From assembly GCA_017399965.1 (NCBI GenBank), contig JAFQAP010000003.1, positions 40,028 through 104,027 of the forward strand: a stretch of DNA of 64,000 nt, written 5' to 3'. Below the pieces are notes generated by a model. The model was not told the DNA's origin, made no database searches, and saw only the letters and a list, made by a program, of their open reading frames with translations. The stretch's first letter is position 1. The number at the start of each line of letters is the position of its first letter. Origin of the DNA: Clostridia bacterium (GTDB taxonomy: Bacteria; Bacillota; Clostridia; Oscillospirales; CAG-382). The translations under genes and the position numbers were made by a program. Positions 1 to 64,000 of the stretch are shown here, piece after piece.

Positions 1-252
1 CAGAGTCATTAACCCCGAGTTGACAAAGCCTACGACCATAACCGTGGTGGCGGAGGAAGACTGGATAATGGCGGTTACACCCAAACCGGTGAAAAAGCCT
101 GCCAGTTTGCCGGAAGTGAGCTTACCGAGCATTGCCTGCAAAGAACCGCCCGCACGGCGTTCCAAAGCGTTGCCCATAACGTTCATACCGAACAAAAACA
201 GACATAATCCGCCCAACATCGTTAGCAAACTGAAAATGTTTTCTTGTGTCAT
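1..252 (-). CDS. Na/Pi cotransporter family protein, N-terminal 84 codons (gene runs off the left edge)
   Basis: Reverse-strand translation from ATG (252-250) reads MTQENIFSLLTMLGGLCLFLFGMNVMGNALERRAGGSLQAMLGKLTS...GVTAIIQSSSATTVMVVGFVNSGLMTL. This is the conserved first Na/Pi-cotransporter repeat (IQSSSATT). It is absent from the ORF track because no stop lies in the window. Confidence 0.8.
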   Translation of the reverse strand, partial: MTQENIFSLLTMLGGLCLFLFGMNVMGNALERRAGGSLQAMLGKLTSGKLAGFFTGLGVTAIIQSSSATTVMVVGFVNSGLMTL

Positions 253-359
253 TTTGTTTTTTTCTCCTTATATATATAAATGTTTTCCAATTTCCGCCAT
301 TTTAATAATAGCACAAAGAAAAAAGCATTTCAATTGGGAAAAAAGTAAAAGATAAAAGG

Positions 360-726
360 CGTTTTTTGTTTGTTTTTGGGTTTTTATACAGACATCGGTT
401 TGGTGCGAACAGCTTGCGGGATGACGGCGGGGTTCCCCGCAAAACCGCAGGTTTTGTGGGGTGCAGGCGGGGACGTCATCCCCTACGGTCTGCAAACAGC
501 CACGGCTGTTCGATAATCGTAGGGGACGATATCCCTATCGTCCCGCTAATAATTATATTTGTTTTTTGCTCCGCAAAAAACTACCGAAATTCCTCATTTA
601 GCGATGCGAAGCGTCGCGTCGCATTCCCGGGGTTCCCCGAAAACGCTATGCGTTTTTGGGGTGGGTTGCCGGGGTTCCCCGAAAACGCTATGCGTTTTTG
701 GGGTGGGTTCCTCATTCCTCATTTTA
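360..726. repeat. Composite hairpin-repeat island
   Basis: Contains CCCC-N8-loop-N8'-GGGG hairpins at 435-461, 635-661 and 677-703. A 42-nt unit is tandemly duplicated (627-668 / 669-710). Also has the TTTTTTGC-tcc-GCAAAAAA hairpin (about 562-580) and CATTCCT heptads. An inverted homolog lies at 4400-4620. Confidence 0.85.
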
Positions 727-727
727 T

Positions 728-756
728 TTGACATTTTAAGTCTTTCGTTGTATAAT
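728..756 (+). promoter_or_regulatory. Sigma-A-type promoter for the desulfurase-thiI operon
   Basis: TTGACA (728-733), 17-nt spacer, TATAAT (751-756), about 35 nt upstream of the ATG at 789. Confidence 0.5.
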
Positions 757-788
757 ATCTTGTTATTATTTTTTGAGGAAAAACAAAA

Positions 789-1889
789 ATGGCTGTATAC
801 TTCGATTACGCGGCGACGCACCCCACGGAAAAAGAAATAATAGAAAAAAGCTTTTTGTTTTGCGGTAATCCTTCCAGCCCGCACGGGTACGGAATTGAAG
901 CCCGCAAGGCGTTGGAAAACGTGCGCCGGGATCTGGCAAAGGTTTTGGGCTGTACTGCGGACGAGGTCTTCTTTACCTCCGGTGCCACAGAATCCAACAA
1001 TACGGCGATATTCGGTGTGTGCAAGGCGAAAAAGCGGTTTTCCAACCGTATCGTTACCGATGACAGCCAGCATCCCTCTGTGTCTGAGCCTATAAAGGCT
1101 TTGGAGCAGGAGGGCTGGGAGGTCGTACGTGTTTCTACAAAAAACGGCGTTCACGACCAAAAGGAGTTAAAAAACGCTTTTTCCGTTCCCGTAGCGCTGG
1201 CGTGCTTTATGTCGGTAAACAACGAAACGGGCGCAAGGTACGATATTAAAAAAATAAAAAAGATAATAGACACAAGCGGATGCGGCGCGCACCTGCATTT
1301 GGATGCGGTGCAGGGATTTATGAAATGCGACGTTACCTCCGATTACCGTCTGTGCGACAGTATTTCCGTTTCCGCCCACAAGATCGGCGGTTTTAAGGGA
1401 ACGGGAGCTTTGGTTATAAAGAAAAACGCAAAAATAAAGCCGCTTATTGTAGGCGGCGGTCAGGAAAAAGGGTTCAGAAGCGGGACGGAGAATATAAACG
1501 GCATACTCTCCTTCGGGGAAGCCTTAAAGCTGTATAACGCGGAAATGCTGCCCGCGGTGTATGATATGACACTTTCCGCCCTGAAAGAAGTGCCTTACCT
1601 GGAATTCAACCTGCCTTTGAGCAGATGTAACCATATAATATCCTGCATCGCCCGCGGGATAAGAAGCGAAACGCTTATCAACTTCCTGTCGTCAAACGGA
1701 GTATACTGCTCCGCTTCCTCCGCCTGCTCCGCGCGGGCGAAGGGAAACACGGTTTTGGAGGCATACGGTGTTAAACAAGAGGATGTTATCTATGCTCTGC
1801 GCATAAGTGTTTCCCCCAAGACTACCAAAGAAGAAATACTCACCTTAAAAGACGCTCTTTTGCAGGGCGGAGAAAGGCTTTTGAAATGA
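789..1889 (+). CDS. Cysteine desulfurase (NifS/IscS class V aminotransferase family)
   Basis: 366 aa. PLP-lysine context SVSAHKIGGFKGTGAL and C-terminal SSACSA active-site cysteine region. GAGGA RBS 9 nt upstream. ATGA overlap with thiI. Confidence 0.85.
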   Translation: MAVYFDYAATHPTEKEIIEKSFLFCGNPSSPHGYGIEARKALENVRRDLAKVLGCTADEVFFTSGATESNNTAIFGVCKAKKRFSNRIVTDDSQHPSVSEPIKALEQEGWEVVRVSTKNGVHDQKELKNAFSVPVALACFMSVNNETGARYDIKKIKKIIDTSGCGAHLHLDAVQGFMKCDVTSDYRLCDSISVSAHKIGGFKGTGALVIKKNAKIKPLIVGGGQEKGFRSGTENINGILSFGEALKLYNAEMLPAVYDMTLSALKEVPYLEFNLPLSRCNHIISCIARGIRSETLINFLSSNGVYCSASSACSARAKGNTVLEAYGVKQEDVIYALRISVSPKTTKEEILTLKDALLQGGERLLK

Positions 1890-3052
1890 AAGAGATAATT
1901 TTACTTAAATACGGCGAGCTGGTGCTTAAAGGGCTCAACCGTTCCACCTTTGTAGCTCTTGTTGAAAAGAACGTGCGCAAAAAATTAAAAGAGGTGGACG
2001 GTGAATTTACCCTTGAATATTCCCAGTCCACAATGTGTATCACTCCTTCCGACGACGCGGATATCGACACCGCATTCGAAAAAATGCTTACGGTTTTCGG
2101 CGTAGTGTCGGTCTGCCGCGGATATAAGTGCGAAAAGGATATAAACGACGTGCTTTCGGCGGTGCGTGAGCACGCGTTTGAGCTGGCGGGGGGCAAAAAG
2201 ACCTTTAAATGCAACGCAAAACGAAGCGATAAAAAATTCCCCTTGAAATCTCCCGAAATTGCCGCACTCTGCGGTGAGGTCATTTTGGATGAGGTGGGAG
2301 GAATTAAGGTTGACGTAAACCATCCCGAAGTTATCGTGACAGCGGAAATCCGCGATACCGCCGCATACGTTCACGGCAACGGCACCCGCGGCGCAGGGGG
2401 AATGCCTACGGGCAGCAGCGGAAGAGCGCTTCTGCTCCTTTCCGGCGGTATTGACAGCCCCGTTGCCGGATATATGATCGCAAAGAGGGGCGTAACTGTG
2501 GACGGGCTGTATTTCGATTCCCCGCCCTATACCTCGGATCTGGCTATGGAAAAGGTGACCACCCTTGCAAGACGGATAAAGGATTACACGGGCAGTATGT
2601 TTTTGAACGCCATAAGCGTTACGGAAATTCAGGAAGAGATTATGAAAAACTGCGAAGACAGAATGCTTACTCTCCTTCTCCGCCGTTTTATGATGCGCAT
2701 TTCCGATAGAATTGCCCACGAGTTCGGTCAGCAGGCGCTTATCACGGGTGAATCTCTCGGTCAGGTGGCTTCCCAGACCTTGGAAGCCCTTGCCGTTACC
2801 AATGCGGTGCCCACCCTCCCCGTGCTCCGTCCCTGTATCGGTATGGATAAGGTGGAGATAACCGATATCGCCCGCAAGATCGGCACTTTTGAAACTTCTA
2901 TCCTCCCCTACGAGGATTGCTGTACCGTATTCACACCCAAACATCCCCTCACCCGCCCCACCCTGGAGCAGATAGAGGAAGAAGAAAAGAAGCTGGATGT
3001 GGAAGGGCTTATACAGCGCGCCATAGAAACGAGAAGAGTAATAAAAATATAA
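1886..3052 (+). CDS. thiI: tRNA 4-thiouridine(8) synthase ThiI
   Basis: 388 aa. THUMP-like N-terminus and PP-loop motif LLSGGIDSPVAGYM. Translationally coupled to the desulfurase. Confidence 0.9.
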   Translation: MKEIILLKYGELVLKGLNRSTFVALVEKNVRKKLKEVDGEFTLEYSQSTMCITPSDDADIDTAFEKMLTVFGVVSVCRGYKCEKDINDVLSAVREHAFELAGGKKTFKCNAKRSDKKFPLKSPEIAALCGEVILDEVGGIKVDVNHPEVIVTAEIRDTAAYVHGNGTRGAGGMPTGSSGRALLLLSGGIDSPVAGYMIAKRGVTVDGLYFDSPPYTSDLAMEKVTTLARRIKDYTGSMFLNAISVTEIQEEIMKNCEDRMLTLLLRRFMMRISDRIAHEFGQQALITGESLGQVASQTLEALAVTNAVPTLPVLRPCIGMDKVEITDIARKIGTFETSILPYEDCCTVFTPKHPLTRPTLEQIEEEEKKLDVEGLIQRAIETRRVIKI

Positions 3053-3071
3053 AAAAACGGTAAAATAAGTA

Positions 3072-3101
3072 TTGACAAACCCTGCCCGAGTGTGATACAA
3101 T
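3072..3101 (+). promoter_or_regulatory. Promoter for tRNA-Gln
   Basis: TTGACA (3072-3077), 18-nt spacer, TACAAT (3096-3101). It is embedded in the inverted repeat cccgagt...actcggg. Confidence 0.5.
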
Positions 3102-3119
3102 ACTCGGGCACGGAAATAT

Positions 3120-3193
3120 AGCGGTATTGTGTAAAGGTAGCACAGCAGACTCTGACTCTGTATGTCTGGGTTCGAATCCTAGTACCGCTGCCA
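3120..3193 (+). tRNA. tRNA-Gln (anticodon CUG), CCA encoded
   Basis: Hand-folded cloverleaf. Acceptor AGCGGTA/TACCGCT, D stem GTGT/GCAC, anticodon stem GCAGA/TCTGT with loop CU-CUG-AC, T arm CTGGG-TTCGAAT-CCTAG, discriminator G, then CCA. Confidence 0.8.
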
Positions 3194-3194
3194 G

Positions 3195-3226
3195 AAAAAA
3201 CGACAAGTTTCGACTTGTCGTTTTTT
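3195..3226 (+). terminator. Rho-independent terminator after tRNA-Gln
   Basis: CGACAAGT-TTCG-ACTTGTCG stem-loop followed by TTTTTT. Confidence 0.8.
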
Positions 3227-3230
3227 CAAT

Positions 3231-3397
3231 TAAATCCGCCTTCTGCGGAATAAATCCACCTGTGGTGGATGAAATCGCTTTGCGATGAAATCTGCCTTGC
3301 GGCAGAAGATGGGCGGATTTGATTTCATCTGAAGCCGAAGGCTGAAGATTTCATCCGAGCTAAGCGAGGATTTCATCGTGCAACGCACGATTTCATT
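3231..3397. repeat. Repeat island with ATGAAAT / ATTTCAT words and small hairpins
   Basis: The left half uses (A/G)TGAAAT linkers and the right half uses GATTTCAT linkers. Hairpins between them include CCACC-tgt-GGTGG, CTGCC-ttgc-GGCAG and CGTGC-aac-GCACG. An outer pairing joins AAATCCGCC (about 3232) with GGCGGATTT (about 3312). Confidence 0.8.
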
Positions 3398-3441
3398 AAC
3401 ATTACTCGGGTTCGAAACCGTATTGCAAAACGCAAAAAATC

Positions 3442-3475
3442 TTTTTTATCCAAGCCAATCGGCTTGGATTTTTTC
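3442..3475. terminator. Bidirectional-looking terminator hairpin
   Basis: ATCCAAGCC-aatc-GGCTTGGAT flanked by an A-run and a T-run. Confidence 0.5.
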
Positions 3476-3587
3476 ATTTTCTGTAATAACCCAAACTCCC
3501 CGCGAAACCGACATCTTCAATTTCCTGCAAGTGAGTTGACTTTAAGTAAAAAATGTTATACACTTATAAAAAGGCGGTGAAGTGTAA

Positions 3588-4334
3588 TTGAAGATAGTAT
3601 TCTTTAAAAACGAGGAGCATTTTCATCCCCGTATCTCCTATACCTGGGATAACGCAGAGGGGATTGGCTTGAAAACAAAGCTTACAAAATATAAAAGCCT
3701 TTTGGTGTTTGCTTTTGCTGTTCCGTTACTTGTCTTCGTTGTTGTTAATTACGAAACGTTTAAAAGTAATCGGCTGTTGTTGCTCGCTGTTGCCTTTTTA
3801 ACCTTGCCCGTACACGAGATCTGCCACGCTCTTTTTTGTTGGGTAGCCGGTAAAAAGGTAGAAAGAATGTGCTTTTTTCCGTATAAACAGTTTATTACAA
3901 AGCCCACCGCCTACGTAAGACCTGCTTTTGACGTTTGGAAAAAGTATCAGGTAGTTCTGTTTAATTTGTTTCCGTTTATTATATTATCTGCGGTTCCTTC
4001 GGTTTTGGCAATTTTTTGCCCGCCTTTAAGAATGTGGCTTTTGTTGATCTCTTTGCTTAACCTCAGCACTTCGGTTTTCGACATTGTTTCTGTAATTCAT
4101 TATTTGCGTTTTCCCAAGGGGCTTCTTTACTTTTTGCATTTTACCCTGAAGGTTACAGATGCAAAAAAGCCCGTGACCATACATCGGATAGCGGTTACTC
4201 CGAAATTGGATAAGATTTATCATACCTGCTTTGTGTATTCCGAAAACGTTCTTACCGAAACGAAGAACGTTTACGACACCCCCGAAACCATTGCGATAAA
4301 ACAGGAGTTCAAAGAGCAATTTAATATGGAATAA
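3588..4334 (+). CDS. DUF3267-like membrane protein (putative zincin, HExxH)
   Basis: 248 aa with a TTG start and several TM helices. HEICH (HExxH) lies at a TM boundary, as in the DUF3267 family. The assignment is by motif only. Confidence 0.55.
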   Translation: MKIVFFKNEEHFHPRISYTWDNAEGIGLKTKLTKYKSLLVFAFAVPLLVFVVVNYETFKSNRLLLLAVAFLTLPVHEICHALFCWVAGKKVERMCFFPYKQFITKPTAYVRPAFDVWKKYQVVLFNLFPFIILSAVPSVLAIFCPPLRMWLLLISLLNLSTSVFDIVSVIHYLRFPKGLLYFLHFTLKVTDAKKPVTIHRIAVTPKLDKIYHTCFVYSENVLTETKNVYDTPETIAIKQEFKEQFNME

Positions 4335-4860
4335 TATATGTCGCTTGCGCGACGTGATATATTGCGTTCCGCAACGTGATATGCCTTCTCACGAATGCGT
4401 GATAATTATTAGCGGGATGACAAGGATTTACCCCACGAATGCTGTTCGCATTCGCAGGGACCCCAAATCGGACGTCATCCCCTACGATTATCGAACAGCC
4501 GTGGCAACTGCGTAGGGGACGTCGTCCCCGCCTGCACCCCACAAAACCTGCGGTTTTGCGGGGAACCCCGCCTGCACCCCACAAAACCTGCGGTTTTGCG
4601 GGGAACCCCGCCGACGTCCCGTAAACTGTATGCACAAACTGCCGTCCATGAGAACCCAAAGTCCGCACAGACAAGCGATGGTAAAAAATCACCACGAAGG
4701 GGTTATATAAATGAACGAGGTTGCGACAAATCGCAAATGATGTGGGCTATCACCCAACGATGTTACGCCTGCGGCGTAAACGATGTTGCGCTTCGCGCAA
4801 ACGGAATCGTAACCATTTGTTAGGTTCGATGATTTATAGTTGATTATTAACCGAAAGTAT
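4335..4860. repeat. Composite repeat island
   Basis: 4340-4412 has GTGATAT words plus hairpins (GTCGC-ttgc-GCGAC, TTGCG-ttc-CGCAA). 4400-4620 is an inverted homolog of 418-556, including a 40-nt tandem duplication (4528-4567 / 4568-4607). 4690-4850 has AACGATG words plus hairpins (TTACGCC-tgc-GGCGTAA, TTGCGC-ttc-GCGCAA). Confidence 0.85.
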
Positions 4861-4892
4861 GGTAAAATTGGATTTGAAAGGCGGTGTTTTCT

Positions 4893-5441
4893 ATGGAAAA
4901 AGTGATTATTACAAAAGCGGAAATAGAAAAGGATATTATCCACGCCATAAAGCATCCTGCCCGCACTCCCCGATGGTTGTATTTTGTGGGATATGCGGCA
5001 GTGTTCGTTGTGATGCTGGGAATAGCATTTTTGGAGAGTTACATAGGAAAAGCGGCGTTTTTTCTGCCCGCGGTGGTTTTGTTTGCCATCCTTTTACTGC
5101 CCTTAGTGAAATATGGTTTAAGGGACAGAAAAGCCGCCAAAGTTTCCATAGATAATTACGTTGTTAAAAAATCCGTGGTAAAGAAGAAAAAGCACGAAAA
5201 ATACGTTAAAATTTCAAAACGCAGAATTACCGTGGTGAATAACTACAATATTTTCTTTGAAAAAGAGCGTGTTTGGCGTATTCCCGATGAGCTTTATTGG
5301 TGGAGCGAAAAATGCTCTATGTCCGATATTTCGGTTTTTGAAAAGACCGAGCAGGGCGACGTTTTTTATACGGTCTGCGAAAAGAAAAGCGGTAAGATAG
5401 TTATGGCGTATAACACCGAAGTTTTTGAATACGAAGCATAA
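4893..5441 (+). CDS. Hypothetical membrane protein (2 predicted TM helices)
   Basis: 182 aa counted from the ATG at 4893, which has GAAAGGCGG about 10 nt upstream. The track start at 4884 is a GTG inside the RBS. No recognisable family. Confidence 0.5.
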   Translation: MEKVIITKAEIEKDIIHAIKHPARTPRWLYFVGYAAVFVVMLGIAFLESYIGKAAFFLPAVVLFAILLLPLVKYGLRDRKAAKVSIDNYVVKKSVVKKKKHEKYVKISKRRITVVNNYNIFFEKERVWRIPDELYWWSEKCSMSDISVFEKTEQGDVFYTVCEKKSGKIVMAYNTEVFEYEA

Positions 5442-5485
5442 ACCAAAGTCTGCGCTAAAAACGCAATAAAAAAAGAAGGAATCCG

Positions 5486-5692
5486 TTTGGCGTGATACTC
5501 TTAACGGAGTATCACGCCAGTTCTATTCGCCTTTGGCGAGTGATATTGCTACGCAGTGATATTCGGCTTGCGCCGAGTGTTATTCTCTTCGCGAGTTTAT
5601 GGGCGAATAGAATATCACTGTGAGGCGTAGACGAACAATATCACTGCTCGCAAGGGCAATATCACTCTTTGCGAAAGCAAAGAATATCACTC
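5486..5692. repeat. Repeat island with GTGATAT / ATATCAC words and hairpins
   Basis: The left half has GTGATAT(T) words and the right half has (A)ATATCAC words. Hairpins include GGCGTGATACTC...GAGTATCACGCC, TCGGC-ttgc-GCCGA and CTTTGC-gaaa-GCAAAG. A long-range pair joins TTCTATTCGCC with GGCGAATAGAA. Confidence 0.8.
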
Positions 5693-5696
5693 ATAG

Positions 5697-5760
5697 ACAG
5701 CAGAAAAAAGAGAGAGTCTTACGGAATTTTGCTTCCGAAGCACTCTCTCTTCTGTTTTTA
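5697..5760. terminator. Large bidirectional terminator-like hairpin
   Basis: CAGAAAAAAGAGAGAG...CTCTCTCTTCTG stem followed by TTTTT on the + strand and by a T-run on the - strand. It lies between convergent genes. Confidence 0.55.
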
Positions 5761-5854
5761 TTGCAAGTTTCGCATTTGTTTTACAAATGCATCGGGCTGC
5801 GCCCATACCCCTATCTTATTTCTCCGATAAGAACATCACGCTTTTTTGACATTT

Positions 5855-7372
5855 TTATTCCGATACGGTTGATTTTTTGGTTACGTAATCCTTTACAAGC
5901 TGGCGGAACTCCTCTTTATAGGGGTCTTGAGAAAGGTCCAATTTCTCCAATCCGGCGATAAGCTCGTCGAAATTTGCATCGCCCTTGTATTCGGATTCGC
6001 GGAGCAACAGCGCAAATTCCACAACGCCCGCCACAAAGGAATCGGTTTCGGTGGGAATTTCGTGGTATGCCGACGTCTTTATATCCAGAGTGAGTGTTTC
6101 GTCGGTATTTTCACTGCTTACGTTTTCGGTGGGCTTGTATTTTATAACCACCTGGGCAAGATTTTCCTGTGCCTTATGCGCTTTTTCTGTCAGCTTTATC
6201 TCGTACACCACGGTGACGGTGTGACCGCTGCCCAATTCCCCTGCATCTGTGGATTCGTCGTTAAACTGTTCCTCGGTAAGCAGTTTGTTTTCGTAGCCTA
6301 TCAGACGGTAACTTTCCACGTATTCGGGATTAAAGGTGATACCGGCTTTTACGTCCTTCGCCACGGTGACCATACTGCCGCCGATCTGTGTGACCAGCGC
6401 ACGGCGCGCTTCGGTCTGGGAATCAATGTAGCTGTAGGTACCGTTTCCGTTGAGAGCGAGAGTTTCCATGGTTTCGGATTTAAGATTGCCTCTGCCTACT
6501 CCGAACACCGAAAAATACACGCCGGATTCTCTTTTTTCGGATATAAGCTCTTTGAGCGCATCTACGTTGGTGATACCTACGTTAAAATCACCGTCGGTAG
6601 CTAAAATCACACGGTTGTTGCCGCCTTCGATAAAATATTTTTCCGCAAGGGAATAGGCGGCTCTTATTCCCTTACTGCCAGCGGTGCTTCCGCTTGCGGC
6701 AAGGTCTTCGATAATTGCGGTTATTTTTTGCTTTTCGTAACCGAAAGCGCCCTCCAAAACGATCCCTTCCTTGCCCGCATAAGTGACAATGGAAACACGG
6801 TCTTCGGGGTTAAGGTTTTCCGCAAGCATCATAAACGCGGATTGTACCAAGCCCAGCTTATCGGCAGAAAACATAGAGCCGCTTACATCAATAAGAAAGA
6901 CAAGGTTGTTTTTAACCGAGGTAAACTCCACCGCCTGCGCCGCCAAGCCTATGGTGAGAAGCTTGGTTTGGCTGTTGTAGGGTGTATCAAACACCGAAGA
7001 TGTGAGCGCAAGCACCGAACCGTCCTCGGGGGTGGCGTAATCGTAATCAAAATAATTGAGCATTTCCTCTACGCGCACAGCATCCTTGGGAATACTGTAT
7101 CCGTTTTTGATAAGACTGCGCAGATTGGGATAAGCCGCTGTGTTTGCATCAATGGAAAAATAACTGCTGTCCTGTTCGGTGGTTAAAACAAACTTGTTTT
7201 CAATAATTTCGGTGTAGGTCTCGCCGTTTTCGCCAAGCATTTCGTCTGCCAACGGGCTTCCGTTGGTGTAGTAACCGTCCATCGCATCGTAAGCCGGACT
7301 GCACGCCGCCGAAACCAACATAGCTGATAAAAGAACAAAAGCGAAAATAATTTTTGTTGCTTGTTTTTTCAT
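5855..7372 (-). CDS. von Willebrand factor type A domain lipoprotein (YfbK-like)
   Basis: 505 aa. Lipobox LVSAAC and MIDAS motif LIDVSGSM. The N- and C-terminal regions are typical of vWA/DUF3520 architecture. GGAGGG RBS. Confidence 0.75.
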   Translation of the reverse strand: MKKQATKIIFAFVLLSAMLVSAACSPAYDAMDGYYTNGSPLADEMLGENGETYTEIIENKFVLTTEQDSSYFSIDANTAAYPNLRSLIKNGYSIPKDAVRVEEMLNYFDYDYATPEDGSVLALTSSVFDTPYNSQTKLLTIGLAAQAVEFTSVKNNLVFLIDVSGSMFSADKLGLVQSAFMMLAENLNPEDRVSIVTYAGKEGIVLEGAFGYEKQKITAIIEDLAASGSTAGSKGIRAAYSLAEKYFIEGGNNRVILATDGDFNVGITNVDALKELISEKRESGVYFSVFGVGRGNLKSETMETLALNGNGTYSYIDSQTEARRALVTQIGGSMVTVAKDVKAGITFNPEYVESYRLIGYENKLLTEEQFNDESTDAGELGSGHTVTVVYEIKLTEKAHKAQENLAQVVIKYKPTENVSSENTDETLTLDIKTSAYHEIPTETDSFVAGVVEFALLLRESEYKGDANFDELIAGLEKLDLSQDPYKEEFRQLVKDYVTKKSTVSE

Positions 7373-7469
7373 TGTTTATCCCTCCTTGCCCTTATTTTAC
7401 CATTATAAATATATGTATGTCAATATTAATGCATAAAAATTTACATATATGAAAACTTATCGTAAAAAC

Positions 7470-7812
7470 TGCCGTCTGTAATAACCCAAAATCTGCATAG
7501 ACTATCGTCTATAGAACTCAAAGTTCGCACAAACAAGCGTCTGTAGAACTCAAAGTCTGCACAAACAAGCGATGGTAAAACGCTGGAGAAAAGGTCTTTC
7601 GCGAGCGGTAGCTGTAGTAATCTACAGCCAGCGAAGCGAAAGCCTTTAAAAAACGCAAAATAAAGATAAAAGAACTTCCGTAGATTTTTCTACGGAAGTT
7701 TTCCTTTAATTATGGGTGTTCGGCAGGAGCAAGCCCCTGCCCTACATTTGGAAACGCACTGAACAGAACGATTTATTTCTTGCGTTTTTGGTCTACAGTG
7801 CTTTTACCGAGC
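7470..7812 (-). repeat. Family-B composite repeat (about 300 nt), inverted orientation
   Basis: Reverse complement aligns with 37812-38070, 27013-27325 and 39005-39310. Shared modules are tgtaGGGC.GG...CC.GCC, CCGTAGA-aaaa-TCTACGG, GCTGTAGnnnnCTACAGC and cagcgttttaccatcgct. Confidence 0.85.
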
Positions 7813-7816
7813 GCAA

Positions 7817-8593
7817 TTATTTCTGCGCTGCAGAAATAATTGCATAGAAGTCGGGTGCTTTGAGAGACGCCCCGCCAATAAGTCCGCCGTCTACGTTGAC
7901 CTTGCCGAGAAGCTCGTCTGCATTCTTTGCGTTCATAGATCCGCCGTACTGAATGGTGGTAGCCTCTGCAACTGCGGAAGAATAGAGAGCAGCAACTACG
8001 TTTCTGATCACGTCGCAAACCTCGTCTGCCTGGTCGGATGTAGCGGTTTTGCCGGTACCGATCGCCCAAACGGGTTCGTAAGCGATGATAACGTTTTTCA
8101 TCTGTTCTTCGGTAACGCCGAGAAGTGCTACCTTGGTCTGGAGAGAAACGGTTTCATCGGTAATGCCCTGCTCGCGCTGTTCGAGAGTTTCGCCAACGCA
8201 GAGGATAACCTTAAGACCTGCTTCGAGAGCAGCCTTTGTGCGAAGATTTACGGTAACGTCAGTTTCGCCGAAGTACTGTCTTCTTTCGGAGTGGCCGATA
8301 ATAACGTATTCAACACCGATAGCGGTGAGCATGGAAGCAGAAATTTCGCCGGTATATGCGCCGCTTGCCGCAAAATGCACGTTTTCTGCGCCAACCTTGA
8401 TGGGAGAGCCCTTTGCAGCTTCCATAACGGGAACGAGATCTACGTAAGGAACGCAGGTAACGATCTCGCAACCGGATACGTCCTTGCCTTCGATCTCTGC
8501 TTTGATAGCGTTTATAAGTTCAACTGCTTCTGCAGGAGTTTTGTTCATTTTCCAGTTTCCTGCGATAACAGCTTTACGGGTAGCTTTGTTCAT
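7817..8593 (-). CDS. tpiA: Triose-phosphate isomerase
   Basis: 258 aa with the motifs AGNWKMN, IIGHSERR, YEPVWAIGTG and GGASL. Confidence 0.95.
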   Translation of the reverse strand: MNKATRKAVIAGNWKMNKTPAEAVELINAIKAEIEGKDVSGCEIVTCVPYVDLVPVMEAAKGSPIKVGAENVHFAASGAYTGEISASMLTAIGVEYVIIGHSERRQYFGETDVTVNLRTKAALEAGLKVILCVGETLEQREQGITDETVSLQTKVALLGVTEEQMKNVIIAYEPVWAIGTGKTATSDQADEVCDVIRNVVAALYSSAVAEATTIQYGGSMNAKNADELLGKVNVDGGLIGGASLKAPDFYAIISAAQK

Positions 8594-8628
8594 TGTAAAT
8601 ACTCCTAAATTATTTTACTTCGTAAGTT

Positions 8629-8770
8629 AATGAGGAATGAGGAACGAGGAACCCACCCCAAAAACGCATAGCGTTTTCGGGGAACCCCGGGAATGAGAAA
8701 CGAGAAACTATGGTTGATTTTTGCCCCAAGGGGCAAAAATCTTCCTTTTCTTTTCACTCTTCACTCTTCA
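8629..8770. repeat. Family-A island inside the pgk-tpiA intergenic space
   Basis: In order: AATGAGG heptads, the CCCC..GGGG hairpin (8656-8682, reverse form), GATTTTTG-CCCCaaGGGG-CAAAAATC (8716-8741), then TCACTCT heptads. The pgk stop codon (8768-8770) lies in the last heptad. Confidence 0.85.
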
Positions 8771-9973
8771 CTGCTTGTCGTTAAGACAAGCTATGCCGGG
8801 CAGTTCCAAACCTTCAAGAAATTCGAGGGATGCTCCGCCGCCGGTGGAAATGTGGGTGATCTTATCGCCGAAGCCGAGAGTCTGGCAAGCTGCTGCGGAA
8901 TCGCCGCCGCCTACGATAGTGATAGCGTCGGAATCTGCAAGCGCCTGTGCAACTGCCTTGGTGCCTACTGCGAGAGTGGGATTTTCAAATACGCCCATAG
9001 GTCCGTTCCAGATAACGGTCTTTGCGCTCATAACAGCGTTTGCAAACAGCTCTCTGGTTGCGGGACCGATATCAAGACCCTGCATATCCTCGGGGATAGC
9101 GTCTGCGGAAACGGTAACGGTTTCGATCTCTGCATCAATAGGATCGGGGAAGGATTTTGCGCAAACGGTGTCTACGGGGAGAAGAAGCTTTACGCCCTTT
9201 TCCTCTGCTTTTTTCATCATTTCTACGCAGTAATCGAGCTTGCTTTCGTCGAGCAGGGACTTACCGATACCCTTACCCTGAGCCTTGAGGAAGGTATATG
9301 CCATACCGCCGCCGATGATGAGAGTATCGACCTTTTCAAGCAGGTTGTTTATAACGTTAAGCTTATCGGAAACCTTTGCGCCGCCGAGAATAGCTACCAA
9401 AGGTCTGTCGGGATCGGCAAGAGCCTTACCCATAACGGTAATCTCTTTGTTTATAAGATATCCGCATACTGCAGGGAGGTAATCAGCTACACCTGCGGTG
9501 GAAGCGTGTGCTCTGTGTGCGGTACCAAAAGCATCGTTTACATAGATATCTGCCAAAGAAGCCAGCTTTTTGGCAAATTCGGGATTGTTCTTTTCCTCTT
9601 CTGCGTGGAAGCGAACATTCTCAAGCAGCATACATTCGCCTGCTTTGAGAGCTGCAGCCTTTGCAACTGCGTCTTCGCCTACAACGTCCTTTGCCAGAGC
9701 AACTTCGATACCGAGGCACTCGGAAAGGCGGGCTGCAACGGGAGCGAGAGTGTACTTCATGTTGAATTCACCCTTGGGTCTGCCAAGGTGGGAGCAAAGA
9801 ATTACTGCCGCGCCGTTTGCAAGGAGGTATTTGATGGTGGGAAGTGCGCCCTGAATACGGTTATCGTCTGTGATAACGCCGTCCTTAAGGGGTACGTTGA
9901 AATCGCAGCGAACAAGAACTTTTTTGCCCTGAACGCTGATATCCTCTACGGATTTCTTATTTACGTTGGTCAT
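8768..9973 (-). CDS. pgk: Phosphoglycerate kinase
   Basis: 401 aa from the ATG at 9973, with GAGGTG 7 nt upstream. The track start at 9982 is a GTG inside that RBS. Contains the motifs [10 protein letters not shown] and STGGGASLE. Confidence 0.95.
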
Positions 9974-10043
9974 TTTATTCACCTCATAAATTTATTTCTT
10001 TTCAATTAATTATCTTACCATATTATGCCGATAAATGCAAGAG

Positions 10044-11444
10044 TTATTTGAACTTTTCGGCTGTTTGTTCCATTTGCGCGTCCTGCCAGCGGATATATTT
10101 GCCCAGGTCTATATTATCCGTTACGGAAGTGGCAATAAGCTCTCTTCCCACGCTGTTTATATTGTACACGGATGAATACAGCTCGGTAAGGGGATAGTGA
10201 ACTGTGTTGAACACCTCATACATCATCACGGTGTTTGCGTTATCGGAGGAATTGTGGGTGATATAATATCTGTGCAGGGTGGGTTCTATCTCACGGGAGG
10301 CGAGGAGCCAGGCGGAAAGGACAAGTCCTGCGCTGTAGCTGTCTTCGTTTGCCTTGGGTACGGCGATGCAAAGCGCTTCTGTGACGGGGCTATAGTAGTT
10401 TTCCTGCTCGGCAGAGGTTTTGGGCATAGGGAGTATCTCCCAATCGAAGCCGTCTATTTTGTTTTCGCCTAAAAATTGGTTGAAATAGGTTACGCAAAAC
10501 AGCACCTTTTGGTCCAAAAATGCCTGTTTTGAATTTACGCCCGAGGATTCCGTAAGCTTTGTACTGCTTTCCATAAGCTTTTTGGCGGCGGCGGTGGCTT
10601 GCTTGCCCAGCTCGTAATCGAACTCCGCCTTCAACGGCTTGCCCATGGTTTCCCCAAAGTATTTAATTCCGGAACCGTTCCAGAATACGTTGGTAAGGCT
10701 CTTTGTGTCCAGCCCGATAGCTGTATAGCCGAATATATCTGTTTCTATATCTCCCGTAGGTTTGCCTGCCACGGTGGATACCGCATTTATATATTCAAAC
10801 ATCTTTTCAACGGTCCAGGTGCCGTCGTCAACGCAGTATGCGGGGTCACGCATACCTTTTGCCTTTATCAGATCTCGGTTTGCGTAAACCACAAGGGAGT
10901 TTTGCTGGGTAAAGTTAAAAGCGCCCGTAAGCATAAACAGAGAATTGTTTATAGTCTGCTCCTCGGCTTCGCCGTTCAGCGCCTTTGCCGCTTCGGAAAA
11001 ATAGGGCAGCGACCACATATTTGTAAACAGCCCGTTGACAGATGCCGTCGCACCGTCCTTGGAGGGCATAATTACGATATCGGGGCAGTTTTCCCCGCCA
11101 TCCATAGCTTTCTTTATTTCCGCAGCCGTCTTTTTTTCGATAACTATTGTGGTATCAAACTTATTTTCGATAGAATCTATACGTTCCTGCATAATTTTCT
11201 TTAATGCGGTGTCGTATGCATATGCGGGGTCTGCAACGGAAAGGTCGGTGGTCCATATAACCGTTTCGGCACCTTCAAACTGACCGTCAGGTAACACAGC
11301 CAGCGGATCTGCGGGCAACGACGATTCTTCTTTTTGCACGGTCGATGTTTCTTCGGATATATCTCCGCTTGTGTTTTGCGTTTCTCCTCCCGCGCAGGAC
11401 ACCAAAAGAATGCAGGAGAGAAGTATGGTAAATAGTTTCTTCAT
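10044..11444 (-). CDS. Putative extracellular solute-binding lipoprotein (orphan; no adjacent permease genes)
   Basis: 466 aa from MKKLFTILLSCILLVSCAGG (lipobox). The 35 upstream codons of the track ORF are translated repeat sequence. General resemblance to family-1 sugar-binding proteins only. Confidence 0.45.
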   Translation of the reverse strand: MKKLFTILLSCILLVSCAGGETQNTSGDISEETSTVQKEESSLPADPLAVLPDGQFEGAETVIWTTDLSVADPAYAYDTALKKIMQERIDSIENKFDTTIVIEKKTAAEIKKAMDGGENCPDIVIMPSKDGATASVNGLFTNMWSLPYFSEAAKALNGEAEEQTINNSLFMLTGAFNFTQQNSLVVYANRDLIKAKGMRDPAYCVDDGTWTVEKMFEYINAVSTVAGKPTGDIETDIFGYTAIGLDTKSLTNVFWNGSGIKYFGETMGKPLKAEFDYELGKQATAAAKKLMESSTKLTESSGVNSKQAFLDQKVLFCVTYFNQFLGENKIDGFDWEILPMPKTSAEQENYYSPVTEALCIAVPKANEDSYSAGLVLSAWLLASREIEPTLHRYYITHNSSDNANTVMMYEVFNTVHYPLTELYSSVYNINSVGRELIATSVTDNIDLGKYIRWQDAQMEQTAEKFK

Positions 11445-11460
11445 ATACACTCCGGTAATT

Positions 11461-11620
11461 GTTTCACGTGAAACAAAAAGAAGAGAAGAGAGAAGAGAGA
11501 AAAGAGAAAAGAAACGGAAGATTTTTGCCCGAAAGGCAAAAATCAACATTCATTCCTCGTTCCTCGTTCCTCATTCCTCATTCGTTTGCGCGAAGCGCAA
11601 ACGCTGTTTCACGTGAAACA
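11461..11620. repeat. Family-A island
   Basis: A GTTTCACGTGAAAC palindrome sits at both ends. Between them are a GA-rich arm, GATTTTTGCCcgaaaGGCAAAAATC (11520-11544), CATTCCT/CGTTCCT heptads and TTTGCGC-gaa-GCGCAAA. Confidence 0.85.
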
Positions 11621-11723
11621 TTGATTTTCTACCTATATAATATATTATAGTTGCTTCATAGTCAATGGCAAAAATGTAAACAAAAAGCCTTCCGCTAAGG
11701 AAGGCTGTGTTTGTATGGGGTGA

Positions 11724-12104
11724 TTATTCGGAAACGGTTTCGGAAACTGCGTCGGAAGCTTCTTTCTCGGTTTCGGAAACGTCCTTGGATTCATCAACTA
11801 CGGAAGTATCGGAAACTTCAACCTTGGAAGTTTCGTTTTTGGAAGTCTCGTCCTTGGGCTCGTACTGAGCAAAGAAGAGAGCGAGAACAGAAAGAGCGAA
11901 AACAACGCAAGCGATTATGGTGAGCTTGTTTATAAATGCTTCTTTGGAAGAAGACTTGTTGCGTTCATAATAAGAACCGCCGTTGCCGCCGGTGATAACA
12001 CCGGACATACCCTTTTTGCCGTTGTTGAAAAATGCGATAAGTACGATAACTGCCAGTGCGGCTACAAAAGCTATGATGCCGAGAGTCCAAGTAAGTGCGT
12101 TCAT
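11724..12104 (-). CDS. secG: Preprotein translocase subunit SecG with an acidic C-terminal extension
   Basis: 126 aa. Two TM helices are separated by a Gly-rich loop (GKKGMSGVITGGNGGSYY), as is typical of SecG. GGAGG RBS. Confidence 0.6.
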   Translation of the reverse strand: MNALTWTLGIIAFVAALAVIVLIAFFNNGKKGMSGVITGGNGGSYYERNKSSSKEAFINKLTIIACVVFALSVLALFFAQYEPKDETSKNETSKVEVSDTSVVDESKDVSETEKEASDAVSETVSE

Positions 12105-12279
12105 TTATATTTTCCTCCGAAAAGCCGTGAATTTACGGCTTGTTTTTCTTTTTTTATCTTGCCCTGCGTCCCTTTTCGGTGCGCAAACGGGCACTTTGGT
12201 ATCATAGCACAAACCCGAAGATTATGCAATACCTATGTAAAAAATTAATAAAATGTTCACAAATTATTAATATTTACCC

Positions 12280-13758
12280 TTATTCCTTTTTCTCTCTGCG
12301 GGCTTTAAGCTCTTTAAGTTTTTGCTCGTTCTTTGTATCGGAAACGTCTTTTTTAACCTTTTTGATAACTCTTACGGTAAATGCCGCCACGCAGTACAAA
12401 ACGTAAAGACCGATAAGCACCGCCACAACGGTGAGAATTGTTTTTGCCGTTTGGCTGAACAGCATTTTTTCTATTGTTTCAAAGAATTTTATTACGGTGT
12501 CGGTATCCACGTTGTCTGCTGCCAAAAGAGGCGTGGAGCCGATAACTATTCCGTTAAGTATATATTCCGCCATTCCCAAAGTTTCTCCTTTCGTAACCGG
12601 CGCTTTTACTGCGTAATGCTCTTTCCCGTCTTTACCTTGAATGGTGTAAACACGGTCTGTATCATAGGTGATCTTTACTTCCATTCCCGAAAGATCGTCT
12701 CCTATGTGGGTGATAGTCTGTATTTGCTTTTGTGCGCACACCACCAGATGGTCGGTGTTTCTGCCTTGCTCCAATAGAATTTCGTCCACCGCGTCCCCCG
12801 CGAGGCAGAGATTGACGTATGAATATCGGTTTTTTGCCCAGTTTACCAAGGTTTTTACGTCCGTATACGGGTTTTTTCCTTCATCGAAATACCGCACGCC
12901 TTCTTCGTCGTAAAGGTACATACAGCCGTCAAGCACCACTACTATGTAGGTAAGAGGTCCGTCCTCCACGCTGGTGGCAACGCAATAGTTTCCGGAAGCG
13001 AAAGCCTGCCCCGCAAAAAATCCTCTTGCGCCCTTCAGGGAGTTGCCGGGCATAATACGCTCGGAAAGCAGGTAATTACGGGTGTGAATGGTGCTTCCCT
13101 GCAAAACGTAATAGCCTGCGGCGGAGGAAATAAACAAATCGTATCTGTTATAAAACTGGGCGCAGATAAGCGCTACGTCCTTCGCCGTGGTGGCGTTGCC
13201 CATATCCCCTCTGCCCAAAGGCTCCTTGTAGCGTGTGTCTGTACAGCCGATAGATTCGGCGTATGCCGTCATTTCCTTGGCAAAATCGGCGTATTCTATC
13301 CCCTTTTTTTCGCAGTATGCGTAAATGAGAGGATTTATCGCATCGTTTGCCCAGGAAACACACGCCGCTTTTATAAGCTCTTCCACCTTAAAGGTGTTGC
13401 CCGCCTTAATGCCGATCATAGGTGTTGCGGGGTTTGTGGCTGCGCCGATATCCGTAAGATGCTCTTTTTTTACCGTGACCACCGTGTCAAGCCGGGTGGA
13501 AAACAGATCGTATATGAGTATAAGTGCGGTCATTTTTGCGCTGGTCGCCGCTTCCGCACGGGCATCGCCCTTGTAATCATAAACAAAAGTACCCGTCTGG
13601 GGGTTATATATTACCGCTTTGCAGTTTTCGTAAATAACCGGCTCGTCGCTTTCGGGCGCGGAAATATCGGATATTTCACCGCTTTCCTCCCCGAACACGG
13701 AAAAAGAGCAAAACAGCATGGCGGATATTAAAAATAAACATAAAAATATTTTTTTCAA
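12280..13758 (-). CDS. D-alanyl-D-alanine carboxypeptidase family (peptidase S11) with a C-terminal TM anchor
   Basis: 492 aa from the TTG at 13758 (AAGGAAG RBS 8 nt upstream; signal peptide LKKIFLCLFLISAMLF). SxxK motif SAKMTA. The other PBP5 motifs are less clear. Confidence 0.65.
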   Translation of the reverse strand: MKKIFLCLFLISAMLFCSFSVFGEESGEISDISAPESDEPVIYENCKAVIYNPQTGTFVYDYKGDARAEAATSAKMTALILIYDLFSTRLDTVVTVKKEHLTDIGAATNPATPMIGIKAGNTFKVEELIKAACVSWANDAINPLIYAYCEKKGIEYADFAKEMTAYAESIGCTDTRYKEPLGRGDMGNATTAKDVALICAQFYNRYDLFISSAAGYYVLQGSTIHTRNYLLSERIMPGNSLKGARGFFAGQAFASGNYCVATSVEDGPLTYIVVVLDGCMYLYDEEGVRYFDEGKNPYTDVKTLVNWAKNRYSYVNLCLAGDAVDEILLEQGRNTDHLVVCAQKQIQTITHIGDDLSGMEVKITYDTDRVYTIQGKDGKEHYAVKAPVTKGETLGMAEYILNGIVIGSTPLLAADNVDTDTVIKFFETIEKMLFSQTAKTILTVVAVLIGLYVLYCVAAFTVRVIKKVKKDVSDTKNEQKLKELKARREKKE

Positions 13759-13835
13759 GGTGTTTGCTTCCTTATAGTTATATATGTTCATTATACAAAA
13801 CCCAAGAGGAATTGTCAATATACAAAAGTATACAC

Positions 13836-13871
13836 AAGAAAACACCTTCGGTACTTGGTAACCGAAGGTGT
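13836..13871 (-). terminator. Rho-independent terminator
   Basis: ACACCTTCGGT...ACCGAAGGTGT stem followed by a T-run on the - strand, directly after the stop at 13878. Confidence 0.7.
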
Positions 13872-13877
13872 AACGCT

Positions 13878-14726
13878 TTATTCAATTATATTTTCAACAC
13901 CGAAGAGGGCGAGAAGCTCTGTTATACGGCCGCGGGTGGCAAGGGCATCGTTTTCGGGAGAAGATTCGTCGGGAATAAGGTTTGAATACATGTAGTTTCC
14001 GAAATCAAAATCATCGGGGTTGCCGAAATAGCCCATATAATACTTGTTTTTGTTGGGGTTTTCTTCTTTTCCGTCGGTAACAAGCAGGTCGGTTTTATCT
14101 TGGGCGCGTAAAACACCCAGATATCTTGCGTGGAATGCGGTTACGTTAAAATCCGCAATAACCTCGGCAGTAAAGGGCTGTTCCTCAAACACGGTGTTAT
14201 AAAAATTTTCTGACGTGCCGAAATCTGTTTCCAGCACCAAAACCAAGGAATTATCCGAAATACCGCCGTCGTATGAGATAAGCACCAGCGTTTCCTTGCC
14301 GCTTTCGTCTATGGCGAGAAAATACATCACATAAGGCTCTTTAGTGGAAAAAGACAAGGTGATATCGGTGTTTTTTATGTTTCTTTCGTCCTGCGCGACG
14401 CTGTCTGCGGGCGGGAGATCCCCCGGCACGGGCTCACCGGATGGCTCGGTCTGTGAGGGAACGCGCTTCCCCTCGAAGTTGTTTTCCGTAAGAAAACGGT
14501 ATATGCTGTTTTCGGGGCACACCCAGTCCTTGCTTACCCCGCCGTCCTCGGCAAAATAATCTATGGCGGGAACGGTAACGGAATTTTCATTCACGCTTTC
14601 TTCGGGTAAAGAAGTGCCCGAGCCGTTGTTGCCCGCATCGGGCAGCTTTGCGGGTTTGTTTGCCTGACAGGCGCAAAAGGTCAAAGTAAATGCAAAAATC
14701 AAAACCAAAATAACCGTTTTTTTCAT
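13878..14726 (-). CDS. Hypothetical lipoprotein
   Basis: 282 aa. Signal peptide plus lipobox FTLTFCAC. AAGGAG RBS. Confidence 0.7.
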   Translation of the reverse strand: MKKTVILVLIFAFTLTFCACQANKPAKLPDAGNNGSGTSLPEESVNENSVTVPAIDYFAEDGGVSKDWVCPENSIYRFLTENNFEGKRVPSQTEPSGEPVPGDLPPADSVAQDERNIKNTDITLSFSTKEPYVMYFLAIDESGKETLVLISYDGGISDNSLVLVLETDFGTSENFYNTVFEEQPFTAEVIADFNVTAFHARYLGVLRAQDKTDLLVTDGKEENPNKNKYYMGYFGNPDDFDFGNYMYSNLIPDESSPENDALATRGRITELLALFGVENIIE

Positions 14727-14821
14727 ATGTAAAACTCCTTTTCCGTCTTTTTCGGCTCGTCTGTGCCTACATTATATATACCGTCAAAAAAACCGTTTGG
14801 TTTCAAAAAAAGAAAAAGTTT

Positions 14822-14856
14822 TTTAAAAACAAAGCAGACACGAAGCCTGCTTTGTT
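14822..14856 (-). terminator. Rho-independent terminator
   Basis: CAAAGCAG...CTGCTTTG stem followed by TTTTT on the - strand. Confidence 0.65.
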
Positions 14857-14903
14857 GGTCGGGCAAATTTTAATACAAATAATGTTTAACCGACAATTGT
14901 TGC

Positions 14904-15560
14904 TTAGAAGTTTTTGCAAAGCGGACAATCGAACAGTCCTTCCTCTTCCATAGCGCTGTGGTCGCAGGGGATAAGTTCGAATTTTACATAGTATCCGCTT
15001 TTTTCTGCGTATTCGATCAACTTTTCTACGTCTGCGCCGGATAGATAACCGCAAAAAACTCTTACCCCGTCTTCGGCTCCTCTGACAGAAAAGGTTTGGA
15101 TCTCTAAAGGAATATTGCCTGCTTCGAGCCAATTACGGATCTCGTCCTCGTCTGCGAAATCGAATTTTGTTTCGACGGTTATTGTTGATTCATCGTACTT
15201 ATCAGCATAATATGCATACATTATCACGTGAATTAAAACTTCATACTTGCTGTGAGCATCGACAATGTCTTTAAAAACCGGACTGTAATTCGGATATTCG
15301 GGCCATTCGTTTGAATATGCGCCGCCTATACTATCACTGTGGAGAGGCCATCCTTTAAGAAAATCCCAATCTTCATCCATTCCCCAAGGCTCTATTGTTA
15401 TCAACACTTCGCTTTCCTGCGTAGAAACTTCTTCGGAAACATCGCTTATATTGCTTTCGCTTATATCCGCTTTACTCTCTTCGGGAGTATCACAGCCTGC
15501 AAACATAGCCGCAACCATAAGAAAACAAAGTAAAATGCTTGTAAATTTAATTAGTTTCAT
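14904..15560 (-). CDS. Lipoprotein paralog 1 (C-terminal CPLC)
   Basis: 218 aa starting MKLIKFTSILLCFLMVAAMFAGCDTPEESKADISE. Mature domain is homologous to 15611-16246. Ends FDCPLCKNF. Confidence 0.75.
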   Translation of the reverse strand: MKLIKFTSILLCFLMVAAMFAGCDTPEESKADISESNISDVSEEVSTQESEVLITIEPWGMDEDWDFLKGWPLHSDSIGGAYSNEWPEYPNYSPVFKDIVDAHSKYEVLIHVIMYAYYADKYDESTITVETKFDFADEDEIRNWLEAGNIPLEIQTFSVRGAEDGVRVFCGYLSGADVEKLIEYAEKSGYYVKFELIPCDHSAMEEEGLFDCPLCKNF

Positions 15561-15610
15561 ATAAACACTCCTTTCTAATTACGGTTTGTCCACAGGGCAA
15601 GACCGAAAAC

Positions 15611-16246
15611 TTAACACTTAGGGCAATCGAAGCTATTATCGTCTTCAACGCACCAAGATTCGGTGACATGGGAAAAATACAGATGATACCCGTACTCATT
15701 TCCGTACTCAATAAGTTTTTCTAAATCTTCAAAGGAAATGTAACCCAAAAAGCCGCTTACCTCTTTTTTATTGCCGTTAATATCTTTGATTTCGAAAGTT
15801 TGGTATTCAAACGGAATACCGCCTGCTTTCAACCAGCTTTGTATCTCTTCTATATCGCAGGGATCTTTTTCATTATCCGACCGGTACGGAATGTTATTTG
15901 GATCGGGGTAATAAGCCTGCAGAGCAACGTGAACCAACACGTCAACACCTTCATGTGATTCTATCGTATTATAAAAGGTGTTGCTGTAATTCTGATAAGG
16001 TTCCCACGTGTCGCCGTAACCGTCTGCAATATTGTTGTTGTGCCGCGGCCAGTCTTTAAGAAAATCCCAGTCGTAATCGGTTCCCCAAGGCTCGATTTTT
16101 TCCAACACTTCGCTTTCCTGCGCAGAAACTTCTTCGGAAACTTCGCTTATATCCGCTTTACTCTCTTCGGGAGTATCACAGCCTGCAAACATAGCCGTAA
16201 TCATAAGAAAACAAAGTAAAATGCTTGTGAATTTAATTAGTTTCAT
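15611..16246 (-). CDS. Lipoprotein paralog 2 (C-terminal CPKC)
   Basis: 211 aa. The signal/lipobox cassette is nearly identical to paralog 1. Shares IEPWG.D.DWDFLK.WP.H and LIEY...GY. Ends FDCPKC. Confidence 0.75.
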   Translation of the reverse strand: MKLIKFTSILLCFLMITAMFAGCDTPEESKADISEVSEEVSAQESEVLEKIEPWGTDYDWDFLKDWPRHNNNIADGYGDTWEPYQNYSNTFYNTIESHEGVDVLVHVALQAYYPDPNNIPYRSDNEKDPCDIEEIQSWLKAGGIPFEYQTFEIKDINGNKKEVSGFLGYISFEDLEKLIEYGNEYGYHLYFSHVTESWCVEDDNSFDCPKC

Positions 16247-16294
16247 ACATATTCACCTCTCTAATTACGGTCATCCCATCGGGTAGGATTGAGC

Positions 16295-16735
16295 TTATTG
16301 CGGTGCGGGCAACACATAATATTCGATATTGAATCTGTCAAGATCGGCGATAGTGACTTTTCCGTCTGCCATAGCTTCTTTTACGTTCTGGCTGGTTCCG
16401 TCCTCATATTCCACAATAATATATTTATGCATAGATGTATTTGAAAACGCATACTCATAGTTTTCATCTATATAAAATGTATCGAGCCCTTCGTCCCACA
16501 TAGTCTTCTCACCTCGTTTGTCGACAATAACAAACCCTAAACCCTCCGAAACTTCTACGGAACCTTCTTCAGATGTTTCTTCAGAAACGGTTTCGGATAC
16601 ATCTTCGGAGTTTTGCAAAAGAGAATCCTTTGAGGTTACGTCTGCTTTGCTTTCTTCGGGAGTATCGCATCCTGCAAAAACGGCAACAAGAAGAATAATG
16701 CAAAGCAAAATGCTTGTAAATTTAATTAGTTTCAT
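16295..16735 (-). CDS. Lipoprotein with the same signal cassette but an unrelated mature domain
   Basis: 146 aa starting MKLIKFTSILLCIILLVAVFAGCDTPEESKAD, followed by an acidic linker and a different C-terminal domain. Confidence 0.7.
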   Translation of the reverse strand: MKLIKFTSILLCIILLVAVFAGCDTPEESKADVTSKDSLLQNSEDVSETVSEETSEEGSVEVSEGLGFVIVDKRGEKTMWDEGLDTFYIDENYEYAFSNTSMHKYIIVEYEDGTSQNVKEAMADGKVTIADLDRFNIEYYVLPAPQ

Positions 16736-16967
16736 TTAAATACTCCTTTCCGGTTGCATATATAATACTTTTGAAACGGCAAAAAGGTTACATAAAAAAT
16801 TTTTTAAAAAACTTGGCACATTTATTTTACCATATTATTCCTACATTTTCAATTATGCAAAATTGCCGAATATACCGCGCCTTTTTTGTCGGGGTCCCCA
16901 AGAAGTCGCAGACTTCTTGGGGTGATTATGCAGGGAAAACAAAGGGCATTTTTATTTGTGTAAAAAT

Positions 16968-16996
16968 TTGACAAATGGGCGTTTACGTGGTATACT
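16968..16996 (+). promoter_or_regulatory. Strong sigma-A-type promoter
   Basis: TTGACA (16968-16973), 17-nt spacer, TGgTATACT extended -10 (16988-16996). Confidence 0.6.
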
Positions 16997-17031
16997 GTAT
17001 TCAAAAGAACAAATGTTCGGAAAGGAAAAGT

Positions 17032-17466
17032 ATGATAAAAGTAAACGTAAAAGTGTTTAAAGACCGTCTGGAAGCAGAAAAAACCCCCGTGATGCGGCTG
17101 TGCGGGGGAGAGGACGTATGTCTTGTTTTCTACGTGCCCGAGTTTTTGCGGGGGGAACACAAGTATTATCTGCGGTTTTCCACGGCGCAGCAGGCAAAAC
17201 GCGGGGGAATGTCGGTAACGGGAGAGATAGAATGTAAAAACGGTGTGATACTTTACTGTTTGCCCAAATCCCTTACGGAAACGGAAAATCTGGGAATACA
17301 GCTTTTGGCGGTAAACAAAAAAGAGCGGGTGTTTTCCCCGGTTTTAAAGGAAGGGCTTACTTTTTCGGAGGATCGCCCCTGCGGGCAAAGAAACGGAACA
17401 AAGACACTTTTTAATTTTTACGATATAAACGATTACGCGGCGAGGAAAGGGGAACTGCCGTTTTGA
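17032..17466 (+). CDS. Hypothetical protein (possibly phage-derived)
   Basis: 144 aa from MIKVNVKVF, with a GGAAAGGAAAAG RBS. No recognisable motif. The neighbours look prophage-like. Confidence 0.5.
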   Translation: MIKVNVKVFKDRLEAEKTPVMRLCGGEDVCLVFYVPEFLRGEHKYYLRFSTAQQAKRGGMSVTGEIECKNGVILYCLPKSLTETENLGIQLLAVNKKERVFSPVLKEGLTFSEDRPCGQRNGTKTLFNFYDINDYAARKGELPF

Positions 17467-17700
17467 ATGATGAATGAGGAAACACCGTCTGTAGCAGTAA
17501 AATCTAAAGGACGCGGAGCATTTGGATGCAGAAGCCTTTTTCGCGAGCGGGGAGCTGTAGTAACCTACTGCCTCCCGAGCGAAAATGGCTACAAAAACGC
17601 AAATAAAATAAAATTTTGAAGACGATTTTCGTCGGAAAAATTTTCACCTATTTTCTGTAATTAAAGCGGCGGAGGCAAGCCATCCGCCCTACAAACGGAA
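17467..17700 (-). repeat. Family-B composite repeat, inverted orientation, preceded by ATGATGAATGAGG words
   Basis: Reverse complement aligns with 39060-39300. Carries the GGCGGA...TCCGCC variant of the tgtaGGGCGG hairpin, plus GACGA-ttt-TCGTC. Confidence 0.85.
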
Positions 17701-17788
17701 GATAACTGCACGAAAATATTTATATGTTTTTGCGTTTTTGGTTCTGCGCCGAATGAACGCGTACATACAAAGAAAGGAAATTAATAAT

Positions 17789-18526
17789 ATGAACAACGAA
17801 ACATTTTGCGATACTCTGTGGGACATAGCAGAGGAATACAACACGGTATATATGAAGGGCGTTTTCGGCTCACCGGTAACGGAAGGGCTTATTTCCGCCA
17901 AGGCAAAGCAATACCCAAAGTGGTACACCAGTGAAAAACAAAAGTTTTTGCGTACTCTTATAGGCAAAAACTACTTCGGGTTCGATTGCGTGTGTCTGGT
18001 AAAGGGCATTGTCTGGGGCTGGGAAGGCAGGTCGGATAAAATCTACGGCGGTGCCGTTTACCGTTCCAACGGCCTGGAGGATCTTACCGTGGAGGGAATG
18101 CAGAGTATTTGCGGAGTTACAAAGAATTTTAACTCCCTGCAAAAAGGCGAGCTTTTATTTATGCCCGGCCACGTGGGAGTTTATCTGGGCGGAGGTCTGG
18201 CTTGCGAATGTACGCCCATTTGGGAAAACGGCGTGCAGATAACCGGCGTTAAAAACGTAGGCGCGCCTGCGGGCTATAATTCACGCACCTGGGTAAGCCA
18301 CGGAAAACTGCCCTATATCGCTTACGAGGAATCGAATATACTCGGGGATATCGACGGGGACGGGGAAGTGACCGCAAACGATTACAATATGGCGCGCAAC
18401 GCGGTCTTGGGAAAGATAACCCTTACTCAAGCCCAAATAAAACGAGGGGATATCGACGGTAACGGCAGGGTCGACGCCCGTGATTATCTGCTTATCCGCC
18501 GTATCTATTTAGGCACTTACTTTTAA
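17789..18526 (+). CDS. NlpC/P60 (C40) cell-wall hydrolase with a C-terminal type-I dockerin; no signal peptide
   Basis: 245 aa from MNNETF. Cys motif GFDCVCLVKG and His motif GHVGVYLGGG. Two dockerin repeats: DIDGDGEVTANDYNMARNAVLG and DIDGNGRVDARDYLLIRRIYLG. Confidence 0.75.
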   Translation: MNNETFCDTLWDIAEEYNTVYMKGVFGSPVTEGLISAKAKQYPKWYTSEKQKFLRTLIGKNYFGFDCVCLVKGIVWGWEGRSDKIYGGAVYRSNGLEDLTVEGMQSICGVTKNFNSLQKGELLFMPGHVGVYLGGGLACECTPIWENGVQITGVKNVGAPAGYNSRTWVSHGKLPYIAYEESNILGDIDGDGEVTANDYNMARNAVLGKITLTQAQIKRGDIDGNGRVDARDYLLIRRIYLGTYF

Positions 18527-18643
18527 TAAAAGAACATTTGTTCTAAAAACAGACGGAAAAATATGGTAGGGAAGAGGTTTCCCGATGGTAAAAGGTGTTT
18601 TTCTTTTACTATGAGCTGAAATTCGGAGGAAAACAGGCAAAAA

Positions 18644-19051
18644 TTGAACAAAAATTCGCACGCAAAGAATTTATTGCAAAAATACGCCGCAAACAAGGCG
18701 GCGCAGGAAAATTATAAATACGAAATGGATATGATAAACAGCAGGCTGTATTCGGGAGGGAGCGAAAAAACGGTAGTAGATATGATCGATGCAAAAGACC
18801 GCCTTATTGCCCGCACGCATAAGGCGGTAAAAGAAATAAAGCAGACCGAGGCGGCTATGCGCACTCTTTCGGAGTATCAAAGAGACCTGCTCACCGCCTT
18901 TTATATTTCCGGCGCCCACTCCTGCGCGGAATCTCTGGCAGAAAGATATAACGTGGAAAGGAGCACAATCTACAGGGACAAGGATAAAGCCCTCGCCCGC
19001 TTCGAATCCGCCCTCGCCGCAAGTAAAAAATGCAAAGCGGAGTTTTTCTAA
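18644..19051 (+). CDS. Sigma-70 region-4-like HTH protein (ArpU/RinA-type phage late regulator-like)
   Basis: 135 aa. The segment LSEYQRDLLTAFYISG...AESLAERYNVERSTIYRDKDKALARF is a region-4 HTH. The start (TTG, 14 nt after GGAGG) is uncertain. Confidence 0.45.
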   Translation: MNKNSHAKNLLQKYAANKAAQENYKYEMDMINSRLYSGGSEKTVVDMIDAKDRLIARTHKAVKEIKQTEAAMRTLSEYQRDLLTAFYISGAHSCAESLAERYNVERSTIYRDKDKALARFESALAASKKCKAEFF

Positions 19052-19111
19052 ACAAACCACAAAACTCGTGATATGTTCACGGGTTTTTAACAATTTGTGC
19101 CATTTTGCGTA

Positions 19112-19140
19112 TTGACAAGGTGTCTTTTGTGTGTTAGAAT
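19112..19140 (+). promoter_or_regulatory. Promoter preceding a roughly 340-nt structured leader
   Basis: TTGACA (19112-19117), 17-nt spacer, TGtTAGAAT (19132-19140). Confidence 0.5.
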
Positions 19141-19479
19141 GTGGATAGAAGAATCGTTCCTTCCGCACCAAAGAAATATTTTTTCAAAAAATATCATAAA
19201 ATTTTTAGAGGTTTTGCTTTTAAAGTTCATTAGTTAAATGAGAGGCAAAACCGATATAAAAATTTTTCAAACTTTTTTATAGACGTTTTGCCTGTTTTAA
19301 ACACTATATAGTGAAAGGGCAAAGAATAACCCTTTACTATATAAACGGGAGGAAACGTCTATGAAAAACAAACTGTCGGTTATTTTCCCCTTTGAATTTC
19401 CTCTGCTCTTGCGTTTTTAATGCCCCATACGGGGCAAAACAGTGAGTATTGTACGAAATTTTTAAAAGGAGAAATTGAC

Positions 19480-21885
19480 ATGAAAAGAAATATAAAAATA
19501 TTGTCCCTTTTGATGGCTGTCCTTTTGGCTTTTTCCATATTCCCCTTCAGTACCGCTTATGCTGTTGAAGGTACAGAAACGGTTGAAACGCGGCAGACCG
19601 AAGAATTTGCTTTACCCGATATTGTTCCCGAAGAAGAAGCAGTAGGACGTGGATATATCGGCAGAGTAAAGGAAGAAGAAAAAGATAATTACACATTTGT
19701 GTTTAAAGATTCGGAAAATATGCGCACAATGCGCGTATATTCTCACCCTGTAAAATATACGGATAAGGACGGAAACACAAAGGATATAACCCTTGATATA
19801 CAGTCCCGTCCGGGCGGCGGTTTTGAAACAAAGGATAACAGCATTAAGACTACCTTCGGCGCCAAGCTTTCCGACGGTATACGCCTTCAAAGCGAGGACG
19901 TGGATGTTAAGCTGATACCTGCAAATTCTCTTAACCAAGCCACCTTGTCCGAGGATAATAAAACCGTTTCTTATACACTGGATGAAAAGACTACCCTCGA
20001 ATATTCACTTACCTATACCGGATTTAAAGAGGATATAGTGGTAAACGAATATACGGGGCAAACGGAATATGAGTTTCTGCTGTATACAAACGGACTTACC
20101 GTAAAGGAAGAAATGGGTTCATACTACCTTGCGGATGAGCAAGGCAACAGAAAAGCGAATATAGGCGATATAATAATCTTTACCGCAGACGAGAGAAATA
20201 ATACTCTTGGTGAACTTTCCTGCATAGAGATTAAAGAAAACCAAATATACGGGCTCACCATTCACGTGGATGCGGAATATCTTAAAGACGAGAAAACAGT
20301 TTATCCCATAAGAATAGACCCGACATTGGAAGTAACAGGTACGGGAGCTATCGAGGATGTAACGGTTTATACGGGAACATCGTATTATTCGGGTGCTTTG
20401 GGAATATTGTATGTGGGAACTGCGGACGGAATGGCATATAGAGCTCTTATGCGGTTTCCTAACCTGAACATTTCTCATTTGCACGAAGACTATATAGCAA
20501 TTGCAACCATTGAATTACGTGATGTTATGTGTCAAGGTATACAAGTTCCCCTTCAATGCCATAGATACACCGCTTTGCCGGGAATGTGGTACGAAAGCGG
20601 GACTACTACATGGAACAGCGTGGGCGGTGATGCCTACGTAGGAGAGTTGTTAGACGAGCAAACAGTTTATTACGGAAATGGAAATGTGGCCGGTATATCG
20701 CAAAGGTACTCGTTTAATATAACTTCGTTGGCAAAAAAATGGGCGGAAAATACGCTGCATCCTGGAATGGGCGTTATTTTCAAGACTAGTGATGCTTTTG
20801 AAGACGCTGCGCCTACAAACACCGAAGACCGTCTTAAATATTTCGGTTCGTACAACAGAAGCGATTACCAACCAAGCTTGACTATTATATATTCAAATCC
20901 TTTTTCTGCAAGTAAATCGCACGTGCAGTATTATGATTCAAGCAGTGATCTGAAGAACAGAGCAAATTGTTACGGATTTGCGCTCAAAATGTTCTACGCA
21001 CCGGAAAATTATCCTTCATACTGGGGCAACTGTTACAAGCAACAACCCGGAGAGTTTTATGATAAAACCGGATCGACAACACTTTCAAACTATGATTATA
21101 CTTTTTCGATGATTTTGCCTTGTTCTGTACAATCTGTTCTAAATGCAGTAGTTCTTGATTTACAACAATTAGGCTATAGCGTTTTGTCATCAGCAAAATA
21201 CGATGATGCTTCAGAAATACCAAACGCAACCGAATATGCCGACAGAAGATTGATTCTGCTTGTTGTAGGCAGTGCAGATTATCATTTCTATATGCAAAAT
21301 GGTGATAACACATGGTCGCACAAACCGGGTAGCTCAAATGCTCGTTATACTTGTCGTGGCTTGTGCGGAAATGAAACCGAACTCACCAACAATAACATTT
21401 TAAGCCATATGACAGAAGGCGGGTATACCAACGATTATATATTTTTCTATGTAGATAAACCTGTGACATTGGATTACGCGCATCAAAATGGGACACACGA
21501 AACTTGCAAAAAGACAAGCACGTATTTGTTTGATGTTGCGGCTTCTTCTGAAGATGCTTTCAAACCTATAAACGGTTCTTCTATATCCGGACGAATTGAT
21601 TATCCCGGTGATCAGGATTGGTTTGGTTTGGTGATACTTGAGGAGAGAACCGTTACGGTCAATATAACAACTATTTCGGGTTCCGGAACCCCCGACCCGT
21701 ATACGTTAAAAGTGTTTTTGAAGAATCCCAGCGGAGTTTATGTGCTTGAGAAAACAATCACTACCGGAAGCGGAAGTTTTACATTTACAACAACCGGAGA
21801 CCATCAAGTGTATCGGTTATTAATAAGATCAGAGGGTCAAACTTCATATGAAGTGGTACGACGGTATTCCGTAACTATTTCATAA
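19480..21885 (+). CDS. Secreted multidomain protein: DNRLRE-like domain, putative Cys/His hydrolase module, C-terminal PPC (pre-peptidase C-terminal) domain
   Basis: 801 aa from MKRNIKILSLLMAVLLAFSIFPFSTAYA, with an AAAGGAG RBS. The segment YRALMRFPNLNISHL...ATIELRDV is DNRLRE-like. NCYGFAL with ADYHFYMQNGDNTWSHKPG gives a candidate Cys/His pair. GRIDYPGDQDWFGL is PPC-like. Confidence 0.6.
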   Translation: MKRNIKILSLLMAVLLAFSIFPFSTAYAVEGTETVETRQTEEFALPDIVPEEEAVGRGYIGRVKEEEKDNYTFVFKDSENMRTMRVYSHPVKYTDKDGNTKDITLDIQSRPGGGFETKDNSIKTTFGAKLSDGIRLQSEDVDVKLIPANSLNQATLSEDNKTVSYTLDEKTTLEYSLTYTGFKEDIVVNEYTGQTEYEFLLYTNGLTVKEEMGSYYLADEQGNRKANIGDIIIFTADERNNTLGELSCIEIKENQIYGLTIHVDAEYLKDEKTVYPIRIDPTLEVTGTGAIEDVTVYTGTSYYSGALGILYVGTADGMAYRALMRFPNLNISHLHEDYIAIATIELRDVMCQGIQVPLQCHRYTALPGMWYESGTTTWNSVGGDAYVGELLDEQTVYYGNGNVAGISQRYSFNITSLAKKWAENTLHPGMGVIFKTSDAFEDAAPTNTEDRLKYFGSYNRSDYQPSLTIIYSNPFSASKSHVQYYDSSSDLKNRANCYGFALKMFYAPENYPSYWGNCYKQQPGEFYDKTGSTTLSNYDYTFSMILPCSVQSVLNAVVLDLQQLGYSVLSSAKYDDASEIPNATEYADRRLILLVVGSADYHFYMQNGDNTWSHKPGSSNARYTCRGLCGNETELTNNNILSHMTEGGYTNDYIFFYVDKPVTLDYAHQNGTHETCKKTSTYLFDVAASSEDAFKPINGSSISGRIDYPGDQDWFGLVILEERTVTVNITTISGSGTPDPYTLKVFLKNPSGVYVLEKTITTGSGSFTFTTTGDHQVYRLLIRSEGQTSYEVVRRYSVTIS

Positions 21886-21915
21886 CGACAAACATCAATG
21901 AAAGGAGTCATTATA

Positions 21916-22587
21916 ATGAAGAAAAAAACGTTAATTATTATTGCTTTAATCCTTGCGGGCTGTATATTCCTTATGGGCGCGGGGTTGATTGTTGAAAATG
22001 AATTGAGCGAACCGGAAATGGTTTCCGGCACGCTTGATGAATTTAAACCTGAAAACGGAGTTCTTACGGTTGAAGATTTTTATGCTGCGGTGGAAAAAGC
22101 GGAAGCTATGTACAGAAGCGGTGATATGTATTTTGCAGATAAGAACGTTACCGTAAACAAAAATATTGTAAACAAAAACTGGAGCAACGTAACTGAAGAA
22201 GAATACGCGCAGTACAGACGCGATATCCTCTCTTGCGTGCTTAATATGTTTGTTTCTGATATGCCGGAAACACGATATCTTAATACAAGAGAGTTTTTCG
22301 GTGATGAATGGGAATATTTGAATACCGGTTATTGGGATTATTTGACCATTGTGCTCGCCAACGAAGACAACGGTAAATATGCGTCAGCCGAAGCGTGGTT
22401 TGAAGCGTACATTTCCGGAGAGATCGAAGGATGGATAACCGAGACCGAATATTCATTGTTTTTGTTCCAATACAACTTTGTTTCCGTTACAGATGGAAAC
22501 GGCAACGAATCCATTATATATCCTACTGCAGAGCAGACGGAAAACATCGAGGCAATACGCACAGCTAACGGACTTGTAACCGAATAA
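21916..22587 (+). CDS. N-terminally membrane-anchored hypothetical protein
   Basis: 223 aa from MKKKTLIIIALILAGCIFLMGAG, with AAAGGAG 8 nt upstream. Begins 30 nt after the preceding stop. Confidence 0.6.
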   Translation: MKKKTLIIIALILAGCIFLMGAGLIVENELSEPEMVSGTLDEFKPENGVLTVEDFYAAVEKAEAMYRSGDMYFADKNVTVNKNIVNKNWSNVTEEEYAQYRRDILSCVLNMFVSDMPETRYLNTREFFGDEWEYLNTGYWDYLTIVLANEDNGKYASAEAWFEAYISGEIEGWITETEYSLFLFQYNFVSVTDGNGNESIIYPTAEQTENIEAIRTANGLVTE

Positions 22588-22665
22588 ATAACACCCCGAC
22601 ACCTGTACACACGCGATAGTAAAAAACGAGTCTGTTTTTTGGTGACGGCATCAACTATATACAAG

Positions 22666-22697
22666 AAAATCTCCCCGAAATATCGGGGAGATTTTTA
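22666..22697. terminator. Bidirectional rho-independent terminator
   Basis: AAATCTCCCCGA-aata-TCGGGGAGATTT with flanking A and T runs, between convergent genes. Confidence 0.8.
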
Positions 22698-22705
22698 ATG
22701 TGTTA

Positions 22706-23107
22706 TTATTTCTTATCTTTGAATATCCAGAATTTTTGCAGGAAATAGGACACGACGAAGAAGGCGATATCCACGGGGACGCGGACGACGATAGGGGTGA
22801 GCACTTCGCCGATATCCACCACCTCGGAAAGAAAGTGGGTGGCTTCCGCAGATGCGATCATCAAAGCTAATTGAAGCACGAAAAATTTTATTACAGCATT
22901 CGTAACCTTTTCGTTTTTGCTGAACACCATCTGGCGGTTAATAATGAAGTTTGGTATGCAGATTATAAGACGGGCTACGTAGTAAAGAGCGCGCACCGCC
23001 GCATCGTCCACCCAGATAAGAATGAGCAGATCGTACAGCAAAAACTCCGCAAGCCACGCAATGAATGAGGAAAGGGAGAAACGCAGAATTTGTAAAAATT
23101 GCTTCAT
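22706..23107 (-). CDS. GtrA family membrane protein
   Basis: 133 aa with four TM helices and a GtrA-like N-terminus (FSLSSFIAWLAEFLLY). GGGAGGAA RBS. Confidence 0.7.
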   Translation of the reverse strand: MKQFLQILRFSLSSFIAWLAEFLLYDLLILIWVDDAAVRALYYVARLIICIPNFIINRQMVFSKNEKVTNAVIKFFVLQLALMIASAEATHFLSEVVDIGEVLTPIVVRVPVDIAFFVVSYFLQKFWIFKDKK

Positions 23108-23124
23108 GGTTCCTCCCTTTGGTA

Positions 23125-23244
23125 TTGATGAATGAGAAATGATGAATGTTGAATGATGAAAGATGAATGATGAATGATGGTTGATTTTTGTTCTGCGAAC
23201 AAAAATCTTCCGAAATTTCTCATTCCTCGTTCCTCATTCCTCAT
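23125..23244. repeat. Family-A island
   Basis: In order: ATGAATG/AATGAGA heptads, GATTTTTG-TTCtgcGAA-CAAAAATC (23183-23207), then CATTCCT heptads that end directly against the glyQS stop (23245-23247). Confidence 0.85.
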
Positions 23245-24642
23245 TTAAAACTTAAGTCTTTCGGAAATGTAATTTTTAACTTCACCGATAGGCATTCTCA
23301 CGCTTTCCATAGTATCGCGGTCGCGTACGGTCACGCAGCCGTCCTCAACGGATTCGAAATCGTATACCACGCAGAAGGGAGTACCGATCTCGTCCTGTCT
23401 GCGGTAACGCTTGCCGATACTGCCGGCTTCGTCATATTCGCACATAAAATCGGAGCAAAGGTCATAGTATATCTCTTTTGCCTGCTCGCCCAGCTTCTTG
23501 GAAAGGGGAAGCACCGCGCACTTATAGGGTGCGAGAGCAGGGTGGAGACGGAGTACGTAACGGATATCTTCTTTTCCGTCTTTAGAAAGATCTTCCTCGT
23601 CGTAAGCATCAACAAGGAAAGCAAGCAGAACTCTGTCTGCGCCCAGAGAGGGTTCGATAACGTAAGGCACGTATTTTTCGCCATTTTCGGGGTCGAAATA
23701 CGAAAGATCCTCGCCGGAATGGGCAGAATGTGCCTTAAGGTCGAAATCCGTTCTGGAAGCAACGCCCCACAGCTCGCCCCATCCGAAGGGGAACATAAAC
23801 TCAAAGTCGGTGGTAGCGTTGGAATAGTGAGCCAGTTCCTTGGGGTCGTGGTCACGCATACGGATATTTTCGGGGTTTATGCCCAGATTTACAAGCCAGT
23901 TATAGCAATAATCCTTCCAGTATACGAACCAATCAAGCTCGGTGCCGGGCTTGCAGAAGAATTCCAATTCCATCTGCTCGAATTCACGGATACGGAAAAT
24001 AAAGTTGCCGGGGGTGATCTCGTTTCTGAAGGATTTGCCGACCTGCGCAACACCGAAGGGAACCTTGCGGCGGGTGGTACGCTGAATGTTCTTGAAGTTT
24101 ACAAAGATGCCCTGCGCGGTTTCGGGACGGAGGTATACCTCTGCCTGGCTGTCCTCGGTAACGCCCTGGAAGGTCTTGAACATCATATTAAACTTGCGGA
24201 TGGGAGTAAAATCGCACTTGCCGCAGGTGCAGGTAACGCCCTTTTCAACGATATAATTGTACATTTCGTCGTTGGACATACCGTCAACGTGCATTTCGAT
24301 ACCGTTTTCTTTGTTCCATTTTTCAATAAGCTGGTCTGCACGGTGGCGCATTTTACAGCTCTTGCAGTCGATAAGAGGATCGTTGAAGTTAACAACGTGT
24401 CCCGATGCAACCCAGGTCTCTCTGTTCATAAGAATAGCGGAATCCAAGCCTACGTTGTATCTGCTTTCCTGCACGAACTTTTTCATCCAGGCGCGCTTGA
24501 TGTTGTTTTTAAGCTCTACGCCCAAAGGGCCGTAGTCCCAGGCGTTTGCCAGACCGCCGTATATTTCGCTGCCGCTGTAAACAAATCCTCTGTTTTTACA
24601 AAAGGCAACGATCTTTTCCATTGTTTTTTCGTTGTTGTTCAT
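23245..24642 (-). CDS. glyQS: Glycine--tRNA ligase (dimeric class II, GlyQS)
   Basis: 465 aa from [20 protein letters not shown], with a GGGAGAAAG RBS. Class II motifs and a C-terminal anticodon-binding domain. The track N-terminus (24714) runs through the promoter. Confidence 0.95.
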
Positions 24643-24685
24643 ATATCTTTCTCCCGATAAAAAGATGTTTTTCATATTCCAACAT

Positions 24686-24714
24686 ATAGTATCACAAATT
24701 AAAACGGATGTCAA
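24686..24714 (-). promoter_or_regulatory. glyQS promoter (leader too short for a T-box)
   Basis: On the - strand: TTGACA (24714-24709), 17-nt spacer, TACTAT (24691-24686). It lies about 45 nt from the ATG. Confidence 0.55.
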
Positions 24715-24720
24715 GAAAAA

Positions 24721-24842
24721 CGATGAACTAAAGAAAACGATGAACTATAAACTATGAACTATGAACTTCGGTAGCTTTTTTCGCGTTTTACGCGAAAAAA
24801 GGTTTCCATTAGTTCCTCGTTCCTCGTTCCTCGTTCATAGTT
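24721..24842. repeat. Repeat island with ATGAACT / GTTCAT and CGTTCCT words
   Basis: In order: ATGAACT heptads x4, the hairpin TTTTTTCGCG-tttta-CGCGAAAAAA, CCTCGTT heptads, then GTTCATAG. Confidence 0.8.
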
Positions 24843-24871
24843 AAAAAAGCTCCGATATTTCGGAGCTTTTT
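24843..24871 (-). terminator. Rho-independent terminator after the ABC gene
   Basis: AGCTCCG-aaatat-CGGAGCT stem followed by TTTTTT on the - strand. Confidence 0.8.
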
Positions 24872-24874
24872 GTG

Positions 24875-27004
24875 TTATTGCATTTTTGACATCTTTCGCT
24901 GGGCGAGGACGAGCTTTGAATACCGTCCGCCGGATTTCATCAGCTCTTCGTGGGTGCCGATCTCCTCCACTGTGCCTTTTTCCAGCACCACCAGCTTTGT
25001 GGAGTTTCGCAAAGTGGAAAGGCGGTGGGCTATGGCTATTGTGGTGCGGTTTTTGGAAAGTGCCTGCACCGCATCCTGCACCATTTTTTCCGTTTCCGTA
25101 TCCAGAGAAGCGGTGGCTTCGTCAAGAATAAGTATCTTCGGGTCACGGAGCACGGCGCGGGCAATGGCGATACGCTGTTTTTCGCCGCCGGAGAGGGAGG
25201 AGCCCCGCTCGCTTATATAGGTGTTATACCCATCGGGCAGGCGCATAATGAAATTGTGTGCGTTTGCCAGCTTTGCGGCGTTTATAACCTCTTCTGCCGT
25301 ACAGTCCGGCTTTGCGTATGCGATATTATCGTACACCGTGCCGCGGAACAGATAGGTTTCCTGCAGTACCACGCCGATATGGGAACGGAGTGAATGCTGG
25401 GAATAATCTTTTATATCCTTTCCGTCTATGGTAAGAGTTCCTCCCGTAAGATCGTAAAGGCGCATTATAAGGTTTATCATAGTGGACTTACCTACGCCGG
25501 ACCTGCCGACAATACCCACCATTTCACCCTTGCTTATATCCACGGAAACGTCCTTAAGCACGTTTTCGTAGGAATTATAGCCGAAATAAGCGTTTTTAAA
25601 GGAAATATTACCTTCTATATCCCCTTCGATACAGTCCTCTTTATCTGCGATCTCCGGCTCTTCGTCGATGATCTCGAACACCTTTGACATACTTGTAAAA
25701 GCTCTTGTAAGTCTGCGGGGCATATTGGACATCCAGCGTAAAGGACCGTAGATCATAGAAACGTAGGAAAGCACCAACGCCATATCGCCCAGTCCTATCT
25801 CGTTGCCCAAAAGCATACTGCCCAGAATATATATGGCGGCGTAGTTGCCCAAAGAAAGCACAAAATCCGCCACGGGCATTGTAAGGTTCCAGATAAGCTC
25901 GTTGCGCACGGAAATATCCCTGAACTTGCGCGCCGCTTTTTCAAACCGTTTTTTCTCGTATTCCTCGGCGCCGAACACCTTTACCACACGGATACCCGAA
26001 AAGATATCGTGCAAAGCGGTGCCGCCCTCGGAGTTTGCCTGCCATTGTGCGCCGTACAGACGGTGGGTGTACTTCATAAGCACACGGAACACGATAAGCA
26101 TAAAAGGCACGGGCAAAAGGATAACCAAAGCAAGCATAGGGTTCATAACAAGCAGTATTACCGTAACTGCCGCAAATATGAGCACCTGCTGTACAAGTGC
26201 GGGCAGATCGTTTACCAGCACGTCGCGGAGCACCTGAGTGTCCTCGGTGACACGGTTTATAAGCTCACCTGCGGTACGGCGGGAAACCCCTGCAAGAGAA
26301 AGCTTTTGTATGGCTTGGTACACGGTCTTACGCAGGTCGGTAAGCAGTCCCGTAGATGCCTTTACCACCAAGGCACTGCGCAGCACGGATAAAAGAGCGC
26401 TTAAGATTCCCGTTCCCGCCATAGCGAGAACAAGGGTAATAAAGCCGTAAAACACCTTGCTTTCCGAGGTGTTGATGCCCTCTGCGGTAATATAATCGTT
26501 TATAAGGGTACGGCTTATGCCGGGTGCGATCATAGAAACCGCGGAAATGGCAAAAACCGCAAGCAGAGAAAGCAGTATGGGCAGGATATAGGGCTTTACA
26601 AAAGGCAGCAGTCTGCGAAGCAGCAGAGTTTTATCTACGCAATGGGGGCAGGAAACAGACCCCGGCGCAAACCGTCTGCCGCATTTTTCGCAGTAACGCT
26701 TTGAATAGGGGTCGGCTTCGCCCACGCCTCTGCCCTCTATAAAAGAGGTAAGACGCTTTGCCGCAGATTGCAGCTCCGCAGAAACGGACATATCCCCGCG
26801 GCATATTTCCGTTACGCCGTCACGGGAAGTTCCCTCAATGGCGCAGCAGCCGAAATAGGGGATATAGCGTATCTCCGTGAACTCTGTCATATCATAGAAG
26901 GTATCGCCCTTTTCGCTGTGCAGACAAAGGGTGTTTCCCTCCATGGTTCCGATGCCGTTTATTCGATTGTTGTTAAAGTCAAGGTTGAATTTTAGTAAAG
27001 TCAT
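24875..27004 (-). CDS. ABC transporter, fused permease/ATPase, with an N-terminal extra domain plus zinc ribbon
   Basis: About 709 aa if the start is MTLLKF (27004). The start is uncertain because the track start at 27031 lies in a repeat copy. Contains CEKCGRRF...CPHC, six TM helices, Walker A GRSGVGKST, signature LSGGEKQR and Walker B ILILDEAT. Confidence 0.85.
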   Translation of the reverse strand: MTLLKFNLDFNNNRINGIGTMEGNTLCLHSEKGDTFYDMTEFTEIRYIPYFGCCAIEGTSRDGVTEICRGDMSVSAELQSAAKRLTSFIEGRGVGEADPYSKRYCEKCGRRFAPGSVSCPHCVDKTLLLRRLLPFVKPYILPILLSLLAVFAISAVSMIAPGISRTLINDYITAEGINTSESKVFYGFITLVLAMAGTGILSALLSVLRSALVVKASTGLLTDLRKTVYQAIQKLSLAGVSRRTAGELINRVTEDTQVLRDVLVNDLPALVQQVLIFAAVTVILLVMNPMLALVILLPVPFMLIVFRVLMKYTHRLYGAQWQANSEGGTALHDIFSGIRVVKVFGAEEYEKKRFEKAARKFRDISVRNELIWNLTMPVADFVLSLGNYAAIYILGSMLLGNEIGLGDMALVLSYVSMIYGPLRWMSNMPRRLTRAFTSMSKVFEIIDEEPEIADKEDCIEGDIEGNISFKNAYFGYNSYENVLKDVSVDISKGEMVGIVGRSGVGKSTMINLIMRLYDLTGGTLTIDGKDIKDYSQHSLRSHIGVVLQETYLFRGTVYDNIAYAKPDCTAEEVINAAKLANAHNFIMRLPDGYNTYISERGSSLSGGEKQRIAIARAVLRDPKILILDEATASLDTETEKMVQDAVQALSKNRTTIAIAHRLSTLRNSTKLVVLEKGTVEEIGTHEELMKSGGRYSKLVLAQRKMSKMQ

Positions 27005-27426
27005 AAAAAATACCAATGGGAGCGCGTTCATTCGGCGCAGAACTAAAAACGCAAAAATTATAAATAGTTCTGTTTAGCGAATCTCCACAATGTAGGGCGG
27101 GGGTTTACTCCCGCCGCTCTAATAACACATTAATAGGTAAAAAATTTTCCGACGAAAATCGTCTTTAAAATTTTATTTTATTTGCGTTTTTATAGAAGCT
27201 TTTACTTCGCTAGCTGTAGATTACTACAGCACGCTCGTAAAAGACTTCTTCTGCATCCAAATGCTCCGCGTCCTTCAGATTTTGAGAACTACAGCCGGTA
27301 GATTTCGAAGAAATTAATCAATAGTTTTTTGCATTTTTGCAAAAAACTTACCGAAATTTCTCATTCCCGGGGTTCCCCGAAAACGCTATGCGTTTTTGGG
27401 GTGGGTTCCTCATTCCTCATTCATCA
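27005..27426 (+). repeat. Family-B composite repeat (27013-27325) followed by a family-A island (27325-27426), inside the ABC cluster
   Basis: Aligns with 39005-39310. Followed by TTTTTTGCA-ttt-TGCAAAAAA, the CCCC..GGGG hairpin (27375-27401) and CATTCCT/CATTCAT heptads that abut the stop at 27427. Confidence 0.85.
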
Positions 27427-27993
27427 TTACAAATATAATTCCAGTTTCCTGAAGCTCTTACGGTCAAGTGCCAGATAATCCTTGATCTCATACCTATTAC
27501 CGTCCACGTCGGTGAGGATAAGTCGGTTCCCGCCCACCTTGGCGATATTTCTGTATGTATCGTGCATAGAAAAGGACAATTTTCCCATATCGCTGTCTGT
27601 TTCCCAATATGTATAGCCGAACTTTGCGGAAACCGTGTTTATTTTTGATATAACGGGGCAAAAATACTTGCGCTTTAATTCTGCCCGTATAATTTCCGCC
27701 GCTTCTTCGGGCAGGGCGGAAATATCCTTTATCATACCGTATTCCTTGCCGTCTTTATCCAGAACGGAAATAAATTTATCGGGCATATCGTAGGGGAAGG
27801 CGCGGTGCAAAAACACTCTGCCCAGATCCTGCCAGACAGGTGTGTTATCCGCTTCGCCTTCTTCGGAAAGATCGTCCTTTCCAACGGGGGGCATAAACGC
27901 CTTTAAGCCGATAAGCCCGCCTTTGGTTAAGTAAAACTCCGCATTTTCTGCGGTAAAATATGTGGTTTCGGTTATTCCGTTCAAATTTTTCAC
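27427..27993 (-). CDS. DUF1854-like protein (ABC-transporter-associated)
   Basis: 188 aa. Overlaps the upstream ABC gene by 4 nt. The pattern RAFPYD...ISVLDKDGKEYGMI...DVDGNRYEI...LDRKSFRKLE resembles my recollection of DUF1854. Confidence 0.55.
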   Translation of the reverse strand: MKNLNGITETTYFTAENAEFYLTKGGLIGLKAFMPPVGKDDLSEEGEADNTPVWQDLGRVFLHRAFPYDMPDKFISVLDKDGKEYGMIKDISALPEEAAEIIRAELKRKYFCPVISKINTVSAKFGYTYWETDSDMGKLSFSMHDTYRNIAKVGGNRLILTDVDGNRYEIKDYLALDRKSFRKLELYL

Positions 27994-30272
27994 TCCTCTA
28001 TACCGATAGTTTTGAGTGCTTCCGCCTGCATCTTGTAAAGCTTGTAATAAACTCCCTTTGCCTTAAGCAGTTCGGTAGCCGTGCCTTTTTCCGGCATTTT
28101 TCCGTTTTCCACCACTACAAGGAAATCCGCATCTCTGAGTGTGGAAAGTCTGTGTGCTATCATTATGGTGGTGCGTCCCTTGGCAAGACGGGTGAGGGAT
28201 GCCTGTATCTGTCTTTCCGTCTGGGTGTCCATGGCGGCGGTGGCTTCGTCAAGAATAAGTATCTTCGGATCTCTCAGCACAGCGCGGGCGATGGATATTC
28301 TTTGCTTTTCGCCGCCGGAAAGGTCTTTTCCGCCCAAGCCCACCATAGTTTCGTACCCTTCGGGGTATTTTATGATAAACTGATGTGCGGACGCTATCCG
28401 CGCCGCTTCCATAACCTCTTCGTCGGTAGCGTCGGGACGGGCATAGCGTATGTTTTCCTTAATGGTGCCGCGGAACAGATATGTTTCCTGAGAAACTATA
28501 GCCACGTTTTCACGCAGGGACTTAAAGGAGATATCCTTTACGTTTATTCCGTCTATGTATATTCCGCCTTCGTTAACGTCATAAAGACGGGTGAGCAGGT
28601 TTACCAGAGTGGATTTGCCCGCACCTGTTTTACCTACTATACCTACCGTCTTTCCCGCAGGGACATCGAAGGAAATTTTATCGATAACAACACGGTTTTC
28701 TTCGTATGAGAACACCACGTTATCAAACTTGACGTCCCCCTTTACGTCGGTAAGGGAAACGGCATTTTCCGCTTCGCGCACCTCGGGCACGGAATCTTTA
28801 ATTTCAAAAAGTCTTTGCATTGCGTTAAGACATTCGCTCCACCAGTTGGAAACGTCGGCAAAAAACTGCAAAGGTCCGGTAATAAGCCCGAAATATGCGA
28901 TAAAAGCAGAAAGCGCGGCGTAATCCATATTACCGGTCCGGTTCATTACCTGCCATCCGCCTACGCCCCATACCACGTAAAGCCCTGCCTGAAGCAAAAA
29001 GCCTATTAAAGGATAGGACTTTGCGGAAAGCATACCTGCCTCCGCCACAGTTTCCGCATGGGCGCGGTTGCGTTTATCAAACCGCTTGCTCTCCTCGTTT
29101 TCACGGGAGAAGGATTTTACCACACGCATACCGTTAAGAACGTCGGATATAAGGGAATTGAGCGCTCTTCTTCTCGCCCAGTTCCGCGCCCATAGCTTAT
29201 CAAAGGCGAGGAACAGATATTTATATGCAAAAAAGAATACGGGAACCGTTATAAACGAAAACAAAGTAAGCAGAGGGTTTGCCGCCAGCATTACACCCAT
29301 TACGCAAAGCAGGGTAAGGATGTTTGTTACAAGATAGGGGAACCCATCGCAGAAAAACCAATAAAGTGTTGTGGCGTCCCCGTTTACCTGTGTCATAAGT
29401 CCGCCTGTCTGGCGGGAGGTAAAGAAGGAAAGGGAAAGCTTGTTTATGTTTTCGAAAATAAGCATTTTAAGGTCATAAGTGACCTGCGCCGCCGTGCGGG
29501 AGGATAGCGTGCCCACAACAAGGTTTACTATAAGGAAAGCGATGCGCACACCGATGATAAGCAGTACCACGGTGCCGATCATTCCGTACATACTGCCCCC
29601 TTCTTCCAAAACCTCTCCGTAAAGGAGCTGGTTGGAAACGTAGGGCACCGCCACGGAAAGAGCAGAGGACGCCAAAAACGCCACCATAAGCAAAAGCACA
29701 AAGCCCTTGTATCTTGAGAAAAGAGATACCATTTTTTTAATAAGCTTGGTTTTTTCAAGACATTTCGGGCATACTTTTCTTTGCTGGTCGGGGTATCGCA
29801 TACCGCACTTGGGGCAGAATTTTTCTTTGCTGCGCTCGTCGGCGTGCTTTTCTTCGTCTATCTTTCCGTCTTTTTTAAGTTCCTTTATGCAGGCGCAGAT
29901 AACGTTTGCTTCGTGCTTGCAGGCAGAGGAAACGTCAAAAAGAGGAACGGTATCGTTTCCGAACACCGCGGTAACGCGGGCTGTGGATATAAGCAGTTCT
30001 GTTTGGGGATCACTCATATCCGCGATCGTATATTCCCGTTTATCAAAGCAATCAAACCGCTGAACTCTTTTTCTTCCCTGCTTTTGCAGTATAAGTACTC
30101 CTTCGGCAACGTAAAGCTTTTCGGCGGTAAGCACCACAAAGGTGTCCGCCTTTATGCCGGGAAACGCCATATCGGAACGCATTACCGCCAAAGCAGAGGA
30201 AATATCTATATCGTTTTGTTCAAAAAATGCCAAAGCGGAAGATGGCAGTTCGCATAATTTAAGCATTTGCAA
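27990..30272 (-). CDS. ABC transporter, fused permease/ATPase, with an N-terminal extra domain plus zinc ribbon
   Basis: 760 aa. N-terminal roughly 150-aa domain, then CPKCGMRY...CPKC, a TM domain, Walker A GKTGAGKST, signature LSGGEKQR and ILILDEAT. Confidence 0.9.
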   Translation of the reverse strand: MQMLKLCELPSSALAFFEQNDIDISSALAVMRSDMAFPGIKADTFVVLTAEKLYVAEGVLILQKQGRKRVQRFDCFDKREYTIADMSDPQTELLISTARVTAVFGNDTVPLFDVSSACKHEANVICACIKELKKDGKIDEEKHADERSKEKFCPKCGMRYPDQQRKVCPKCLEKTKLIKKMVSLFSRYKGFVLLLMVAFLASSALSVAVPYVSNQLLYGEVLEEGGSMYGMIGTVVLLIIGVRIAFLIVNLVVGTLSSRTAAQVTYDLKMLIFENINKLSLSFFTSRQTGGLMTQVNGDATTLYWFFCDGFPYLVTNILTLLCVMGVMLAANPLLTLFSFITVPVFFFAYKYLFLAFDKLWARNWARRRALNSLISDVLNGMRVVKSFSRENEESKRFDKRNRAHAETVAEAGMLSAKSYPLIGFLLQAGLYVVWGVGGWQVMNRTGNMDYAALSAFIAYFGLITGPLQFFADVSNWWSECLNAMQRLFEIKDSVPEVREAENAVSLTDVKGDVKFDNVVFSYEENRVVIDKISFDVPAGKTVGIVGKTGAGKSTLVNLLTRLYDVNEGGIYIDGINVKDISFKSLRENVAIVSQETYLFRGTIKENIRYARPDATDEEVMEAARIASAHQFIIKYPEGYETMVGLGGKDLSGGEKQRISIARAVLRDPKILILDEATAAMDTQTERQIQASLTRLAKGRTTIMIAHRLSTLRDADFLVVVENGKMPEKGTATELLKAKGVYYKLYKMQAEALKTIGIEE

Positions 30273-30535
30273 ATAAATCCTTCCGGAAAAAAATCATCTG
30301 TTTCAAGATACCACAAATATGCGGAAAATACAATAGTTTTTACACATTTTTACGGTAAACTTAAGGTTGAAAACAATTAACGCGCAGAGTGAAAAACCGT
30401 TGACGTATCAACAAAAACCGAAAAAAACGAAAAAATTATTACAAAGTTGTAATATTTGAATAGCGATACACAATTTGTTCTTGATTTTCCCCTTTTGGTG
30501 TGATAAACTAATTTAATCAACGGAGGTGTTTCCAA

Positions 30536-31657
30536 ATGGCAAAAATCGCAATACTCGGCTTCGGCGTGGTAGGTCAGGGCGTATACGAGGTTTTAAATAC
30601 CAATTCCCGTCTTATAACCGCCCGCACGGGAGAAGAGTTTATTATAAAACGCATACTGGATAAAAGAGTTTTCCCCAACCATCCTTTGGGGGACAGAGTA
30701 ACGGCAGATCTTAACGATATACTTAACGATACGGAAATTTCCGTAGTTGCGGAGACTATGGGCGGCACTTCCCCCGCTTATGAATTTTCCCTTGCTCTTA
30801 TCCGCGCAGGCAAAAGCGTGGTCACCTCCAACAAAGCGGTGGTTGAAAAGCACGGAAAAGAGCTTTGCGCAGAGGCGGCAAAACACGGCGTGGCATATCT
30901 TTACGAAGCTTCCGCAGGCGGCGGAATTCCCGTAATACATCCTATTCTCCACTGTCTTGCAGGTAACGATATTCAAAAGGTGTGCGGTATACTTAACGGC
31001 ACCACCAATTATATACTCACAAAAATGCGGGACGAGGGCCTTTCCTTTGATACCGCTTTAAAGCAGGCGCAGGCACTCGGCTATGCGGAGGCGGACCCTA
31101 CGGCAGACGTTTCCGGCGCAGATGCGGCGCGTAAAATATGCATATTGGCGTCCCTTGCCTTTAATACCCATATCGCACTGGAAAACGTATCCGTTATGCA
31201 GGGTATCGAGGACGTGACGGAAGAAGACGTTATCAAAGCGGAAAAGCGGGGATACGCCGTAAAGCTTATCGGCTTCGGTGAAAAAACGGGAGATACCGCG
31301 CGGCTGTTCGTTGCCCCCTGTCTTGTAAGCAAAAAGACGGTGCTGGGCATAACCGATGACGTTATCAACGCCGTTTCCGTTTACGGCGATTGCGTGGGCG
31401 GAGTGACCTTCCGCGGCAGAGGCGCAGGCGGAAAAGCCACCGCGTCCGCCGTTGTTTCGGATATTCTTGAAGCACACAGCGGCAAATATGTTAAAGAATA
31501 TAAAAACGAAAAAGTATCCTTCCTCAACGTGAACGAAGGAAAGGATATGCTGTATATACCCGAAACCGACGAATTTATACAGCCCGATACGCTGGAAAAT
31601 CAGTTGAAGGCTGTAGGAAGTAAGAAGTATTATAGGGTAGTTGAGATAGCGGAATGA
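30536..31657 (+). CDS. hom: Homoserine dehydrogenase (no obvious C-terminal ACT domain)
   Basis: 373 aa with the motifs ILGFGVVGQG, VVTSNKA, EASAGGGIP, GILNGTTNYIL and GYAEADPTADVSGADAARK. Confidence 0.9.
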   Translation: MAKIAILGFGVVGQGVYEVLNTNSRLITARTGEEFIIKRILDKRVFPNHPLGDRVTADLNDILNDTEISVVAETMGGTSPAYEFSLALIRAGKSVVTSNKAVVEKHGKELCAEAAKHGVAYLYEASAGGGIPVIHPILHCLAGNDIQKVCGILNGTTNYILTKMRDEGLSFDTALKQAQALGYAEADPTADVSGADAARKICILASLAFNTHIALENVSVMQGIEDVTEEDVIKAEKRGYAVKLIGFGEKTGDTARLFVAPCLVSKKTVLGITDDVINAVSVYGDCVGGVTFRGRGAGGKATASAVVSDILEAHSGKYVKEYKNEKVSFLNVNEGKDMLYIPETDEFIQPDTLENQLKAVGSKKYYRVVEIAE

Positions 31658-31775
31658 GGAAGGAGGAATGAGGAATGAGGAATTACGGAAGATTTTTGTT
31701 CTGTGAACAAAAATCAACCATCATTCATCATTTAGCATCGCGTTCGCGATGCGTCGCATTCATCATTTCTCATTG
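31652..31775. repeat. Family-A island
   Basis: The hom stop TGA (31655-31657) lies inside the first AATGAGG word. Followed by GATTTTTG-TTCtgtGAA-CAAAAATC (31691-31715), CATTCAT heptads and GCATCGC-gttc-GCGATGC. Confidence 0.85.
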
Positions 31776-31798
31776 TTTTTTGTTTTTCCCTTGAAAAA

Positions 31799-31828
31799 CA
31801 AAAAACCGAATGCAAAATGCATTCGGTT
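31799..31828 (-). terminator. Rho-independent terminator after tRNA-Glu
   Basis: AACCGAATGCA-tttt-GCATTCGGTT stem followed by a T-run on the - strand. Confidence 0.75.
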
Positions 31829-31903
31829 TGGTGACCCGTAGGGGAGTCGAACCCCTGCCTTCGCCGTGAGAGGGCGACGTCTTGACCACTTGACTAACAG
31901 GCC
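31829..31903 (-). tRNA. tRNA-Glu (anticodon CUC), CCA encoded
   Basis: The - strand reads GGCCTGTTAGTCAAGTGGTCAAGACGTCGCCCTCTCACGGCGAAGGCAGGGGTTCGACTCCCCTACGGGTCACCA, close to Firmicute tRNA-Glu. Anticodon loop CT-CTC-AC. An upstream TTGACA-17-TAATAT promoter lies at about 31910-31945. Confidence 0.85.
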
Positions 31904-31980
31904 TCGCAAAGCATATATTACCACAGCCTGCTTTGAATGTCAATAGTTTTTTAATTATGGAAGGGAGGAAAATTTAAAGA

Positions 31981-33111
31981 ATGCTTCCTAAGGAACCGTA
32001 TAAAAAAATACTTGTTGCCGCAGCGTACGTGCTTATCGGCGCGGCGCTTGCTTTCGTGTTTGTAAAATATCTGGCAGGGGTATTGCTTCCCTTTATTATC
32101 GCATACGTACTTGCCGTGCTTTTACATCCTTTGGTAAATCTGGTTTGTAAAAAAACAAAAATTCCCCGTATAATAACCGTAATACTCACGGTCGTAGTCA
32201 CTGTGGGAGTTGTGGGCGTATTGCTTTATCTGGTCGTCCACCGCGTTTACAACGAAATCACCTCCCTTTACCAGACCGTAAGCAATATACTTACGGAAAT
32301 GAAAAACAACCCCGATTACGCTGTAGAGATAATAGATACGATAAACGGCTACGTTCCTTTTGTGGATTTCCGCGAACAGCTTATGGAGATATGGGAGAAT
32401 ATCGACGTATACGTAACCACGTTTGCAACCACTCTGGTGACCGACCTTAACGGCATTATTATCCCTGCCATAAACGCTATAATGAACACCGTGCCTCCCG
32501 TGCTTGTGGGCACCATAATCACCATAGTTGCTTTCTATTATTTTCTTGCCCAGTATCACCGGATAAACAATGCGGTGGTAAGCGTGTTCCCCAAAGTGGT
32601 GGGCGAGCATCTTGTGGCTATTAAAAGACAGCTTGTAAGCGCCGTGTTTATGTTTATAAAGGCTTACGGCGTTATAATGATGATAACCTTTATGGAAGCC
32701 TTTGTGGGATTCACCATCCTGGGTGTAGAGTATGCGTTCTTGATGGCTGTTCTCACCGCCGTAGTTGATATTATGCCTATTCTTGGCACAGGTGCCGTGG
32801 TTATTCCCTGGGGCGTATTCGAGATCATACGCGGTAATTATTTTATCGGTATCGGTCTTTTGGTGCTGTATGCCATCATCACCGTGGTGCGCCAGTTCCT
32901 TGAGCCCAAGATCGTGGGAAAGAGCGTGGGTCTTCACCCCCTGCTTGCGCTGGTATCAATGTACGTCGGCTTAAAATTATTGGGCGTTGTGGGACTTTTC
33001 GGGTTCCCCATAGCTTTGGTTATCTACAACAGATTGCGCGAAGAAGGATTTTTCAAATTCAAGCCCCATCCTTCTGAGCCCGCACAGGAAACAGCAAATA
33101 CGGACAAATAA
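31981..33111 (+). CDS. ytvI: AI-2E/PerM family membrane protein, YtvI-like (sporulation integral membrane protein)
   Basis: 376 aa with a polytopic membrane profile. The C-terminal motifs PILGTGAVVIPW and EPKIVGKSVGLHPL are typical of AI-2E/YtvI. Confidence 0.55.
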   Translation: MLPKEPYKKILVAAAYVLIGAALAFVFVKYLAGVLLPFIIAYVLAVLLHPLVNLVCKKTKIPRIITVILTVVVTVGVVGVLLYLVVHRVYNEITSLYQTVSNILTEMKNNPDYAVEIIDTINGYVPFVDFREQLMEIWENIDVYVTTFATTLVTDLNGIIIPAINAIMNTVPPVLVGTIITIVAFYYFLAQYHRINNAVVSVFPKVVGEHLVAIKRQLVSAVFMFIKAYGVIMMITFMEAFVGFTILGVEYAFLMAVLTAVVDIMPILGTGAVVIPWGVFEIIRGNYFIGIGLLVLYAIITVVRQFLEPKIVGKSVGLHPLLALVSMYVGLKLLGVVGLFGFPIALVIYNRLREEGFFKFKPHPSEPAQETANTDK

Positions 33112-33151
33112 TTGCCCGCAAATATAAAAACGAAATATAAGGAGAAAAAAC

Positions 33152-34474
33152 ATGAAAAAGTTTATTTCCGTAAGTCTGGTGCTTATGCTGGTTCTCACAA
33201 GCCTGCTTGTTATCAGCACCTCCGCCGCAGAGGCTGACAGTATAGTTCATTCTCTGCTTCCCGCCGAAGACGATACAAACGGCAAGGTTACGGTTAACAA
33301 CTGCGAGTACACCTGCAATGCAGACGGCTCTGTTACCTTTACCGTTACCGGCGCAGGCGCAAGCGTTAATGTTGTATATGCAGAAGGCGCTACCGTTTGG
33401 GCAGGCGATGCGTTTAACGTAAGAGAAGGCGCATACGTTGTATTCGATTACGGCTCTGCAGACGGCGCAACTCTCGGTCAGTCCACTCAGGCTCACTACA
33501 CCCGTAAGGATAAAGAAGCAAACGGCACTGTAGCAGACCTCTGGCTTACCTCCATGCAGACTATGACCAATTATCAGAAGGCATCCGGCGATGGATACGG
33601 CATCTGGTCTTTGGGCGATTACCTTGTAACCGAAAAGGGCGATGCAGGCATTTTCGAGGATAATATGCACCGCTTTACCTCTCTTGAGCTTTACATAGAA
33701 GGTCCCGTAGGTTCTTCCGTAACCGTATACCGCTTCTACGTTGGTACCGCAGACGCTGTTGAAGGTCTGGGCTCCGTACGTCCCGAAGCAAAGGAACCCG
33801 AAGTAAGCGAACCCGAAGAAAGCGAACCCGCAGTAGAGGTTGAAATTCCCGAAGGCGCGATCAACCTGGGCAGAGTTCCCGTTAACACCAGCATCAGTAC
33901 CGGCTCTACCACCGTTGTTTCCGACCCTGCAATTATGCACAATTATAACGTAAAGTGGACCTCCTGCGCACTGCTCAGACCCACCGAAAACGAAAACGAA
34001 TATTCCGTTGTTGCTACCAAGTGGCTTGACGGCGTTGATACCTTCCTCTTTGAGGAAGCTAAAGAAGGCGATATCGTTCTTTCCGTTCACGGTGACGATA
34101 CCGTTGCAGGCTCTCAGGCAAACAAAGATGCTCTTACCGCACTTCCCGCAGGAAGCATTGTTACCCTTATCGGTTATGATTTTGAAAAGCTTACCGCCGC
34201 AGACGATGCAGTAGTATTCTTTGTTCCCGGCACCGCAGGCACCGATGAATCCGAACCCGAAGCAAGCGAAGAGCCCTCCGAAGAACCCTCCGAAGAGCCC
34301 TCCAAGGATGAGTCTGCTCCCGTTGCAAACAACTCCGAAGATGAATCTACCCCCGCCTCCGGCGAAGAGACCAATGTTATCGGCACCGGTCTTATTATCG
34401 GTATAGTTGCAGGCGTAGTTGCAGTTGCTGTAATAGTAGTTGTAGTTATCGTTGTCGTTAAAAAGAAGAAATAA
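33152..34474 (+). CDS. Secreted hypothetical protein with an acidic Pro/Glu linker and a C-terminal TM anchor
   Basis: 440 aa. Signal peptide MKKFISVSLVLMLVLTSLLVISTSAAEA, AAGGAG RBS, SEPEASEEPSEEPSEEPS linker and a C-terminal hydrophobic helix plus KKKK. The 508-aa antisense ORF was rejected. Confidence 0.7.
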   Translation: MKKFISVSLVLMLVLTSLLVISTSAAEADSIVHSLLPAEDDTNGKVTVNNCEYTCNADGSVTFTVTGAGASVNVVYAEGATVWAGDAFNVREGAYVVFDYGSADGATLGQSTQAHYTRKDKEANGTVADLWLTSMQTMTNYQKASGDGYGIWSLGDYLVTEKGDAGIFEDNMHRFTSLELYIEGPVGSSVTVYRFYVGTADAVEGLGSVRPEAKEPEVSEPEESEPAVEVEIPEGAINLGRVPVNTSISTGSTTVVSDPAIMHNYNVKWTSCALLRPTENENEYSVVATKWLDGVDTFLFEEAKEGDIVLSVHGDDTVAGSQANKDALTALPAGSIVTLIGYDFEKLTAADDAVVFFVPGTAGTDESEPEASEEPSEEPSEEPSKDESAPVANNSEDESTPASGEETNVIGTGLIIGIVAGVVAVAVIVVVVIVVVKKKK

Positions 34475-34484
34475 CAAATAACAT

Positions 34485-34514
34485 AAAAAGCTCCGAGTGA
34501 TCGGAGCTTTTTTA
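34485..34514 (+). terminator. Rho-independent terminator
   Basis: AAAAAGCTCCGA-gtga-TCGGAGCTTTTT followed by a T-run. Confidence 0.8.
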
Positions 34515-34516
34515 TT

Positions 34517-34667
34517 AGTGAAGAGAGACGAGAGAAAAGAGAAGAGAAACGGAAGATTTTTGCAAAGCGTTGCAAAAATCAACATTCATTCCTCATTCCT
34601 CATTCCTCATTCCCGGGGTTCCCCGAAAACGCCATGCGTTTTTGGGGTGGGTTCCTCATTCCTCATT
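34517..34667 (+). repeat. Family-A island
   Basis: In order: a GA-rich arm, GATTTTTG-CAAagcgTTG-CAAAAATC (34555-34580), CATTCCT heptads, the CCCC..GGGG hairpin with a CAT loop (34621-34647), then CCTCATT. The stop of the - strand gene (34663-34665) lies in the last heptad. Confidence 0.85.
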
Positions 34668-35415
34668 TGCTTTTCTTCTTATCCATAAAATACCATGGTA
34701 GATATGCGAGCACAAACAGCGTGGTCACCGCCGCCATCATCACGGCGAAGCGGAGCGCGAAATTGGGAGGAAGGATATCGAGTATCGAGGGGGTATCCTC
34801 GGGGCGCGCCATAAACAGATAGTTTGCGCCGGGGCCTATAATACGGTTTGCCGCAAAGGCAACGGCGGTAAGCACTCCCAACAGCCCGTAGGCTTTAAAA
34901 GCGCCTTTTACCGTGGGGCGCATCTTATGTACGAACACCATATAGAATACGGAAACGTAACCCAGCGTGTGCTCCAGCCAGAACTGGTAGTATCTGAAGC
35001 GGGTGGGACCGGTAAACGAAATTACCGTGGGAGTTATGAGAGCGAATACAGACCCTGCAAACAGCCAGAAATATACTATATCAAAAAGGCTTTGGCTTTT
35101 GCCGATAACCATAAAGCTGCAAAAAACGACCGCCCAGCCGCACACGGTGATGGGGAGATGGTCCACGGGGTTGGGATCCAGCGAAGGAATGCCCACAAGC
35201 CGCCAGTAATAGGACATTTCGGAAATTATAAGCATAAACGCAAGGGTATAGCGGAATGCTTTTTCATGCTTGCACGCCTGTATTTTATCCTTAAACCGCC
35301 ATATAAGCAAAATTACTCCCACGGCGATAAGTATGGGAAGAAAATGGGCAAGAGAAAAGTTTGCAAATTCCTCTGTTTCCCCTTTTCCGAAAAAGTAATT
35401 AAAAAATTCCTTCAT
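34663..35415 (-). CDS. Integral membrane protein, TIGR02206/YwaF-like
   Basis: 250 aa with about 7 TM helices. The N-terminus FSLAHFLPILIAVGVILLIW resembles the YwaF family. GGAGGA RBS. Confidence 0.5.
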   Translation of the reverse strand: MKEFFNYFFGKGETEEFANFSLAHFLPILIAVGVILLIWRFKDKIQACKHEKAFRYTLAFMLIISEMSYYWRLVGIPSLDPNPVDHLPITVCGWAVVFCSFMVIGKSQSLFDIVYFWLFAGSVFALITPTVISFTGPTRFRYYQFWLEHTLGYVSVFYMVFVHKMRPTVKGAFKAYGLLGVLTAVAFAANRIIGPGANYLFMARPEDTPSILDILPPNFALRFAVMMAAVTTLFVLAYLPWYFMDKKKSK

Positions 35416-35485
35416 ATTCAGGCTTCCTCCACCGTTTATATATAAACTATATCACATACAAAGGGGAAAAGCAATATTTTGTTGA

Positions 35486-35606
35486 AAATGAGGAACCCGT
35501 TTCGGGAGAGAAGAGATAAGAGAGAAAAGAGAAAAGATTTTTGCAAAGCGTTGCAAAAATCAACCATCATTCCTCATTCATCATTCCTCATTCATCATTC
35601 CTCATT
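35486..35606 (+). repeat. Family-A island (same hairpin core as 34555-34580)
   Basis: In order: an AATGAGG word, a GA-rich arm, GATTTTTG-CAAagcgTTG-CAAAAATC (35536-35561), then CATTCCT/CATTCAT heptads abutting the stop at 35606-35608. Confidence 0.85.
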
Positions 35607-36037
35607 TATCTTTTCTTTGCCGCTTTCTTTATTATATCCGCTTTTGTCTGCTTTTTTCCTGCGGCGATGTATCCTCCCAGCAAAGGGGCAAGCGCCGCCG
35701 CAAGGGGAGGGAGCACACGGGCGAGCAGGTTTTCGCTTTCGGGGAAAAAGGCGCATAATACCCCCAGCAAAACAAGGGTAGTCACTGCGGCGTAAACTCC
35801 GCTTATTAATGCGCCCCCCAGCTTTACCGCCAAAAATCCCCCTGCCATACCGCCCAAACCTATGGCTATACACGCTGCGGTAAGGATATGGGAAGCGGGG
35901 TCTGCACTTCCCGCAAACGCCGCCGCAAGACACAGCATTAACAAAACAGATACAAAGGGCACGGCAACACCGCCGATAAGTCCGCCCAACAGAGGGTTTA
36001 AGGTGAGTTTATTTTCTTTTTTCATCTTTGCGCACAT
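35606..36037 (-). CDS. Small Gly-rich membrane protein (TIGR04086/YrzE-like)
   Basis: 143 aa (or 139 aa from MKKENK at 36025). Three to four Gly/Ala-rich TM helices. Confidence 0.4.
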   Translation of the reverse strand: MCAKMKKENKLTLNPLLGGLIGGVAVPFVSVLLMLCLAAAFAGSADPASHILTAACIAIGLGGMAGGFLAVKLGGALISGVYAAVTTLVLLGVLCAFFPESENLLARVLPPLAAALAPLLGGYIAAGKKQTKADIIKKAAKKR

Positions 36038-36074
36038 CTCCTTTTTTAATATAGATATGCGCGCACTCTTTTAA

Positions 36075-36995
36075 TTATTCCGTAAGCCCCCGCAAAAGAG
36101 AAGAGTATTCTCCGTAAAGCGCGGTAAAATCCATAGCGGAAGAATATATTTTTTCCAAATCTCTGTGGTATTCCGCCGCTTCCCTAAAGGCTTTCCGCGC
36201 CAAAGCATATGCCTGCGACGCCGCTTCAAGCCCTTCGGGGTCTCCGTTTTCTCTTTCTGCGGAAATATAAATATTTTTTCCGTGGAAATACACACCGTTA
36301 AAGCGGTCGCTGTGAGTCGGGTGGGGGGAAAGCGTCATCCTCTCGTTTTGCTTTGTGCCCAAAAGAACGATCTCCTCAAGCACATCCTCCTCTACACATA
36401 CCGTGCTTTCCGCTTGGGGAAATGCGTTGCACAGCACGGTTCCTTTTCCCGTAAATGCGGCGGAAACACGGTAATCCGCCGTGCCCTTTAAGGATGATAA
36501 AATGCGGGCATTAAAAAGCTCCTCCGCTTTTTCCCCGCCTTTTTGCATAATTTTACCTGCCCGTTCCGCCGATACGGCGGAGCTTATATATCCGTACCCC
36601 CGTTTATAGCACTCCGATTTTTTGCGGGAAAGTGAAATTATCCCCTCTCTGTCAAGCTTTTTTGTGTCTATAAACCTGCCCGTATCAAAAAGTATCTCCT
36701 TTGCCAAGGGGTATTTCGGCTCCAGCACGTGGGGGGAAGTGCCGTCCGCAATACCTGTTTTTAACTCAGGCAGATATATTCCGTCAAGGGATGCGGGGTC
36801 GGAAGAGCAGAGTATCCGCCACACCTGGTACCCCAAGTTTTCGCAATCGGATGCAAGTTTTTTCATCAAAGTGGATTTTCCGCTTCCCGGCGTGCCTTTA
36901 ATAATATACAGCCGCTTCGCATCGGAAAAATATCTCTCCAGATACCCGATAAATCCTTTCTCCGTGTTTACTCCCGCAAAAAATTCTGTGTTCAT
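36075..36995 (-). CDS. Uncharacterised P-loop NTPase (PRK06851-like family)
   Basis: 306 aa with FFAGVNTEKGF, Walker A IIKGTPGSGKSTLMKK and CSSDPASLDGIYLPELKTGIADGTSPHVLEP. GGGAGGAA RBS. Confidence 0.6.
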   Translation of the reverse strand: MNTEFFAGVNTEKGFIGYLERYFSDAKRLYIIKGTPGSGKSTLMKKLASDCENLGYQVWRILCSSDPASLDGIYLPELKTGIADGTSPHVLEPKYPLAKEILFDTGRFIDTKKLDREGIISLSRKKSECYKRGYGYISSAVSAERAGKIMQKGGEKAEELFNARILSSLKGTADYRVSAAFTGKGTVLCNAFPQAESTVCVEEDVLEEIVLLGTKQNERMTLSPHPTHSDRFNGVYFHGKNIYISAERENGDPEGLEAASQAYALARKAFREAAEYHRDLEKIYSSAMDFTALYGEYSSLLRGLTE

Positions 36996-37079
36996 ATATT
37001 CCTCCCGTGGTTGACATTATTAAAAACCCGTTATATACTGTTATTAATAATATGTTTCTGAAAGGTAGTTTGCCAAAAA

Positions 37080-37811
37080 ATGAAAGCTTTAATACTTGCA
37101 GGCGGTAAAGGAAAACGTCTGGGCAGCGATATAACCCATATTCCCAAGGTAATGCGCAAGGCTTTGGGCAAGCCTCTGCTGGGCTACGTGCTGGAATATA
37201 CGGATTTTATCCCCGAAAAAGATAAGGTCATTCTGGTCGGCTACGAAAAACAGGCGGTTATGGATGCGTTCCCCTCATATTCCTTCGCCGTTCAGGAGGA
37301 GCAAAAGGGCACGGGCCACGCGGTTATGTGCGCCGCACCGCATTTTGAGGGATACGACGGGGATATTCTTGTCATAAACGGAGATATGCCCTTGCTTAAA
37401 AGAGAAAGCGTGCTTGCTCTTTTGGATCACCACAAGGAAACGGGTGCGGATTGTACCATACTCACCTTCGTGGCAAAGGGTAATATCCCTCCCTTCGGGC
37501 ATATAATACGTACCGTTTCCGGTTCCGTGGCGGGAATTGTGGAGCACAAGGACGCAAGCGATACTCAAAAGCTCATTCCCGAACTTAACGGCGGTATATA
37601 TATGTTTGACAGCAAAAAGCTGTTCTCCGTCCTTTCCCGCATAACTCCCAGCCCCGTAACGGGTGAATATTATCTTACCGATGTGCCCAAGCTTATGCTC
37701 GCCGAAGGATATAAGGTGGAGGGCTTTATCCTCCCCGATGAAACCGAGCTGGCGGGAGTAAATACGGAAGAGGATCTGAGAGAAGTAGAAAGAATATTAG
37801 GCGCTCGGTAA
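37080..37811 (+). CDS. Sugar-phosphate nucleotidyltransferase (GlmU N-terminal-domain-like)
   Basis: 243 aa with MKALILAGGKGKRL, QEEQKGTGHAV and VINGDMPL. A TTGACA-17-TATACT promoter lies at 37012-37039. Confidence 0.75.
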   Translation: MKALILAGGKGKRLGSDITHIPKVMRKALGKPLLGYVLEYTDFIPEKDKVILVGYEKQAVMDAFPSYSFAVQEEQKGTGHAVMCAAPHFEGYDGDILVINGDMPLLKRESVLALLDHHKETGADCTILTFVAKGNIPPFGHIIRTVSGSVAGIVEHKDASDTQKLIPELNGGIYMFDSKKLFSVLSRITPSPVTGEYYLTDVPKLMLAEGYKVEGFILPDETELAGVNTEEDLREVERILGAR

Positions 37812-38195
37812 AACACTGTAGATCGAAACGCAACGTGTTTAGAAGTTTTACTGCAGCAATTTCCCAAATGTAGGGCGGGTGGCTTGCCCCCGCCGTACCA
37901 TTTACCAAATAAGGTAAAAATTCCGTAGAAAAATCTACGGAATTTTCTTTTTTATTGCGTTTCTACGCATTTTCGCTTCGCTGGCTGTAGAATACTACAG
38001 CTCCCGCTTGCGAAAAAGCGTTCTACAGCGTTTTACCATCGCTTTCGCTCGGTTTTCTGCAGACATTACGTATCAAAAACAATTACACGGTTTTTTGCAC
38101 CGCAAAAAACTACCGAAGTTTCTTGTTTCTCGTTTCTCGTTCCTCGTTGCGGGGTCCCCAAAAATGCGGATGCATTTTTCGGGGTGCCCCTTGCT
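37812..38195 (+). repeat. Family-B composite repeat (37812-38070) followed by a family-A-type island (38070-38195)
   Basis: Contains tgtaGGGCGGG...CCCGCC, CCGTAGA-aaaa-TCTACGG and GCTGTAGaatACTACAGC. Followed by TTTTTTGC-acc-GCAAAAAA, GTTTCTC/GTTCCTC heptads and the CCCC-AAAAATGC..GCATTTTT-GGGG variant (38156-38184). Confidence 0.85.
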
Positions 38196-38265
38196 CCCGC
38201 CGCGAACTGTTTGCGCCAAATTACCGTCTTTTGCGTTTATTCTTTGTTTATACTTGCTGCACAAA

Positions 38266-38299
38266 CAATTCTCCCCGAGTGTTCGGGGAGAATATTTTT
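38266..38299 (+). terminator. Rho-independent terminator upstream of the OLE promoter
   Basis: ATTCTCCCCGA-gtgt-TCGGGGAGAAT stem followed by ATTTTT. Confidence 0.75.
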
Positions 38300-38341
38300 G
38301 CATTTGTTGAATAAAAACATGCATAAAAACCAAAAAACCCC

Positions 38342-38369
38342 TTGAATTTATGCAAAACTGTGTTATAAT
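38342..38369 (+). promoter_or_regulatory. Promoter of the large ncRNA
   Basis: TTGAAT (38342-38347), 16-nt spacer, TGtTATAAT (38361-38369). Confidence 0.55.
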
Positions 38370-38375
38370 GAATAG

Positions 38376-38995
38376 GCGATGGCGCAGTATTCTAGTTAGC
38401 GCGGCGTTTTTGAAGGCGTGCCTAAAAATACGTCAAACGGCAGATCGATGAAGCTCCTGGTGTTTGCTTTGTACGCCCAGTTCAGGGTGGATGCTGGGAG
38501 AGTGGACTGTGGGCGCACCCCAACGGCATGGGGCGGCTAACCCACTTTCCTTTGAGGCTTTTTCTTCGTGGCGGACCTTAACACATGGAAAAGGGGGCTA
38601 CGGGATTAAGATTAAACCTATCACGCGGTACGACCATTACAGATGCTGTGGATAGATGTAGCCGGCTTTGAGTGGGTCATGGCGGATAACGTTCATGTCG
38701 GGATGAGATTAGCTACCGAACCTCGAATAAATCGCGTTTGAAATCATGCCTGCAAAAGAAGATAAGAAAACGTTTTGCGCTATGGCGGAAAACGCCTAGA
38801 CTGTTATCGTGGCAGATAAACACGTATGGGCACGGTGCGGATTACAGTGCGGACTCATAGGCAATCAAGTCGCGGAACCGGTAACGCTCCGCCTCGGTCT
38901 TTAATGGGGAACCCCTTCATCGGCGACGAGAAGGAGACCGCGGGGAAATCCTACTTGACCGTAAGCCGCAAGGTCTACGTACCGTGCCGCCATTA
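38376..38995 (+). ncRNA. ole: OLE (ornate, large, extremophilic) RNA candidate
   Basis: About 620 nt with no credible ORF and no repeat-family content. It is richer in G+C than the surrounding spacers and has many local helices. It has its own promoter and lies upstream of a 4-TM oapA-like gene followed by dxs-tlyA-nadK-argR-recN, which is the classic OLE synteny. The ends are approximate. Confidence 0.65.
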
Positions 38996-38996
38996 T

Positions 38997-39310
38997 TCAA
39001 AAAGCCATTGGGAGCGCGTTCATTCGGCGCAGAACCAAAAACGCAAAAAATAATATATAGTTCTGTTTAGTTATTTTCCGAATGTAGGGCGGGTGGCTTG
39101 CCCCCGCCGTTTTAATAGTAGATTATAAGGTAAAAATTTTTCCGACGAAAATCGTCTACAAAATTTTATTTTATTTGCGTTTTTGTAGCCGTTTTCGCTC
39201 GGGAGGCAGTAGATTACTACAGCTCCCCGCTCGCGAAAAAGGCTTCTGCTTCCAAATGCTCCGCGCCCTTCAGACTTTTTGTTCTACAGCCATTACATAT
39301 CAAAAACACT
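38997..39310 (+). repeat. Family-B composite repeat between OLE and oapA
   Basis: Aligns nearly end to end with 27013-27325. Confidence 0.85.
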
Positions 39311-39332
39311 TATTTAAATTTTAGGATATAAA

Positions 39333-39899
39333 ATGAAAAACATTAAAGAAAAATCCAAACGCCGTGCGCGGCGGATATGGATCACCTTTGCATTTATATT
39401 CAGCTTTTTTATGACCGCCCTCCTCTCCCTTATGTCGGGCGAGGCGTTGGAGGATCTTCCCGTTTGGGCAGCGCTGGCGGTGCTGCTTATCTTTATTTTG
39501 CTGGGCATTGTGTTCGATATGATCGGACTTGCGGTCACCACGGCGGATATTTCCGCTTTTAACGCAATGGCGGCAAAAAAAGACCCCGTGGGAAAGCGGG
39601 CTGTATGGCTTATCGCCAATGCGGAAAAGGTGTCCTCCTTTTGCAACGATATAGTGGGTGATATTTGCGGTGTCGTTTCCGGTGCTTCGGCGGCTTCCAT
39701 TGCGGTGGTGCTGTTTTCCCGGCTTGATTACGAGCTGTCGTTTTGGCTTACGCTGTCTCTCACGGCGCTGGTTTCCTCCATCACTGTGGGAGGAAAGGCG
39801 CTGGGCAAGCGTATAGGTATGGATAAAAGCAGGGAAATAACCCTTTTTGTTGCAAAGGTGCTTTGCATATTCACAAAAAAAGAGAGAAAGAAACAGTAA
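39333..39899 (+). CDS. oapA: OLE-associated membrane protein OapA-like (4 TM helices)
   Basis: 188 aa with a basic N-terminus, four predicted TM helices and DIVGD in TM3. Located between the ncRNA and dxs. Confidence 0.6.
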   Translation: MKNIKEKSKRRARRIWITFAFIFSFFMTALLSLMSGEALEDLPVWAALAVLLIFILLGIVFDMIGLAVTTADISAFNAMAAKKDPVGKRAVWLIANAEKVSSFCNDIVGDICGVVSGASAASIAVVLFSRLDYELSFWLTLSLTALVSSITVGGKALGKRIGMDKSREITLFVAKVLCIFTKKERKKQ

Positions 39900-39900
39900 A

Positions 39901-41730
39901 ATGATACTTGAAACGGTTTTTTCACCGGCAGACGTAAAAAAACTGCCCCCCGAACAATTAAAGATACTGGCGGCGGAGATCCGTTCCGAGCTTATTAACG
40001 TAACTGCGGCAAACGGCGGGCATCTTGCCTCCAATCTGGGTGCGGTAGAGCTTACTATCGCCCTTCACCGTGTTTTCGATTGCCCCGAGGACAGGATCAT
40101 TTTTGACGTAAGCCACCAGAGCTACGTTCACAAAATGCTTACGGGCAGACGGCAGTTTATGCATACTCTCCGCAAATACGGAGGACTTTCCGGCTTCCAG
40201 AAACGGTCGGAGAGCAAAGCCGACCCCTTCGGCTCCGGTCACTCTTCCACCTCTATCTCTGCGGCGGCAGGCTTTGCGGCGGCAGATAAGATCGCAGGAA
40301 GAAAAAATATTACCGTTGCCGTTATAGGCGACGGAGCCTTAACGGGCGGTATGGCTTACGAAGCGTTAAACAACTGCGCTTTGTACGATAATATGGTAAT
40401 TATTCTTAACGATAACGGGATGTCCATATCTCCCAACGTGGGAGCCACATCCAAGCTCCTTTCCCGTATCCGTGTAAGTAAAAAATATTTCGGCTTCAAG
40501 CGGTTTGTTTACAAAGCCTTTATGGCTGTACCCGGTATCGGCAAAGGCTTGGTAAATATGGCTGTCGGCTTTAAAAACTGGGCAAAGCGCCATCTTGTTC
40601 ACGAAAATCTTTTCGAGCAAATGGGAATGCACTATTTCGGCCCTCTTGACGGACACAATATCTCCGCTATGGAGGACGTGCTGCGCGAAGCCAGGGAGGA
40701 CGGAAAATGCTCTGTTGTCCACGTTTGCACCAAAAAGGGCAACGGATACGCCCCTTCAGAGAAAAATCCCGCATTTTTCCACGGCGTTTCGGGGTTTGAC
40801 AGAGAGACGGGCACGGTTAAAGAGGGCGGAAAAAGCTATTCAAGCGTGTTCGGGGATACTCTTACACGCCTCGCATATATGGACAAGCGTATATGCGCAG
40901 TCACCGCCGCGATGGAATACGGCACGGGACTTGCACCCTTTGCAAAAGCCTTTCCGGAAAGATTTTTTGACGTGGGCATAGCCGAAGAACACGCAATGAC
41001 CTTTTCCGCAGGTCTGGCGGCAGGGGGAATGAAGCCTGTTTTTGCGGTTTATTCCACCTTTTCACAAAGAGCGTACGACCAGCTTATACACGACGTAGCC
41101 CTGCAAAACCTTCCCGTTGTCATAGCGCTTGACAGAGCGGGCATCGTAGGGTCGGACGGACCTACCCACCACGGTATGTTCGATATGGCGTACCTTAATT
41201 CCATCCCCAACGTAACGGTATGGTCCCCTTATACCGAAACCGAATTAAAGGTGTGCTTAAAGCGGGCGCTGGATCTTGATTCTCCTTCCGTGGTGCGCTA
41301 CCCCAGAGGAAACGTGCCCGAGGGAAAATCCGTTTCCGATATAGATTATGCCGTAACGGATTTCGGACAGAGCGAATTTATATACACTGTCCTCATAACT
41401 ACGGGCAGTGAAACGGCAGAGGCGTACCGCGCTTGCGAGATCGCCCACGCCAACGGAACAAACGTCCGTCTTATCCGTCTTATTCGGGTAAAGCCTTTGC
41501 CCGATATTACCCACCTTATTAAAAACGCCCGTGTTATCGTAACGGCGGAGGAGGGTATGAAAAAAGGCGGCTTGGGTGAAAGTATTGCCGCTATGTGTGC
41601 GCAAAAACAGCTCCGTGCCCGTGTTACCGTGTGCGGTGCGGATGACTTCCTGCCCCACGGAGATACGGATGTGCTCCGCTCCATAGCGGGGATAGATTCC
41701 ACCTCCCTTGCACAGAAATTATGCGAATAG
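39901..41730 (+). CDS. dxs: 1-deoxy-D-xylulose-5-phosphate synthase
   Basis: 609 aa from MILETVFSPADVKKL (ATG 2 nt after the oapA stop). Contains GHLASNLG, the ThDP motif GDGALTGGMAYEALNN, and DRAG(I)VG.DGPTHHG. Confidence 0.95.
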   Translation: MILETVFSPADVKKLPPEQLKILAAEIRSELINVTAANGGHLASNLGAVELTIALHRVFDCPEDRIIFDVSHQSYVHKMLTGRRQFMHTLRKYGGLSGFQKRSESKADPFGSGHSSTSISAAAGFAAADKIAGRKNITVAVIGDGALTGGMAYEALNNCALYDNMVIILNDNGMSISPNVGATSKLLSRIRVSKKYFGFKRFVYKAFMAVPGIGKGLVNMAVGFKNWAKRHLVHENLFEQMGMHYFGPLDGHNISAMEDVLREAREDGKCSVVHVCTKKGNGYAPSEKNPAFFHGVSGFDRETGTVKEGGKSYSSVFGDTLTRLAYMDKRICAVTAAMEYGTGLAPFAKAFPERFFDVGIAEEHAMTFSAGLAAGGMKPVFAVYSTFSQRAYDQLIHDVALQNLPVVIALDRAGIVGSDGPTHHGMFDMAYLNSIPNVTVWSPYTETELKVCLKRALDLDSPSVVRYPRGNVPEGKSVSDIDYAVTDFGQSEFIYTVLITTGSETAEAYRACEIAHANGTNVRLIRLIRVKPLPDITHLIKNARVIVTAEEGMKKGGLGESIAAMCAQKQLRARVTVCGADDFLPHGDTDVLRSIAGIDSTSLAQKLCE

Positions 41731-42449
41731 ACCTTTATTTAGTGGAAAAGGGCTTGGCGCCCAGCCGCAGTAAAGCAAAAGAATATATAGATTCCGGCAG
41801 AGTTTTTTTAAACGGTGCACCCGTTAAAAAAGCGGGTGCGGAGGTTACGGGATGTGAGGAAATTAAGGTTTCCGACCCGGATAAATTCGTGTCCCGCGCA
41901 GGCAGAAAATTAGAAGCCGCTTTGGATATCTTCGGTATCGACGTTACCGGCTTGACCGCTCTTGACCTTGGTGCGTCCACAGGGGGATTTACAGATTGCC
42001 TCCTGCAGAGAGGGGCGTGCCGTGTTATCGCTCTGGACGTGGGAAGAGATCAGCTTGATGAACGTCTGCGGAAAGACACACGTGTTTTTGTAATGGAAAA
42101 CACAAACGCACGGGATATTCACCCCGAGCACCTGCCCTTTTTACCGGATATCGTTACCACAGACCTTTCTTTTATTTCCCAGACTCTTGTTTATCCCGCA
42201 GTTGCGCGGGTGCTTGAAAAGGGGTACTTTATATCCCTTGTAAAGCCCCAGTTTGAAGCGGGGAGAGAGAATATCGGCAAGGGCGGTATCGTAAAGGACA
42301 AAGACGGAAAGATAAAAGAAGCGGTGTTTGAAAAAATAAAAAACGAAGCGTTAAAAAACGGATTTTCTTTAATAAAAACCGCCCCTTCACCCATAGTGGG
42401 AGGGGACGGAAACACAGAATATCTGGCACTTTTTGAAAGGAGTGTTTAA
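41721..42449 (+). CDS. tlyA: TlyA family rRNA 2'-O-methyltransferase
   Basis: 242 aa. S4-like N-terminus (RIDLYLVEKGLAPSRSKAKEYI) and an FtsJ-type SAM motif DLGASTGGFTD. Confidence 0.85.
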   Translation: MRIDLYLVEKGLAPSRSKAKEYIDSGRVFLNGAPVKKAGAEVTGCEEIKVSDPDKFVSRAGRKLEAALDIFGIDVTGLTALDLGASTGGFTDCLLQRGACRVIALDVGRDQLDERLRKDTRVFVMENTNARDIHPEHLPFLPDIVTTDLSFISQTLVYPAVARVLEKGYFISLVKPQFEAGRENIGKGGIVKDKDGKIKEAVFEKIKNEALKNGFSLIKTAPSPIVGGDGNTEYLALFERSV

Positions 42450-43238
42450 ATGAAACGGGTTCAGCTCCTTGTAAATACGTTAAAGCCGGAAGCCCAGTAT
42501 ACCGCCATGAAGGCGGGGGACGTTCTGGCGCAATGCGGTATGACGGTTACCGAAAAAAATCCCGAAGCCATTATTTCTATCGGCGGGGACGGAACCGTGC
42601 TCCGTGCCGCGTCCATCGCCGCAAGAGCCGATATTCCCATTGTGGGCATAAACTGCGGCACGCTGGGATATCTGAACGATATCGAAGCGGACGAAACCGA
42701 GCTTTTGCGGAAATTAAAGACCGATGATTACACCGTGGATGAGCTTATGCTCCTTGCCGTCACCCTTCACAGAAAGGACGGAAGCCAGGAAGAATTTTTG
42801 GTGCTTAACGAGGTGCTGTTCTCCCGCGGGGCATCTCCCCGTATAGCAGACATACATTTGTATTCCGACGGTGTTCACGTTTCCGATTATTCGGCAGACG
42901 GGCTCATCTTTTCCACCCCTACGGGAAGCACGGCATATTCCCTTTCCGCAGGAGGACCTATTATACATCCCAGCCTTGAATCCATTACCGTTACTCCCGT
43001 TTGCCCCCATCCCACCGCATCTACAAGAGCAATAGTTTTCCCCGCCGACAGTATGCTTATGGTGGCGGCAGAGGTAAGAGGCGGCGAAAATGCCTGCATT
43101 ACCGTGGATTCCGCACCTCCCGTGGCGTTTTGTGCGGGAGATTACGCAGTCATCCGCAAGAGCGAGCGGCATACAAAAATAGCCCGTATCAAGAACCGAA
43201 ACTTCTATTCGGTCGTCCATAAAAAATTCAACGTTTGA
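42450..43238 (+). CDS. nadK: NAD kinase
   Basis: 262 aa with the motifs GGDGTVLRA, NCGTLGYL and STPTGSTAYSLSAGGPI. Confidence 0.9.
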   Translation: MKRVQLLVNTLKPEAQYTAMKAGDVLAQCGMTVTEKNPEAIISIGGDGTVLRAASIAARADIPIVGINCGTLGYLNDIEADETELLRKLKTDDYTVDELMLLAVTLHRKDGSQEEFLVLNEVLFSRGASPRIADIHLYSDGVHVSDYSADGLIFSTPTGSTAYSLSAGGPIIHPSLESITVTPVCPHPTASTRAIVFPADSMLMVAAEVRGGENACITVDSAPPVAFCAGDYAVIRKSERHTKIARIKNRNFYSVVHKKFNV

Positions 43239-43253
43239 AAGGAAGCGGCGTAA

Positions 43254-43712
43254 ATGAAGATAAAAAGACAAACAAAAATAATGGAGCTTATAAAAACTCG
43301 GGACGTAGACACCCAAGAGGAGCTGTTGTTGCTGCTTCGCGCTGCCGGATTTGAATGTACCCAAGCCACCGTATCCAGAGATATACGTGAGCTTAAAATA
43401 GTAAAGGCTTCCAACGGAAAGGGCGGATACCGCTACGTTTCCGCAACCCTGCCCACCTCCGAGCATATTGCCACCAAGTTTGCAAAAATACTTGCAGACA
43501 CGGTAAAGAGCGTGGATCAGGCAATGAATCTGGTGGTGCTCCGCACCTATATGGCAATGGCATCTGCCGCCTGCATCACTATAGACGCTATGAATTTCGA
43601 AGGAATTCTGGGCTCTATCGCAGGGGACGATACCATAGTTTTAATTACCAAAAACGAGGAAGATGCCCACCGTATCTGCGTAAAATTAAAGGAACAGATC
43701 GGCGCGGCGTAA
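43254..43712 (+). CDS. argR: Arginine repressor
   Basis: 152 aa. Winged-helix N-terminus (QEELLLLLRAAGFECTQATVSRDIREL) and C-terminal GSIAGDDTI. Confidence 0.9.
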   Translation: MKIKRQTKIMELIKTRDVDTQEELLLLLRAAGFECTQATVSRDIRELKIVKASNGKGGYRYVSATLPTSEHIATKFAKILADTVKSVDQAMNLVVLRTYMAMASAACITIDAMNFEGILGSIAGDDTIVLITKNEEDAHRICVKLKEQIGAA

Positions 43713-43721
43713 AAAACAGAT

Positions 43722-45386
43722 ATGCTTTTTTCACTACATATCCGCTGCGTTGCACTTATTAAGGAATTGGATATAGACCTTTCCGAAGGGCTTACCGTCT
43801 TTACGGGTGAAACGGGCGCAGGCAAAAGTATTATCATAGATTCAATAGCCCTGCTTTGCGGCGCACGGAGCGATAAAAGTATTATCCGCACCGGAGAAGA
43901 CAGCGCCGAGGTGGAGGGTGTTTTCGGTATGCTTTCTTCCGATGTGGTAAAGGCGCTGGAAAAAGAAGAGGTGTACCCCGATGAAGAGGGAAACCTGTTC
44001 CTTACCCGCCGTATCACCGCCGACGGCAGAAGTGTTTCCCGCATAAACGGCAGAGTTGTGCCCGTGGGCAAGCTCCGTGCCGTTTCAGCGTATCTTTTGG
44101 ATATTCACGGTCAGCAGGATACCACCCGTCTTGCAGACGAGAGCATACATCCCGCCCTTTTGGATCTGTATGCGGATAATAAGGCGGAAAAGGAAGAGTA
44201 TTTAAAAGCCTACCGCGTTTACACCGCTTTGCGCAAGGAAAAGCAGGCGCTTCTGGAGGATATGGAAAACACGGAGGAAAAGAAGGATTTTCTTTCCTAC
44301 CGTCTTAAAGAGCTCCGCCGCGCAAAGCTTAAAGCGGGGGAGGAAGAAGAGCTTACCGCAAAGCGGAATATGCTTGTAAACCGCGAAAAGATAGTGGTTT
44401 CCGCAAGAAACGCATATTATGCGCTGTATGAAAAAGACGAATCCGCCGCATATCTTATCTCGATGGCGGAAAACGCTCTCTCCGCCCTTTCGGATTATGC
44501 GGAGGAAGCAAAAGAGCTTTCCCAAAGGCTTGAAAGCGTGCGGTTGGAAATAGAAGATATTGCAGATACCGTGGTGTCTTATGCAGACGACCCCGAAGGC
44601 GACCCTCAGTCCGCTTTGGACAATATAGAAGCCCGCCTTTCTCTTATATCCTCTCTCCGACGTAAATACCGCACGGATGAATCGGGGCTTATTGCTCTGC
44701 TTGAAGAAACCGAAAACGAGCTTAACAGTATAGAAAACAGCGTCTTCCGTAAGGAGGATATAGAAAAAGAGCTTATTAAAGCGGAAAAAGAGGCTTCCGA
44801 AAAGGCATACGCCTTGTATACCACCCGCGCACGCGCCGCAAAGGAAATGGAAAAACAGATAAAGGATATCCTTTCCGCTCTGGATATGCCCGGAGTGACC
44901 TTTGTGACCGAGTTTGAAAAAACGCCTCTTTCCCCTTTGGGTACGGAAAAAGCAAGGTTTTTAATATCCGCCAACCCGGGAGAAGAGCCTCGTCCCGTGG
45001 CAAAAATAGCATCGGGCGGGGAATGTGCCCGTATAATGCTGGCGGTAAAGAGCGTCCTTGCAAACGCAGAGAATATCGGTACAATGATATTCGACGAGGT
45101 GGATACGGGTATTTCGGGCGCAACCAGCTCCCGTATCGGTATGCGTCTTAAGGCTCTGGCGGGAACGGACAAGCAGGTCATCTGCGTTACCCACTCCGCC
45201 CAGATAGCCGCTTTGGCAAAAAATCATTTACTCATTTCAAAAAGCGCATCCTTCGGCAGAACAGAGACCCACGTCCGCCCTCTTCACGGCGAAAGCCGCG
45301 TAAAAGAGGTGGCGCGTATTATGGGAGGCATAGAGCCCGGGGAAGAAATAATAAACGCAGCAAGAACAATGATAAAAAACCCGTGA
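43722..45386 (+). CDS. recN: DNA repair protein RecN
   Basis: 554 aa with Walker A TGETGAGKSIIIDS, coiled-coil middle, and C-terminal SGGECARIMLA and IFDEVDTGISG. Confidence 0.95.
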   Translation: MLFSLHIRCVALIKELDIDLSEGLTVFTGETGAGKSIIIDSIALLCGARSDKSIIRTGEDSAEVEGVFGMLSSDVVKALEKEEVYPDEEGNLFLTRRITADGRSVSRINGRVVPVGKLRAVSAYLLDIHGQQDTTRLADESIHPALLDLYADNKAEKEEYLKAYRVYTALRKEKQALLEDMENTEEKKDFLSYRLKELRRAKLKAGEEEELTAKRNMLVNREKIVVSARNAYYALYEKDESAAYLISMAENALSALSDYAEEAKELSQRLESVRLEIEDIADTVVSYADDPEGDPQSALDNIEARLSLISSLRRKYRTDESGLIALLEETENELNSIENSVFRKEDIEKELIKAEKEASEKAYALYTTRARAAKEMEKQIKDILSALDMPGVTFVTEFEKTPLSPLGTEKARFLISANPGEEPRPVAKIASGGECARIMLAVKSVLANAENIGTMIFDEVDTGISGATSSRIGMRLKALAGTDKQVICVTHSAQIAALAKNHLLISKSASFGRTETHVRPLHGESRVKEVARIMGGIEPGEEIINAARTMIKNP

Positions 45387-45404
45387 TACAATCACGGGTT
45401 TTTT
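45374..45404 (+). terminator. Rho-independent terminator overlapping the recN stop
   Basis: ACCCGTGA-tacaa-TCACGGGT stem followed by TTTTTT. Confidence 0.8.
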
Positions 45405-45528
45405 GAATGAGGAATGAGGAATGCGCCGCGTTGCTTCGCACCGCTAAATGAGGAATTTCGGAAGATTTTTGTTCGTTACGAACAAAAATCAACCATCATT
45501 TCTCATTCATCATTCATCATTCCTCATT
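45405..45528 (+). repeat. Family-A island
   Basis: In order: AATGAGG heptads, the aatgCGCCGC...GCTAAATGA module, GATTTTTG-TTCGttaCGAA-CAAAAATC (45464-45490), then CATTTCT/CATTCAT/CATTCCT heptads. Confidence 0.85.
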
Positions 45529-45559
45529 AAAAAATGCCGCCAAAAAGGCGGCGTTTTTT
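45529..45559. terminator. Bidirectional terminator hairpin
   Basis: AAAAAATGCCGCC-aaaaa-GGCGGCGTTTTTT. Confidence 0.75.
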
Positions 45560-46682
45560 ATTCCGGAATACTGAAGTCACTATGCGTCATCATATCGTAC
45601 AGCTTATACTGACCGTCAACTTCGTGGAAATAGAGGGAAAGGTCTATATATTCGTACTGTTCGCGGGCGTTGCCTCTTATGGCGTGCCAGGTATATTTTA
45701 CTCTGCAGGAGAACACGCCGTCGGCGTATTCGTAAAATTCAAAGGTCTGTTCATCTAAAAATTCACATTCGTTGTGTGCGTGAACGTAGAAGTTTTCCAG
45801 AGTTCTTATTTTTTCGTAAAGGTCGCTTTTGGGGTCGATATAAGGCTTAACACCGTTAAATGTACCGCACGCCTGCGCAAACTTTGCGTAATTTACGGAA
45901 AACGCAAGGGCAATTTCGGAATAAAGCTCCTTTAATTCCTCGTTGTAGTTTACGGTTGCCCGGAACACTCCGTTTTCGTCCTTTGTTACGGTGCAGGGTG
46001 CGCCGTATTTATCGGTCACGGTAATATTTTCGGTTTTATACAACAGACCGTCCAGAACGTATGTGGAATATTTTATTCCTTGGGTCGGGTCGCCGTTGTG
46101 GAAAACTCTGTCCGGCATATGGGCGCAGGATTCTGTTTCCGTAACCTCGGTAACGCAGCTTTTGTCAAGGGTGTATCCGTTAACAGTAACCGTCGCATCG
46201 GAGGGCGCGATTATCTTTACGGAAACCGTTTCCACCTTGTAAAAGAATTCGTATCCCCCCATAGTGTATATAGAGTTGCCGTATTCCGTTTTTTCGCCTG
46301 AATTCACCACGGTAAACTGGGCAAACTTGTATTTACCTGCGCTTACCACGTATTTAAACACGTCACCGGTAATAGAACCGCTTGCCGCTTCGTTATAGGT
46401 TATTTCACCGCCGCCGATCTGGTCGGTAACGTATTTTATAAGGTCTTCCTTCGTTTCCGCGGGAGAAACGTTAAAAGGGTTGGTTTCTATAAGCGCCTCT
46501 ATATCGAGGTTTTTGAAATATGTGTCAAACACCTGCTCAGCCACGTACTTGGGACGGGTGGATTCATAATCCGCCATCCAGCTTTTTAAAAGTCCCAGTC
46601 CGTATGCCACACAGCATACGCCTACCAGCACAAGCAAAGCAAGAATGGTATAAAAATACGGGAAACGCTTTGTTTTTTCCAT
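45558..46682 (-). CDS. N-terminally membrane-anchored hypothetical extracellular protein
   Basis: 374 aa with one TM helix (FYTILALLVLVGVCCVAYGLGLL). GGGGGA RBS. Starts 4 nt after the upstream stop. Confidence 0.65.
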   Translation of the reverse strand: MEKTKRFPYFYTILALLVLVGVCCVAYGLGLLKSWMADYESTRPKYVAEQVFDTYFKNLDIEALIETNPFNVSPAETKEDLIKYVTDQIGGGEITYNEAASGSITGDVFKYVVSAGKYKFAQFTVVNSGEKTEYGNSIYTMGGYEFFYKVETVSVKIIAPSDATVTVNGYTLDKSCVTEVTETESCAHMPDRVFHNGDPTQGIKYSTYVLDGLLYKTENITVTDKYGAPCTVTKDENGVFRATVNYNEELKELYSEIALAFSVNYAKFAQACGTFNGVKPYIDPKSDLYEKIRTLENFYVHAHNECEFLDEQTFEFYEYADGVFSCRVKYTWHAIRGNAREQYEYIDLSLYFHEVDGQYKLYDMMTHSDFSIPE

Positions 46683-46685
46683 TTT

Positions 46686-47825
46686 TTATTCCCCCTTGTC
46701 CTTTGCTACCACAAAATAGGTGGGCATTGTTCTGGGCGGTATAAACGCCTTGTATTTGTTTACTATACCCTGAAGCTGGTATTGGTCCAGAGCGGATTCG
46801 TCTATATGATAACGGGATATGTAGTTATCGAAATACATAAGCGAAGACGTACCGCCGTCCAGCATACCCGCAACAACTGCGCCTTGGGAAACCAGCAGAT
46901 CTATAATATCGTTTCTGGAAGCGCCTATACTTGCGGCGCTGCGTCCGTCCGTAACCACCAAAAGCATGGTTCCGTCCGCCCGCTGACCGATAGCCGTTCT
47001 CTGTGCCGCGCCTACGTTGCCTTCGCTGTAATGCAGCTGAACCTTGCCGTTTTCGTTGGTTATAAGCACGTTTCCGTTCTGGAAGCAAACGCCGTCCCGT
47101 ATCTTAAGCTCTTCCGCTTCTTTTTTGGTCATACCTTCTTTAACGATAAGACGGTCGTTTTCGTCAATACCGATAAACGTCAGGCGTATGCCGTCATCCC
47201 ACACGCACTGGTTTTGGGAATATGTTATTCCCAAAGGGATATTTCCGGGGCTGGAGCCGTTATCGGGAAATCCGCCTGCGTTGATAACCACGTGGGCATC
47301 GTATTTTTGGGCTATTTTAAATATAGTCATGCCTTGGGGCGCAACTCCCATATTATCGCATACACCCACAAACACGCGGGAAGGGTCTTTTACCACGGTC
47401 AGATATGCGCGGTAGGTAGAGCCCTGCAAAAACTCAAGCCGCACTCCTTCGGGGTAATCTGCCCATTCGTCGTATTCCTCGCCGCCGCCGATATCCGTGC
47501 CTTCGGGGGGCTTGGGCTTGAAATCGTTAATGTCTATTTCGGTAACGGTTACTTTTTCGCTGTTTGCCATTATTTCGTTAATGGTATCATCATCCAAAAA
47601 CAGACCGGGAAGCCATTTTGTGGCAGACGCCTGCTTTGCGGAAAGAACCAGCATATCTCTCAAAGAAGGGCTGGGACCGTTGGCAAGGGTAAGTCCCAGC
47701 GCGTACACGCTTCCCACAAGGAAAAGCAGTATGACCAGCAGGGTTATAAGGGTTCGGCGCACCACCAGCCAAAAGGTCTTGACCGCCTTGGAACGCTCTT
47801 TTTTCTCTTTGTTTCTTTTTATCAT
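46686..47825 (-). CDS. Phosphodiester glycosidase family protein (DUF2233/NAGPA-like), membrane-anchored
   Basis: 379 aa from MIKRNKE, with an ATGA overlap with the upstream stop. Contains INAGGF, RTAIGQRADGTMLLVVTDGR and GMLDGGTSS. Confidence 0.7.
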   Translation of the reverse strand: MIKRNKEKKERSKAVKTFWLVVRRTLITLLVILLFLVGSVYALGLTLANGPSPSLRDMLVLSAKQASATKWLPGLFLDDDTINEIMANSEKVTVTEIDINDFKPKPPEGTDIGGGEEYDEWADYPEGVRLEFLQGSTYRAYLTVVKDPSRVFVGVCDNMGVAPQGMTIFKIAQKYDAHVVINAGGFPDNGSSPGNIPLGITYSQNQCVWDDGIRLTFIGIDENDRLIVKEGMTKKEAEELKIRDGVCFQNGNVLITNENGKVQLHYSEGNVGAAQRTAIGQRADGTMLLVVTDGRSAASIGASRNDIIDLLVSQGAVVAGMLDGGTSSLMYFDNYISRYHIDESALDQYQLQGIVNKYKAFIPPRTMPTYFVVAKDKGE

Positions 47826-48919
47826 TTTTTCTTTTTTCCTCCGAACACCCACTCACGCTGCAGAGTAAAGCTGAGTATAAACAGCACGGTATCCACCGCC
47901 GCTTTTATAAGGGTGATAACGATCTCTTTTGTGCCGTTGGGCAGTAATATGGTTATTCCGCCTACGGATGCGCCGGAAATAAGCATTATAAGTATTACCA
48001 GCACGTAATATTTAAGCATTGTGTGCTTTGCGCCCGTCTTCTTTGCAAAAACAAGACGGCTGTTTACAAAATAGTTGTAAAGGGAAGATATAATTCTTGC
48101 CGCTGCGGTACAGCAGGCGGTGCATATAAACTTTGCCTCTGCCGTTTCTGAAAACTTGGATAAAAACAAAAAAGAAAACAGAGTAAACAAGGCAAGGTCA
48201 ATAGCCGTTGCGGAAAGGGAAGAAAACGCATATCCGAATATCTGCTTATAGATCATAAAAGAATCTTTTAAAGGGTTAAAATGGGATGTTTTGTTTTCTT
48301 CTATGTAAACCGTTTCAATGGAATTTTCTGCAAAGGGTATGCCGTTATCCTTCAAGGCAAGCAGCATATTCGTTTCGTATTCAAATCTGTCCCCCTTAAC
48401 AGCCATAAGAATGTCTAAAAATTCTATGGGGATAGCGCGGAGTCCCGTCTGGGTATCGGTTATCCGTATTCCGCACAGATATTTGAATACAAAAGCGGTC
48501 ATCTTGTTGCCGAAAACGCTTCTTGCGGGGATACCGGGCAGGTTGAAATTACGTGCGCCCAAAATAATTTTGTTTTCCCCCAGCATACGCATTGCGCAGG
48601 AAAGCACGTCTTCGGGGCGGTGCTGTCCGTCCCCGTCCACCGTCACCACGCCCAAAGCCTCGGGGCGTGTTTTTTTAACGTATGCAAAGGCGGTTTTAAG
48701 TCCCGCGCCCTTGCCGCGGTTTATCCAATGGTTTATTACGGTACAGCAGGGGTACTCTTCGGGGGAAGGGAAGTTTTGCTCGCACTCCGTTTTGCTTCCG
48801 TCGTTTATTATAACAATATCTGTAAATCCCGCATCCATAAGCCCCTGAACCGTCTTTTTCAGTTTTTCATCAGGGTTGAGAGAGGGTATAATTACGGTTA
48901 TCTTTGAGATAGAAGACAT
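47822..48919 (-). CDS. Glycosyltransferase family 2 fused to a C-terminal GtrA-like membrane domain
   Basis: 365 aa with VIIPSLNPDEKL, IVIINDGS and TVDGDGQH (DxD). The C-terminal four TM helices resemble GtrA. Confidence 0.8.
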   Translation of the reverse strand: MSSISKITVIIPSLNPDEKLKKTVQGLMDAGFTDIVIINDGSKTECEQNFPSPEEYPCCTVINHWINRGKGAGLKTAFAYVKKTRPEALGVVTVDGDGQHRPEDVLSCAMRMLGENKIILGARNFNLPGIPARSVFGNKMTAFVFKYLCGIRITDTQTGLRAIPIEFLDILMAVKGDRFEYETNMLLALKDNGIPFAENSIETVYIEENKTSHFNPLKDSFMIYKQIFGYAFSSLSATAIDLALFTLFSFLFLSKFSETAEAKFICTACCTAAARIISSLYNYFVNSRLVFAKKTGAKHTMLKYYVLVILIMLISGASVGGITILLPNGTKEIVITLIKAAVDTVLFILSFTLQREWVFGGKKKK

Positions 48920-48937
48920 AAGTTTTCTCCTTTATTT

Positions 48938-49070
48938 AATGAGGAATGATGAATGCGACGCGATGCAAAGCATCGCTAAATGATGAATGATGGAAACCTT
49001 TTTCACGCTTCGCGTGAAAAAGCTACCGAAATTCCTCATTCCTCATTCCTCATTCCTCATTTTCATCATT
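48938..49070. repeat. Family-A island
   Basis: In order: AATGAGG/AATGATG heptads, GCGATGC-aaa-GCATCGC, CTTTTTCACGC-ttc-GCGTGAAAAAG, then CATTCCT heptads. The pyrR stop (49066-49068) lies in the last word. Confidence 0.85.
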
Positions 49071-49608
49071 CCAGCCCTGCGGGCTCTAATATTGCTACTT
49101 CCGTTTTTCCGTCCAATTCTTTGACACGCACCGCAATTTTTTCTTTGCGGGAGGTGGGCACGTTTTTACCCACGTAATCGGCACGTATGGGCAACTCTCT
49201 GTGGCCTCTGTCAATAAGGGCGGCAAGGCGTATGGCGGCAGGTCTTCCGCAAAGCATTACCGCCTCAATGGCGGCGCGTACCGTTCTGCCGGTGTATAAA
49301 ACGTCGTCCACCAGCACCACCGTCTTTCCTTCCACCGCAGTCTTTAAAGGGGTTTTTTCGGTCTTGCGTATGTTTCCGTTATCATCCCGGAAGGGGGAAA
49401 CGTCCAGCTCCTCCACGGAAACCTCTACCCCGTAGGAGTTTTTTATACGCATGGCTATTCGGTTTGCAAGGGGAAGCCCTCTGCGGCGTATACCCACAAG
49501 GCATATGGAGGATATGTCCTCGTTTTTTTCCACTATCTCGTGGCTTATGCGGGTGAGCGAGCGTTCCAGTGCCTGCTCGTCCAGCAGTATGGTCTTTTCT
49601 CTGTACAT
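49066..49608 (-). CDS. pyrR: Bifunctional pyr operon regulator / uracil phosphoribosyltransferase PyrR
   Basis: 180 aa. PRPP motif VVLVDDVLYTGRTVRAA and IDRGHRELPI. Confidence 0.9.
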   Translation of the reverse strand: MYREKTILLDEQALERSLTRISHEIVEKNEDISSICLVGIRRRGLPLANRIAMRIKNSYGVEVSVEELDVSPFRDDNGNIRKTEKTPLKTAVEGKTVVLVDDVLYTGRTVRAAIEAVMLCGRPAAIRLAALIDRGHRELPIRADYVGKNVPTSRKEKIAVRVKELDGKTEVAILEPAGLE

Positions 49609-49786
49609 ATATTCCGCCTTTAAGGTATATAATTTTACTTCATAACAGATATTATACTGTTTTTTTAATATAAGTCAACACATTTCTTACATATTAATAA
49701 TTAATTAACAGCTATTTTCGTTGACAAACGAGGGCTTTTGTAATATAATATTATATCTGTAAAATGCGGAAGGAGGCGTTTTCGTT

Positions 49787-50575
49787 TTGGGCAGATGTGT
49801 TTTTGTAACATCCTTTAAAGGCGGTGTGGGAAAAAGCTTTGTTTCCGCCAATCTTGCGGGTGCATTAACAAATCTGGGCAAAAAAGTTCTTGTTGCGGAC
49901 GGGGACTTAGGTATGCGCAGTATGGATATCCTGCTGGGCTGTGAAAACGCTTCGCTTTTTGATATCAAGGACGTTATATCCGGCGCTTGTCCCGTGGAAA
50001 AAGCGATAATTAAAGCAGAAAAAGCCGGCTTTCCCGATTTCATTCCCGCACCCCAGACCTATGACGGATCTACGCTGGATAAAGAGCGCACCCACGCATT
50101 GTTTACATACCTTAAAAGCGTGTACGATTACGTGCTTATAGATTCCTCTGCGGAATATTCGCCCTATTATTCGCTTCTTGCATCCTGCGCGGATACGGCG
50201 GTCATCGTTACCGCCCATCAGTCCACGGCGGTGCGTGCGGCAGAAAAAACCGCATCGCTTCTTGCAAAGGAAGGGTTAAAGGAGCAATATCTGGTAATAA
50301 ATATGTTCCGCAAAAAAGAAGCGGAAAAAGGCTTGCTGCCCGACCCTGCGGATATTATCCTGAATTCCGCCGTACCTCTTTTGGGAATTGTCCCTTGGGA
50401 TAAAAATGCGGCGACAGAGGCGGAAAAGGGCGGAATTGCTTTTTGCAGCCGCAAAGGCAAAGCATATTCCTTTGAAGCGGCGGCAATAAATATAGCCTAC
50501 CGTCTGTGCGGAAACGAGGTTCCCTTGTTTAAAGGGGTTTACCGCACCTTAAGAAGAAAATTCTATCTTAAATAA
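49787..50575 (+). CDS. MinD/ParA-family P-loop ATPase (MinD-like; no minC or minE nearby)
   Basis: 262 aa with a TTG start 9 nt after GGAAGGAGG. Deviant Walker A SFKGGVGKS and DGDLGMRSMD. Confidence 0.7.
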   Translation: MGRCVFVTSFKGGVGKSFVSANLAGALTNLGKKVLVADGDLGMRSMDILLGCENASLFDIKDVISGACPVEKAIIKAEKAGFPDFIPAPQTYDGSTLDKERTHALFTYLKSVYDYVLIDSSAEYSPYYSLLASCADTAVIVTAHQSTAVRAAEKTASLLAKEGLKEQYLVINMFRKKEAEKGLLPDPADIILNSAVPLLGIVPWDKNAATEAEKGGIAFCSRKGKAYSFEAAAINIAYRLCGNEVPLFKGVYRTLRRKFYLK

Positions 50576-50610
50576 TAAAATATTAAAGGCAAGAAAGGAC
50601 GATTATTATT

Positions 50611-51009
50611 ATGGAAATAGCAATTATCGCCAACGATAAGAAAAAAGAGCTTATCACCGAATTCTGCATAGCATATTGCGGAGTGCTTGCCAAGCACAAC
50701 ATCTGTGCAACAGCTACGACAGGAAAATACATAAGCGAAGCAACGGGACTCAAAGTTACCCGTATGCTTGCAGGCTCTCACGGCGGAGCAGAGCAGATCG
50801 CTGCCCGTATAGCGTATAACGAGATCGACCTGGTTATCTTCCTGCGCGACCCCAATACGGATGCAGAGTATATAGATACCACGCTTCAGGTCATCCGTCT
50901 GTGCGATAGCCATAACATCCCCGTTGCAACCAATATCGCAACTGCGGAGGCGCTTATTCTGGCGCTCGGCAGAGGAGACCTTGATTGGAGAGAGATTCAG
51001 AGAAAATGA
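50611..51009 (+). CDS. mgsA: Methylglyoxal synthase
   Basis: 132 aa. Contains IAIIANDKKKEL, ATATTGKYI and GSHGGAEQIAA. The stop TGA lies inside the first AATGAGG word of the next island. Confidence 0.85.
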   Translation: MEIAIIANDKKKELITEFCIAYCGVLAKHNICATATTGKYISEATGLKVTRMLAGSHGGAEQIAARIAYNEIDLVIFLRDPNTDAEYIDTTLQVIRLCDSHNIPVATNIATAEALILALGRGDLDWREIQRK

Positions 51010-51105
51010 GGAATGATAAATGATAAATGATGAATGATGGTTGATTTTTGTTCGCAGAACAAAAATCTTCCGTAATTTCTCATTCCTCATTCCTCATTCA
51101 TCATT
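51004..51105 (-). repeat. Family-A island (inverted relative to 52389-52515)
   Basis: In order: AATGAGG/AATGATA/AATGATG heptads, ATGGTT, GATTTTTG-TTCgcaGAA-CAAAAATC (51043-51067), CTTCCG, then CATTCCT/CATTCAT heptads. Confidence 0.85.
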
Positions 51106-51128
51106 AATTTTTACGGAGTAAAAATTCT

Positions 51129-52388
51129 ATGGAACAAATAAAAAAACCTCGGGGAACACTTGATATTCTTCCCGAGCAGACTGCCGCCTGGCAGTATATC
51201 GAAAAAATAATACGCAAAAAGTGTCTTGAATACGGCTTCGGCGAGATACGCTTCCCCACCTTTGAAGCTACCGAGCTGTTCTCCCGCGGTGTGGGCGATA
51301 CTACCGACGTGGTGCAAAAGGAAATGTACACCTTTAAGGATAGGGACGACCGCAGTCTGTCCTTGCGTCCGGAGGGAACGGCGTGCGTTGTCCGCAGTAT
51401 GCTGGAAAACGGTCTTTACGCAGGCGCAATGCCCTTAAAGCTGTATTATCTTACCAATTTCTTCCGCTACGAAAAGCCCCAGGCAGGCAGAAGCAGAGAG
51501 TTTTTCCAGTTCGGAACAGAGCTGTTCGGCTCCGAATCCCCTGCGGCGGATGCAACGGTCATCTCCCTTGCATACAGCGTGTTCAAGGAATTGGGACTTA
51601 ATAATGTGGTGCTTCACATAAATTCCGTGGGCTGTCCCGGCTGCCGTCCCAAATACAGAGAAGCACTTGTTGAATATCTTGGCGGATACACGGAGGGTCT
51701 TTGCCCCACCTGTCTTGAAAGACTGGGCAAAAATCCCCTTCGCGTGCTGGATTGCAAATCTCCCGTATGCTCGGAAATAGCAAAAAACGCACCCAAGACC
51801 ACACAGCACCTTTGCGAGGATTGCGAACAGCATCTTAAAGCGCTTACGGATATTCTTGATGCATCGGGAATTCCTTACGTTATAGATTCGGGTATCGTAA
51901 GAGGCTTGGATTATTACACCGGCACGGTGTTTGAGTTTATAGATGAACGTATCGGCGCCCAGTCCACCGTTTGCGGCGGCGGCAGATACGACGGACTCGT
52001 TTCCCAGCTTGGCGGACCGCAGATGTCGGGCGTAGGCTTTGGTATGGGTATTACCCGTCTTATCGCCTGCCTTGAAACGGAGAATTTGTTAAAGAGCGTG
52101 GATACCGCACCGGATATCTATCTTGCTCCCGCGGAAAAGAGCGTGTATGCAAAAGTATTTACTCTTTGCGAACAGCTCCGCGCTATGGGTATAAAGGCGG
52201 AAACCGACCTTTGCTCCCGCAGTATAAAAGCGCAAATGAAATATGCGGATAAAATTCACGCCCGCTTTACAGCCGTTATCGGCGGAACAGAGACGGAAAC
52301 CGGCGTAGTTACGGTCAAGAATATGCAAGACGGCGGCAGGGCGGAAGTCGCACTTACGGCGGCAGACATTGCTAACGCAATAAAATAA
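51129..52388 (+). CDS. hisS: Histidine--tRNA ligase
   Basis: 419 aa. Class II motifs (RFPTFE, FRYEKPQAGRSREF, GGGRYDGL) and a C-terminal anticodon-binding domain. Confidence 0.95.
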   Translation: MEQIKKPRGTLDILPEQTAAWQYIEKIIRKKCLEYGFGEIRFPTFEATELFSRGVGDTTDVVQKEMYTFKDRDDRSLSLRPEGTACVVRSMLENGLYAGAMPLKLYYLTNFFRYEKPQAGRSREFFQFGTELFGSESPAADATVISLAYSVFKELGLNNVVLHINSVGCPGCRPKYREALVEYLGGYTEGLCPTCLERLGKNPLRVLDCKSPVCSEIAKNAPKTTQHLCEDCEQHLKALTDILDASGIPYVIDSGIVRGLDYYTGTVFEFIDERIGAQSTVCGGGRYDGLVSQLGGPQMSGVGFGMGITRLIACLETENLLKSVDTAPDIYLAPAEKSVYAKVFTLCEQLRAMGIKAETDLCSRSIKAQMKYADKIHARFTAVIGGTETETGVVTVKNMQDGGRAEVALTAADIANAIK

Positions 52389-52515
52389 ATGAGGAATGAG
52401 GAATGCGACGCTCTTGCAAGCAAGAGCTAAATGAGGAATTTCGGAAGATTTTTGTTCGCAGAACAAAAATCAACCATCATTCATCATTCATCATTCATCA
52501 TTTCTCATTCCTAAT
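52389..52515 (+). repeat. Family-A island between hisS and aspS
   Basis: In order: AATGAGG heptads, GCTCTTGC-aa-GCAAGAGC, CGGAAG, GATTTTTG-TTCgcaGAA-CAAAAATC (52447-52471), AACCAT, then CATTCAT heptads. Confidence 0.85.
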
Positions 52516-52552
52516 TCTTCACTATACTTTGAAAGAAGGCAAAATTAAAACC

Positions 52553-54334
52553 ATGGCAGAATTACTTGGAAATTCAAAAAGAACTCACTATTGCGGTGAG
52601 TTTACTATACAAAACGCAGGCGAACGCGCATGCGTAATGGGCTGGTGTCAAAGACAGCGTGACCTTGGCTCGCTTATATTTATCGACTTGCGTGACAGAA
52701 GCGGCATCGTTCAGCTGGCTTTTGACGAAAACACCGAAAAGGATATTTTTGATAAAGCTTTCGGTATAAGAAGCGAATACGTGCTCTGCGCATCCGGCGT
52801 GGTAAGAGAGCGCTCCTCCAAAAATCCCCAGATACCTACGGGTGATATCGAAATAGCGGTAGACGAATTAAAGGTTCTCTCCGTATCCCAGACAACACCC
52901 TTTGAAATAACCGAAAACTCCCGCGCTAACGAGGAGCTCCGCTTAAAGCACCGTTATCTCGACCTGCGCCGTCCCGATCTGATGCAAAATCTGCTGTTCA
53001 GACACAAGGTTGCCAAGGTCACCAGAGATTATTTCGATGAAAACGGCTTTGTGGAAATAGAAACTCCCATTCTTATCCGCTCCACTCCCGAAGGTGCGCG
53101 TGACTATCTCGTTCCCAGCCGTATCAGAAAAGGCTCCTTCTACGCTCTGCCCCAATCCCCCCAGCTGTATAAGCAGCTTTCCATGGTTGCGGGCTTTGAC
53201 AGATATATGCAGATCGCCCGCTGCTTCCGTGATGAAGACCTGCGCGCAGACAGACAGCCCGAATTCACCCAGATCGACTTTGAAATGTCCTTCGTTCAGA
53301 TGGAGGACGTGCTTAACGTCGGCGAAGGATATATCCGCCGTGTATTCAAGGAGACCTTGGACGTGGACGTGCCCGAGATACCCCGTTATACCTACCGTGA
53401 ATGTATGAACCGTTACGGCAGCGATAAGCCGGATATGCGCTTCGGTATGGAGATCGTCGATATTTCCGATATAGTTAAGGGCTGTGATTTTTCCGTGTTC
53501 ACCTCTGCGGTAGCTGCAGGCGGCAGCGTCAGAGGTATAAACTGCAAGGGCTATGCGGAAAAGCTTACCCGTAAAGAGATAGACAAGCTTACCGAGTACG
53601 CAAAGGGATGCGGCGCAAAGGGACTTGCTTGGATAAAGAGAGTCGGCGGAAACGTAACCTGCTCTTTCGGCAAGTTTATGACAGAGGACGAGCTTAACTG
53701 CATCTGCACCCGCCTTGATTGTACCGACGGCGACGTGGCATTTATTATAGCAGATACCAACGATAACGCGGTTCTTACCCAGCTTGGCCAGCTCCGTGTA
53801 GAGGCGGCAAACAGACTGGACGTTCCCAGAGAGGGCTACAGCTTCCTTTGGGTAGTGGAATTCCCCTTCTTTGAAAAGGATGCGGAAACCGGCGAATGGA
53901 TGGCAATGCACCACCCCTTTACCGCGCCGCTTGACGAATGTCTGCCTTATCTTGAAACGGATAAAGGCTCGGTCCGCGCAAAGGCGTACGACCTTGTGCT
54001 TAACGGTATCGAACTTTCCTCCGGCTCTATCCGTATAACCGACCCCGCTTTGCAGGCGACGATCTTCCGTCTGCTGGGTCTTTCCGACGAAGAGGCACAG
54101 CAAAAGTTCGGCTATCTGCTGGACGCATTCAAATACGGCGCACCTCCCCACGGCGGTATGGCGCTGGGTCTGGACAGACTTGTAATGCAAATGCTGGGCG
54201 CTCCCACCTTGCGTGACGTTGTGGCGTTCCCCAAGGTATCCAACGCATCCGAGCTTATGACAGACTGCCCTGCCGAAGTACCTGCACAGGCACTTGCGGA
54301 TCTGGGTATAAGTATAGACAAACAGGAGAAATAA
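52553..54334 (+). CDS. aspS: Aspartate--tRNA ligase
   Basis: 593 aa from MAELLGNSKRTHYCGEF. The 50 upstream track codons are translated repeat sequence. Contains an OB fold, FRDEDLRADRQPEFTQ, and GGMALGLDR. Confidence 0.95.
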   Translation: MAELLGNSKRTHYCGEFTIQNAGERACVMGWCQRQRDLGSLIFIDLRDRSGIVQLAFDENTEKDIFDKAFGIRSEYVLCASGVVRERSSKNPQIPTGDIEIAVDELKVLSVSQTTPFEITENSRANEELRLKHRYLDLRRPDLMQNLLFRHKVAKVTRDYFDENGFVEIETPILIRSTPEGARDYLVPSRIRKGSFYALPQSPQLYKQLSMVAGFDRYMQIARCFRDEDLRADRQPEFTQIDFEMSFVQMEDVLNVGEGYIRRVFKETLDVDVPEIPRYTYRECMNRYGSDKPDMRFGMEIVDISDIVKGCDFSVFTSAVAAGGSVRGINCKGYAEKLTRKEIDKLTEYAKGCGAKGLAWIKRVGGNVTCSFGKFMTEDELNCICTRLDCTDGDVAFIIADTNDNAVLTQLGQLRVEAANRLDVPREGYSFLWVVEFPFFEKDAETGEWMAMHHPFTAPLDECLPYLETDKGSVRAKAYDLVLNGIELSSGSIRITDPALQATIFRLLGLSDEEAQQKFGYLLDAFKYGAPPHGGMALGLDRLVMQMLGAPTLRDVVAFPKVSNASELMTDCPAEVPAQALADLGISIDKQEK

Positions 54335-54337
54335 CCG

Positions 54338-55324
54338 ATGATCGAGATAATCGACGTTTACAAGAATTTTGGCGATAAGCAGGCGGTAAAGGGCGTTACC
54401 TTTAACGTAGAAGAAGGGGAGATAATGGGCTTCCTGGGCCCCAACGGCGCGGGAAAGACTACTACCCTTAATATACTTACCGGCTATCTTTCCGCATCCT
54501 CCGGCACCTGCCGTATCGACGGGGTGGATATACTTGAAAACCCCGTGGAAGCAAAGAGAAAGATAGGCTTCCTTCCCGAACAGCCTCCTCTTTACGTGGA
54601 TATGACGGTAAAGGAATACCTTTCCTTTGTGTACCAGCTTAAAAAATGCTCACTTCCCAAGGATGCACACCTTAAAGAGGTTTGCGAGGTCGTAAAGATA
54701 ACCGATGTATTCAACCGCAAAATAAAGAACCTTTCCAAAGGCTACCGTCAGCGTGTGGGCATTGCTCAGGCGCTTATCGGAAACCCCAAGGTGCTTATAT
54801 TTGACGAACCTACCGTCGGTCTTGACCCCAAGCAGATAATAGAGATCCGTAACCTTATCCGAGTTCTGGGTAAACAGCATACGGTTATCCTTTCCACCCA
54901 CATACTTCCCGAAGTTCAGGCGGTGTGCGACCGCATAGTTGTTATCAACAAGGGCGAAATAGTGGCAAACGAGCGCACTCAGGACCTTATCAACGCGGTA
55001 GACGGCTCCCGTAAGCTGGTTGCAAAAATTGTCGGTCCCGAAAACGACGTGCTTAAAGCGGTTAAAGCTCTTCCCGGCGTAAAATACGCAGAGGTTTTGG
55101 GCAAACGGGATACCGATTCCACCAGTTATCTTATCGAATCCGAGGATAAAATAGATATCCGCAAGCCTTTGTTTGCGCTTATAGCAAGAAACGGCTGGTA
55201 TCTTATCGGACTTGAAGGAATGGAATTAAACCTTGAGGATATCTTTATCCGTCTTACGGAAAAGAGAAAAGAAAAAGAAATACGCAAGACTGTAAAAAGA
55301 GTAAGAAAGGCAGGGGAAGAATAA
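54338..55324 (+). CDS. ABC transporter ATP-binding protein (GldA-like)
   Basis: 328 aa with Walker A GPNGAGKTT, signature LSKGYRQR and LIFDEPTVGLD. Confidence 0.9.
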   Translation: MIEIIDVYKNFGDKQAVKGVTFNVEEGEIMGFLGPNGAGKTTTLNILTGYLSASSGTCRIDGVDILENPVEAKRKIGFLPEQPPLYVDMTVKEYLSFVYQLKKCSLPKDAHLKEVCEVVKITDVFNRKIKNLSKGYRQRVGIAQALIGNPKVLIFDEPTVGLDPKQIIEIRNLIRVLGKQHTVILSTHILPEVQAVCDRIVVINKGEIVANERTQDLINAVDGSRKLVAKIVGPENDVLKAVKALPGVKYAEVLGKRDTDSTSYLIESEDKIDIRKPLFALIARNGWYLIGLEGMELNLEDIFIRLTEKRKEKEIRKTVKRVRKAGEE

Positions 55325-56031
55325 TGTGGGCTATATATTGCCGTGAGCTCCGCTCATATTTCACAACGCCGATAGGCTATGTGTTTGCGGGAATGTTCCT
55401 TGCCGTTTCCGGCGCGCTGTTCTCCGCAACAGTACTGCTTCAGGCGGACACTTCTATGATGTCTATGTACTTTTTAAGCCTGATGTTCGTTTTTGCAATA
55501 CTCATTCCCTTGCTTACAATGAAGCTTTTTGCAGACGAGCGCCGCACCAAGTCCGAGCAGATACTTCTTACCGCCCCCATTTCTCTGGGCGCAATGGTAA
55601 TTGCAAAGTTCCTTTCCGCGCTTACCGTTTTTGCCGCAGTTCTGGGCGTAAATTCCTTTAACTTCTATTTGCTTTATATATACGGCAATCCTTCTTTGTC
55701 TTATATATTCCTTAATGTGCTCACTCTGTTCCTTATCGGCGCAGCGTTTATCGCAGTGGGCGTGTTCATTTCCTCCCTTACCGAAAGCCAGCTCAACGCC
55801 GCTATCGGTTCTATGGGACTTATAGTAGTAATTCTTTTGCTGGGCGTACTTGTAAACTCCATTCCCGTTGAATGGATGCGCAGTATCATACGTTGGTTTT
55901 CCTTTATAGACAGATACGCCACCATGTCCTCCGGCATACTGGATCTCAGCGCAGTAGTATACTTTATAAGCTTTACGGCAGTATTCCTTTTCCTTACTGT
56001 CCGCGTATACGAAAAGCGCCGTTGGTCATAA
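55324..56031 (+). CDS. ABC-2 type permease (GldF-like)
   Basis: 235 aa with six TM helices. TAATG overlap with the ATPase gene. Confidence 0.8.
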   Translation: MWAIYCRELRSYFTTPIGYVFAGMFLAVSGALFSATVLLQADTSMMSMYFLSLMFVFAILIPLLTMKLFADERRTKSEQILLTAPISLGAMVIAKFLSALTVFAAVLGVNSFNFYLLYIYGNPSLSYIFLNVLTLFLIGAAFIAVGVFISSLTESQLNAAIGSMGLIVVILLLGVLVNSIPVEWMRSIIRWFSFIDRYATMSSGILDLSAVVYFISFTAVFLFLTVRVYEKRRWS

Positions 56032-56045
56032 GGAGGTAATACACA

Positions 56046-57566
56046 ATGGCAAACAACAATAAAAAGAAAATGTCCTTCGGTGAAGTGATAAAGAGCAAAA
56101 AGTTCAGATACGGTTCTCTTTCCGTAGTGTTCACCGCAGTAACTCTGGCGTTTATTATCGGTATAAACCTTATTATCACCGCCCTTAACGCAACCCACAT
56201 TTTTTCTATAGATATGACAGCGGAAGAGTTTTATTCTATCGGTGATGAAACCGTGGAATATCTTGAAGGCTTGGGCGATGATTTTGAGATCACCGTTCAC
56301 TTCTGCACCGCCCGCGACAGACTTGAAGAATACGAGCAGACGGGCTACAACTATTTCCGTATGGTACACGAAACGGTGCTTGCCTTTGCGGAAAAATTCC
56401 CCGATAATATCGAAGTTGCGTATTTCGACGTAACTACAGACCCCAAATACGTAAACGATATAAAGCATTATACCCAGACCACACTTACCGCAAGCAATAT
56501 TATCGTAGAAGGCAAATACCATACCCGTGTCCTTAATTTTGACGCATTCTTTATGGTAGCCGAATCCGATGGCTCCCTTTACGCTTACAACGGCGAATCC
56601 AGAATGGTTTCCGCTATAACACAATGCTCTATCAAGGAGCCTTATACCGTTCTGTTTACTCAGGGACACGGAGAGACCGTATCCAAAAATCTGGTTTCTC
56701 TGTTCCAGGATGCAGGCTTTGCCACACAGAGCATAGATCTTTCCTCCGCAACCGACGAGGAGCTGGAGGAAGCCTTCAAAAACGCACGTATAATGGTTAT
56801 GTGCGATCCTCAGAAGGACTTGGCGGGCTACGATAAAAACAACCCCAACAAAGACGACGAAACAGATATTATAAACAAATTTTTAGGCGGCAACCGCGCA
56901 CTTATGGTGTTTGTGGATGCTTCTACGCCCGATCTTCCCAACCTGCGTGAATATTTGAGCGAGGTTTGGGGCTTGGATTACGAGCCGAACAATATCCTTG
57001 CAGACCAGACCCATTCTCTTATGCTCAACAAGAATAATATTCTTGCCCGTCCTGCAGGAGAAACGGGCACTATCGCCGCACAGCTTCACATCTCCTTTGC
57101 AGACGATACGGATATAAAAACGGTGTTTGACGATACCGTAAAGCTGGTAACCGGCAAGGCGGCAAACGGCGCGTCCGTAGCCACCTCCTTTACCTCCTTC
57201 AACACCGCCACGGATAAAAACGGCGTTTCGGGAGAGTTCCCCATATTCAGCATATCCACCGTTATGGAATATGACGATACCAACGCCGCACAATATCAGT
57301 ACGTAACCCTTTGCGGAAGTACGGAATTTGTATCCGATGCAAGCCTTTCCGCCCAGTACGGCAACCGCGAGGTTATCGAAGCGGCGGCAAGAATGATGTC
57401 CACCGAGCGTATTTCCCCCGATATCGATTATAAGGTATTTGCGGATACAGCCCTTTCCCTTGAGACCGGCGAAGCAAAAACACTTTCCGTTATAGTTATC
57501 GCCGTAGCTCCCCTTATAATTCTGGTACTGGGTGTCGGTGTTTATATTAAGAGGAGACACCTGTAA
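56046..57566 (+). CDS. GldG-like ABC-associated protein (N- and C-terminal TM anchors)
   Basis: 506 aa. TM helices at both ends around a large extracytoplasmic domain. Position and size fit the GldG family. Confidence 0.6.
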   Translation: MANNNKKKMSFGEVIKSKKFRYGSLSVVFTAVTLAFIIGINLIITALNATHIFSIDMTAEEFYSIGDETVEYLEGLGDDFEITVHFCTARDRLEEYEQTGYNYFRMVHETVLAFAEKFPDNIEVAYFDVTTDPKYVNDIKHYTQTTLTASNIIVEGKYHTRVLNFDAFFMVAESDGSLYAYNGESRMVSAITQCSIKEPYTVLFTQGHGETVSKNLVSLFQDAGFATQSIDLSSATDEELEEAFKNARIMVMCDPQKDLAGYDKNNPNKDDETDIINKFLGGNRALMVFVDASTPDLPNLREYLSEVWGLDYEPNNILADQTHSLMLNKNNILARPAGETGTIAAQLHISFADDTDIKTVFDDTVKLVTGKAANGASVATSFTSFNTATDKNGVSGEFPIFSISTVMEYDDTNAAQYQYVTLCGSTEFVSDASLSAQYGNREVIEAAARMMSTERISPDIDYKVFADTALSLETGEAKTLSVIVIAVAPLIILVLGVGVYIKRRHL

Positions 57567-60032
57567 ATGAAGCGCAACGAAATTATTTATACAGATGCCG
57601 AAACCTTTACTCCCGAAGAGGAAAAGGATGAAGGTATAACTGCGGAAAGATCCACCTTTGCATCTGCGGGGGCGGAAAACCGTAAAGCCAAAAAAACAAC
57701 AAACAAGCAGACCGTAACGGTCGTCGTGTGCCTGCTTGTTGCCGCCGCCCTGCTTATCGGAGGATATTTTATATTCCTTCACGAACCTGCAACGGATGTG
57801 GAGGAAGATCCTTTTTATCTTCTTTCCGCAGAGGGAAAAGACGCTTTGGAGGATATCTCCGGCACCATCTCCTTTAAGGATAAAGAAGATGCACTCCTCG
57901 CAGATAAAACCGCAAGCGTGGTATATAAATTCGCCGTTAAGGTTGCGGATTGCGGCAAGATAAAGATAAAAACGGGCACGGGCAGCGAATTTTGCACCGT
58001 TTCCGCAAACGGCAACACCGTTTCCTTTAAAAAGGAAGAGTTTTTCCGCTTCCTTGAGGATGAAATTCCCTACGCTTTTGACGGGGAGAATATGTTTGTA
58101 AACTCTTTCCTTTCCCTTTGCGGCAAAGAAAAGATAGAAATTTCTCTCCGTGCCATGAACGGATACGATACCGACGGCGACGTGGTAACCACCACTGGTA
58201 AGCCCTTTATGTATCCTTCCATTACCAGAAGCGACGTTTCTTCCATTACCGTTAAAAACAAAAACACCACCTTTAAGGTTTACAGAGAAAGCAAATCTTC
58301 TTCCAATTTCTTTATCGAAGGTGCGGAGGGCGTTCAGCTCAACGCAGAAGCTTTCTCATATCTGGTGGTAAACGCCACCTATACCTGCGCGGAAGGCAAG
58401 CTTGCAAACCCCAAGGATTTCTCCCAGTACGGACTTGATGGGGACGGCTCCACCGCAAAGGTGACAGTCAAGACCAATCAAGGGGATACTCACGTGCTTA
58501 TAATAGGGGATAAGGATTCCTCCGGCGCATACAATTACGCACGCTACGAGGGCAAGCCCCACGTATATCTCCTTCTCGCTTCCGATATTGAATCCACCTT
58601 TGCCGCAGGAGGCGAAACCTTCCTTACCGCAAATCTGGTTTATTCTATTCCGGATACAAACGCTATCTATTCCATAGATAAAATGTCTATGTACTTCCGC
58701 GATCTGGACCAGACACTTACCATCCGTCTGCGCCGCGCTATGTCCGCTTCCTCCAATCTGGTGCTTTCCAATACGGAAGCAGACGTGGCAACTCTCCTTT
58801 CCGACCTTAAGCGTGCTCCCGCACCTTATTCGGACTGGACAAATCAAGCCGCGTTTATCGGCATCGGCTCCAAGGACGAAGAGGCTATACAGATAGCGAT
58901 CTCTCTTAACCGTGTTGCGGAAAACGGCAAGTACAGCATAAAGCTTCCTTTGGTAAGAGACGAAAGCAAGGGCGCATACCTGCCCGAAGATATTAAGATA
59001 TGGATATATACCGACGGTGAAAACTTCAACGAAGTAGACGCGGTTATGCCCGAAAGCTTAAGCACCCAAAAGGACGGCTCGTACGTTATCCACACCATTT
59101 CCTTTGAAAGCGAAAAGCCCATTCAGTACGTGCGTATTGATTTTGAGGGATACGATTCCAAAAAGATGCTGGTTACCGATGAGATACGTGTAATGGCAGA
59201 TAAATTGGATGCCAACCCCGCAGATGCGTTTATCGGACTCTGGATGATCACTACCGATGAATTTATCCCCGAAAACCGTAACTACGCCTACGTAAACACC
59301 ACCGCATACGTTGAATATCTTATGTCCGTATGTACCTTGGTGGGTGATGAGGTGGTCAAGTTCGGTATAGAGGAAATGGACCTTACCGAATACGGTCTCG
59401 GCAAGAACGAAAAGGGCGAAGGAACCGACCCTGCTTTGACTATCCACTACGTTTACGGCGCATACACTATGGATATCCTTCTTTCCGACCCGTTGGAGGA
59501 TGGATCCCGTTACGCCGCTTCTATGATAACCACTCTGGATTCTGACGGAGAAGAAGTTAAGTTTGTCAATCCCTATATCGCAAAGGTGCATCTTGAAACT
59601 GCGCCCTGGATGGAATGGGAACCTCTGGATTTCGTAAGCTCCTCTCTGCTGTATATGTATATTGACGACGTTAATGAAATGAAGTTCACCTATGACGGCG
59701 AAAGCTATAATTTCATTATCGGCAAGGACGAAGCAGGTATCGCACAGTCTGTAACCTGCAACGGCAAAGAAATTAATATGGACGAGTTCAGACAGTTCTA
59801 TATTAAGGTTATCAACGTATCCCGCGAGGGAGAATTTAAGCAAGGCGATGAAACGGGCAGCGAAATGCTGCGTATCAACCTTGTGAGCGAAACCAAAACA
59901 GACGAGATAGTGTTCTACCGTGTAACCTCCACCAAGGCTTACTATACCATAGACGGTGCAGGCGGTTATTACACACTCACCTACGAAGTTTCACAGCTTT
60001 TGGATAAGCTGGAAGAAATTATAGGTAAATAA
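57567..60032 (+). CDS. Large N-terminally anchored protein, DUF4340-like
   Basis: 821 aa. One TM helix (VVVCLLVAAALLIGGYFIF) followed by a beta-rich extracytoplasmic region. DUF4340 proteins typically follow gldG-like genes. The assignment is by context. Confidence 0.5.
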   Translation: MKRNEIIYTDAETFTPEEEKDEGITAERSTFASAGAENRKAKKTTNKQTVTVVVCLLVAAALLIGGYFIFLHEPATDVEEDPFYLLSAEGKDALEDISGTISFKDKEDALLADKTASVVYKFAVKVADCGKIKIKTGTGSEFCTVSANGNTVSFKKEEFFRFLEDEIPYAFDGENMFVNSFLSLCGKEKIEISLRAMNGYDTDGDVVTTTGKPFMYPSITRSDVSSITVKNKNTTFKVYRESKSSSNFFIEGAEGVQLNAEAFSYLVVNATYTCAEGKLANPKDFSQYGLDGDGSTAKVTVKTNQGDTHVLIIGDKDSSGAYNYARYEGKPHVYLLLASDIESTFAAGGETFLTANLVYSIPDTNAIYSIDKMSMYFRDLDQTLTIRLRRAMSASSNLVLSNTEADVATLLSDLKRAPAPYSDWTNQAAFIGIGSKDEEAIQIAISLNRVAENGKYSIKLPLVRDESKGAYLPEDIKIWIYTDGENFNEVDAVMPESLSTQKDGSYVIHTISFESEKPIQYVRIDFEGYDSKKMLVTDEIRVMADKLDANPADAFIGLWMITTDEFIPENRNYAYVNTTAYVEYLMSVCTLVGDEVVKFGIEEMDLTEYGLGKNEKGEGTDPALTIHYVYGAYTMDILLSDPLEDGSRYAASMITTLDSDGEEVKFVNPYIAKVHLETAPWMEWEPLDFVSSSLLYMYIDDVNEMKFTYDGESYNFIIGKDEAGIAQSVTCNGKEINMDEFRQFYIKVINVSREGEFKQGDETGSEMLRINLVSETKTDEIVFYRVTSTKAYYTIDGAGGYYTLTYEVSQLLDKLEEIIGK

Positions 60033-60034
60033 AT

Positions 60035-60745
60035 ATGAAAAAGAGTTTACTTTGTCTTGTTTTGGCTCTTTCTCTGTTGCTTTGCGCCTGCTCCGGCGCA
60101 GACGAAACGCTTATCACCCCCGTTACCCAAAGCTTTAAGGATTTCGGCACCGCAGACTACGGCTTTTCTTTAAGAATAGAGCTGGGCGGAAGAACCTGTG
60201 TCCTGCTTGCTTCCGGAAACATCTCTATGGACGAAAACTCAAAGCAAATGACGGGTGAGATAGAAGAAACCCTTATGGGCGATAATATCGGTATAATGCA
60301 GGTAGAGTGGAAAAACGGCACCATGAAAACCGACGGGATCGAAGAAAAGCTTACTTGGGAAGAGATGAGAAGCTCTCTCATATATGCACATCCTTTGGTG
60401 TTTGATTCGGAGCAGGTGAAATCCGCAGAAAAAACCACTACCATTGCAGGAACTTTGTACCGCCACTATGTTAAGGATAATTCCCAAAACAAACTGCTTT
60501 ACTCCCTGCTGGGCTCCGCTTTGCCGGAGGTTTGCGGTGTGGTAAGCGTTGTGGAGGATGAAACCGAATTTAAGGATATAGTGTGCGAATACACCTTGGA
60601 TAAAGAAGGAAACCCTGCAGGATACTCTGTTTCCTTTACCGTTATTTATCAGGATACTCCTCCGTACGTGCCCGGTGTTAACCAGGATAAGGATAAATAC
60701 ACCGTGGAAGTTGACGTGGAGTTCCGCGCAAATTATAATAACTGA
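60035..60745 (+). CDS. Hypothetical lipoprotein
   Basis: 236 aa with lipobox LLLCACSG. Starts 2 nt after the preceding stop. Confidence 0.7.
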   Translation: MKKSLLCLVLALSLLLCACSGADETLITPVTQSFKDFGTADYGFSLRIELGGRTCVLLASGNISMDENSKQMTGEIEETLMGDNIGIMQVEWKNGTMKTDGIEEKLTWEEMRSSLIYAHPLVFDSEQVKSAEKTTTIAGTLYRHYVKDNSQNKLLYSLLGSALPEVCGVVSVVEDETEFKDIVCEYTLDKEGNPAGYSVSFTVIYQDTPPYVPGVNQDKDKYTVEVDVEFRANYNN

Positions 60746-60749
60746 ATAT

Positions 60750-60845
60750 CATTTTACGGGGTGCTGTATAATATATATACGGCTGAGAATATACCCGATG
60801 AACCTGTCAGATAATACTGTTGAAGGGAGAAGACGTGTAAAAAAC
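60750..60845 (+). promoter_or_regulatory. TPP (THI-box) riboswitch aptamer
   Basis: Reads acGGGGTGC...GCTGAGA..ACCCgaTGAACCTGtcaGATAATACtgttGAAGGGA, which matches the THI-box consensus blocks. Upstream of thiT. Confidence 0.85.
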
Positions 60846-60866
60846 GTCAAAATGGTAAAAAATTAT

Positions 60867-60904
60867 CGGCTTGTTCTGCAAAAATATAGAACAAGCCGTT
60901 TTTT
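60867..60904 (+). terminator. Riboswitch expression-platform terminator
   Basis: CGGCTTGTTCT...AGAACAAGCCG stem followed by TTTTTT. Confidence 0.8.
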
Positions 60905-60977
60905 ATCGGGGTCCCCGAGAAGCCGTTAGGCTTCTTGGGGTGATTTGACGAGATAAATCCACGTCGTAATTTTAAAA

Positions 60978-61523
60978 ATGAACAAAAAACTTAAAGAACG
61001 CTTATTGATCGTTTGCGAGTGCGGTATAACCGTAGCTCTCGCTCTGGCGCTTTGTCCGCTGGAATTGGATTTCGCTTGGCTTCAGGGCGGCGGAATCGAC
61101 ATACTTATGGTGCCTCTGGTAATCCTTGCTTTGCGCCGCGGCGCAGGATGGGGTATCGCCACGGGAGCCACCTTCGGTATTTTAAAATATCTGCTTTGGT
61201 CTTCCGGCGGATACGGAATACCCTCAATTTTACTGGATTACGTTTTGGCATACGCCGCTGTTGGAACAGCAGGTTTCTTTAAAAAAGGCATCACAGGCAC
61301 AGCCGTTGCAACGGGAGTGCGCTTTATCGTGCACTTTATAAGCGGTGTAACCATATACGCTATCACAGCTTCGGAAACGGTGTACGGTATCACCACCGCT
61401 TCCCCCTTTATATACTCTATTGTATATAACGCGCCCTACGTTTTGGCAAACGGTATAATTTGCGCGGTAATAGTTGTATTGCTCGAAAAACCTATGAGCA
61501 AAATACCAAAGAATTTCAAGTAA
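60978..61523 (+). CDS. thiT: ECF transporter S component for thiamine (ThiT)
   Basis: 181 aa with six TM helices, directly downstream of the TPP riboswitch. Confidence 0.75.
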   Translation: MNKKLKERLLIVCECGITVALALALCPLELDFAWLQGGGIDILMVPLVILALRRGAGWGIATGATFGILKYLLWSSGGYGIPSILLDYVLAYAAVGTAGFFKKGITGTAVATGVRFIVHFISGVTIYAITASETVYGITTASPFIYSIVYNAPYVLANGIICAVIVVLLEKPMSKIPKNFK

Positions 61524-61544
61524 AGATTCTTTAGCAAGCAGGAT

Positions 61545-61578
61545 ACAAAAAACTCCCGAAAACATCGGGAGTTTTTTA
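61545..61578. terminator. Bidirectional rho-independent terminator
   Basis: AAAAAACTCCCGA-aaaca-TCGGGAGTTTTTT between convergent genes. Confidence 0.8.
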
Positions 61579-61616
61579 ATGATAAATGATGAATGATGAA
61601 TGAGGAATTTCTCATT

Positions 61617-62246
61617 CTATTCAGCTTTAGGTAATGACCATTTAAACCTTGCCGCAAGAAAGCGTATTACGATAATAACCACTGCGGAAACCGACATCGC
61701 CGCGGTTGCGCCCAGAGGTTTCCAAAGCAAAGCACAAAGAACTGCTCCCGCAAGGGATGCGGATGCGTATATGTGCTTTACGAATATGTAAGGCGTGTTG
61801 CCTGCCATCATATCACGGAGCAGACCGCCGCCCACACCGGTAACAACGCCCACAAACACCAGCAGAAACAGGTTTTCACCGTGTCCCGTGCCGATAGCGG
61901 TGCGTATACCCATTACCGTAAAGATGCCCAGCCCCACAGAATCGGTTATAAGCAAAAATATATCAAAAACTCTTGGATTTTTGCCTGCCAGCCTTCGTAC
62001 CGCGGGGATAAAGGTAAGTATTCCCGTGGCAACGGCAACCAGAGCGTAAACGGGGTTTCTGAACGTCATCGGCGGTGTATTGCCCAACACGATATCCCGT
62101 ATCGCCCCGCCGCCCACGGCTGTCACAACGGCGAGTATCACCACGCCGAAAATATCCATTTTCTTTTTGAGCCCGGTAATTGCGCCGGAAATGGCGAAAG
62201 CCACCGTGCCGAAAAGCTCAAAAACAAAGGCGAGCGTTTCTATCAT
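61617..62246 (-). CDS. TRIC/UPF0126 family membrane protein (YadS-like)
   Basis: 209 aa. Two UPF0126 repeats with GTVAFAISGA..G and GGG.IRD / GGGLLRD motifs. Confidence 0.8.
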   Translation of the reverse strand: MIETLAFVFELFGTVAFAISGAITGLKKKMDIFGVVILAVVTAVGGGAIRDIVLGNTPPMTFRNPVYALVAVATGILTFIPAVRRLAGKNPRVFDIFLLITDSVGLGIFTVMGIRTAIGTGHGENLFLLVFVGVVTGVGGGLLRDMMAGNTPYIFVKHIYASASLAGAVLCALLWKPLGATAAMSVSAVVIIVIRFLAARFKWSLPKAE

Positions 62247-63451
62247 TATTTGTTAAGTCCTTCAACTACCTCTGCGGTATCACGGGCGATAACCAGCTCT
62301 TCGTTGGTGGCGATAACCAGAATTTTCACCTTGCTGTCAGCAGCGGAAACGTCTGCGGGAACGGGAAGATCACGGTAGTTAAGGTTCTTGTCCTCGTCCA
62401 TCTTCACGCCCAAAAATTCCATATCCGCACAAACTTCGCTTCTTACTCTCGCGTCGTTTTCGCCGATACCAGCGGTGAAGACAAGGCAATCCAGACCGTT
62501 CATAGCAGCCGCATAAGAACCGATAAACTTCTTTATCTCGTAAGTGAGAATATCGGAAGCAAGATTTGCTCTCTCGTTGCCCTCAGCCTGCGCTTTGCGG
62601 AGGTTACGCATATCGGAGGATACGCCGGAAACGCCCAGCAGACCGCACTTTTTGTTCATCCAGTTGCCCATTTCGTTAGCGGGAATGTTCTCTGCTTCCA
62701 TAATATAGGGAACGATAGCGGGGTCGATGGCGCCGCAGCGAGAGCCCATAATAATACCGTCAAGAGGAGTAAAGCCCATGCTGGTATCCATACATTTGCC
62801 GCCTCTTACCGCGGAAATGGAAGAACCGTTACCGATATGGCAGGTGACTATCTTGCTGTCTTCCTTGCCCAGATACTCGTTTGCGATAGCGGAAACGTAT
62901 CTGTGGGAGGTGCCGTGGAAACCGTAACGGCGGATATTATATTTTTCTGCTACTTCGTATGCGATAGGATAAGTATATGCCTTGGCGGGCATAGTGGAAT
63001 GGAAAGCGGTGTCGATAACCAGCACCTGAGGAACGGTGGGCATAACCTCTTCACAGCCCTGAATACCCTCAAGATGTCCCTTGGTGTGAAGGGGAGCGAT
63101 GGTAAGACACTTGCGCAGGTCTGCCTTGGATTGCTCGGTAACCAAGGTGGGCTTGGTGAGCCAAGGACCGCCGTGCACTACGCGGTGACCTACAGCGCCG
63201 ATCATATCGATACTCTCGATACATCCTGCTTCTTTATCCACAAGCGTTTCAAGTACTTTTTTAATAGCGTCCGCGTGGGTGGGGAAGGGAGTGGGAGTGG
63301 CGGTCTTTTCTTTTCCGATCACCTGATGCTCCAGCACACCGTCGATACCGATACGGTCCGCATTACCTTTTGCCAAAAGTTTTTCGCCCTCCATATCAAA
63401 AAGCTGATACTTGAGGGAAGAGCTTCCTGCGTTTACGACAAGAATATACAT
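62246..63451 (-). CDS. ackA: Acetate kinase
   Basis: 401 aa with ILVVNAGSSSLKYQLF, HRVVHGG and GFHGTSH. TAATG overlap with the downstream gene. Confidence 0.95.
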   Translation of the reverse strand: MYILVVNAGSSSLKYQLFDMEGEKLLAKGNADRIGIDGVLEHQVIGKEKTATPTPFPTHADAIKKVLETLVDKEAGCIESIDMIGAVGHRVVHGGPWLTKPTLVTEQSKADLRKCLTIAPLHTKGHLEGIQGCEEVMPTVPQVLVIDTAFHSTMPAKAYTYPIAYEVAEKYNIRRYGFHGTSHRYVSAIANEYLGKEDSKIVTCHIGNGSSISAVRGGKCMDTSMGFTPLDGIIMGSRCGAIDPAIVPYIMEAENIPANEMGNWMNKKCGLLGVSGVSSDMRNLRKAQAEGNERANLASDILTYEIKKFIGSYAAAMNGLDCLVFTAGIGENDARVRSEVCADMEFLGVKMDEDKNLNYRDLPVPADVSAADSKVKILVIATNEELVIARDTAEVVEGLNK

Positions 63452-63468
63452 TGTTCATTTCTCCTTGC

Positions 63469-63497
63469 TTGACATTTTGATTATTTTTCATTATACT
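63469..63497 (+). promoter_or_regulatory. Promoter for tmcAL
   Basis: TTGACA (63469-63474), 17-nt spacer, TATACT (63492-63497). Confidence 0.55.
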
Positions 63498-63527
63498 ACC
63501 GTTAGAAAATAAATGCAAGGGATTTTT

Positions 63528-64000
63528 ATGGAAAGATTAAAAGGAACTGCCGCTATTATATGCGAATTCAACCCCTTTCACTTCGGCCACAAGCATTTGG
63601 CGCAAGAATCACATAAATTATACCCCGTGGTTTTCGGAATTATGAGCGGAAATCTGGTCCAGCGGGGCATAAACGCCTGCGCGGATAAATATTTCCGTGC
63701 CGCCGCCGCTGTGGAATGCGGGTTTGACGGAGTGCTGGAACTGCCTTTTCCTTTCTCCTCTCTTTCTGCCCGTGATTTCGCCCGTGCGGGCGTGCATATA
63801 GCGGAAGAAGCGGGGTTTGAAGCGCTTATCTTCGGCGCAGAGGATAAAGACGCCGTGCTGGAGGCAAAGGAAATCGTCTGCTCCGCGGATTTTGAGGAAA
63901 GAATAACCGCCCGTATAAAAGAGCAAAAAAATCTTTCCTATCCAAAAGCGGCAGAGCAGGTGCTGGCAGAGGACATGGGAGGGGAAACCGCCCGCCTTCT
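63528..64000 (+). CDS. tmcAL: tRNA(Met) cytidine acetate ligase TmcAL (YlbM/UPF0348 family), N-terminal part; runs off the right edge
   Basis: Translation reads MERLKGTAAIICEFNPFHFGHKHLAQES...IMSGNLVQRG. The EFNPFH.GH nucleotidyltransferase motif is present. No stop lies in the window. Confidence 0.75.
   Translation, partial: MERLKGTAAIICEFNPFHFGHKHLAQESHKLYPVVFGIMSGNLVQRGINACADKYFRAAAAVECGFDGVLELPFPFSSLSARDFARAGVHIAEEAGFEALIFGAEDKDAVLEAKEIVCSADFEERITARIKEQKNLSYPKAAEQVLAEDMGGETARL

Follow-up and report, generated by a model that had tools for sequence, protein, structure and literature searches.

Our analyses of the window, the 64 kb stretch of DNA studied here, suggest that its intergenic islands are best regarded as mosaics of several small, non-coding, hairpin-forming repeat families of the REP/BIME/MITE kind, a reading that we hold with moderate confidence. 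The heptad arrays described in an earlier, sequence-only reading of the window were borne out, with 12 period-7 runs detected versus none in 30 shuffles. A purine-rich 5′ arm and complementary pyrimidine words in the 3′ arm, also described there, were both found, and each island folds as a rod of 100–150 nt. RNA fold z-scores ranged from -4.8 to -8.5 for seven of eight island folds, and both strands fold; the weakest of the eight was the + strand of 34518–34667, with a z-score of only -2.4. The listed islands total 4429 nt, in line with the earlier tally of about 4–5 kb, and 4363 nt (98.5%) of this is non-genic; their share of the non-coding DNA is 49%, i.e., about half rather than most. In the central hairpins, the outer frame is constant and the inner stem varies but is always paired (25 cores with ~9 inner stems), as had been proposed, and the core alignment had 96.5% paired cells and four covarying pairs, versus 0/500 shuffles. 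Likewise, the module AATGCGACGC-hairpin-GCTAAATGA occurs both ways round (+ at 45423, 48955 and 52405; - at 31757 and 622), and the likeness to BOX and REP/BIME elements as modular, nested, multi-scale palindromes restricted to intergenic DNA was upheld. By Pfam, no transposase, integrase or Cas gene was found among the tested ORFs of the window, as previously noted.

The claim that all 21 islands share one construction proved too broad, as several distinct families could be separated. Family A comprises ~15 rod-hairpin elements with the layout (AATGAGG)n, a core GGAAGA-T5-stem-A5-TCAACC and (CATCATT)n. Families B and C are ~40-nt modules nested within island arms, family D consists of five ~300-nt MITE-like composites without word arms, and family E comprises arrays of words and mini-hairpins (3231, 5486 and parts of 4335–4860). 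Each module is an invariant frame with a few alternative, perfectly paired inner stems. The idea of a shared grammar retains some support from hybrid islands in two distant relatives (L034, L040) and from a seed of the Rfam family Gut-1, in which word and hairpin arms accompany either T-run-hairpin-A-run cores or plain heptad arrays, although there is no single construction. The description as mirror-image islands similarly held for the palindromic islands at the reported positions, but not for 4335–4860, where two arrays of left-arm type have no mirror image.

Family A1 islands occupy the pgk–tpiA junction (8629–8772, -), with a nested module B at 8650–8690 and the pgk stop codon in an AGTGAAG word, and the proS–gtrA junction (23125–23244, -), from the proS stop to 18 nt before the gtrA start. 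The first word holds the mgsA stop codon at the mgsA–hisS junction (51004–51105, -) and the hom stop codon at 31652–31775 (+), where module C lies in the right arm, while the island of the hisS–aspS junction (52389–52515, +), also with module C, begins at the hisS stop codon. GA-rich left arms are found at 11478–11602 (+), which has an identical palindrome, GTTTCACGTGAAAC, on either side (11461 and 11606), and at 34517–34667 (+), with module B at 34615 and the TMEM164 stop, on the minus strand, in its first word. The island at 35486–35606 (+) has the same core variant as that at 34557 and abuts the stop codon of the ORF at 35606–36037 (-), and the one at 45405–45528 (+), with module C, lies between both terminators of convergent genes. 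Family A2 islands are located 3′ of an ABC transporter gene terminator (24721–24842, +; core CGGTAGC-T6-CGCG..CGCG-A6-GGTTTCC, words AACTATG and CCTCGTT) and at the PRT–GT2 junction (48938–49070, -; with module C and the PRT stop codon within the first word). Right halves of family A with an A3 core are present at 27313–27426 (-), with module B (27369) and abutting the DUF1854 stop codon, and at 38083–38195 (-), with TCTCGTT words and a module B variant (38151). A further right half, upstream of the iscS promoter (560–726, -), consists of the core TTTTTTGCtccGCAAAAAA-CTACCGAAATT followed by module C (reverse complement, ~597–625), two tandem module B copies (629, 671) and CCTCATT words; family A arms with no core lie at 61578–61616.

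The D copies are at 7470–7812 (+), with a ~40-nt sub-module triplicated at the 5′ end, at 17467–17761 (+), where two words (AATGATG AATGAGG) lie directly against the stop codon of the ORF at 16975–17466 and precede the copy, and at 38997–39310 (-), directly after a match to OLE RNA, the last ~12 nt of which it shares. The other two are left parts of their islands, at 27005–27312 (-) and, upstream of OLE RNA, at 37812–38082 (-). Other composites fill 360–560, where 400–560 combines a module B variant (429) with an inverted, GTAG-tagged hairpin doublet flanking a central hairpin (REPIN-like) and recurs inverted at 4475–4640, and 4410–4700, which has a GTAG-hairpin doublet, two module B copies (4569 and 4609, minus strand) and a D-type sub-module (4632–4686). 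GTAG-tagged hairpins in general were not enriched (8 vs. 1–6 in shuffles). Solo copies of module B are located directly 3′ of a terminator T-run (16888–16931, +; GGGGTCCCC subtype) and between the TPP riboswitch terminator and thiT (60905–60946, +).

The sequence-only reading could match the islands to no known family; this fails for the word and hairpin arrays, which are Rfam RF01706, Gut-1, and the Gut-1 module class is the only one found to be already catalogued. The above-threshold match (51.4 bits, +, 5518–5588; gathering score 50) is in the left arm, GTGATAT with hairpins, of the mirror island at 5486–5692, which lies between convergent genes, has a right arm of ATATCAC with hairpins and an RNA fold z-score of -10.2, and shows long-range pairing of TTCTATTCGCC at 5521 with GGCGAATAGAA at 5604. 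A second match scored 36.5 bits (-, 5633–5734). The mirror island at 3227–3398, 3′ of tRNA-Gln and its terminator, has (A/G)TGAAATC and variable mini-hairpins in its left arm and GATTTCAT and mini-hairpins in its right; its Gut-1 matches are sub-threshold (41 bits, +; 30.7 bits, -) and its DNA fold z-score is -6.5. An array of CGTGATAT and mini-hairpins (4331–4410, +; Gut-1 30.9 bits) begins at the DUF3267 gene stop codon, and an AA(A/C)GATGT array with three variable hairpins (4735–4805, +) is of left-arm type without a mirror arm. In all, the window has four sub-threshold Gut-1 arms, and relatives score 54–69 bits. Gut-1 corresponds to a single arm of such a mirror-image island. In Rfam it is an orphan RNA motif.

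Repeats are a classic source of mis-assembly, and the window's only exact match (L001) may share its sample. That the islands are artefacts of short-read metagenome assembly is nevertheless extremely improbable, since the same junctions carry the same architecture, within collinear conserved coding sequence, in MAGs and contigs obtained independently from cattle, buffalo, yak and other studies (L002–L005, L082–L087), and the Gut-1 seeds, which come from 2007-era Sanger gut metagenomes, have the same mirror layout.

Families A–C were found only in L002–L004 among 80 loci, and these represent one uncultured Oscillospiraceae genus. Cores of the T5-hairpin-A5 type number 13 in the 64 kb window versus four in 1.12 Mb of distant relatives. 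Four species are collinear at 84–88% identity and have islands at the same junctions, but these are flipped, have gained modules or are wholly replaced, whereas ordinary spacers are conserved. The hisS–aspS spacer is 113–198 nt in the genus versus a median of ~12 nt in 26 distant relatives, and the islands are therefore gains. Turnover takes place at fixed sites: the 9-mer Jaccard of islands was 0.157 for orthologous, 0.143 for paralogous and 0.100 for unrelated pairs, and 10 of 27 orthologous pairs have nothing in common. Modules B and C are separate insertion units: from species to species they are cleanly present or absent, and one variant can recur at several loci, an example being an identical module C variant (TCTTGCAAGCAAGA) at different loci of the window and L002. 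Module B at 60905 is a clean indel, absent from L002, L003 and L004; the 61578 site has a full element in L002, another in L003 and is essentially empty in L004; and at the PRT–GT2 junction (core reversal at 48905), L002 shares the arm and module C of the window's island but has the core the other way round. Target-site duplications are ambiguous (0–4 nt).

It is doubtful that such changes arose in place among immobile islands, with heptads slipping during replication, small palindromes being created and repaired by fold-back or template-switch synthesis, and copies with words in common undergoing ectopic gene conversion. Arms do differ by whole words in their length and composition, loops of one core occur as mutual reverse complements (gca/tgc), the island downstream of recN (45405–45528) shows a whole, exact in-place inversion at its orthologous site in the window versus L003, and template switching would yield the always perfectly paired stems without selection. 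It should, however, erase the unpaired AA.AA loop of the family A core, which was invariant in all 26 cores of an unbiased search. Also contrary to immobility are solo ~40-nt modules with clean borders at sites without word homology (60905, 16888), identical module variants at unrelated loci and in different species, and the gain of the same design by a phage genome.

A somewhat stronger, though still unlikely, alternative is that the islands are selected cis-acting RNA elements, i.e., intercistronic or 3′UTR rod hairpins that provide three-frame stops at gene borders, sequester SD-like (Shine-Dalgarno-like) and AUG-containing words, guard upstream mRNA against 3′ exonucleases and adjust how much read-through reaches the following cistron. 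The islands fill the interval between the upstream stop codon or terminator and a point shortly ahead of the following RBS or promoter, leaving the downstream RBS intact; at 11 gene ends the stop codon lies inside or against the first word (zero spacer), and six further islands directly follow terminators. Inward-read arms are rich in stop codons (polarity 11.1 vs. 1.4 per 100 nt) and likewise in SD-like motifs (8.7 vs. 0), although the point about stop codons is in part circular, since every ORF necessarily ends at its first stop. The same operon junctions are occupied in every species of the genus examined, as selection for function likewise predicts, but their words, cores and modules are replaced wholesale between species, and distant relatives manage with ~12-nt spacers. 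In favour of an RNA role, the rods fold stably and their regularly spaced mismatches would keep extended perfect dsRNA from forming, the fifth pair is a G.T(U) wobble in the majority of module B copies, Gut-1 was classed as RNA on covariation (Rfam; Weinberg 2010), and E. coli REPs have such roles. Orientation relative to transcription showed no bias by tally, either for cores (six sense, six antisense) or for module B (2 vs. 4), which would be no argument against an RNA role since a palindrome works either way. Against it, asymmetric features (the AA.AA loop and the module B wobble strand) are equally often sense and antisense, some islands lie where little transcription is expected, in divergent promoter regions or with a terminator on either side (45405, 5486, 360–726), and solo modules insert 3′ of terminators and into a phage.

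Rolling-circle origins have tandem direct repeats beside a hairpin, and the layout of the islands fits this. It is very unlikely, however, that a rolling-circle (HUH) Rep uses the word arrays as iterons and nicks at the central hairpin, or that the arrays bind a DNA/RNA-binding protein with a 7-nt register. In one phage contig, two family-A-like elements lie 290 nt away from a Rep gene (PF23343; phrog_3584, E 1.5e-32), but a second phage, with a 91% identical Rep and the same conserved rep-upstream region, has neither, which largely refutes the link. This L088 Rep, the sole HUH gene near an element, was thus shown to be unlinked to it. In addition, the 64 kb chromosomal stretch has ~15 copies, within operons and with no neighbouring Rep gene, and words differ among islands of one genome.

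As mosaics of small repeat families, the islands would be selfish or neutral elements that propagate at DNA level. An enzyme that is encoded elsewhere and acts in trans may insert the small modules, recognising the folded single strand as RAYT does on REPs or IS200/IS605 TnpA on its ends. RAYT is described as requiring an unpaired AA/GC at the edge of the REP loop (PMC3733652). A GTAG tag defines RAYT substrates, whereas families A–C lack one, and tandem heptad arms are no feature of classical REPs or MITEs. The analyses found no mobilising enzyme; besides the Pfam result for the window, a weak test with an approximate IS200 query gave no match in 1.28 Mb of related loci. Replication slippage would then lengthen and shorten the heptad arms, recombination between inverted arms would flip the centre, and quasi-palindrome template switching may help stems stay paired. 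This scheme does not account for the replacement of whole islands where flanking homology is absent.

When transcribed in operons or 3′UTRs, the islands would fold to 100–150-nt rods with a mismatch at each seventh base. Stops in as many as three frames would be provided by the inward-facing arm, along with SD-like motifs that are sequestered by the opposite arm, and abutting an ORF would therefore be harmless. REPs act as 3′UTR stabilisers and attenuators (bioRxiv 10.64898/2026.03.23.713779), and by analogy with those of E. coli, the hairpin is likely to make upstream mRNA more stable or to attenuate read-through. Such effects on mRNA would be passive. Families A–D are restricted to a single uncultured Oscillospiraceae genus, family E (Gut-1) is common to a wider set of gut Clostridia, and the islands are a lineage-specific variant of an already known repeat class.

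The window is housekeeping DNA of an uncultured anaerobic Firmicute, in which Pfam domains identify IscS/ThiI, PGK-TIM, SecG, ProS, HisS-AspS, ABC transporters and acetate kinase, and it also carries the classic OLE-RNA neighborhood dxs-tlyA-nadK-argR-recN. A 7.3-kb stretch of it recurs unchanged on metagenome scaffold ENA ERZ28654059. Its nearest species-level relatives, with HisS 92–96% identical, are gut MAGs of cattle, buffalo and yak that carry the label Oscillospiraceae or Clostridia, and all remaining HisS matches are ~60% identical. The intergenic islands listed in the sequence-only reading total 4429 nt, within its estimate of 4–5 kb, and 98.5% of island bases are outside genes. It had also held that they are most of the non-coding DNA, but the 4363 nt outside curated genes and RNAs represent 49% of 8862 nt, about half. 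Period-7 runs number 12 in the window versus 0 in 30 shuffles. The islands are real. Their architecture is also present in assemblies made independently in other studies and from other hosts, as well as in Sanger-era gut metagenome reads, so that an assembly artefact can be excluded for practical purposes. The proposal that all share a single construction did not hold, since several families were found: heptad-arm rod hairpins (A), two modules of ~40 nt nested in arms (B and C), ~300-nt composites (D) and arrays of words and mini-hairpins (E), with ~15 copies of A, ~11 of B, five of C and five of D in the 64 kb.

Family A elements have a 5′ arm of tandem purine-rich heptads (AATGAGG, AATGATG, AACTATG, AGTGAAG, AAGAGAG), the core AATTTC-GGAAGA-T5-G[variable stem-loop]C-A5-TCAACC-AT, and a 3′ arm of complementary-type words (CATCATT, CCTCATT, CCTCGTT). 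They fold much more stably than shuffled sequence: the RNA free energy of the rods lies between −33 and −57 kcal/mol, with z of −4.8 to −8.5 in seven of eight folds, the weakest being the + strand of 34518–34667 (z only −2.4), and both strands fold. The left-arm words of sub-family A1 finish in AGG and those of its right arm, once reverse-complemented, in ATG, and the rod is therefore a series of 5–6 bp helices with a 1x1 mismatch at every seventh base; sub-families A2 and A3 have other frames. The outer frame does not vary among 25 cores drawn from nine sources, whereas the inner stem has ~9 forms, all perfectly paired. A covariation count found 96.5% of cells paired, versus 28–52% with the partners slid, and four pairs with double-sided changes, which 0 of 500 shuffles reached. 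The core is symmetric except for one unpaired internal loop, AA.AA (TT.TT on the opposite strand), and an unbiased search, whose pattern did not require AA, recovered this loop intact in 26 of 26 cores. Cores of the T-run-hairpin-A-run type number 13 in the window compared with four in 1.12 Mb of distant relatives, and a metagenome scan for the A1 core yielded only six short contigs, which provide extra copies and are too few to trace the parent element. An exact A1 core with its frame (TTACGGAAGA-T5-GATCCC..GGGATC-A5-TCAACC) was observed at 1750–1800 of L084 (Ga0335083_10177864), a GC-rich metagenome contig of an apparently unrelated organism, in flanks with a faint 7-nt register and no recognizable words. 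The palindrome GTTTCACGTGAAAC, with 0 occurrences expected by chance, has exactly two in the window (11461–11474 and 11606–11619), either side of one family A island, and also closes an island in L086, another contig from a metagenome; it may serve as an operator, represent a target duplication or be a further module.

Module B (CC-GGGG-T(T)-CCCC-[stem-loop]-GGGG-TG-GG; 18 copies in the window and relatives) comes with one of four or five inner stems, and its fifth pair is usually a G.T wobble. Module C (AAT-GCGACGC-[hairpin]-GCTAAATGA; 11 distinct copies) is placed one word from the core in either arm, in the orientation matching the arm, which confirms exactly the initial observation that it runs one way on left arms and is reverse-complemented on right arms. 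Element D is a composite with imperfect inverted ends whose five copies (7470–7812, 17484–17761, 27005–27312, 37812–38082 and 38997–39310) are 74–88% identical. Its GTAG/CTAC density is 5.3x that of the whole window, and it contains a REP-like unit of TGTAG plus an imperfect GC-rich palindrome (TGTAG-GGCGGGtGGCttGCCcCCCGCC, five copies). One internal hairpin of D alternates between CCGTAG-ATTTTT-CTACGG and AGACG-ATTTT-CGTCG, the tags of which, GTAG and CGTC, define two REP superfamilies (Di Nocera et al. 2013). Similarity searches with a D copy against a plasmid collection, and with an A island against a phage collection, gave no match. The D copies at 37812–38082 and 38997–39310 have the same orientation and flank a full-length OLE RNA (38363–39009 (+), 386 bits); the downstream one shares ~12 nt with the end of the OLE match and lies between OLE and ORF 39333–39899, which has a weak CNNM-like match. 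At 60747–60977, a thiT-like transporter gene is preceded by a TPP riboswitch (54.8 bits), and between the riboswitch terminator and the start codon this genome alone has a solo ~40-nt module B, which might affect expression of the regulated gene.

In class E, a 7–8-nt word (GTGATAT, ATGAAATC, CGTGATAT or AACGATGT) alternates with variable 10–18-nt hairpins, and at 3227–3398 and 5486–5692 a mirror arm built on the complementary word comes after the array. The fold z of these islands is −10.2 for RNA and −6.5 for DNA, and a strict word-hairpin detector, which misses the island at 5486, found such arrays in distant relatives and none in shuffles. Class E is a member of the Rfam family Gut-1 (RF01706): positions 5518–5588 (+) match at 51.4 bits versus a gathering score of 50, and the statement that the islands match no known family thus fails for this class. 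Further arms in the window are below threshold (41, 36.5, 30.9 and 30.7 bits), one of them being the opposite arm of the 5486–5692 island on the other strand. Loci of three distant relatives (L017, L031 and L034) have matches of 54–69 bits, and in L031 they are arranged head-to-head on opposite strands of the same island. The model consensus is UGAAAU-hairpin-GUGAAAU-hairpin-GUGAAAU-hairpin-GUGAAAU, and the class E arms, by model alignment and by reading of the sequence, have this layout of three variable hairpins spaced by GUGAAAU/GUGAUAU words.

Gut-1 was described from 43 examples, all from human-gut metagenomes, with no function proposed (Weinberg et al. 2010, PMC2864571), and our literature search found no later paper on it. 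In Rfam it has the type 'Gene; sRNA' and is modelled as a stand-alone sRNA gene (RF01706), whereas here and in the seed flanks the motif is one arm of a mirror-image island. The flanks of published seeds have the same mirror arm, AUAUCAC plus hairpins (Weinberg et al. 2010 alignment), and on the far side of one seed lies a plain array of tandem heptads, (AUUUUCA)n. Unlike Gut-1 as previously known, the motif is found here in Clostridia MAGs of the ruminant gut, placed behind stop codons or terminators, and it is sometimes joined with family-A-like cores or plain heptad arrays. From the sequences, the head-to-head arrangement on both strands and the position after terminators would argue against a simple one-strand gene. 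If Gut-1 is an arm of a palindromic DNA repeat, what should be sought is a DNA-level mobilizer and strand-symmetric transcription, not an sRNA target. Some support for the idea of one grammar throughout comes from two distant loci (L034 and L040), in which Gut-1-type arms and T-run-hairpin-A-run cores like that of family A surround a central palindrome; such cases are few, these cores being otherwise nearly absent from distant relatives. At 3120–3398, tRNA-Gln and a terminator hairpin are directly followed by a Gut-1-type island, an order also found in Gut-1 seed BAAZ01025322 (tRNA 3′ end, terminator, motif). A long-range complementarity spans one whole arm of a Gut-1-type island (5521–5531 / 5604–5614, TTCTATTCGCC...GGCGAATAGAA), and comparable pairing occurs in seed BAAZ01000095 (UUAUAUUCGCC...GGCGAAUAUAA, with a compensatory change) and in L017 (~13850 / ~13940); it is outside the Rfam structure and competes with the first local hairpin of that model.

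Loci of the closest related species (L002, L003 and L004) are collinear with the window between its 41- and 62-kb positions, at 84–88% nucleotide identity. Their ordinary spacers, such as the promoter region at 49600–49800 and the TPP leader, are conserved; the islands are at the same junctions but differ. Five species have four word sets and two core sub-families at the mgsA-hisS junction. At 48905, the left arm and a module C hairpin are common to the window and L002, and the core is reversed with a different inner stem. At 61578 there are arms without a core in the window, a complete element in L002 and next to nothing in L004. The ~40-nt module B at 60905 has clean borders and is in the window alone, and downstream of recN the island of L003 is that of the window exactly inverted, plus one extra module B. 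A variant of module C, TCTTGCAAGCAAGA, occurs in the hisS-aspS island of the window and in the recN-downstream island of L002. The 9-mer similarity of islands at the same locus in different genomes is 0.157, barely above the 0.143 for different loci in one genome, and 10 of 27 orthologous island pairs have no common 9-mer. In 76 loci of less closely related Clostridia, none of families A–C occurs. In distant Clostridia the hisS-aspS spacer has a median of ~12 nt, versus 113–198 nt in this genus, so that the islands are gains in junctions that were ancestrally tight. The phage-like contig L088 (IMGVR_UViG_3300031555_005697; portal, terminase and Rep genes) has two family-A-like elements (7227–7333 and 7416–7524), both missing from L090, whose Rep is 91% identical. 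Immediately before its Rep start codon L088 also carries a 21-nt repeat rich in GA (3 x 7 nt), and separately a 27-nt tandem repeat (6941–7000 and 912–999). Core orientation relative to transcription is unbiased (six sense, six antisense; module B two versus four, tallied by eye), and no strand-specific RNA role could therefore be inferred. The high copy number, restriction to one lineage, clean indels of small modules and presence of the same variants at different loci, together with nesting, in-place inversion, gain in a phage and this lack of orientation bias, point to DNA-level repeats that colonize dispensable DNA and turn over fast.

The junction between islands and genes is tight. At 11 gene ends the stop codon is within or directly against the first word, and at six others words follow at once after a terminator hairpin, while the distal border of the island lies 18–35 nt before the next start codon. 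The stop of mgsA orthologs comes from whichever word is present (TGA from AATGAGG, TAG from AACTAGG, TGA from AAGTGAAG). Read inward, arms have 11.1 stop triplets and 8.7 Shine-Dalgarno (SD)-like tetramers per 100 nt; read outward they have 1.4 and 0, and the window averages are 3.4 and 1.1. All three frames are stopped in 13 of 22 arms, which is easily reached because the word period is 7 nt, and since an ORF must end at the first stop it meets, the solid fact is the zero spacer between coding sequence and island. Outward arms without stops and inward arms with ATG and GAGG give rise to spurious ORFs and false N-terminal extensions, such as that of AspS, which is called from an ATG inside an island (52403–52540) yet has complete Pfam domains from 52541. 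Long spurious ORFs start in or cross islands at 366–731, 8693–10009 (+) and 23188–24660 (+).

Since many islands are inside operons (pgk-tpiA, mgsA-hisS-aspS, proS-gtrA), they must be transcribed. The REPs of E. coli are partial terminators and stabilizers of upstream mRNA (bioRxiv 10.64898/2026.03.23.713779), and by analogy the islands are likely to affect mRNA as a secondary effect. It is unlikely, in our estimation, that a selected RNA role accounts for them: the persistence of islands at the same junctions, the polarity of the arms for stops and SD-like motifs and the orientation-independence that a palindromic element has by design are all in its favor, but island content is replaced wholesale, some islands lie between terminators, and the spacers of relatives are only ~12 nt long.

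For repeats acting at the level of DNA, the core offers an indication of how they may be recognized. Invariant frames and unpaired bases that are never repaired, set against inner stems that vary and are always paired, are what would be expected if a protein reads the folded single strand, from which we infer a trans-acting enzyme. The protein of IS200/IS605 likewise reads a folded single strand. Cleavage in the REP/RAYT system needs unpaired AA/GC at the loop edge (PMC3733652). The enzyme acting on the modules would be encoded elsewhere and most likely be of HUH type, while the heptad arms would change by slippage, flips would occur by recombination between inverted arms, and template switching may help to keep stems paired. 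Generation of the islands purely in place, by contrast, appears decidedly improbable given solo modules at sites without homology and mismatches left unrepaired. No mobilizing enzyme was found in the window by Pfam, in the probe of related loci or linked to the Rep of L088, and the Pfam search of ORFs bears out the original remark that no transposase, integrase or Cas gene is in the window. A tblastn search of 1.28 Mb with an approximate IS200 TnpA query gave nothing below E = 0.1, a weak negative that is uninformative on RAYTs. Several candidates were rejected. The two L088 elements lie 290 nt from the Rep gene, as a link to an HUH Rep or rolling-circle origin might predict, but L090 lacks both. 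In-place inversion between species recalls an inverton, or invertible promoter switch, but Pfam revealed no recombinase, and no promoter-like sequence was noted in reading the 20–35 nt cores. The words differ too much between islands for a HutP/TRAP/CsrA-like protein on NAG/GGA motifs spaced by 7 nt. A relaxed pattern gave 120+ chance matches in viral sequences and no true hairpins after filtering.

Compared with known systems, the islands work like REP/BIME/REPIN and MITE repeats and their modular build resembles pneumococcal BOX, in line with the likeness to BOX and REP/BIME proposed initially; on present evidence they are not a new kind of system. BOX of Streptococcus pneumoniae, and the Firmicute repeats RUP and Bcr, are also modular, non-coding and intergenic in a Firmicute host, with variable numbers of internal units and stable hairpins, but the sequences are unrelated, and no Rfam family except Gut-1 matches the islands. 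BOX has three fixed modules (A, B and C), whereas the islands have heptad arms and nested variable-core hairpins. The STRR heptanucleotide repeats of heterocystous cyanobacteria, which Mazel et al. are said to have reported in 1990, share tandem heptamers dispersed through the intergenic DNA of one lineage; reportedly they form plain tandem arrays, unlike the paired inverted arms around a conserved hairpin core found here. MITEs (Correia/NEMIS, ERIC and RPE; PMC3184786) are similarly non-autonomous elements of 100–300 nt with inverted ends, are co-transcribed with their neighbors, and are able to donate stop codons or extend ORFs. In the islands, the arms of family A are inverted word arrays and the ends of D pair imperfectly. 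Module B insertions are compatible with a 0–4 nt target-site duplication (TC, TT, TTCC), although ambiguously, and none is evident for whole islands. Unlike in MITEs, no parent IS was seen in the window or related loci, and the arms are variable in length and internally repetitive.

Like the islands, the REP, BIME and REPIN elements of Enterobacteria and Pseudomonas (PMC3733652, PMC3116915, PMC2817692) are short imperfect palindromes that number in the hundreds. They are strictly extragenic, and most of them follow a gene or separate tandem or convergent genes. They too are lineage-specific mosaics of alternating orientation with conserved unpaired bases, persisting at orthologous sites and mostly without an adjacent transposase. 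The islands share the high copy number, extragenic position and inverted pairs or clusters of the REP class, and both D and the composite at 400–560 hold GTAG plus imperfect GC-rich palindrome units. In contrast to REPs, a GTAG or CGTC tag is missing from its defining place in families A–C, mismatches recur every 7 nt along arms built of tandem heptads, the elements are rods of 100–150 nt rather than hairpins of 20–40 nt, and no RAYT was found in the window or by the weak probe of 1.28 Mb. GTAG-tagged palindromes are present in D and in the doublets at 400–560 and 4475–4520 and absent from families A and B, while in module C the GACG/CGTC lies on the other side from that in the published REP layout. 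Hairpins with GTAG and a GC-rich stem number eight overall versus one to six in shuffles, which is not significant, and only the D unit is a real repeat. Membership in the RAYT-linked REP class is therefore not established, as the tag is confined to D and a few doublets and is not enriched overall.

Our literature search found no description of families A–D or of such repeats in Clostridia, and the 2013 REP survey mentions neither Firmicutes nor Clostridia (PMC3733652). Unusual in the islands are the heptad arms with their periodic mismatch and three-frame stops, the zero-spacer stop-codon junction, Gut-1 as half of a palindromic DNA repeat, and a density that for a Firmicute is very high, with ~7% of the sequence and half of all intergenic DNA taken up by the repeats. 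The range of REP-like systems is thereby extended to a lineage absent from earlier surveys, and Gut-1, an orphan human-gut motif since 2010, gains an anatomical context as an arm of a dispersed palindromic DNA repeat in Clostridia MAGs. There are also practical consequences: the repeats will fragment short-read assemblies, and they confound RNA-motif discovery because 'covariation' within a genome can mimic selection on RNA. The islands merit description in a paper, and their enzyme a search. The same junction with different content in each species is a rich natural experiment, and the AA.AA loop, which stays invariant while the stems change freely, offers a precise means of identifying the protein by which these elements are recognized. 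More speculatively, and we consider this a long shot, a dedicated machinery conserved across gut Clostridia may write and maintain mirror-image arrays at gene ends and read AA.AA-like unpaired features, the Gut-1 'RNA' being one face of a continually rewritten gene-end module. Were that the case, the module would provide a three-frame stop, SD sequestration and protection of mRNA 3′ ends, and the intergenic DNA of these bacteria would be actively formatted rather than passively colonized.

Follow-up and report, generated by a model that had tools for sequence, protein, structure and literature searches.

A dispersed, insertion-polymorphic hairpin repeat in Clostridia and other bacterial genomes, whose tails and clamp are invariant and whose inner stem varies but stays paired

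We examined a 64,000-nt stretch of DNA from a Clostridia bacterium, which is referred to here as the window, and a hairpin repeat within it, which is named E. The window carries OLE RNA, Gut-1 RNA, a TPP riboswitch and two tRNA genes, and its proteins found matches solely in metagenome contigs and in MAGs labelled Clostridia or Eubacteriales. The strain had been independently assembled from several samples with identical E copies, and a matching assembly of this strain is 99.995% identical and shows no polymorphism. Eleven copies of E are present, each consisting of CGGGGT(T)CCCC, an 8-bp stem, a 3–4-nt loop and GGGGTG, and the coordinates and sequences that an earlier sequence-only reading had given for all eleven hairpins were exact. 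All 11 copies are intergenic, with mixed orientation relative to the flanking genes, which are mutually unrelated housekeeping genes.

Pattern counts in the window were far above expectation. The pattern CCCC-N8-N3-4-N8-GGGG occurred 11 times against 1.93 expected, with a maximum of 6 in 100 shuffles, and GGGGTYCCCC occurred nine times against 0.30 expected. One of the 11 pattern matches (23765–23791) is non-palindromic and occurs by chance, and the v3 copy (38156–38184) falls outside the pattern owing to a 1-nt bulge; with the former dropped and the latter added, the true number of E copies is again 11. A covariance model (R1), built from 91 distinct copies from other genomes and the window, with the window v3 copy added by hand, recovered exactly these 11 copies at 43–57 bits, plus one degenerate copy, while the reverse strand of each of the 11 scored only 15–27 bits. 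The five stem variants form one real family, as had been proposed, and are not chance palindromes.

The first copy, a v2 variant on the plus strand at 428–463 (CGGGGTTCCCC-GCAAAACC-GCA-GGTTTTGT-GGGGTG; 50.4 bits), lies within a palindromic repeat of larger size (about 150 nt; 395–560) and is flanked by divergent genes for a Na/Pi cotransporter (minus strand) and a cysteine desulfurase (plus strand). Two plus-strand v1 copies at 628–663 (stem GAAAACGC/GCGTTTTT, loop TAT; 43.3 bits) and 670–705 are units 1 and 2 of a 42-nt tandem pair; the second is followed by a TTCCTCA heptamer array, and a promoter-like TTGACA...TATAAT, read from the sequence, lies downstream, before the gene at 789. The degenerate E-like copy at 4429–4465 on the minus strand (GGGGTCCCT-GCGAATGC-GAACA-GCATTCGT-GGGGTA; 19.9 bits, E-value = 0.05) occupies the loop of a hairpin (GGGATGAC...GTCATCCC) belonging to a larger v2-type repeat, and the paralogous hairpin at about 517–540 is uninterrupted, containing no E, and represents a paralogous empty site for it; a copy of the same subfamily was found in L127 (35.3 bits). 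Two minus-strand v2 copies at 4535–4570 and 4575–4610 form a 40-nt tandem pair that is antisense to both plus-strand neighbors, a DUF3267 gene and a 182-aa ORF.

The minus-strand v1 copy at 8654–8689 lies in the pgk–tpi spacer, oriented as the operon. The v4 copy at 16890–16924 (plus strand; AAGAAGTC-GCA-GACTTCTT, perfect stem; 57.5 bits) comes after a T-run with divergent ORFs on either side, and an identical variant is present in another species (L085, L088 and L104). Both remaining v1 copies are on the plus strand within TTCCTCA arrays: that at 27368–27403 is antisense to its two minus-strand neighbors, an ABC transporter gene and a DUF1854 gene, and that at 34614–34649, with a CAT loop, adjoins a terminator-like hairpin between convergent genes at 33152–34474 (plus) and 34663–35415 (minus). 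The v3 copy at 38150–38186 (plus strand; AAAAATGC-GGAT-GCATTTTT, bulged C; 45.6 bits) follows a GTTTCTC array about 180 nt upstream of the OLE RNA. The v5 copy at 60907–60942 (plus strand; GAGAAGCC-GTTA-GGCTTCTT; 56.2 bits) begins 2 nt past the T-run of the terminator hairpin behind the TPP riboswitch aptamer, its end lying 36 nt short of the thiT/YuaJ (thiamine transporter) start codon.

Across its copies, E is 35–36 nt long, with a linker of 4–6 nt (35–42 nt overall), and consists of an invariant 5' tail CGGGGT(T), a CCCC/GGGG clamp, the inner stem, a compact loop and a 3' tail TG. The 5' arm of the 8-bp inner stem is always purine- and A-rich and the 3' arm T-rich, an asymmetry kept across phyla, and the loop is frequently G-N-A or GNRA with a closing C-G pair. 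Each copy in the window is predicted to fold alone as a 12-bp hairpin (for v1, -11.9 kcal/mol as DNA, z = -5.1, and -18.6 kcal/mol as RNA), and the 5' CGGGGT(T) and 3' TG were left unpaired in the DNA and RNA folds in all genomic contexts tried. The proposal that the CCCC block could alternatively pair with the upstream GGGG, giving a two-state geometry, fails on geometry: the 1–2-nt loop of GGGG-T(T)-CCCC cannot close, and the 5' GGGGT was unpaired in every fold. The claim that the only imperfections in the stems are G-U pairs was borne out for v1, v2 and v5, which contain G-T (G-U) pairs, and v4 is perfect; it does not extend to v3, with its one bulged C.

Among 92 distinct variants, the first inner pair is G-T in 52, A-T in 38 and G-C in two, and the polarity of the wobble is constant. 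Collectively, the G-T polarity, the purine/A-rich 5' arm and the C-G-closed G-N-A or GNRA loops show a strand-specific constraint. Between co-directional neighbors at low-GC loci, the top strand of E matched the gene strand in 20 cases and opposed it in seven (p = 0.02), an excess that fits a lagging-strand-template bias and an RNA role alike and does not separate them.

To cover other genomes, we scanned GTDB with one genome per species, using a pattern in which only the tails, clamp, closing C-G pair and one T are fixed and seven of the eight stem positions are free. At least 113 loci were found, with dozens of distinct stems, and when the pattern was relaxed slightly, seven or eight of the eight inner positions were paired in 137 of 157 matches (all eight in 107). 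Record titles among the matches listed covered about nine phyla, including Clostridia, Eubacteriales, Oscillospiraceae, Christensenellales and Thermaerobacter (Bacillota is also named), together with Paludibacteraceae and other Bacteroidales (Bacteroidota), Dormiibacterota, Chloroflexota, Desulfarculus, Alpha- and Betaproteobacteria, Nitrospirota, Acidobacteriota and Actinomycetes. Because nearly all carriers are MAGs, individual phylum labels may reflect binning errors; two phyla are secure, on the evidence of a Firmicutes-type OLE RNA in the window and of GlnRS encoded at the Paludibacteraceae loci. Within habitats, stem subfamilies are shared: the v1 stem GAAAACGC is common to the window organism and Paludibacteraceae, the stem GCGAAATC to Dormiibacterota, Actinomycetes and Acidobacteriota MAGs from soil, and the v4 and v5 stems of the window are found again in further Clostridia from the ruminant gut and in one Bacteroidales MAG. 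Head-to-tail tandems with a period of 40–42 nt, as at 628–705 and 4535–4610, were also present in L094, L096 and L048. None of 72,556 plasmids carried E, one match was found in 2.9 million viral contigs, and a metagenome scan for the double-T subfamily returned two matches only. The hairpin family put forward in the sequence-only reading is real and reaches far beyond the window, being dispersed, insertion-polymorphic, cross-phylum and also present in coding sequence, which had been missed.

Pairing of the inner stem was quantified in an alignment of 92 distinct sequences. In this alignment, which had been pre-selected for at least seven of eight pairs, 98.1% of cells pair compared with 80.7% in column shuffles, pairing falls to 39–62% when partners are slid by 1–3 columns, and the covariation score is 0.502 compared with 0.157 in shuffles. 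Substitutions affect both partners at six of the eight inner pairs, and the four clamp pairs never vary. Because the alignment was selected for pairing, a selection-independent test was added using stem variants two substitutions apart: in 45 of 76 (59%) such neighbors both substitutions hit one base pair, compared with 6.7% expected if they were independent, and 35 of the 45 same-pair changes were fully compensated. Single-arm substitutions as common as compensated ones had been named beforehand as the outcome that would speak against conserved pairing; the comparison was decided for compensation, in agreement with the claim that pairing is kept through compensated change.

E behaves as mobile DNA, and its distribution is patchy. 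Two more copies were found with the covariance model in the adjoining 9 kb, giving the window organism 13–14 copies in 73 kb, and relatives with 80–91% identical TPI had no E in 55 kb by the same model. The pgk–tpi spacer of the window contains a module in which two heptamer arrays flank a terminator-like hairpin, and E lies inside the right-hand one of the two arrays. L128, a relative whose TPI is 89% identical, has the same module without E, which constitutes an orthologous empty site, and in L119, L120 and L122 the spacers are 13–24 nt long and contain neither module nor E.

E also occurs inside genes, essential ones among them, and can insert there precisely and in frame. In Paludibacteraceae MAGs it was found within long ORFs in three different frames and both orientations, in genes for IleRS, GlnRS, chorismate synthase (aroC, twice), a histidine kinase and, in two MAGs, an IlvE-like aminotransferase; the Paludibacteraceae variant, read by eye from its sequence, contains no stop codon in any of the six frames. 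In glnS of L087, a precise insertion of 42 nt, consisting of GCAG + E + CT as read on the E top strand, keeps the reading frame. Among the GlnRS proteins of the collection searched, the nearest is 95% identical and 14 residues shorter; its DNA (L131, from the closest relative, which lacks the insert) aligns base for base around the insertion, with no target duplication in the L087–L131 comparison. Aligned with E. coli GlnRS, the insert stands out as a clean, gap-free addition of 14 residues, APQNATSVFGDPAA. In a Thermaerobacter MAG, Era carries a stretch of about 22 additional residues that includes E. Most apparent cases of E inside long ORFs of GC-rich MAGs involved spurious ORFs that lack a Pfam domain, and we accepted as coding insertions only the Paludibacteraceae cases and the Thermaerobacter era.

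E favors three kinds of site: the tails of terminators, 7-nt tandem arrays and hairpin loops. Left flanks are subfamily-specific (ATTCC, TTRT or YTCGCC), with v1-type copies lying in 7-nt arrays after ATTCC and Paludibacteraceae copies frequently after YTCGCC. Among 114 copies examined, 15 come after a T-run, about 10 of these behind a strong terminator-like hairpin; the post-terminator copies belong mostly to the gut v4/v5 subfamilies and start 2–4 nt past the T-run. Copies at the apex or loop of larger palindromes were found in Desulfarculus, Alphaproteobacteria and Oscillospiraceae. The 4-nt left flank recurs 1–2 nt past GGGGTG in 17 of 123 copies (about two expected), and flank repeats range from 0 to 6 nt, once 33 nt. 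The evidence from flanks is inconsistent, with short direct repeats at some copies and none at the clean glnS pair. In the 33-nt case (L069/L103), the duplicated sequence is the 3' end of a thiolase gene, and its two copies surround E. Translational bypass was considered for this locus and set aside; the differences are few, and gene conversion between the two copies accounts for them. In L021, L039 and L047 (Dormiibacterota/Limnocylindrales MAGs), E is conserved at orthologous sites, where it fills the gene spacer, and shows an A-T to G-C compensatory change; this conservation could reflect host-level selection. Taken together, these results show E as a hairpin repeat that is dispersed, polymorphic for insertion and asymmetric between strands; its tails and clamp are invariant, and its inner stem is free to vary but stays paired.

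No function was enriched among the neighboring genes (137 proteins, 211 Pfam families), transposases were absent from the 25 largest neighbor Pfam families, and all-against-all clustering across the at least 113 loci revealed no shared ORF family. Using neighbor Pfam counts and a regular expression for HUH/Y motifs, we saw no transposase or HUH gene adjoining E, either within the window or across about 900 kb of loci; a single-copy RAYT would rarely fall within a sample of this size.

Several known classes of element were considered and rejected. An intrinsic terminator does not fit, as GGGGTG is followed by non-T on the top strand, the bottom strand ends in ACCCCG, and several copies follow a separate terminator. 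A Type III toxin–antitoxin RNA was dismissed on the absence of an adjacent toxin gene, CRISPR on the absence of cas genes and spacers, and a G-quadruplex on the presence of merely two G-tracts per unit. The hallmarks of a MITE of a DDE transposon are terminal inverted repeats and a target-site duplication of fixed length; in E, the CGGGGT... and ...GGGGTG ends are not mutual inverted copies, and flank repeats vary from 0 to 6 nt, once 33 nt. TIRYT repeats (GGGGWSAS; PMC3733652, PMC6006769) are no more than a weak lead: E has GGGGTC and GGGGTG and neither the full motif nor the inverted arrangement.

Searches for the identity of E gave no match at Rfam gathering thresholds across the whole window, only chance-level microRNA matches in an Rfam E-value scan of 380–760, and no bacterial match in full-text searches for GGGGTCCCC and GGGGUCCCC. 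Literature outside subscription journals on REP/RAYT, REP-like repeats, coding-gene palindromes and IS200 miniatures yielded no matching element, those portions of the supplementary REP tables of PMC6006769 and PMC3733652 that are in text form do not include E, and the RepRanger text (PMC12306157) contains no such motif. Within Rfam, these portions of the REP tables and the full-text core-sequence searches, E is uncatalogued; a prior description is possible, subscription journals lying outside this coverage.

We consider E to be probably a miniature non-coding mobile palindromic repeat of REP/RPE type, recognized as a strand-specific hairpin through its conserved flanks. In favor of this reading are the breadth of the family, the covariation of the stem, the patchy and insertion-polymorphic occurrence, the lack of a common function among neighbors, the strand asymmetry and the target preferences. 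Recognition would involve the folded single strand, and specifically the top strand, since it is the top strand that tolerates the conserved G-T wobble. A trans-acting enzyme would read the sequence of the tails and clamp and only the shape of the inner stem. A copy with one broken pair would be unable to spread, and a compensated copy could found a new subfamily; if only foldable variants propagate, the surviving subfamilies would differ in stem yet stay fully paired. By analogy with REP/RAYT and IS200/IS605, the most likely kind of enzyme would be an HUH/Y1 single-strand transposase. One hairpin might serve for both ends if the left target and the right terminus fit the same guide, and such a shared guide would account for the pseudo-duplications as well as for the lack of duplication at glnS. 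After insertion, copies may take on a secondary use for the host as stable hairpins of RNA or DNA. Counting against the REP-like reading are the absence of GT[AG]G, the flanks kept across phyla, the lack of an adjacent transposase in the sampled loci, the inconsistent flank evidence, the conserved orthologous copies of L021, L039 and L047, the doubtful phylum labels of MAGs and the pre-selection of the covariation alignment.

A further-reaching version of this proposal is put forward tentatively, as something we regard as possible and rather less probable than the proposal itself. E may be an uncatalogued, horizontally spreading single-hairpin transposable element, the smallest 'peel-and-paste' substrate, that has crossed phyla within habitats (ruminant gut, soil and groundwater), invades essential genes in frame, and gains new stems by compensated change as only foldable copies replicate; its mobilizer would perhaps not be a classical RAYT.

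The alternative that best survives, which we nevertheless regard as unlikely, is that E is a host-selected structured RNA module, an mRNA-stabilizing, insulating or protein-binding hairpin whose pairing is kept by selection at the locus. The G-U-tolerant polarity is conserved, the top strand shows a mild bias toward the sense strand of flanking genes (20 compared with 7), REPs are known to stabilize transcripts (PMC6006769), and copies lie in an operon spacer (pgk–tpi) and in a 5' UTR (TPP–thiT); the orthologous copies of L021, L039 and L047, conserved with an A-T to G-C compensatory change, are also in its favor. However, E occurs commonly in either orientation, with some operon-spacer copies lying antisense (27368, 4535–4610 and L021/L039/L047), the copies at 628–705 lie upstream of the promoter-like TTGACA...TATAAT, v4/v5-type copies sit just past terminator T-runs, in-frame coding copies use three frames, there is neither an association with a gene family nor an Rfam match, and E is missing from close relatives that have the same operons. 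A role as an RNA hairpin is possible for individual copies and cannot account for the coding insertions, the mixed orientations or the patchiness.

It is improbable that E acts as a duplex-DNA site for a chromosome-organizing or topological protein, as BIMEs do for IHF or gyrase, and spreads passively. The near-palindrome GGGGTCCCC could bind a dimer, and E is chromosomal, being found on none of the plasmids and nearly absent from viral contigs, but the double-T form GGGGTTCCCC breaks this palindrome and is yet a full family member, the G-T wobble and compensated stems indicate a folded single strand, and the fact that close relatives carry E only patchily counts against a core chromosomal role. 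The suggestion in the sequence-only reading that one arm is copied from the other, by hairpin-templated repair or intra-palindrome gene conversion with no need for selection on the hairpin, is very improbable: it accords with the fully paired majority of matches (107 of 157) and with the identity of copies within one genome, but arm copying would erase wobbles, bulges and mismatches, whereas the G-T first inner pair persists with a single polarity in 52 of 92 variants, an A/G mismatch subfamily (AAAAAGAC/GGCTTTTT) persists in several genomes, a bulged G (Paludibacteraceae) and a bulged C (v3) recur in several genomes, and the purine-rich/pyrimidine-rich asymmetry of the arms is kept across phyla.

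If E is a mobile repeat of the REP/RPE type, it would be unusual, as REP-type repeats are deemed lineage-specific and tied to a resident RAYT. Its 36-nt architecture and flanks are common to Clostridia, Bacteroidota, Dormiibacterota, Desulfarculus, Nitrospirota and Proteobacteria MAGs, its stem subfamilies are shared by habitat, and it makes clean in-frame insertions in aminoacyl-tRNA synthetase and other core genes. The dozens of compensated stems would provide a natural data set on how a structure-specific DNA enzyme distinguishes sequence from shape, and E could mark horizontal exchange between gut phyla. E also has practical consequences, since it adds peptides of 12–14 residues to annotated proteins and breaks metagenome assemblies: L004 ends inside a tandem E pair, and L003 and L005 end about 90 nt upstream of the v2 copy.

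Among known systems, the closest likeness is to REP/REPIN sequences, which, like E, are palindromes of 20–40 nt in high copy number and mostly intergenic, have a short conserved motif 5' of the hairpin foot and several stem classes per genome, and occur in clusters, often just past genes or terminators (PMC6006769, PMC8266576, PMC3733652). Recognition of REP by TnpA-REP requires a folded single-stranded hairpin preceded by the conserved motif (PMC8266576, PMC6006769), and in both REP/RAYT and IS200/IS605 a Y1 HUH enzyme cuts at sites set by a guide beside the hairpin foot (PMC6006769, PMC8266576). E differs from REP in several respects: the 5' foot is GT[AG]G in REP and CGGGGT(T) in all copies of E; REPIN/BIME are inverted doublets, whereas E clusters are direct tandems of 40–42 nt; REPs are species-specific, whereas the flanks and even the stems of E are common to different phyla; and the RAYT of REP systems is flanked by repeats, whereas none was seen near E in the window and about 900 kb of loci.

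IS200/IS605 elements transpose as single-stranded DNA in a strand-specific manner and insert precisely beside a short target without target duplication (PMC6006769). In the subterminal hairpins of these elements and in their miniature derivatives, PATEs, as would be the case in E, a hairpin and an adjacent short guide define the substrate, and the empty/filled glnS pair of E is precise and duplication-free in the same way, although many other copies of E have a short flank repeat. IS200/IS605 elements have distinct left and right ends, whereas E is a single hairpin, and no tnpA/tnpB or autonomous element was seen in the E loci examined. Integron attC sites resemble E in their conserved ends and variable complementary inner stem, and their recognition as a folded single strand is what is proposed for E; they differ in their length (57–141 nt compared with 36 nt) and in their R''/R' core (RYYYAAC/GTTRRRY), which is absent from E, and E has no cassettes, its tandem units being separated by 4–6 nt and not by ORFs, with no integrase near E and no recombinase enriched among its neighbors. 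The mobile GC clusters of yeast mitochondria, the subject of a paper that matched in the full-text sequence search (PMC4478555), are palindromic, GC-clamped, about 30–40 bp long and scattered like E, but reside in the AT-rich intergenic DNA of a eukaryotic organelle and are unrelated to E in sequence.

For the copies within genes, the likeness is to the Rickettsia palindromic elements (RPEs), which, like E, occur both between genes and in frame in conserved genes, where they are tolerated as extra peptide loops. Reportedly, these were described by Ogata et al. in 2000 as selfish palindromes lying in frame within protein-coding genes. RPEs are about 100–150 bp long and confined to Rickettsia, whereas E is 36–42 nt long and occurs in many phyla. 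Collectively, while it is without the REP tag, the inverted doublets and the species specificity, E works like REP and, in coding regions, like the Rickettsia palindromic element.

The copies of E, the 35–36-nt GC-clamped palindromic repeat, share the intergenic regions of the window with a second and commoner repeat, a heptamer-hairpin-heptamer module present at 8629-8784, 11476-11587, 23117-23250, 31640-31790, 34520-34613, 35506-35618, 45405-45530, 48938-49066, 51005-51110, 52388-52528, and 61578-61608. In the module, a hairpin resembling a terminator (GATTTTTG-stem-CAAAAATC) stands between a purine-rich tandem array of 7-nt units (AATGAGG/AATGATG/GAGAAAA) and a pyrimidine-rich 7-nt array (TTCCTCA/TTCATCA), the whole forming a single long imperfect palindrome. 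The v1 copies of E are inserted in its right arm. The heptamer unit varies among related species, being GTTCATA in L106 and in L128, a relative of the window organism.

The v2 copies sit in a composite palindromic repeat of ~150 nt (395-560 and 4400-4660), which contains GGCGGGGACGTCATCCCCTACG...GCCACGGCTGTTCGATAATCGTAGGGGACGAT...TCCCGCTAATAATTAT. Part of this repeat was also found in L127, a locus with a degenerate E-like subfamily. Two contigs, L003 and L005, depart from the window sequence at ~position 414, immediately upstream of a v2 copy, suggesting recombination or an assembly break at the composite repeat. A 32-nt repeat (AGAACTCAAAGTCYGCACAAACAAGCGWYDGTARAA) occurs as a single copy close to the v2 cluster (4651-4686) and in tandem downstream of tpi (7481-7580), and related sequence is carried by L127 and a further locus, L016. 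Another family, of ~150–260 nt and containing GCTGTAGATTACTACAGC, includes inverted copies with identity up to 95% (17499-17761 versus 39015-39278; also 27053-27230, 7590-7669, and 37943-38022).

One copy of the latter family adjoins the 3' side of a full-length OLE RNA (38363-39009, plus strand, 386.5 bits). The sequence GGGGAACCCC at 38906-38915 belongs to this RNA and is no copy of E. On the same strand, a TPP riboswitch (60747-60845) is followed by a terminator, a copy of E, and the YuaJ/ThiT thiamine transporter gene, and a Gut-1 RNA (5518-5588) barely exceeded the threshold with 51.4 bits. Small four-helix-bundle proteins of the 23S_rRNA_IVP family (PF05635) are encoded near the E-bearing region of the window organism (L001, 4857-5222) and in the Paludibacteraceae relative whose glnS lacks E (L131, 1768-2130); no link between their genes and E was seen.

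In two Dormiibacterota MAGs, E lies directly 3' of a thiolase gene (L069, 680-714; L103, 2760-2794), between two 33-nt direct repeats made up of the last 10 thiolase codons and the stop codon. Nearly all differences between the two repeats fall at third codon positions, and variants specific to one genome appear in both of its repeats, a pattern that suggests gene conversion. In Paludibacteraceae, the IleRS ORF of L061 (ileS) has several inserts with a 7-residue period, (SQSPIAN)n, which, read from the peptide alone, are presumably in-frame 7-nt DNA arrays, and the aroC insert of L049 is flanked by array-derived peptides (EVKGERRR...KAKGEEVKG); heptamer arrays, like E, therefore appear to occur within coding genes of this family.

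Follow-up and report, generated by a model that had tools for sequence, protein, structure and literature searches.

What is the 167-nt island of repeated heptamers and small hairpins that stands behind a tRNA-Gln gene in the 64-kb stretch of clostridial DNA analyzed here (the window, by which we always mean the whole stretch)? By sequence comparison it is a real, divergent copy of the Gut-1 RNA motif, and the Gut-1 motif is itself only half of a larger element of gut Clostridia. An earlier note on this DNA had placed the island straight after the tRNA-Gln terminator, and the location is borne out, as the island starts at 3229, 36 nt past the tRNA 3' end and directly behind the terminator hairpin H0 (3194-3227), which is terminator-like on both strands and has a UUCG loop and six T in a row. 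The features of the region are as follows (hp, hairpin; model R1 is described below).

3072-3101: tRNA-Gln promoter, TTGACA-18-TACAAT
3120-3193, + strand: tRNA-Gln(CTG), the upstream anchor (ARAGORN; Rfam tRNA, 60.7 bits)
3194-3227, + strand: H0, the tRNA terminator, a 15-bp hairpin with an A-run before it and a T-run after it (inverted repeat 100% complementary)
3229-3235, + strand: W0, degenerate first word ATTAAAT (sequence, model R1 alignment, family comparison)
3232-3240, + strand: a, AAATCCGCC, 5' partner of a long-range pairing, overlapping W0 and the 5' arm of hp1
3235-3249, + strand: hp1, TCCGC-CTTCT-GCGGA (-6.9 kcal/mol; pair probability 0.84)
3249-3255, + strand: degenerate word AATAAAT, a word position in the Rfam Gut-1 alignment
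3254-3270, + strand: hp2, ATCCACC-TGT-GGTGGAT (-9.6 kcal/mol)
3269-3275, + strand: word ATGAAAT, copy 1
3274-3286, + strand: hp3, ATCGC-TTT-GCGAT (-4.5 kcal/mol)
3285-3291, + strand: word ATGAAAT, copy 2, able to pair with 3322-3328
3291-3306, + strand: hp4, TCTGCC-TTGC-GGCAGA, counterpart of the relatives' conserved TGCCTGCGGCA hairpin
3312-3320, + strand: a', GGCGGATTT, the island centre, complementary to 3232-3240 over 9 bp
3322-3328, + strand: ATTTCAT, copy 1
3327-3349, + strand: hp5, ATCT-GA-AGCC GAA GGCT-GA-AGAT, with a tandem G.A/A.G mismatch (-8.4 kcal/mol)
3348-3354, + strand: ATTTCAT, copy 2
3353-3371, + strand: hp6, ATCC-GA-GC TAA GC-GA-GGAT, with a tandem G.A/A.G mismatch
3370-3376, + strand: ATTTCAT, copy 3
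3375-3391, + strand: hp7, ATCGTGC-AAC-GCACGAT (-6.9 kcal/mol)
3390-3396, + strand: ATTTCAT, copy 4, the element end by the model R1 match
3448-3475, + strand: second intrinsic terminator, closing the tRNA trailer
3536-3564: promoter of the downstream gene, DUF3267

The island consists of six spaced copies of ATGAAAT/ATTTCAT within 128 nt, with seven small hairpins between the words. The true repeat unit around the ATGAAAT copies at 3269-3275 and 3285-3291 is the 9-mer GATGAAATC, and the ATTTCAT copies (starting at 3322, 3348, 3370, and 3390) have the extended form GATTTCAT(C). The linkers are 7-9 nt long and AT-rich, reading (G)ATGAAAT(C) in the 5' half and its reverse complement in the 3' half, the word spacing is irregular (16, 16, 37, 26, 22, and 20 nt), and most stems become longer once the flanking word bases are counted, taking the form ATC...GAT. 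No two of the seven stems are alike in sequence, and none is shared with the relatives. The words had been placed correctly before, except that three ATTTCAT copies were counted where there are four; the six hairpins described then all exist, hp6 being the seventh added here, and the outer pairing proposed between AAATCCGCC and GGCGGATTT can indeed form. The inverted repeat 3284-3292/3321-3329 likewise gives 9 bp, as GATGAAATC/GATTTCATC. W0 corresponds to the word with G3 replaced by T, a change with a parallel in relatives (GTTATAT vs GTGATAT). The hp5-type motif recurs in the right halves of relatives, hp6 resembles ATCGAGC-AAA-GCGAGAT of scaffold L530, and hp4 carries one loop substitution in strain L389.

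Chance and low complexity are ruled out by shuffles and simulated windows. The word shows no overall enrichment in the 64-kb window (15 matches vs 13.9 expected), with 6 of the 15 falling within 128 nt; among 100 windows simulated with a first-order Markov model, spaced clusters of any 7-mer reached 4 at most (a maximum of 3 in 95 windows and of 4 in 4). None of 200 shuffles folded as well as the island, whose folding-energy z-scores are -5.1 (RNA, + strand), -6.3 (RNA, - strand), and -6.7 (DNA). The earlier note had asked whether the island folds as many small hairpins or as one long hairpin. At minimum energy it forms a long irregular hairpin (-65.9 kcal/mol), which counts against a model in which the two halves are tied by left-end/centre pairing (-57.7 kcal/mol) or by stacked word:complement helices (-41.9 kcal/mol). 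That fold, though, is not reproduced in the relatives, where left and right stems are unrelated, and a conserved long perfect hairpin was rejected for this reason.

In the part of the original report available to us, Gut-1 is an RNA motif of hairpins of variable sequence with (G)UGAAAU-type linkers, described solely as present in human-gut sequences (Weinberg et al., 2010, Genome Biol 11:R31, PMC2864571). Our literature search found nothing on Gut-1 beyond that 2010 paper, and until this analysis the motif had remained an orphan, with no host organism, context, or proposed role. The Rfam model (RF01706; 77 positions; curated gathering cut-off 50 bits) aligns end to end (model 1-77) with the left half of the island on the + strand (3227-3296; E 6e-6 in a 3-kb search), recovering three hairpins and the linkers AAUAAAU, AUGAAAU, and AUGAAAU at a score of 41.0 bits, below the cut-off; the right half is matched on the - strand (3317-3398) at 30.7 bits. 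Island 2 of the same window and the island of locus L009 repeat this pattern of a + strand left match and a - strand right match, and both exceed the cut-off (51.4 bits for island 2; 57.2 bits for the - strand of L009). Model R1, of 172 positions, was built from 15 other islands with the island at 3229-3396 excluded; it matches this island over its full length (1-172/172) on the + strand at 58.5 bits (rough E 6e-12), and gives no match on the - strand at E <= 1.

The island resembles Gut-1 in having three or more variable hairpins, (G)UGAAAU-type linkers, and an origin in gut Clostridia, and differs in its sub-cut-off score, its word AUGAAAU, and its host, which is from a ruminant and not a human gut. 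The published model covers the 5' half only; the passages of the Gut-1 description that were read (PMC2864571) mention neither the tRNA position nor the PF05635 neighbour described below, and on the structural side they lack the preceding hairpin, the pairing of left end and centre, and the inverted 3' half. The idea that the island uses a private vocabulary has to be abandoned: the consensus published for Gut-1 is GUGAAAU, and an ATGAAAT island also stands ahead of a PF05635 gene in an unrelated human-gut scaffold, the phage-like MT835590 (L530; Gut-1, 65 bits), which rules out a word unique to the present copy. The search for other ATGAAAT islands, suggested at the time, found none among the 120 viral stretches in the matches listed, yet did find the one in L530.

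The layout is fixed in about 40 metagenomic relatives and runs from a long or terminator hairpin (at the position of H0) through a degenerate word, word-hairpin units, and a centre complementary to the left end to reverse-complement units. The extended layout is also found in the sequences flanking those rows of the published Gut-1 alignment that were read and in 37 non-identical metagenomic islands, and the present island has both the full-length layout on a single strand and the a:a' complementarity. Watson-Crick pairs occupy 229 of 243 positions in left-half spacers (50 distinct) and 405 of 452 in right-half spacers (69 distinct), about 90-94% over 119 distinct sequences, and RNAalifold detects compensatory change in 19 of 30 pairs. 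In the aligned family, a and a' are paired at 88.5%, a level reached in 0 of 500 shuffles; four of the pairs are changed on both sides, and there are 10 doubly changed cells. Word and complementary word are 87% paired across the family, and a helix equivalent to 3285-3291/3322-3328 is predicted by RNAalifold and is 93% paired. Word changes in one half are often uncompensated in the other (e.g., L270 and L298), indicating that rung-by-rung pairing of the words is not strictly selected.

The switch from a word to its reverse complement is family-wide, as had been supposed, and recurs with GTGATAT, GTGAAAT, and ATGAAAT as well as with the tandem heptamers AATGAGG and TATTCAC. It had been taken to argue for a generative mechanism or a structural constraint. 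The constraint is real, because compensatory changes preserve the stems although their sequences diverge; an exotic generative mechanism is not needed, given the duplication and deletion of units in strains. The proposed kinship with the AATGAGG islands also stands, since these share an end module, TTTCGGTAG-TTTTTTGC-loop-GCAAAAAA-CAA, with GTGATAT half-islands and PF05635 genes accompany islands of either type. About 15 AATGAGG islands are present in the window.

Family members have a marked preference for tRNA genes. Islands start 33-37 nt after the 3' ends of tRNA-Arg, Met, Ala, Tyr, and Gln. The window itself has two tRNA genes, each with a word-switch island behind it, and the same cassette of H0, island, and PF05635 gene was found behind tRNA-Tyr and behind tRNA-Met. 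The direction of the layout is always that of the upstream tRNA and of the downstream PF05635 gene. No rRNA was found near the present island, which is not a 23S rRNA helix insertion. An integrase attachment site in the form of a duplicated tRNA 3' end was considered and rejected, as the T-arm-like fragment is absent behind other tRNA-linked islands; here the fragment lies at 3403-3419, an 11/12 match that could be due to chance, about 0.3 such matches being expected per 500 nt. Locus L177 departs from L208 at the island centre, and the sequence that comes next is a 514-aa ORF of unassigned function and not an integrase.

A gene of the PF05635 (S23p/Avd-like) family lies 3' of many islands, Gut-1-type islands standing directly upstream of it, and in locus L008 it lies inside an AATGAGG island. 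In full cassettes, the island is situated between H0 and the PF05635 promoter and is thus not obviously transcribed on the + strand. The 64-kb window has no PF05635 match anywhere, and with DUF3267 as its adjacent gene the present copy falls outside the PF05635-bearing cassettes. These regions turn over rapidly. Strains of a single species have between 220 and 694 nt upstream of PF05635, assembled from a limited set of units and with duplications of whole islands, and the island at 4331 has three word units in the window, four in L002, and none in L010; this duplication and deletion of units amounts to concerted evolution, with one word per island. At the tRNA-Gln site itself, relatives with ThiI 96-97% identical carry ATGAAAT, GTGAAAT, and GTGATAT islands whose hairpins and terminators are unrelated, which looks like replacement by other family members and not rewriting in place. 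Strains with identical flanking proteins all carry the island, so that no empty site was found among them, and more distant strains have other family members or an inverted tRNA cassette. Comparison with L002, L009, L010, and L015 revealed module replacement without duplications; neither clean insertion boundaries nor target-site duplications were found.

With these data, Gut-1 becomes a polar element of about 170 nt with left-end/centre pairing and an inverted 3' half, to which are added its hosts (Oscillospiraceae and other Clostridia of ruminant and human gut, plus phage-like scaffolds), a preferred site about 35 nt behind tRNA 3' ends, fast unit turnover, and a recurrent PF05635 neighbour. 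Two orphan entities, Gut-1 and PF05635, are now linked, and there are grounds to rebuild the Rfam family.

We tentatively favor the reading that the island and H0 (3194-3227) together represent a mobile cassette of the extended Gut-1 type, constrained in structure and in this copy lacking a gene, that most likely acts as RNA. The RNA would arise by read-through of the tRNA-Gln terminator and end at the second terminator (3448-3475); a + strand terminator also lies 3' of island 2. The strength of the tRNA-Gln terminator and the lack of a detectable promoter count against this reading. About seven GC-rich hairpins of arbitrary sequence would form locally in the folded single strand, and the left-end/centre and word pairings may tie the halves in a pseudoknot-like order of left end, words, centre, and complementary words. 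Recombination between words would constantly duplicate and delete units, so that the array evolves in concert, and the 3' half would have to keep its complementarity with the 5' half or else share a reading factor with it. The family would be a mobile cassette living just behind tRNA genes and terminators, its full form carrying the gene for the PF05635 four-helix bundle and the present copy being an ORF-less form, which would be comparable to the 23S rRNA intervening sequences with and without an ORF.

The RNA reading has to be weighed against an unlikely alternative in which RNA is irrelevant and the island is a palindromic intergenic DNA repeat, REP/BIME-like, serving as a supercoil sink, a topological barrier, or the site of a gyrase-like protein. 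The AT-rich words would melt and the GC-rich palindromes form hairpins on both strands behind strongly transcribed genes. Both strands fold equally well, and G.U is not favored over A.C (14 vs 14 overall; 10 vs 9 isolated mismatches), which is odd for a one-strand RNA and expected if both strands must pair; as a guide to strand, these counts were set aside as uninformative. The mirrored loop composition, with U-rich loops in the left half and purine-rich loops in the right, also speaks against RNA and would arise from inverted DNA duplication as well. The sites of the family lie behind terminators and tRNA genes and between terminator and promoter, and intergenic mosaics are hypervariable. Complementarity between the loops of mirrored hairpins proved to be compositional bias only, with no pair-specific matching. 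Against a DNA repeat, the right halves contain 25 purine-purine G.A/A.G cells, mostly tandem, vs 2 pyrimidine-pyrimidine cells, spread over 10 or more unrelated hairpins, hp5 and hp6 among them, and such tandem mismatches suit one strand only. GNRA loops occur in right halves and in H0 hairpins. The layout is polar, matched by model R1 on one strand only and constant in direction relative to the tRNA and PF05635 genes, and the stems are of only 5-7 bp, a length that extrudes poorly as cruciforms.

It is less probable still that the words are binding sites in duplex DNA (operators, iterons, or arm-type sites) for a sequence-specific protein that might be PF05635, facing one way in the left half and the other way in the right, and regulating an adjacent promoter or recombination. 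In a duplex, the complement is simply the site of the word turned around, which would make their co-variation at the family level automatic, and uncompensated word changes are tolerated; in several cassettes 0-7 nt separate the -35 box of the PF05635 promoter from the final complementary word, and at one locus the PF05635 gene flips orientation between strains. An array of this kind does not explain hairpin spacers with compensatory changes or the irregular word spacing, and the present island has neither an adjacent PF05635 gene nor an abutting promoter. A promoter scan found none inside the island; the TATAAT at the centre of GTGATAT islands, examined as an internal promoter, arises as a side effect of the words and does not occur in the present island. 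The loci read, a few of them with ORFs and Pfam labels listed, showed no recombinase.

A single-stranded-DNA mobile element of the IS200/IS605 or RAYT kind, with hairpins and a short conserved flank as recognition sites on the lagging-strand template, appears distinctly improbable. It would account for a strand-polar structure whose mismatches fit one strand, for the lack of target-site duplications and of terminal inverted repeats at the outer ends, for variable presence and the same cassette behind different tRNAs, and for island direction equal to that of the upstream genes; however, no HUH/Y1 transposase was seen near any copy, the boundaries are not sharp, and the hairpins of REP and IS200 elements are conserved in sequence whereas those of the islands are not.

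We give even less credence to a back-up terminator or 3'-end stabilizer in which the words have no function and the hairpins block exonucleases or read-through behind tRNA-Gln. The island does lie between two terminators and has many stable hairpins, and REP elements at comparable sites have such a blocking effect on exonucleases or polymerase. However, none of hp1-hp7 is followed by a + strand T-run, so that they do not form an array of intrinsic terminators, and the words, their inversion, the left-end/centre pairing, and the PF05635 link would all go unexplained. Separately, the terminator scan flagged hp1, solely as a - strand terminator-like site. The least probable reading, two convergent Gut-1 small RNAs, one read from the + strand of the left half and one from the - strand of the right, accommodates the opposed Gut-1 matches (+ at 3227-3296, - at 3317-3398, and likewise in island 2 and L009) and loops that are U-rich in word orientation in both halves, but founders on tandem G.A that become U.C/C.U on the - strand, a right half lacking the W0/hp1 module, the absence of any promoters found, a left-end/centre pairing that spans the supposed boundary, and a full-length model that fits one strand.

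Returning to the preferred reading, a gene-less extended Gut-1 cassette, a close parallel is found in 23S rRNA intervening sequences, inserts in rRNA helices that are excised by RNase III, which are sporadic and occur with or without a PF05635 (S23p) four-helix-bundle ORF, as in the Coxiella IVS (PMC4990558). Both are selfish-looking, sporadic inserts in stable-RNA transcription units with complementary borders; the islands differ in lying behind tRNA genes and terminators, in having arms made of short word/hairpin arrays and not of one long stem, and, for the present copy, in lacking an ORF. The diversity-generating retroelement (DGR) accessory protein Avd is homologous to PF05635 (PMC10053308), and the protein beside full-length islands is of this Avd/S23p family, but no reverse transcriptase is listed in the loci with examined ORFs or Pfam labels. 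REP/BIME and BOX elements are similarly hairpin-rich, modular, variable in copy number, located at 3' ends of transcription units, and of alternating orientation. In REP and BOX it is the hairpin sequence that is conserved, whereas in the island conservation is confined to the linkers and each unit has a stem of its own; the island has no conserved palindrome with a 5' tetranucleotide, and no RAYT gene was seen. CRISPR arrays also combine a constant short repeat with variable spacers and a unit number that differs between strains. Unlike their direct repeats of at least 23 nt with unique non-palindromic spacers, the island has a repeat of 7-9 nt, palindromic spacers of 9-19 nt, an inversion halfway, and no cas genes. 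The island is not a MITE, its left-end partner being at the centre and not at the right end, and it has no target-site duplication.

It is conceivable, although we regard it as doubtful, that word-switch islands are the nucleic-acid part of an undescribed class of mobile cassettes, PF05635-built, IVS-related, and colonizing tRNA genes and terminators. The islands of such a class would comprise Gut-1-type word-hairpin arrays and tandem-heptamer arrays (AATGAGG, TATTCAC), its sites would be tRNA 3' trailers and terminators of gut Clostridia and their phages, and a pentameric PF05635 protein would be the putative reader of the heptamers. Gene-less, MITE-like derivatives would include the present island and the approximately 15 AATGAGG islands of the window. 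For genome annotation, the islands account for the breaks in short-read assemblies at these positions and for the strong variation of tRNA flanks in these genomes.

We show that the array of words and hairpins (hp1-hp7) at 3229-3396, 3' of tRNA-Gln, is real and represents a divergent copy of Gut-1 (Rfam RF01706), a family that is known but uncharacterised. Its word, ATGAAAT, gives way to the reverse complement, ATTTCAT, within the following locus:

3072-3101, promoter of tRNA-Gln (TTGACA-18-TACAAT)
3120-3193, tRNA-Gln(CTG)
3194-3227, H0, the hairpin ahead of the island: a terminator with a perfect 15-bp stem, A-run 5' and T-run 3'
3229, island start, with the degenerate first word W0 (ATTAAAT)
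3' of ATTAAAT, hp1, TCCGC-CTTCT-GCGGA
3' of AATAAAT, hp2, ATCCACC-TGT-GGTGGAT
3' of the first ATGAAAT, hp3, ATCGC-TTT-GCGAT
3' of the second ATGAAAT, hp4, TCTGCC-TTGC-GGCAGA
between hp4 and the first ATTTCAT, island centre, AGATGGGCGGATTTG
3' of the first ATTTCAT, hp5, ATCT-GA-AGCC GAA GGCT-GA-AGAT
3' of the second ATTTCAT, hp6, ATCC-GA-GC TAA GC-GA-GGAT
3' of the third ATTTCAT, hp7, ATCGTGC-AAC-GCACGAT
3396, island end, with the last (fourth) ATTTCAT
3448-3475, + strand, second terminator
3536-3564, DUF3267 promoter
3588-4334, DUF3267 gene

The left end of the island, AAATCCGCC (3232-3240), is complementary to GGCGGATTT (3312-3320) in its centre. The island is more than chance, because 6 of the 15 matches of ATGAAAT/ATTTCAT in the window fall within 128 nt, the largest spaced cluster of any 7-mer in 100 simulated windows was four, and the region, when folded as the earlier note had proposed, is more stable than shuffled sequence by 5 to 6.7 SD, whichever strand and whichever parameter set (RNA or DNA) is used.

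In a low-threshold Rfam scan, Gut-1 was matched on the + strand by 3227-3296, the left half (41 bits, E 6e-6, below the cut-off of 50 bits), and on the - strand by 3317-3398, the right half (30.7 bits). Moreover, R1, a covariance model built from 15 other islands with this one excluded, matched the whole of 3229-3396 on the + strand (58.5 bits) and gave no match on the - strand of the island, which is therefore one polar element and not two separate things. The Gut-1 consensus has GUGAAAU joining three variable hairpins, and the sole published statement that we found on the family presents it as probably a non-coding RNA, present in human-gut sequences (PMC2864571). The inverted second half is already visible in the flanks printed with the alignment there, one row of which has a tRNA and a terminator directly upstream (PMC2864571).

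A metagenome scan yielded 37 non-identical GTGATAT islands with an identical order of elements: H0, which is an intrinsic terminator or a long GGCG...CGCC-type hairpin; (C)AGTTATAT as W0; hp1 (TCGCC-loop-GGCGA); two or three word-hairpin units; hp4 (TGCCTGCGGCA) and then GTTT; the centre GGCGAATATA, complementary to W0 and the 5' arm of hp1; and four ATATCAC copies framing three hairpins. The structural constraint suspected in the earlier note is borne out by the stems, where Watson-Crick pairs account for 94% of positions in the left half (50 distinct spacers) and 90% in the right half (69 distinct spacers). It is also borne out by compensatory change in 19 of the 30 pairs that RNAalifold predicted when 15 islands belonging to three word families were aligned; these pairs lie in hp1-3, in hp7 and in the helix of the last word with the first complementary word. 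In that alignment the left end:centre pairing is kept at 88.5%, with four doubly changed pairs and none of 500 shuffles as high, and the pairing of word with complementary word at 87%. The order left end, words, centre, complementary words is a pseudoknot-like topology. The fold energy of the window island is -51.3 kcal/mol with hairpins only, -57.7 kcal/mol with the left-end/centre pairing and -41.9 kcal/mol as two stacked word:complement helices; the minimum-energy long hairpin (-65.9 kcal/mol) is not conserved in relatives.

The switch from a word to its reverse complement is, as had been claimed, a rule shared by islands with different words (GTGATAT, GTGAAAT and ATGAAAT). The word ATGAAAT itself turned out not to be private to this island, since scaffold MT835590 (L530) has an ATGAAAT/ATTTCAT island (65 bits for Gut-1) with a similar GA-containing hairpin. 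Close relatives with 96-97% identical ThiI (uncultured Oscillospiraceae/Clostridia of the ruminant gut) have other words at the same site behind tRNA-Gln, GTGAAAT/ATTTCAC in L009 and GTGATAT in L015, with hairpins and terminators unrelated to those of the window island. Where the flanking proteins are identical, strains carry this very island, L389 differing by a single loop substitution. In a species with the gene order TrmO, island, PF05635, the word-hairpin units number from 2 to more than 6 among ten strains and come from a small repertoire, whole islands are duplicated and the right half is constant; the half-island at 4331 has 3 word units in the window, 4 in L002 and 0 in L010. Recombination between words would lead to birth and death of units and thereby homogenise the array, which is enough to account for a uniform word per island, and where one site has different words, replacement by another family member is the better explanation, so that the special generative mechanism once proposed is not needed.

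Islands start 33-37 nt past the 3' end of tRNA-Arg, Met, Ala, Tyr and Gln genes in 11 of the 37 cases, and at further loci. Both tRNA genes of the window are followed by a word-switch island, the second being of AATGAGG type (31653-31775), right after the terminator of tRNA-Glu (31829-31903, - strand) and with the same polarity to its tRNA as at tRNA-Gln. A PF05635 gene of 118-121 aa (Pfam, 39.7 bits) lies 3' of 10 of the 37 islands; no PF05635 gene was found in the 64-kb window. One unit of H0, island and PF05635 gene stands behind tRNA-Tyr on one contig and tRNA-Met on another, and another tRNA-Gln(CTG) is followed by a GTGATAT island and PF05635. L008 is closely related to the window organism; there a PF05635 gene lies inside an AATGAGG island, takes its ribosome-binding site from the left arm and is followed 3' by a hairpin module and the CCTCATT arm. 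Upstream of the second PF05635 gene in the TrmO species come a tRNA, a terminator and a tandem TATTCAC/GTGAATA island, and the orientation of this gene flips between strains. PF05635 is the family of the S23p ORFs carried by 23S rRNA intervening sequences, described as selfish inserts with complementary ends that are cut by RNase III (PMC4990558); its proteins are homologous to DGR Avd and form four-helix-bundle pentamers (PMC10053308).

The evidence on RNA versus DNA, and on strand, is mixed. A single-stranded + strand form is favoured because right-half stems hold 25 G.A/A.G cells, mostly tandem 5'-GA/3'-AG, versus 2 pyrimidine-pyrimidine cells, such cells occur in at least ten unrelated hairpins (hp5 and hp6 of the window island among them), GNRA loops are found in right halves and H0, the polar layout is always co-directional with the upstream tRNA and downstream PF05635 gene, and gene-less copies have a + strand terminator 3'. 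However, it is disfavoured because G.U is no commoner than A.C (14 vs 14), loop bias is mirrored between halves, no promoter was found for the island, which has a good terminator upstream of it and, in full cassettes, the PF05635 promoter downstream, and word changes are often uncompensated. Against this divided evidence, three DNA-level explanations are live, namely a palindromic array of REP/BIME type, a set of duplex binding sites and a mobile element that works as single-stranded DNA. We tentatively propose, at somewhat short of an even chance, that the island is a copy, lacking the gene, of a mobile cassette which is associated with PF05635 and constrained in structure, and that it works in the tRNA-Gln trailer as folded RNA of the + strand.

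Several observations concern related loci. PF05635 genes (23S_rRNA_IVP/S23p/Avd-like) lie directly 3' of or inside word-switch islands in L274, L315, L336, L360, L329, L356, L310, L281, L520-L529, L530 and L008, often behind a tRNA and terminator. The promoter-tRNA-Gln-terminator cassette (3060-3230) is inverted relative to ThiI and DUF3267 in L002, L003 and L010, with flanks 90-98% identical. The short-read contigs L004, L390 and L391 come from other samples and stop within the island, at position 3298 or in its right half; its repeats appear to break assemblies. Downstream, TACTCGGGTTCGAAACC (3403-3419) resembles the T-arm region of the adjacent tRNA-Gln (11/12 match to GGGTTCGAATCC); either chance or decay of a tRNA 3' fragment could account for this. 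Other elements of the window are:

628-705 and 4427-4530 (in L009/L015 about 5230-5300 and 5780-5890), repeat family GGGGTTCCCCGAAAACGC...GCGTTTTTGGGGTG
4331-4410, + strand only, Gut-1 half-island from the DUF3267 stop codon, GTGATAT x3
5487-5755, island 2, a second, full Gut-1 island, word (A)GTGATA(T); H0 5487-5520, element 5520-5690
23064-23245, 35487-35606, 45406-45528, 48938-49061 and 51005-51098, examples of AATGAGG islands
38363-39009, OLE RNA, 386 bits
60747-60845, TPP riboswitch, 54.8 bits

Island 2 matches Gut-1 at 5518-5588 (+, 51.4 bits) and 5633-5734 (-, 36.5 bits) and has a terminator-like hairpin 3' (about 5701-5755); its intergenic stretch is replaced by unrelated hairpin modules in L002, L009 and L015. 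In L002 the word units of the half-island are followed by an end module, GTTTCGGTAG-TTTTTTGC-loop-GCAAAAAA, and in the window a deletion truncates the third word. AATGAGG/CCTCATT has 41 matches in the window versus 7 expected, and in its islands tandem heptamers are followed by an AT-rich hairpin that is conserved (GATTTTTGTTC-loop-GAACAAAAATC) and then by reverse-complement heptamers; in some, words are separated by an inserted hairpin. Both AATGAGG islands and GTGATAT half-islands contain the module TTTCGGTAG-TTTTTTGC-loop-GCAAAAAA-CAA. AATGAGG arrays at 11549-11590 and 34585-34667 (- strand) abut the start codons called for two ORFs, each about 500 aa long; the two ORFs begin with ATGAATGTTGATTTTTGC, the centre module of the AATGAGG island, and have the GAGG of the last word at Shine-Dalgarno distance; these starts may be spurious, or the array may be a leader. 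The GGGGTTCCCCGAAAACGC...GCGTTTTTGGGGTG family, with GGGGACGTCGTCCCC-type palindromes, is intergenic, has several copies and is variable in insertion between strains. The OLE RNA and TPP riboswitch fit an anaerobic Firmicutes host.
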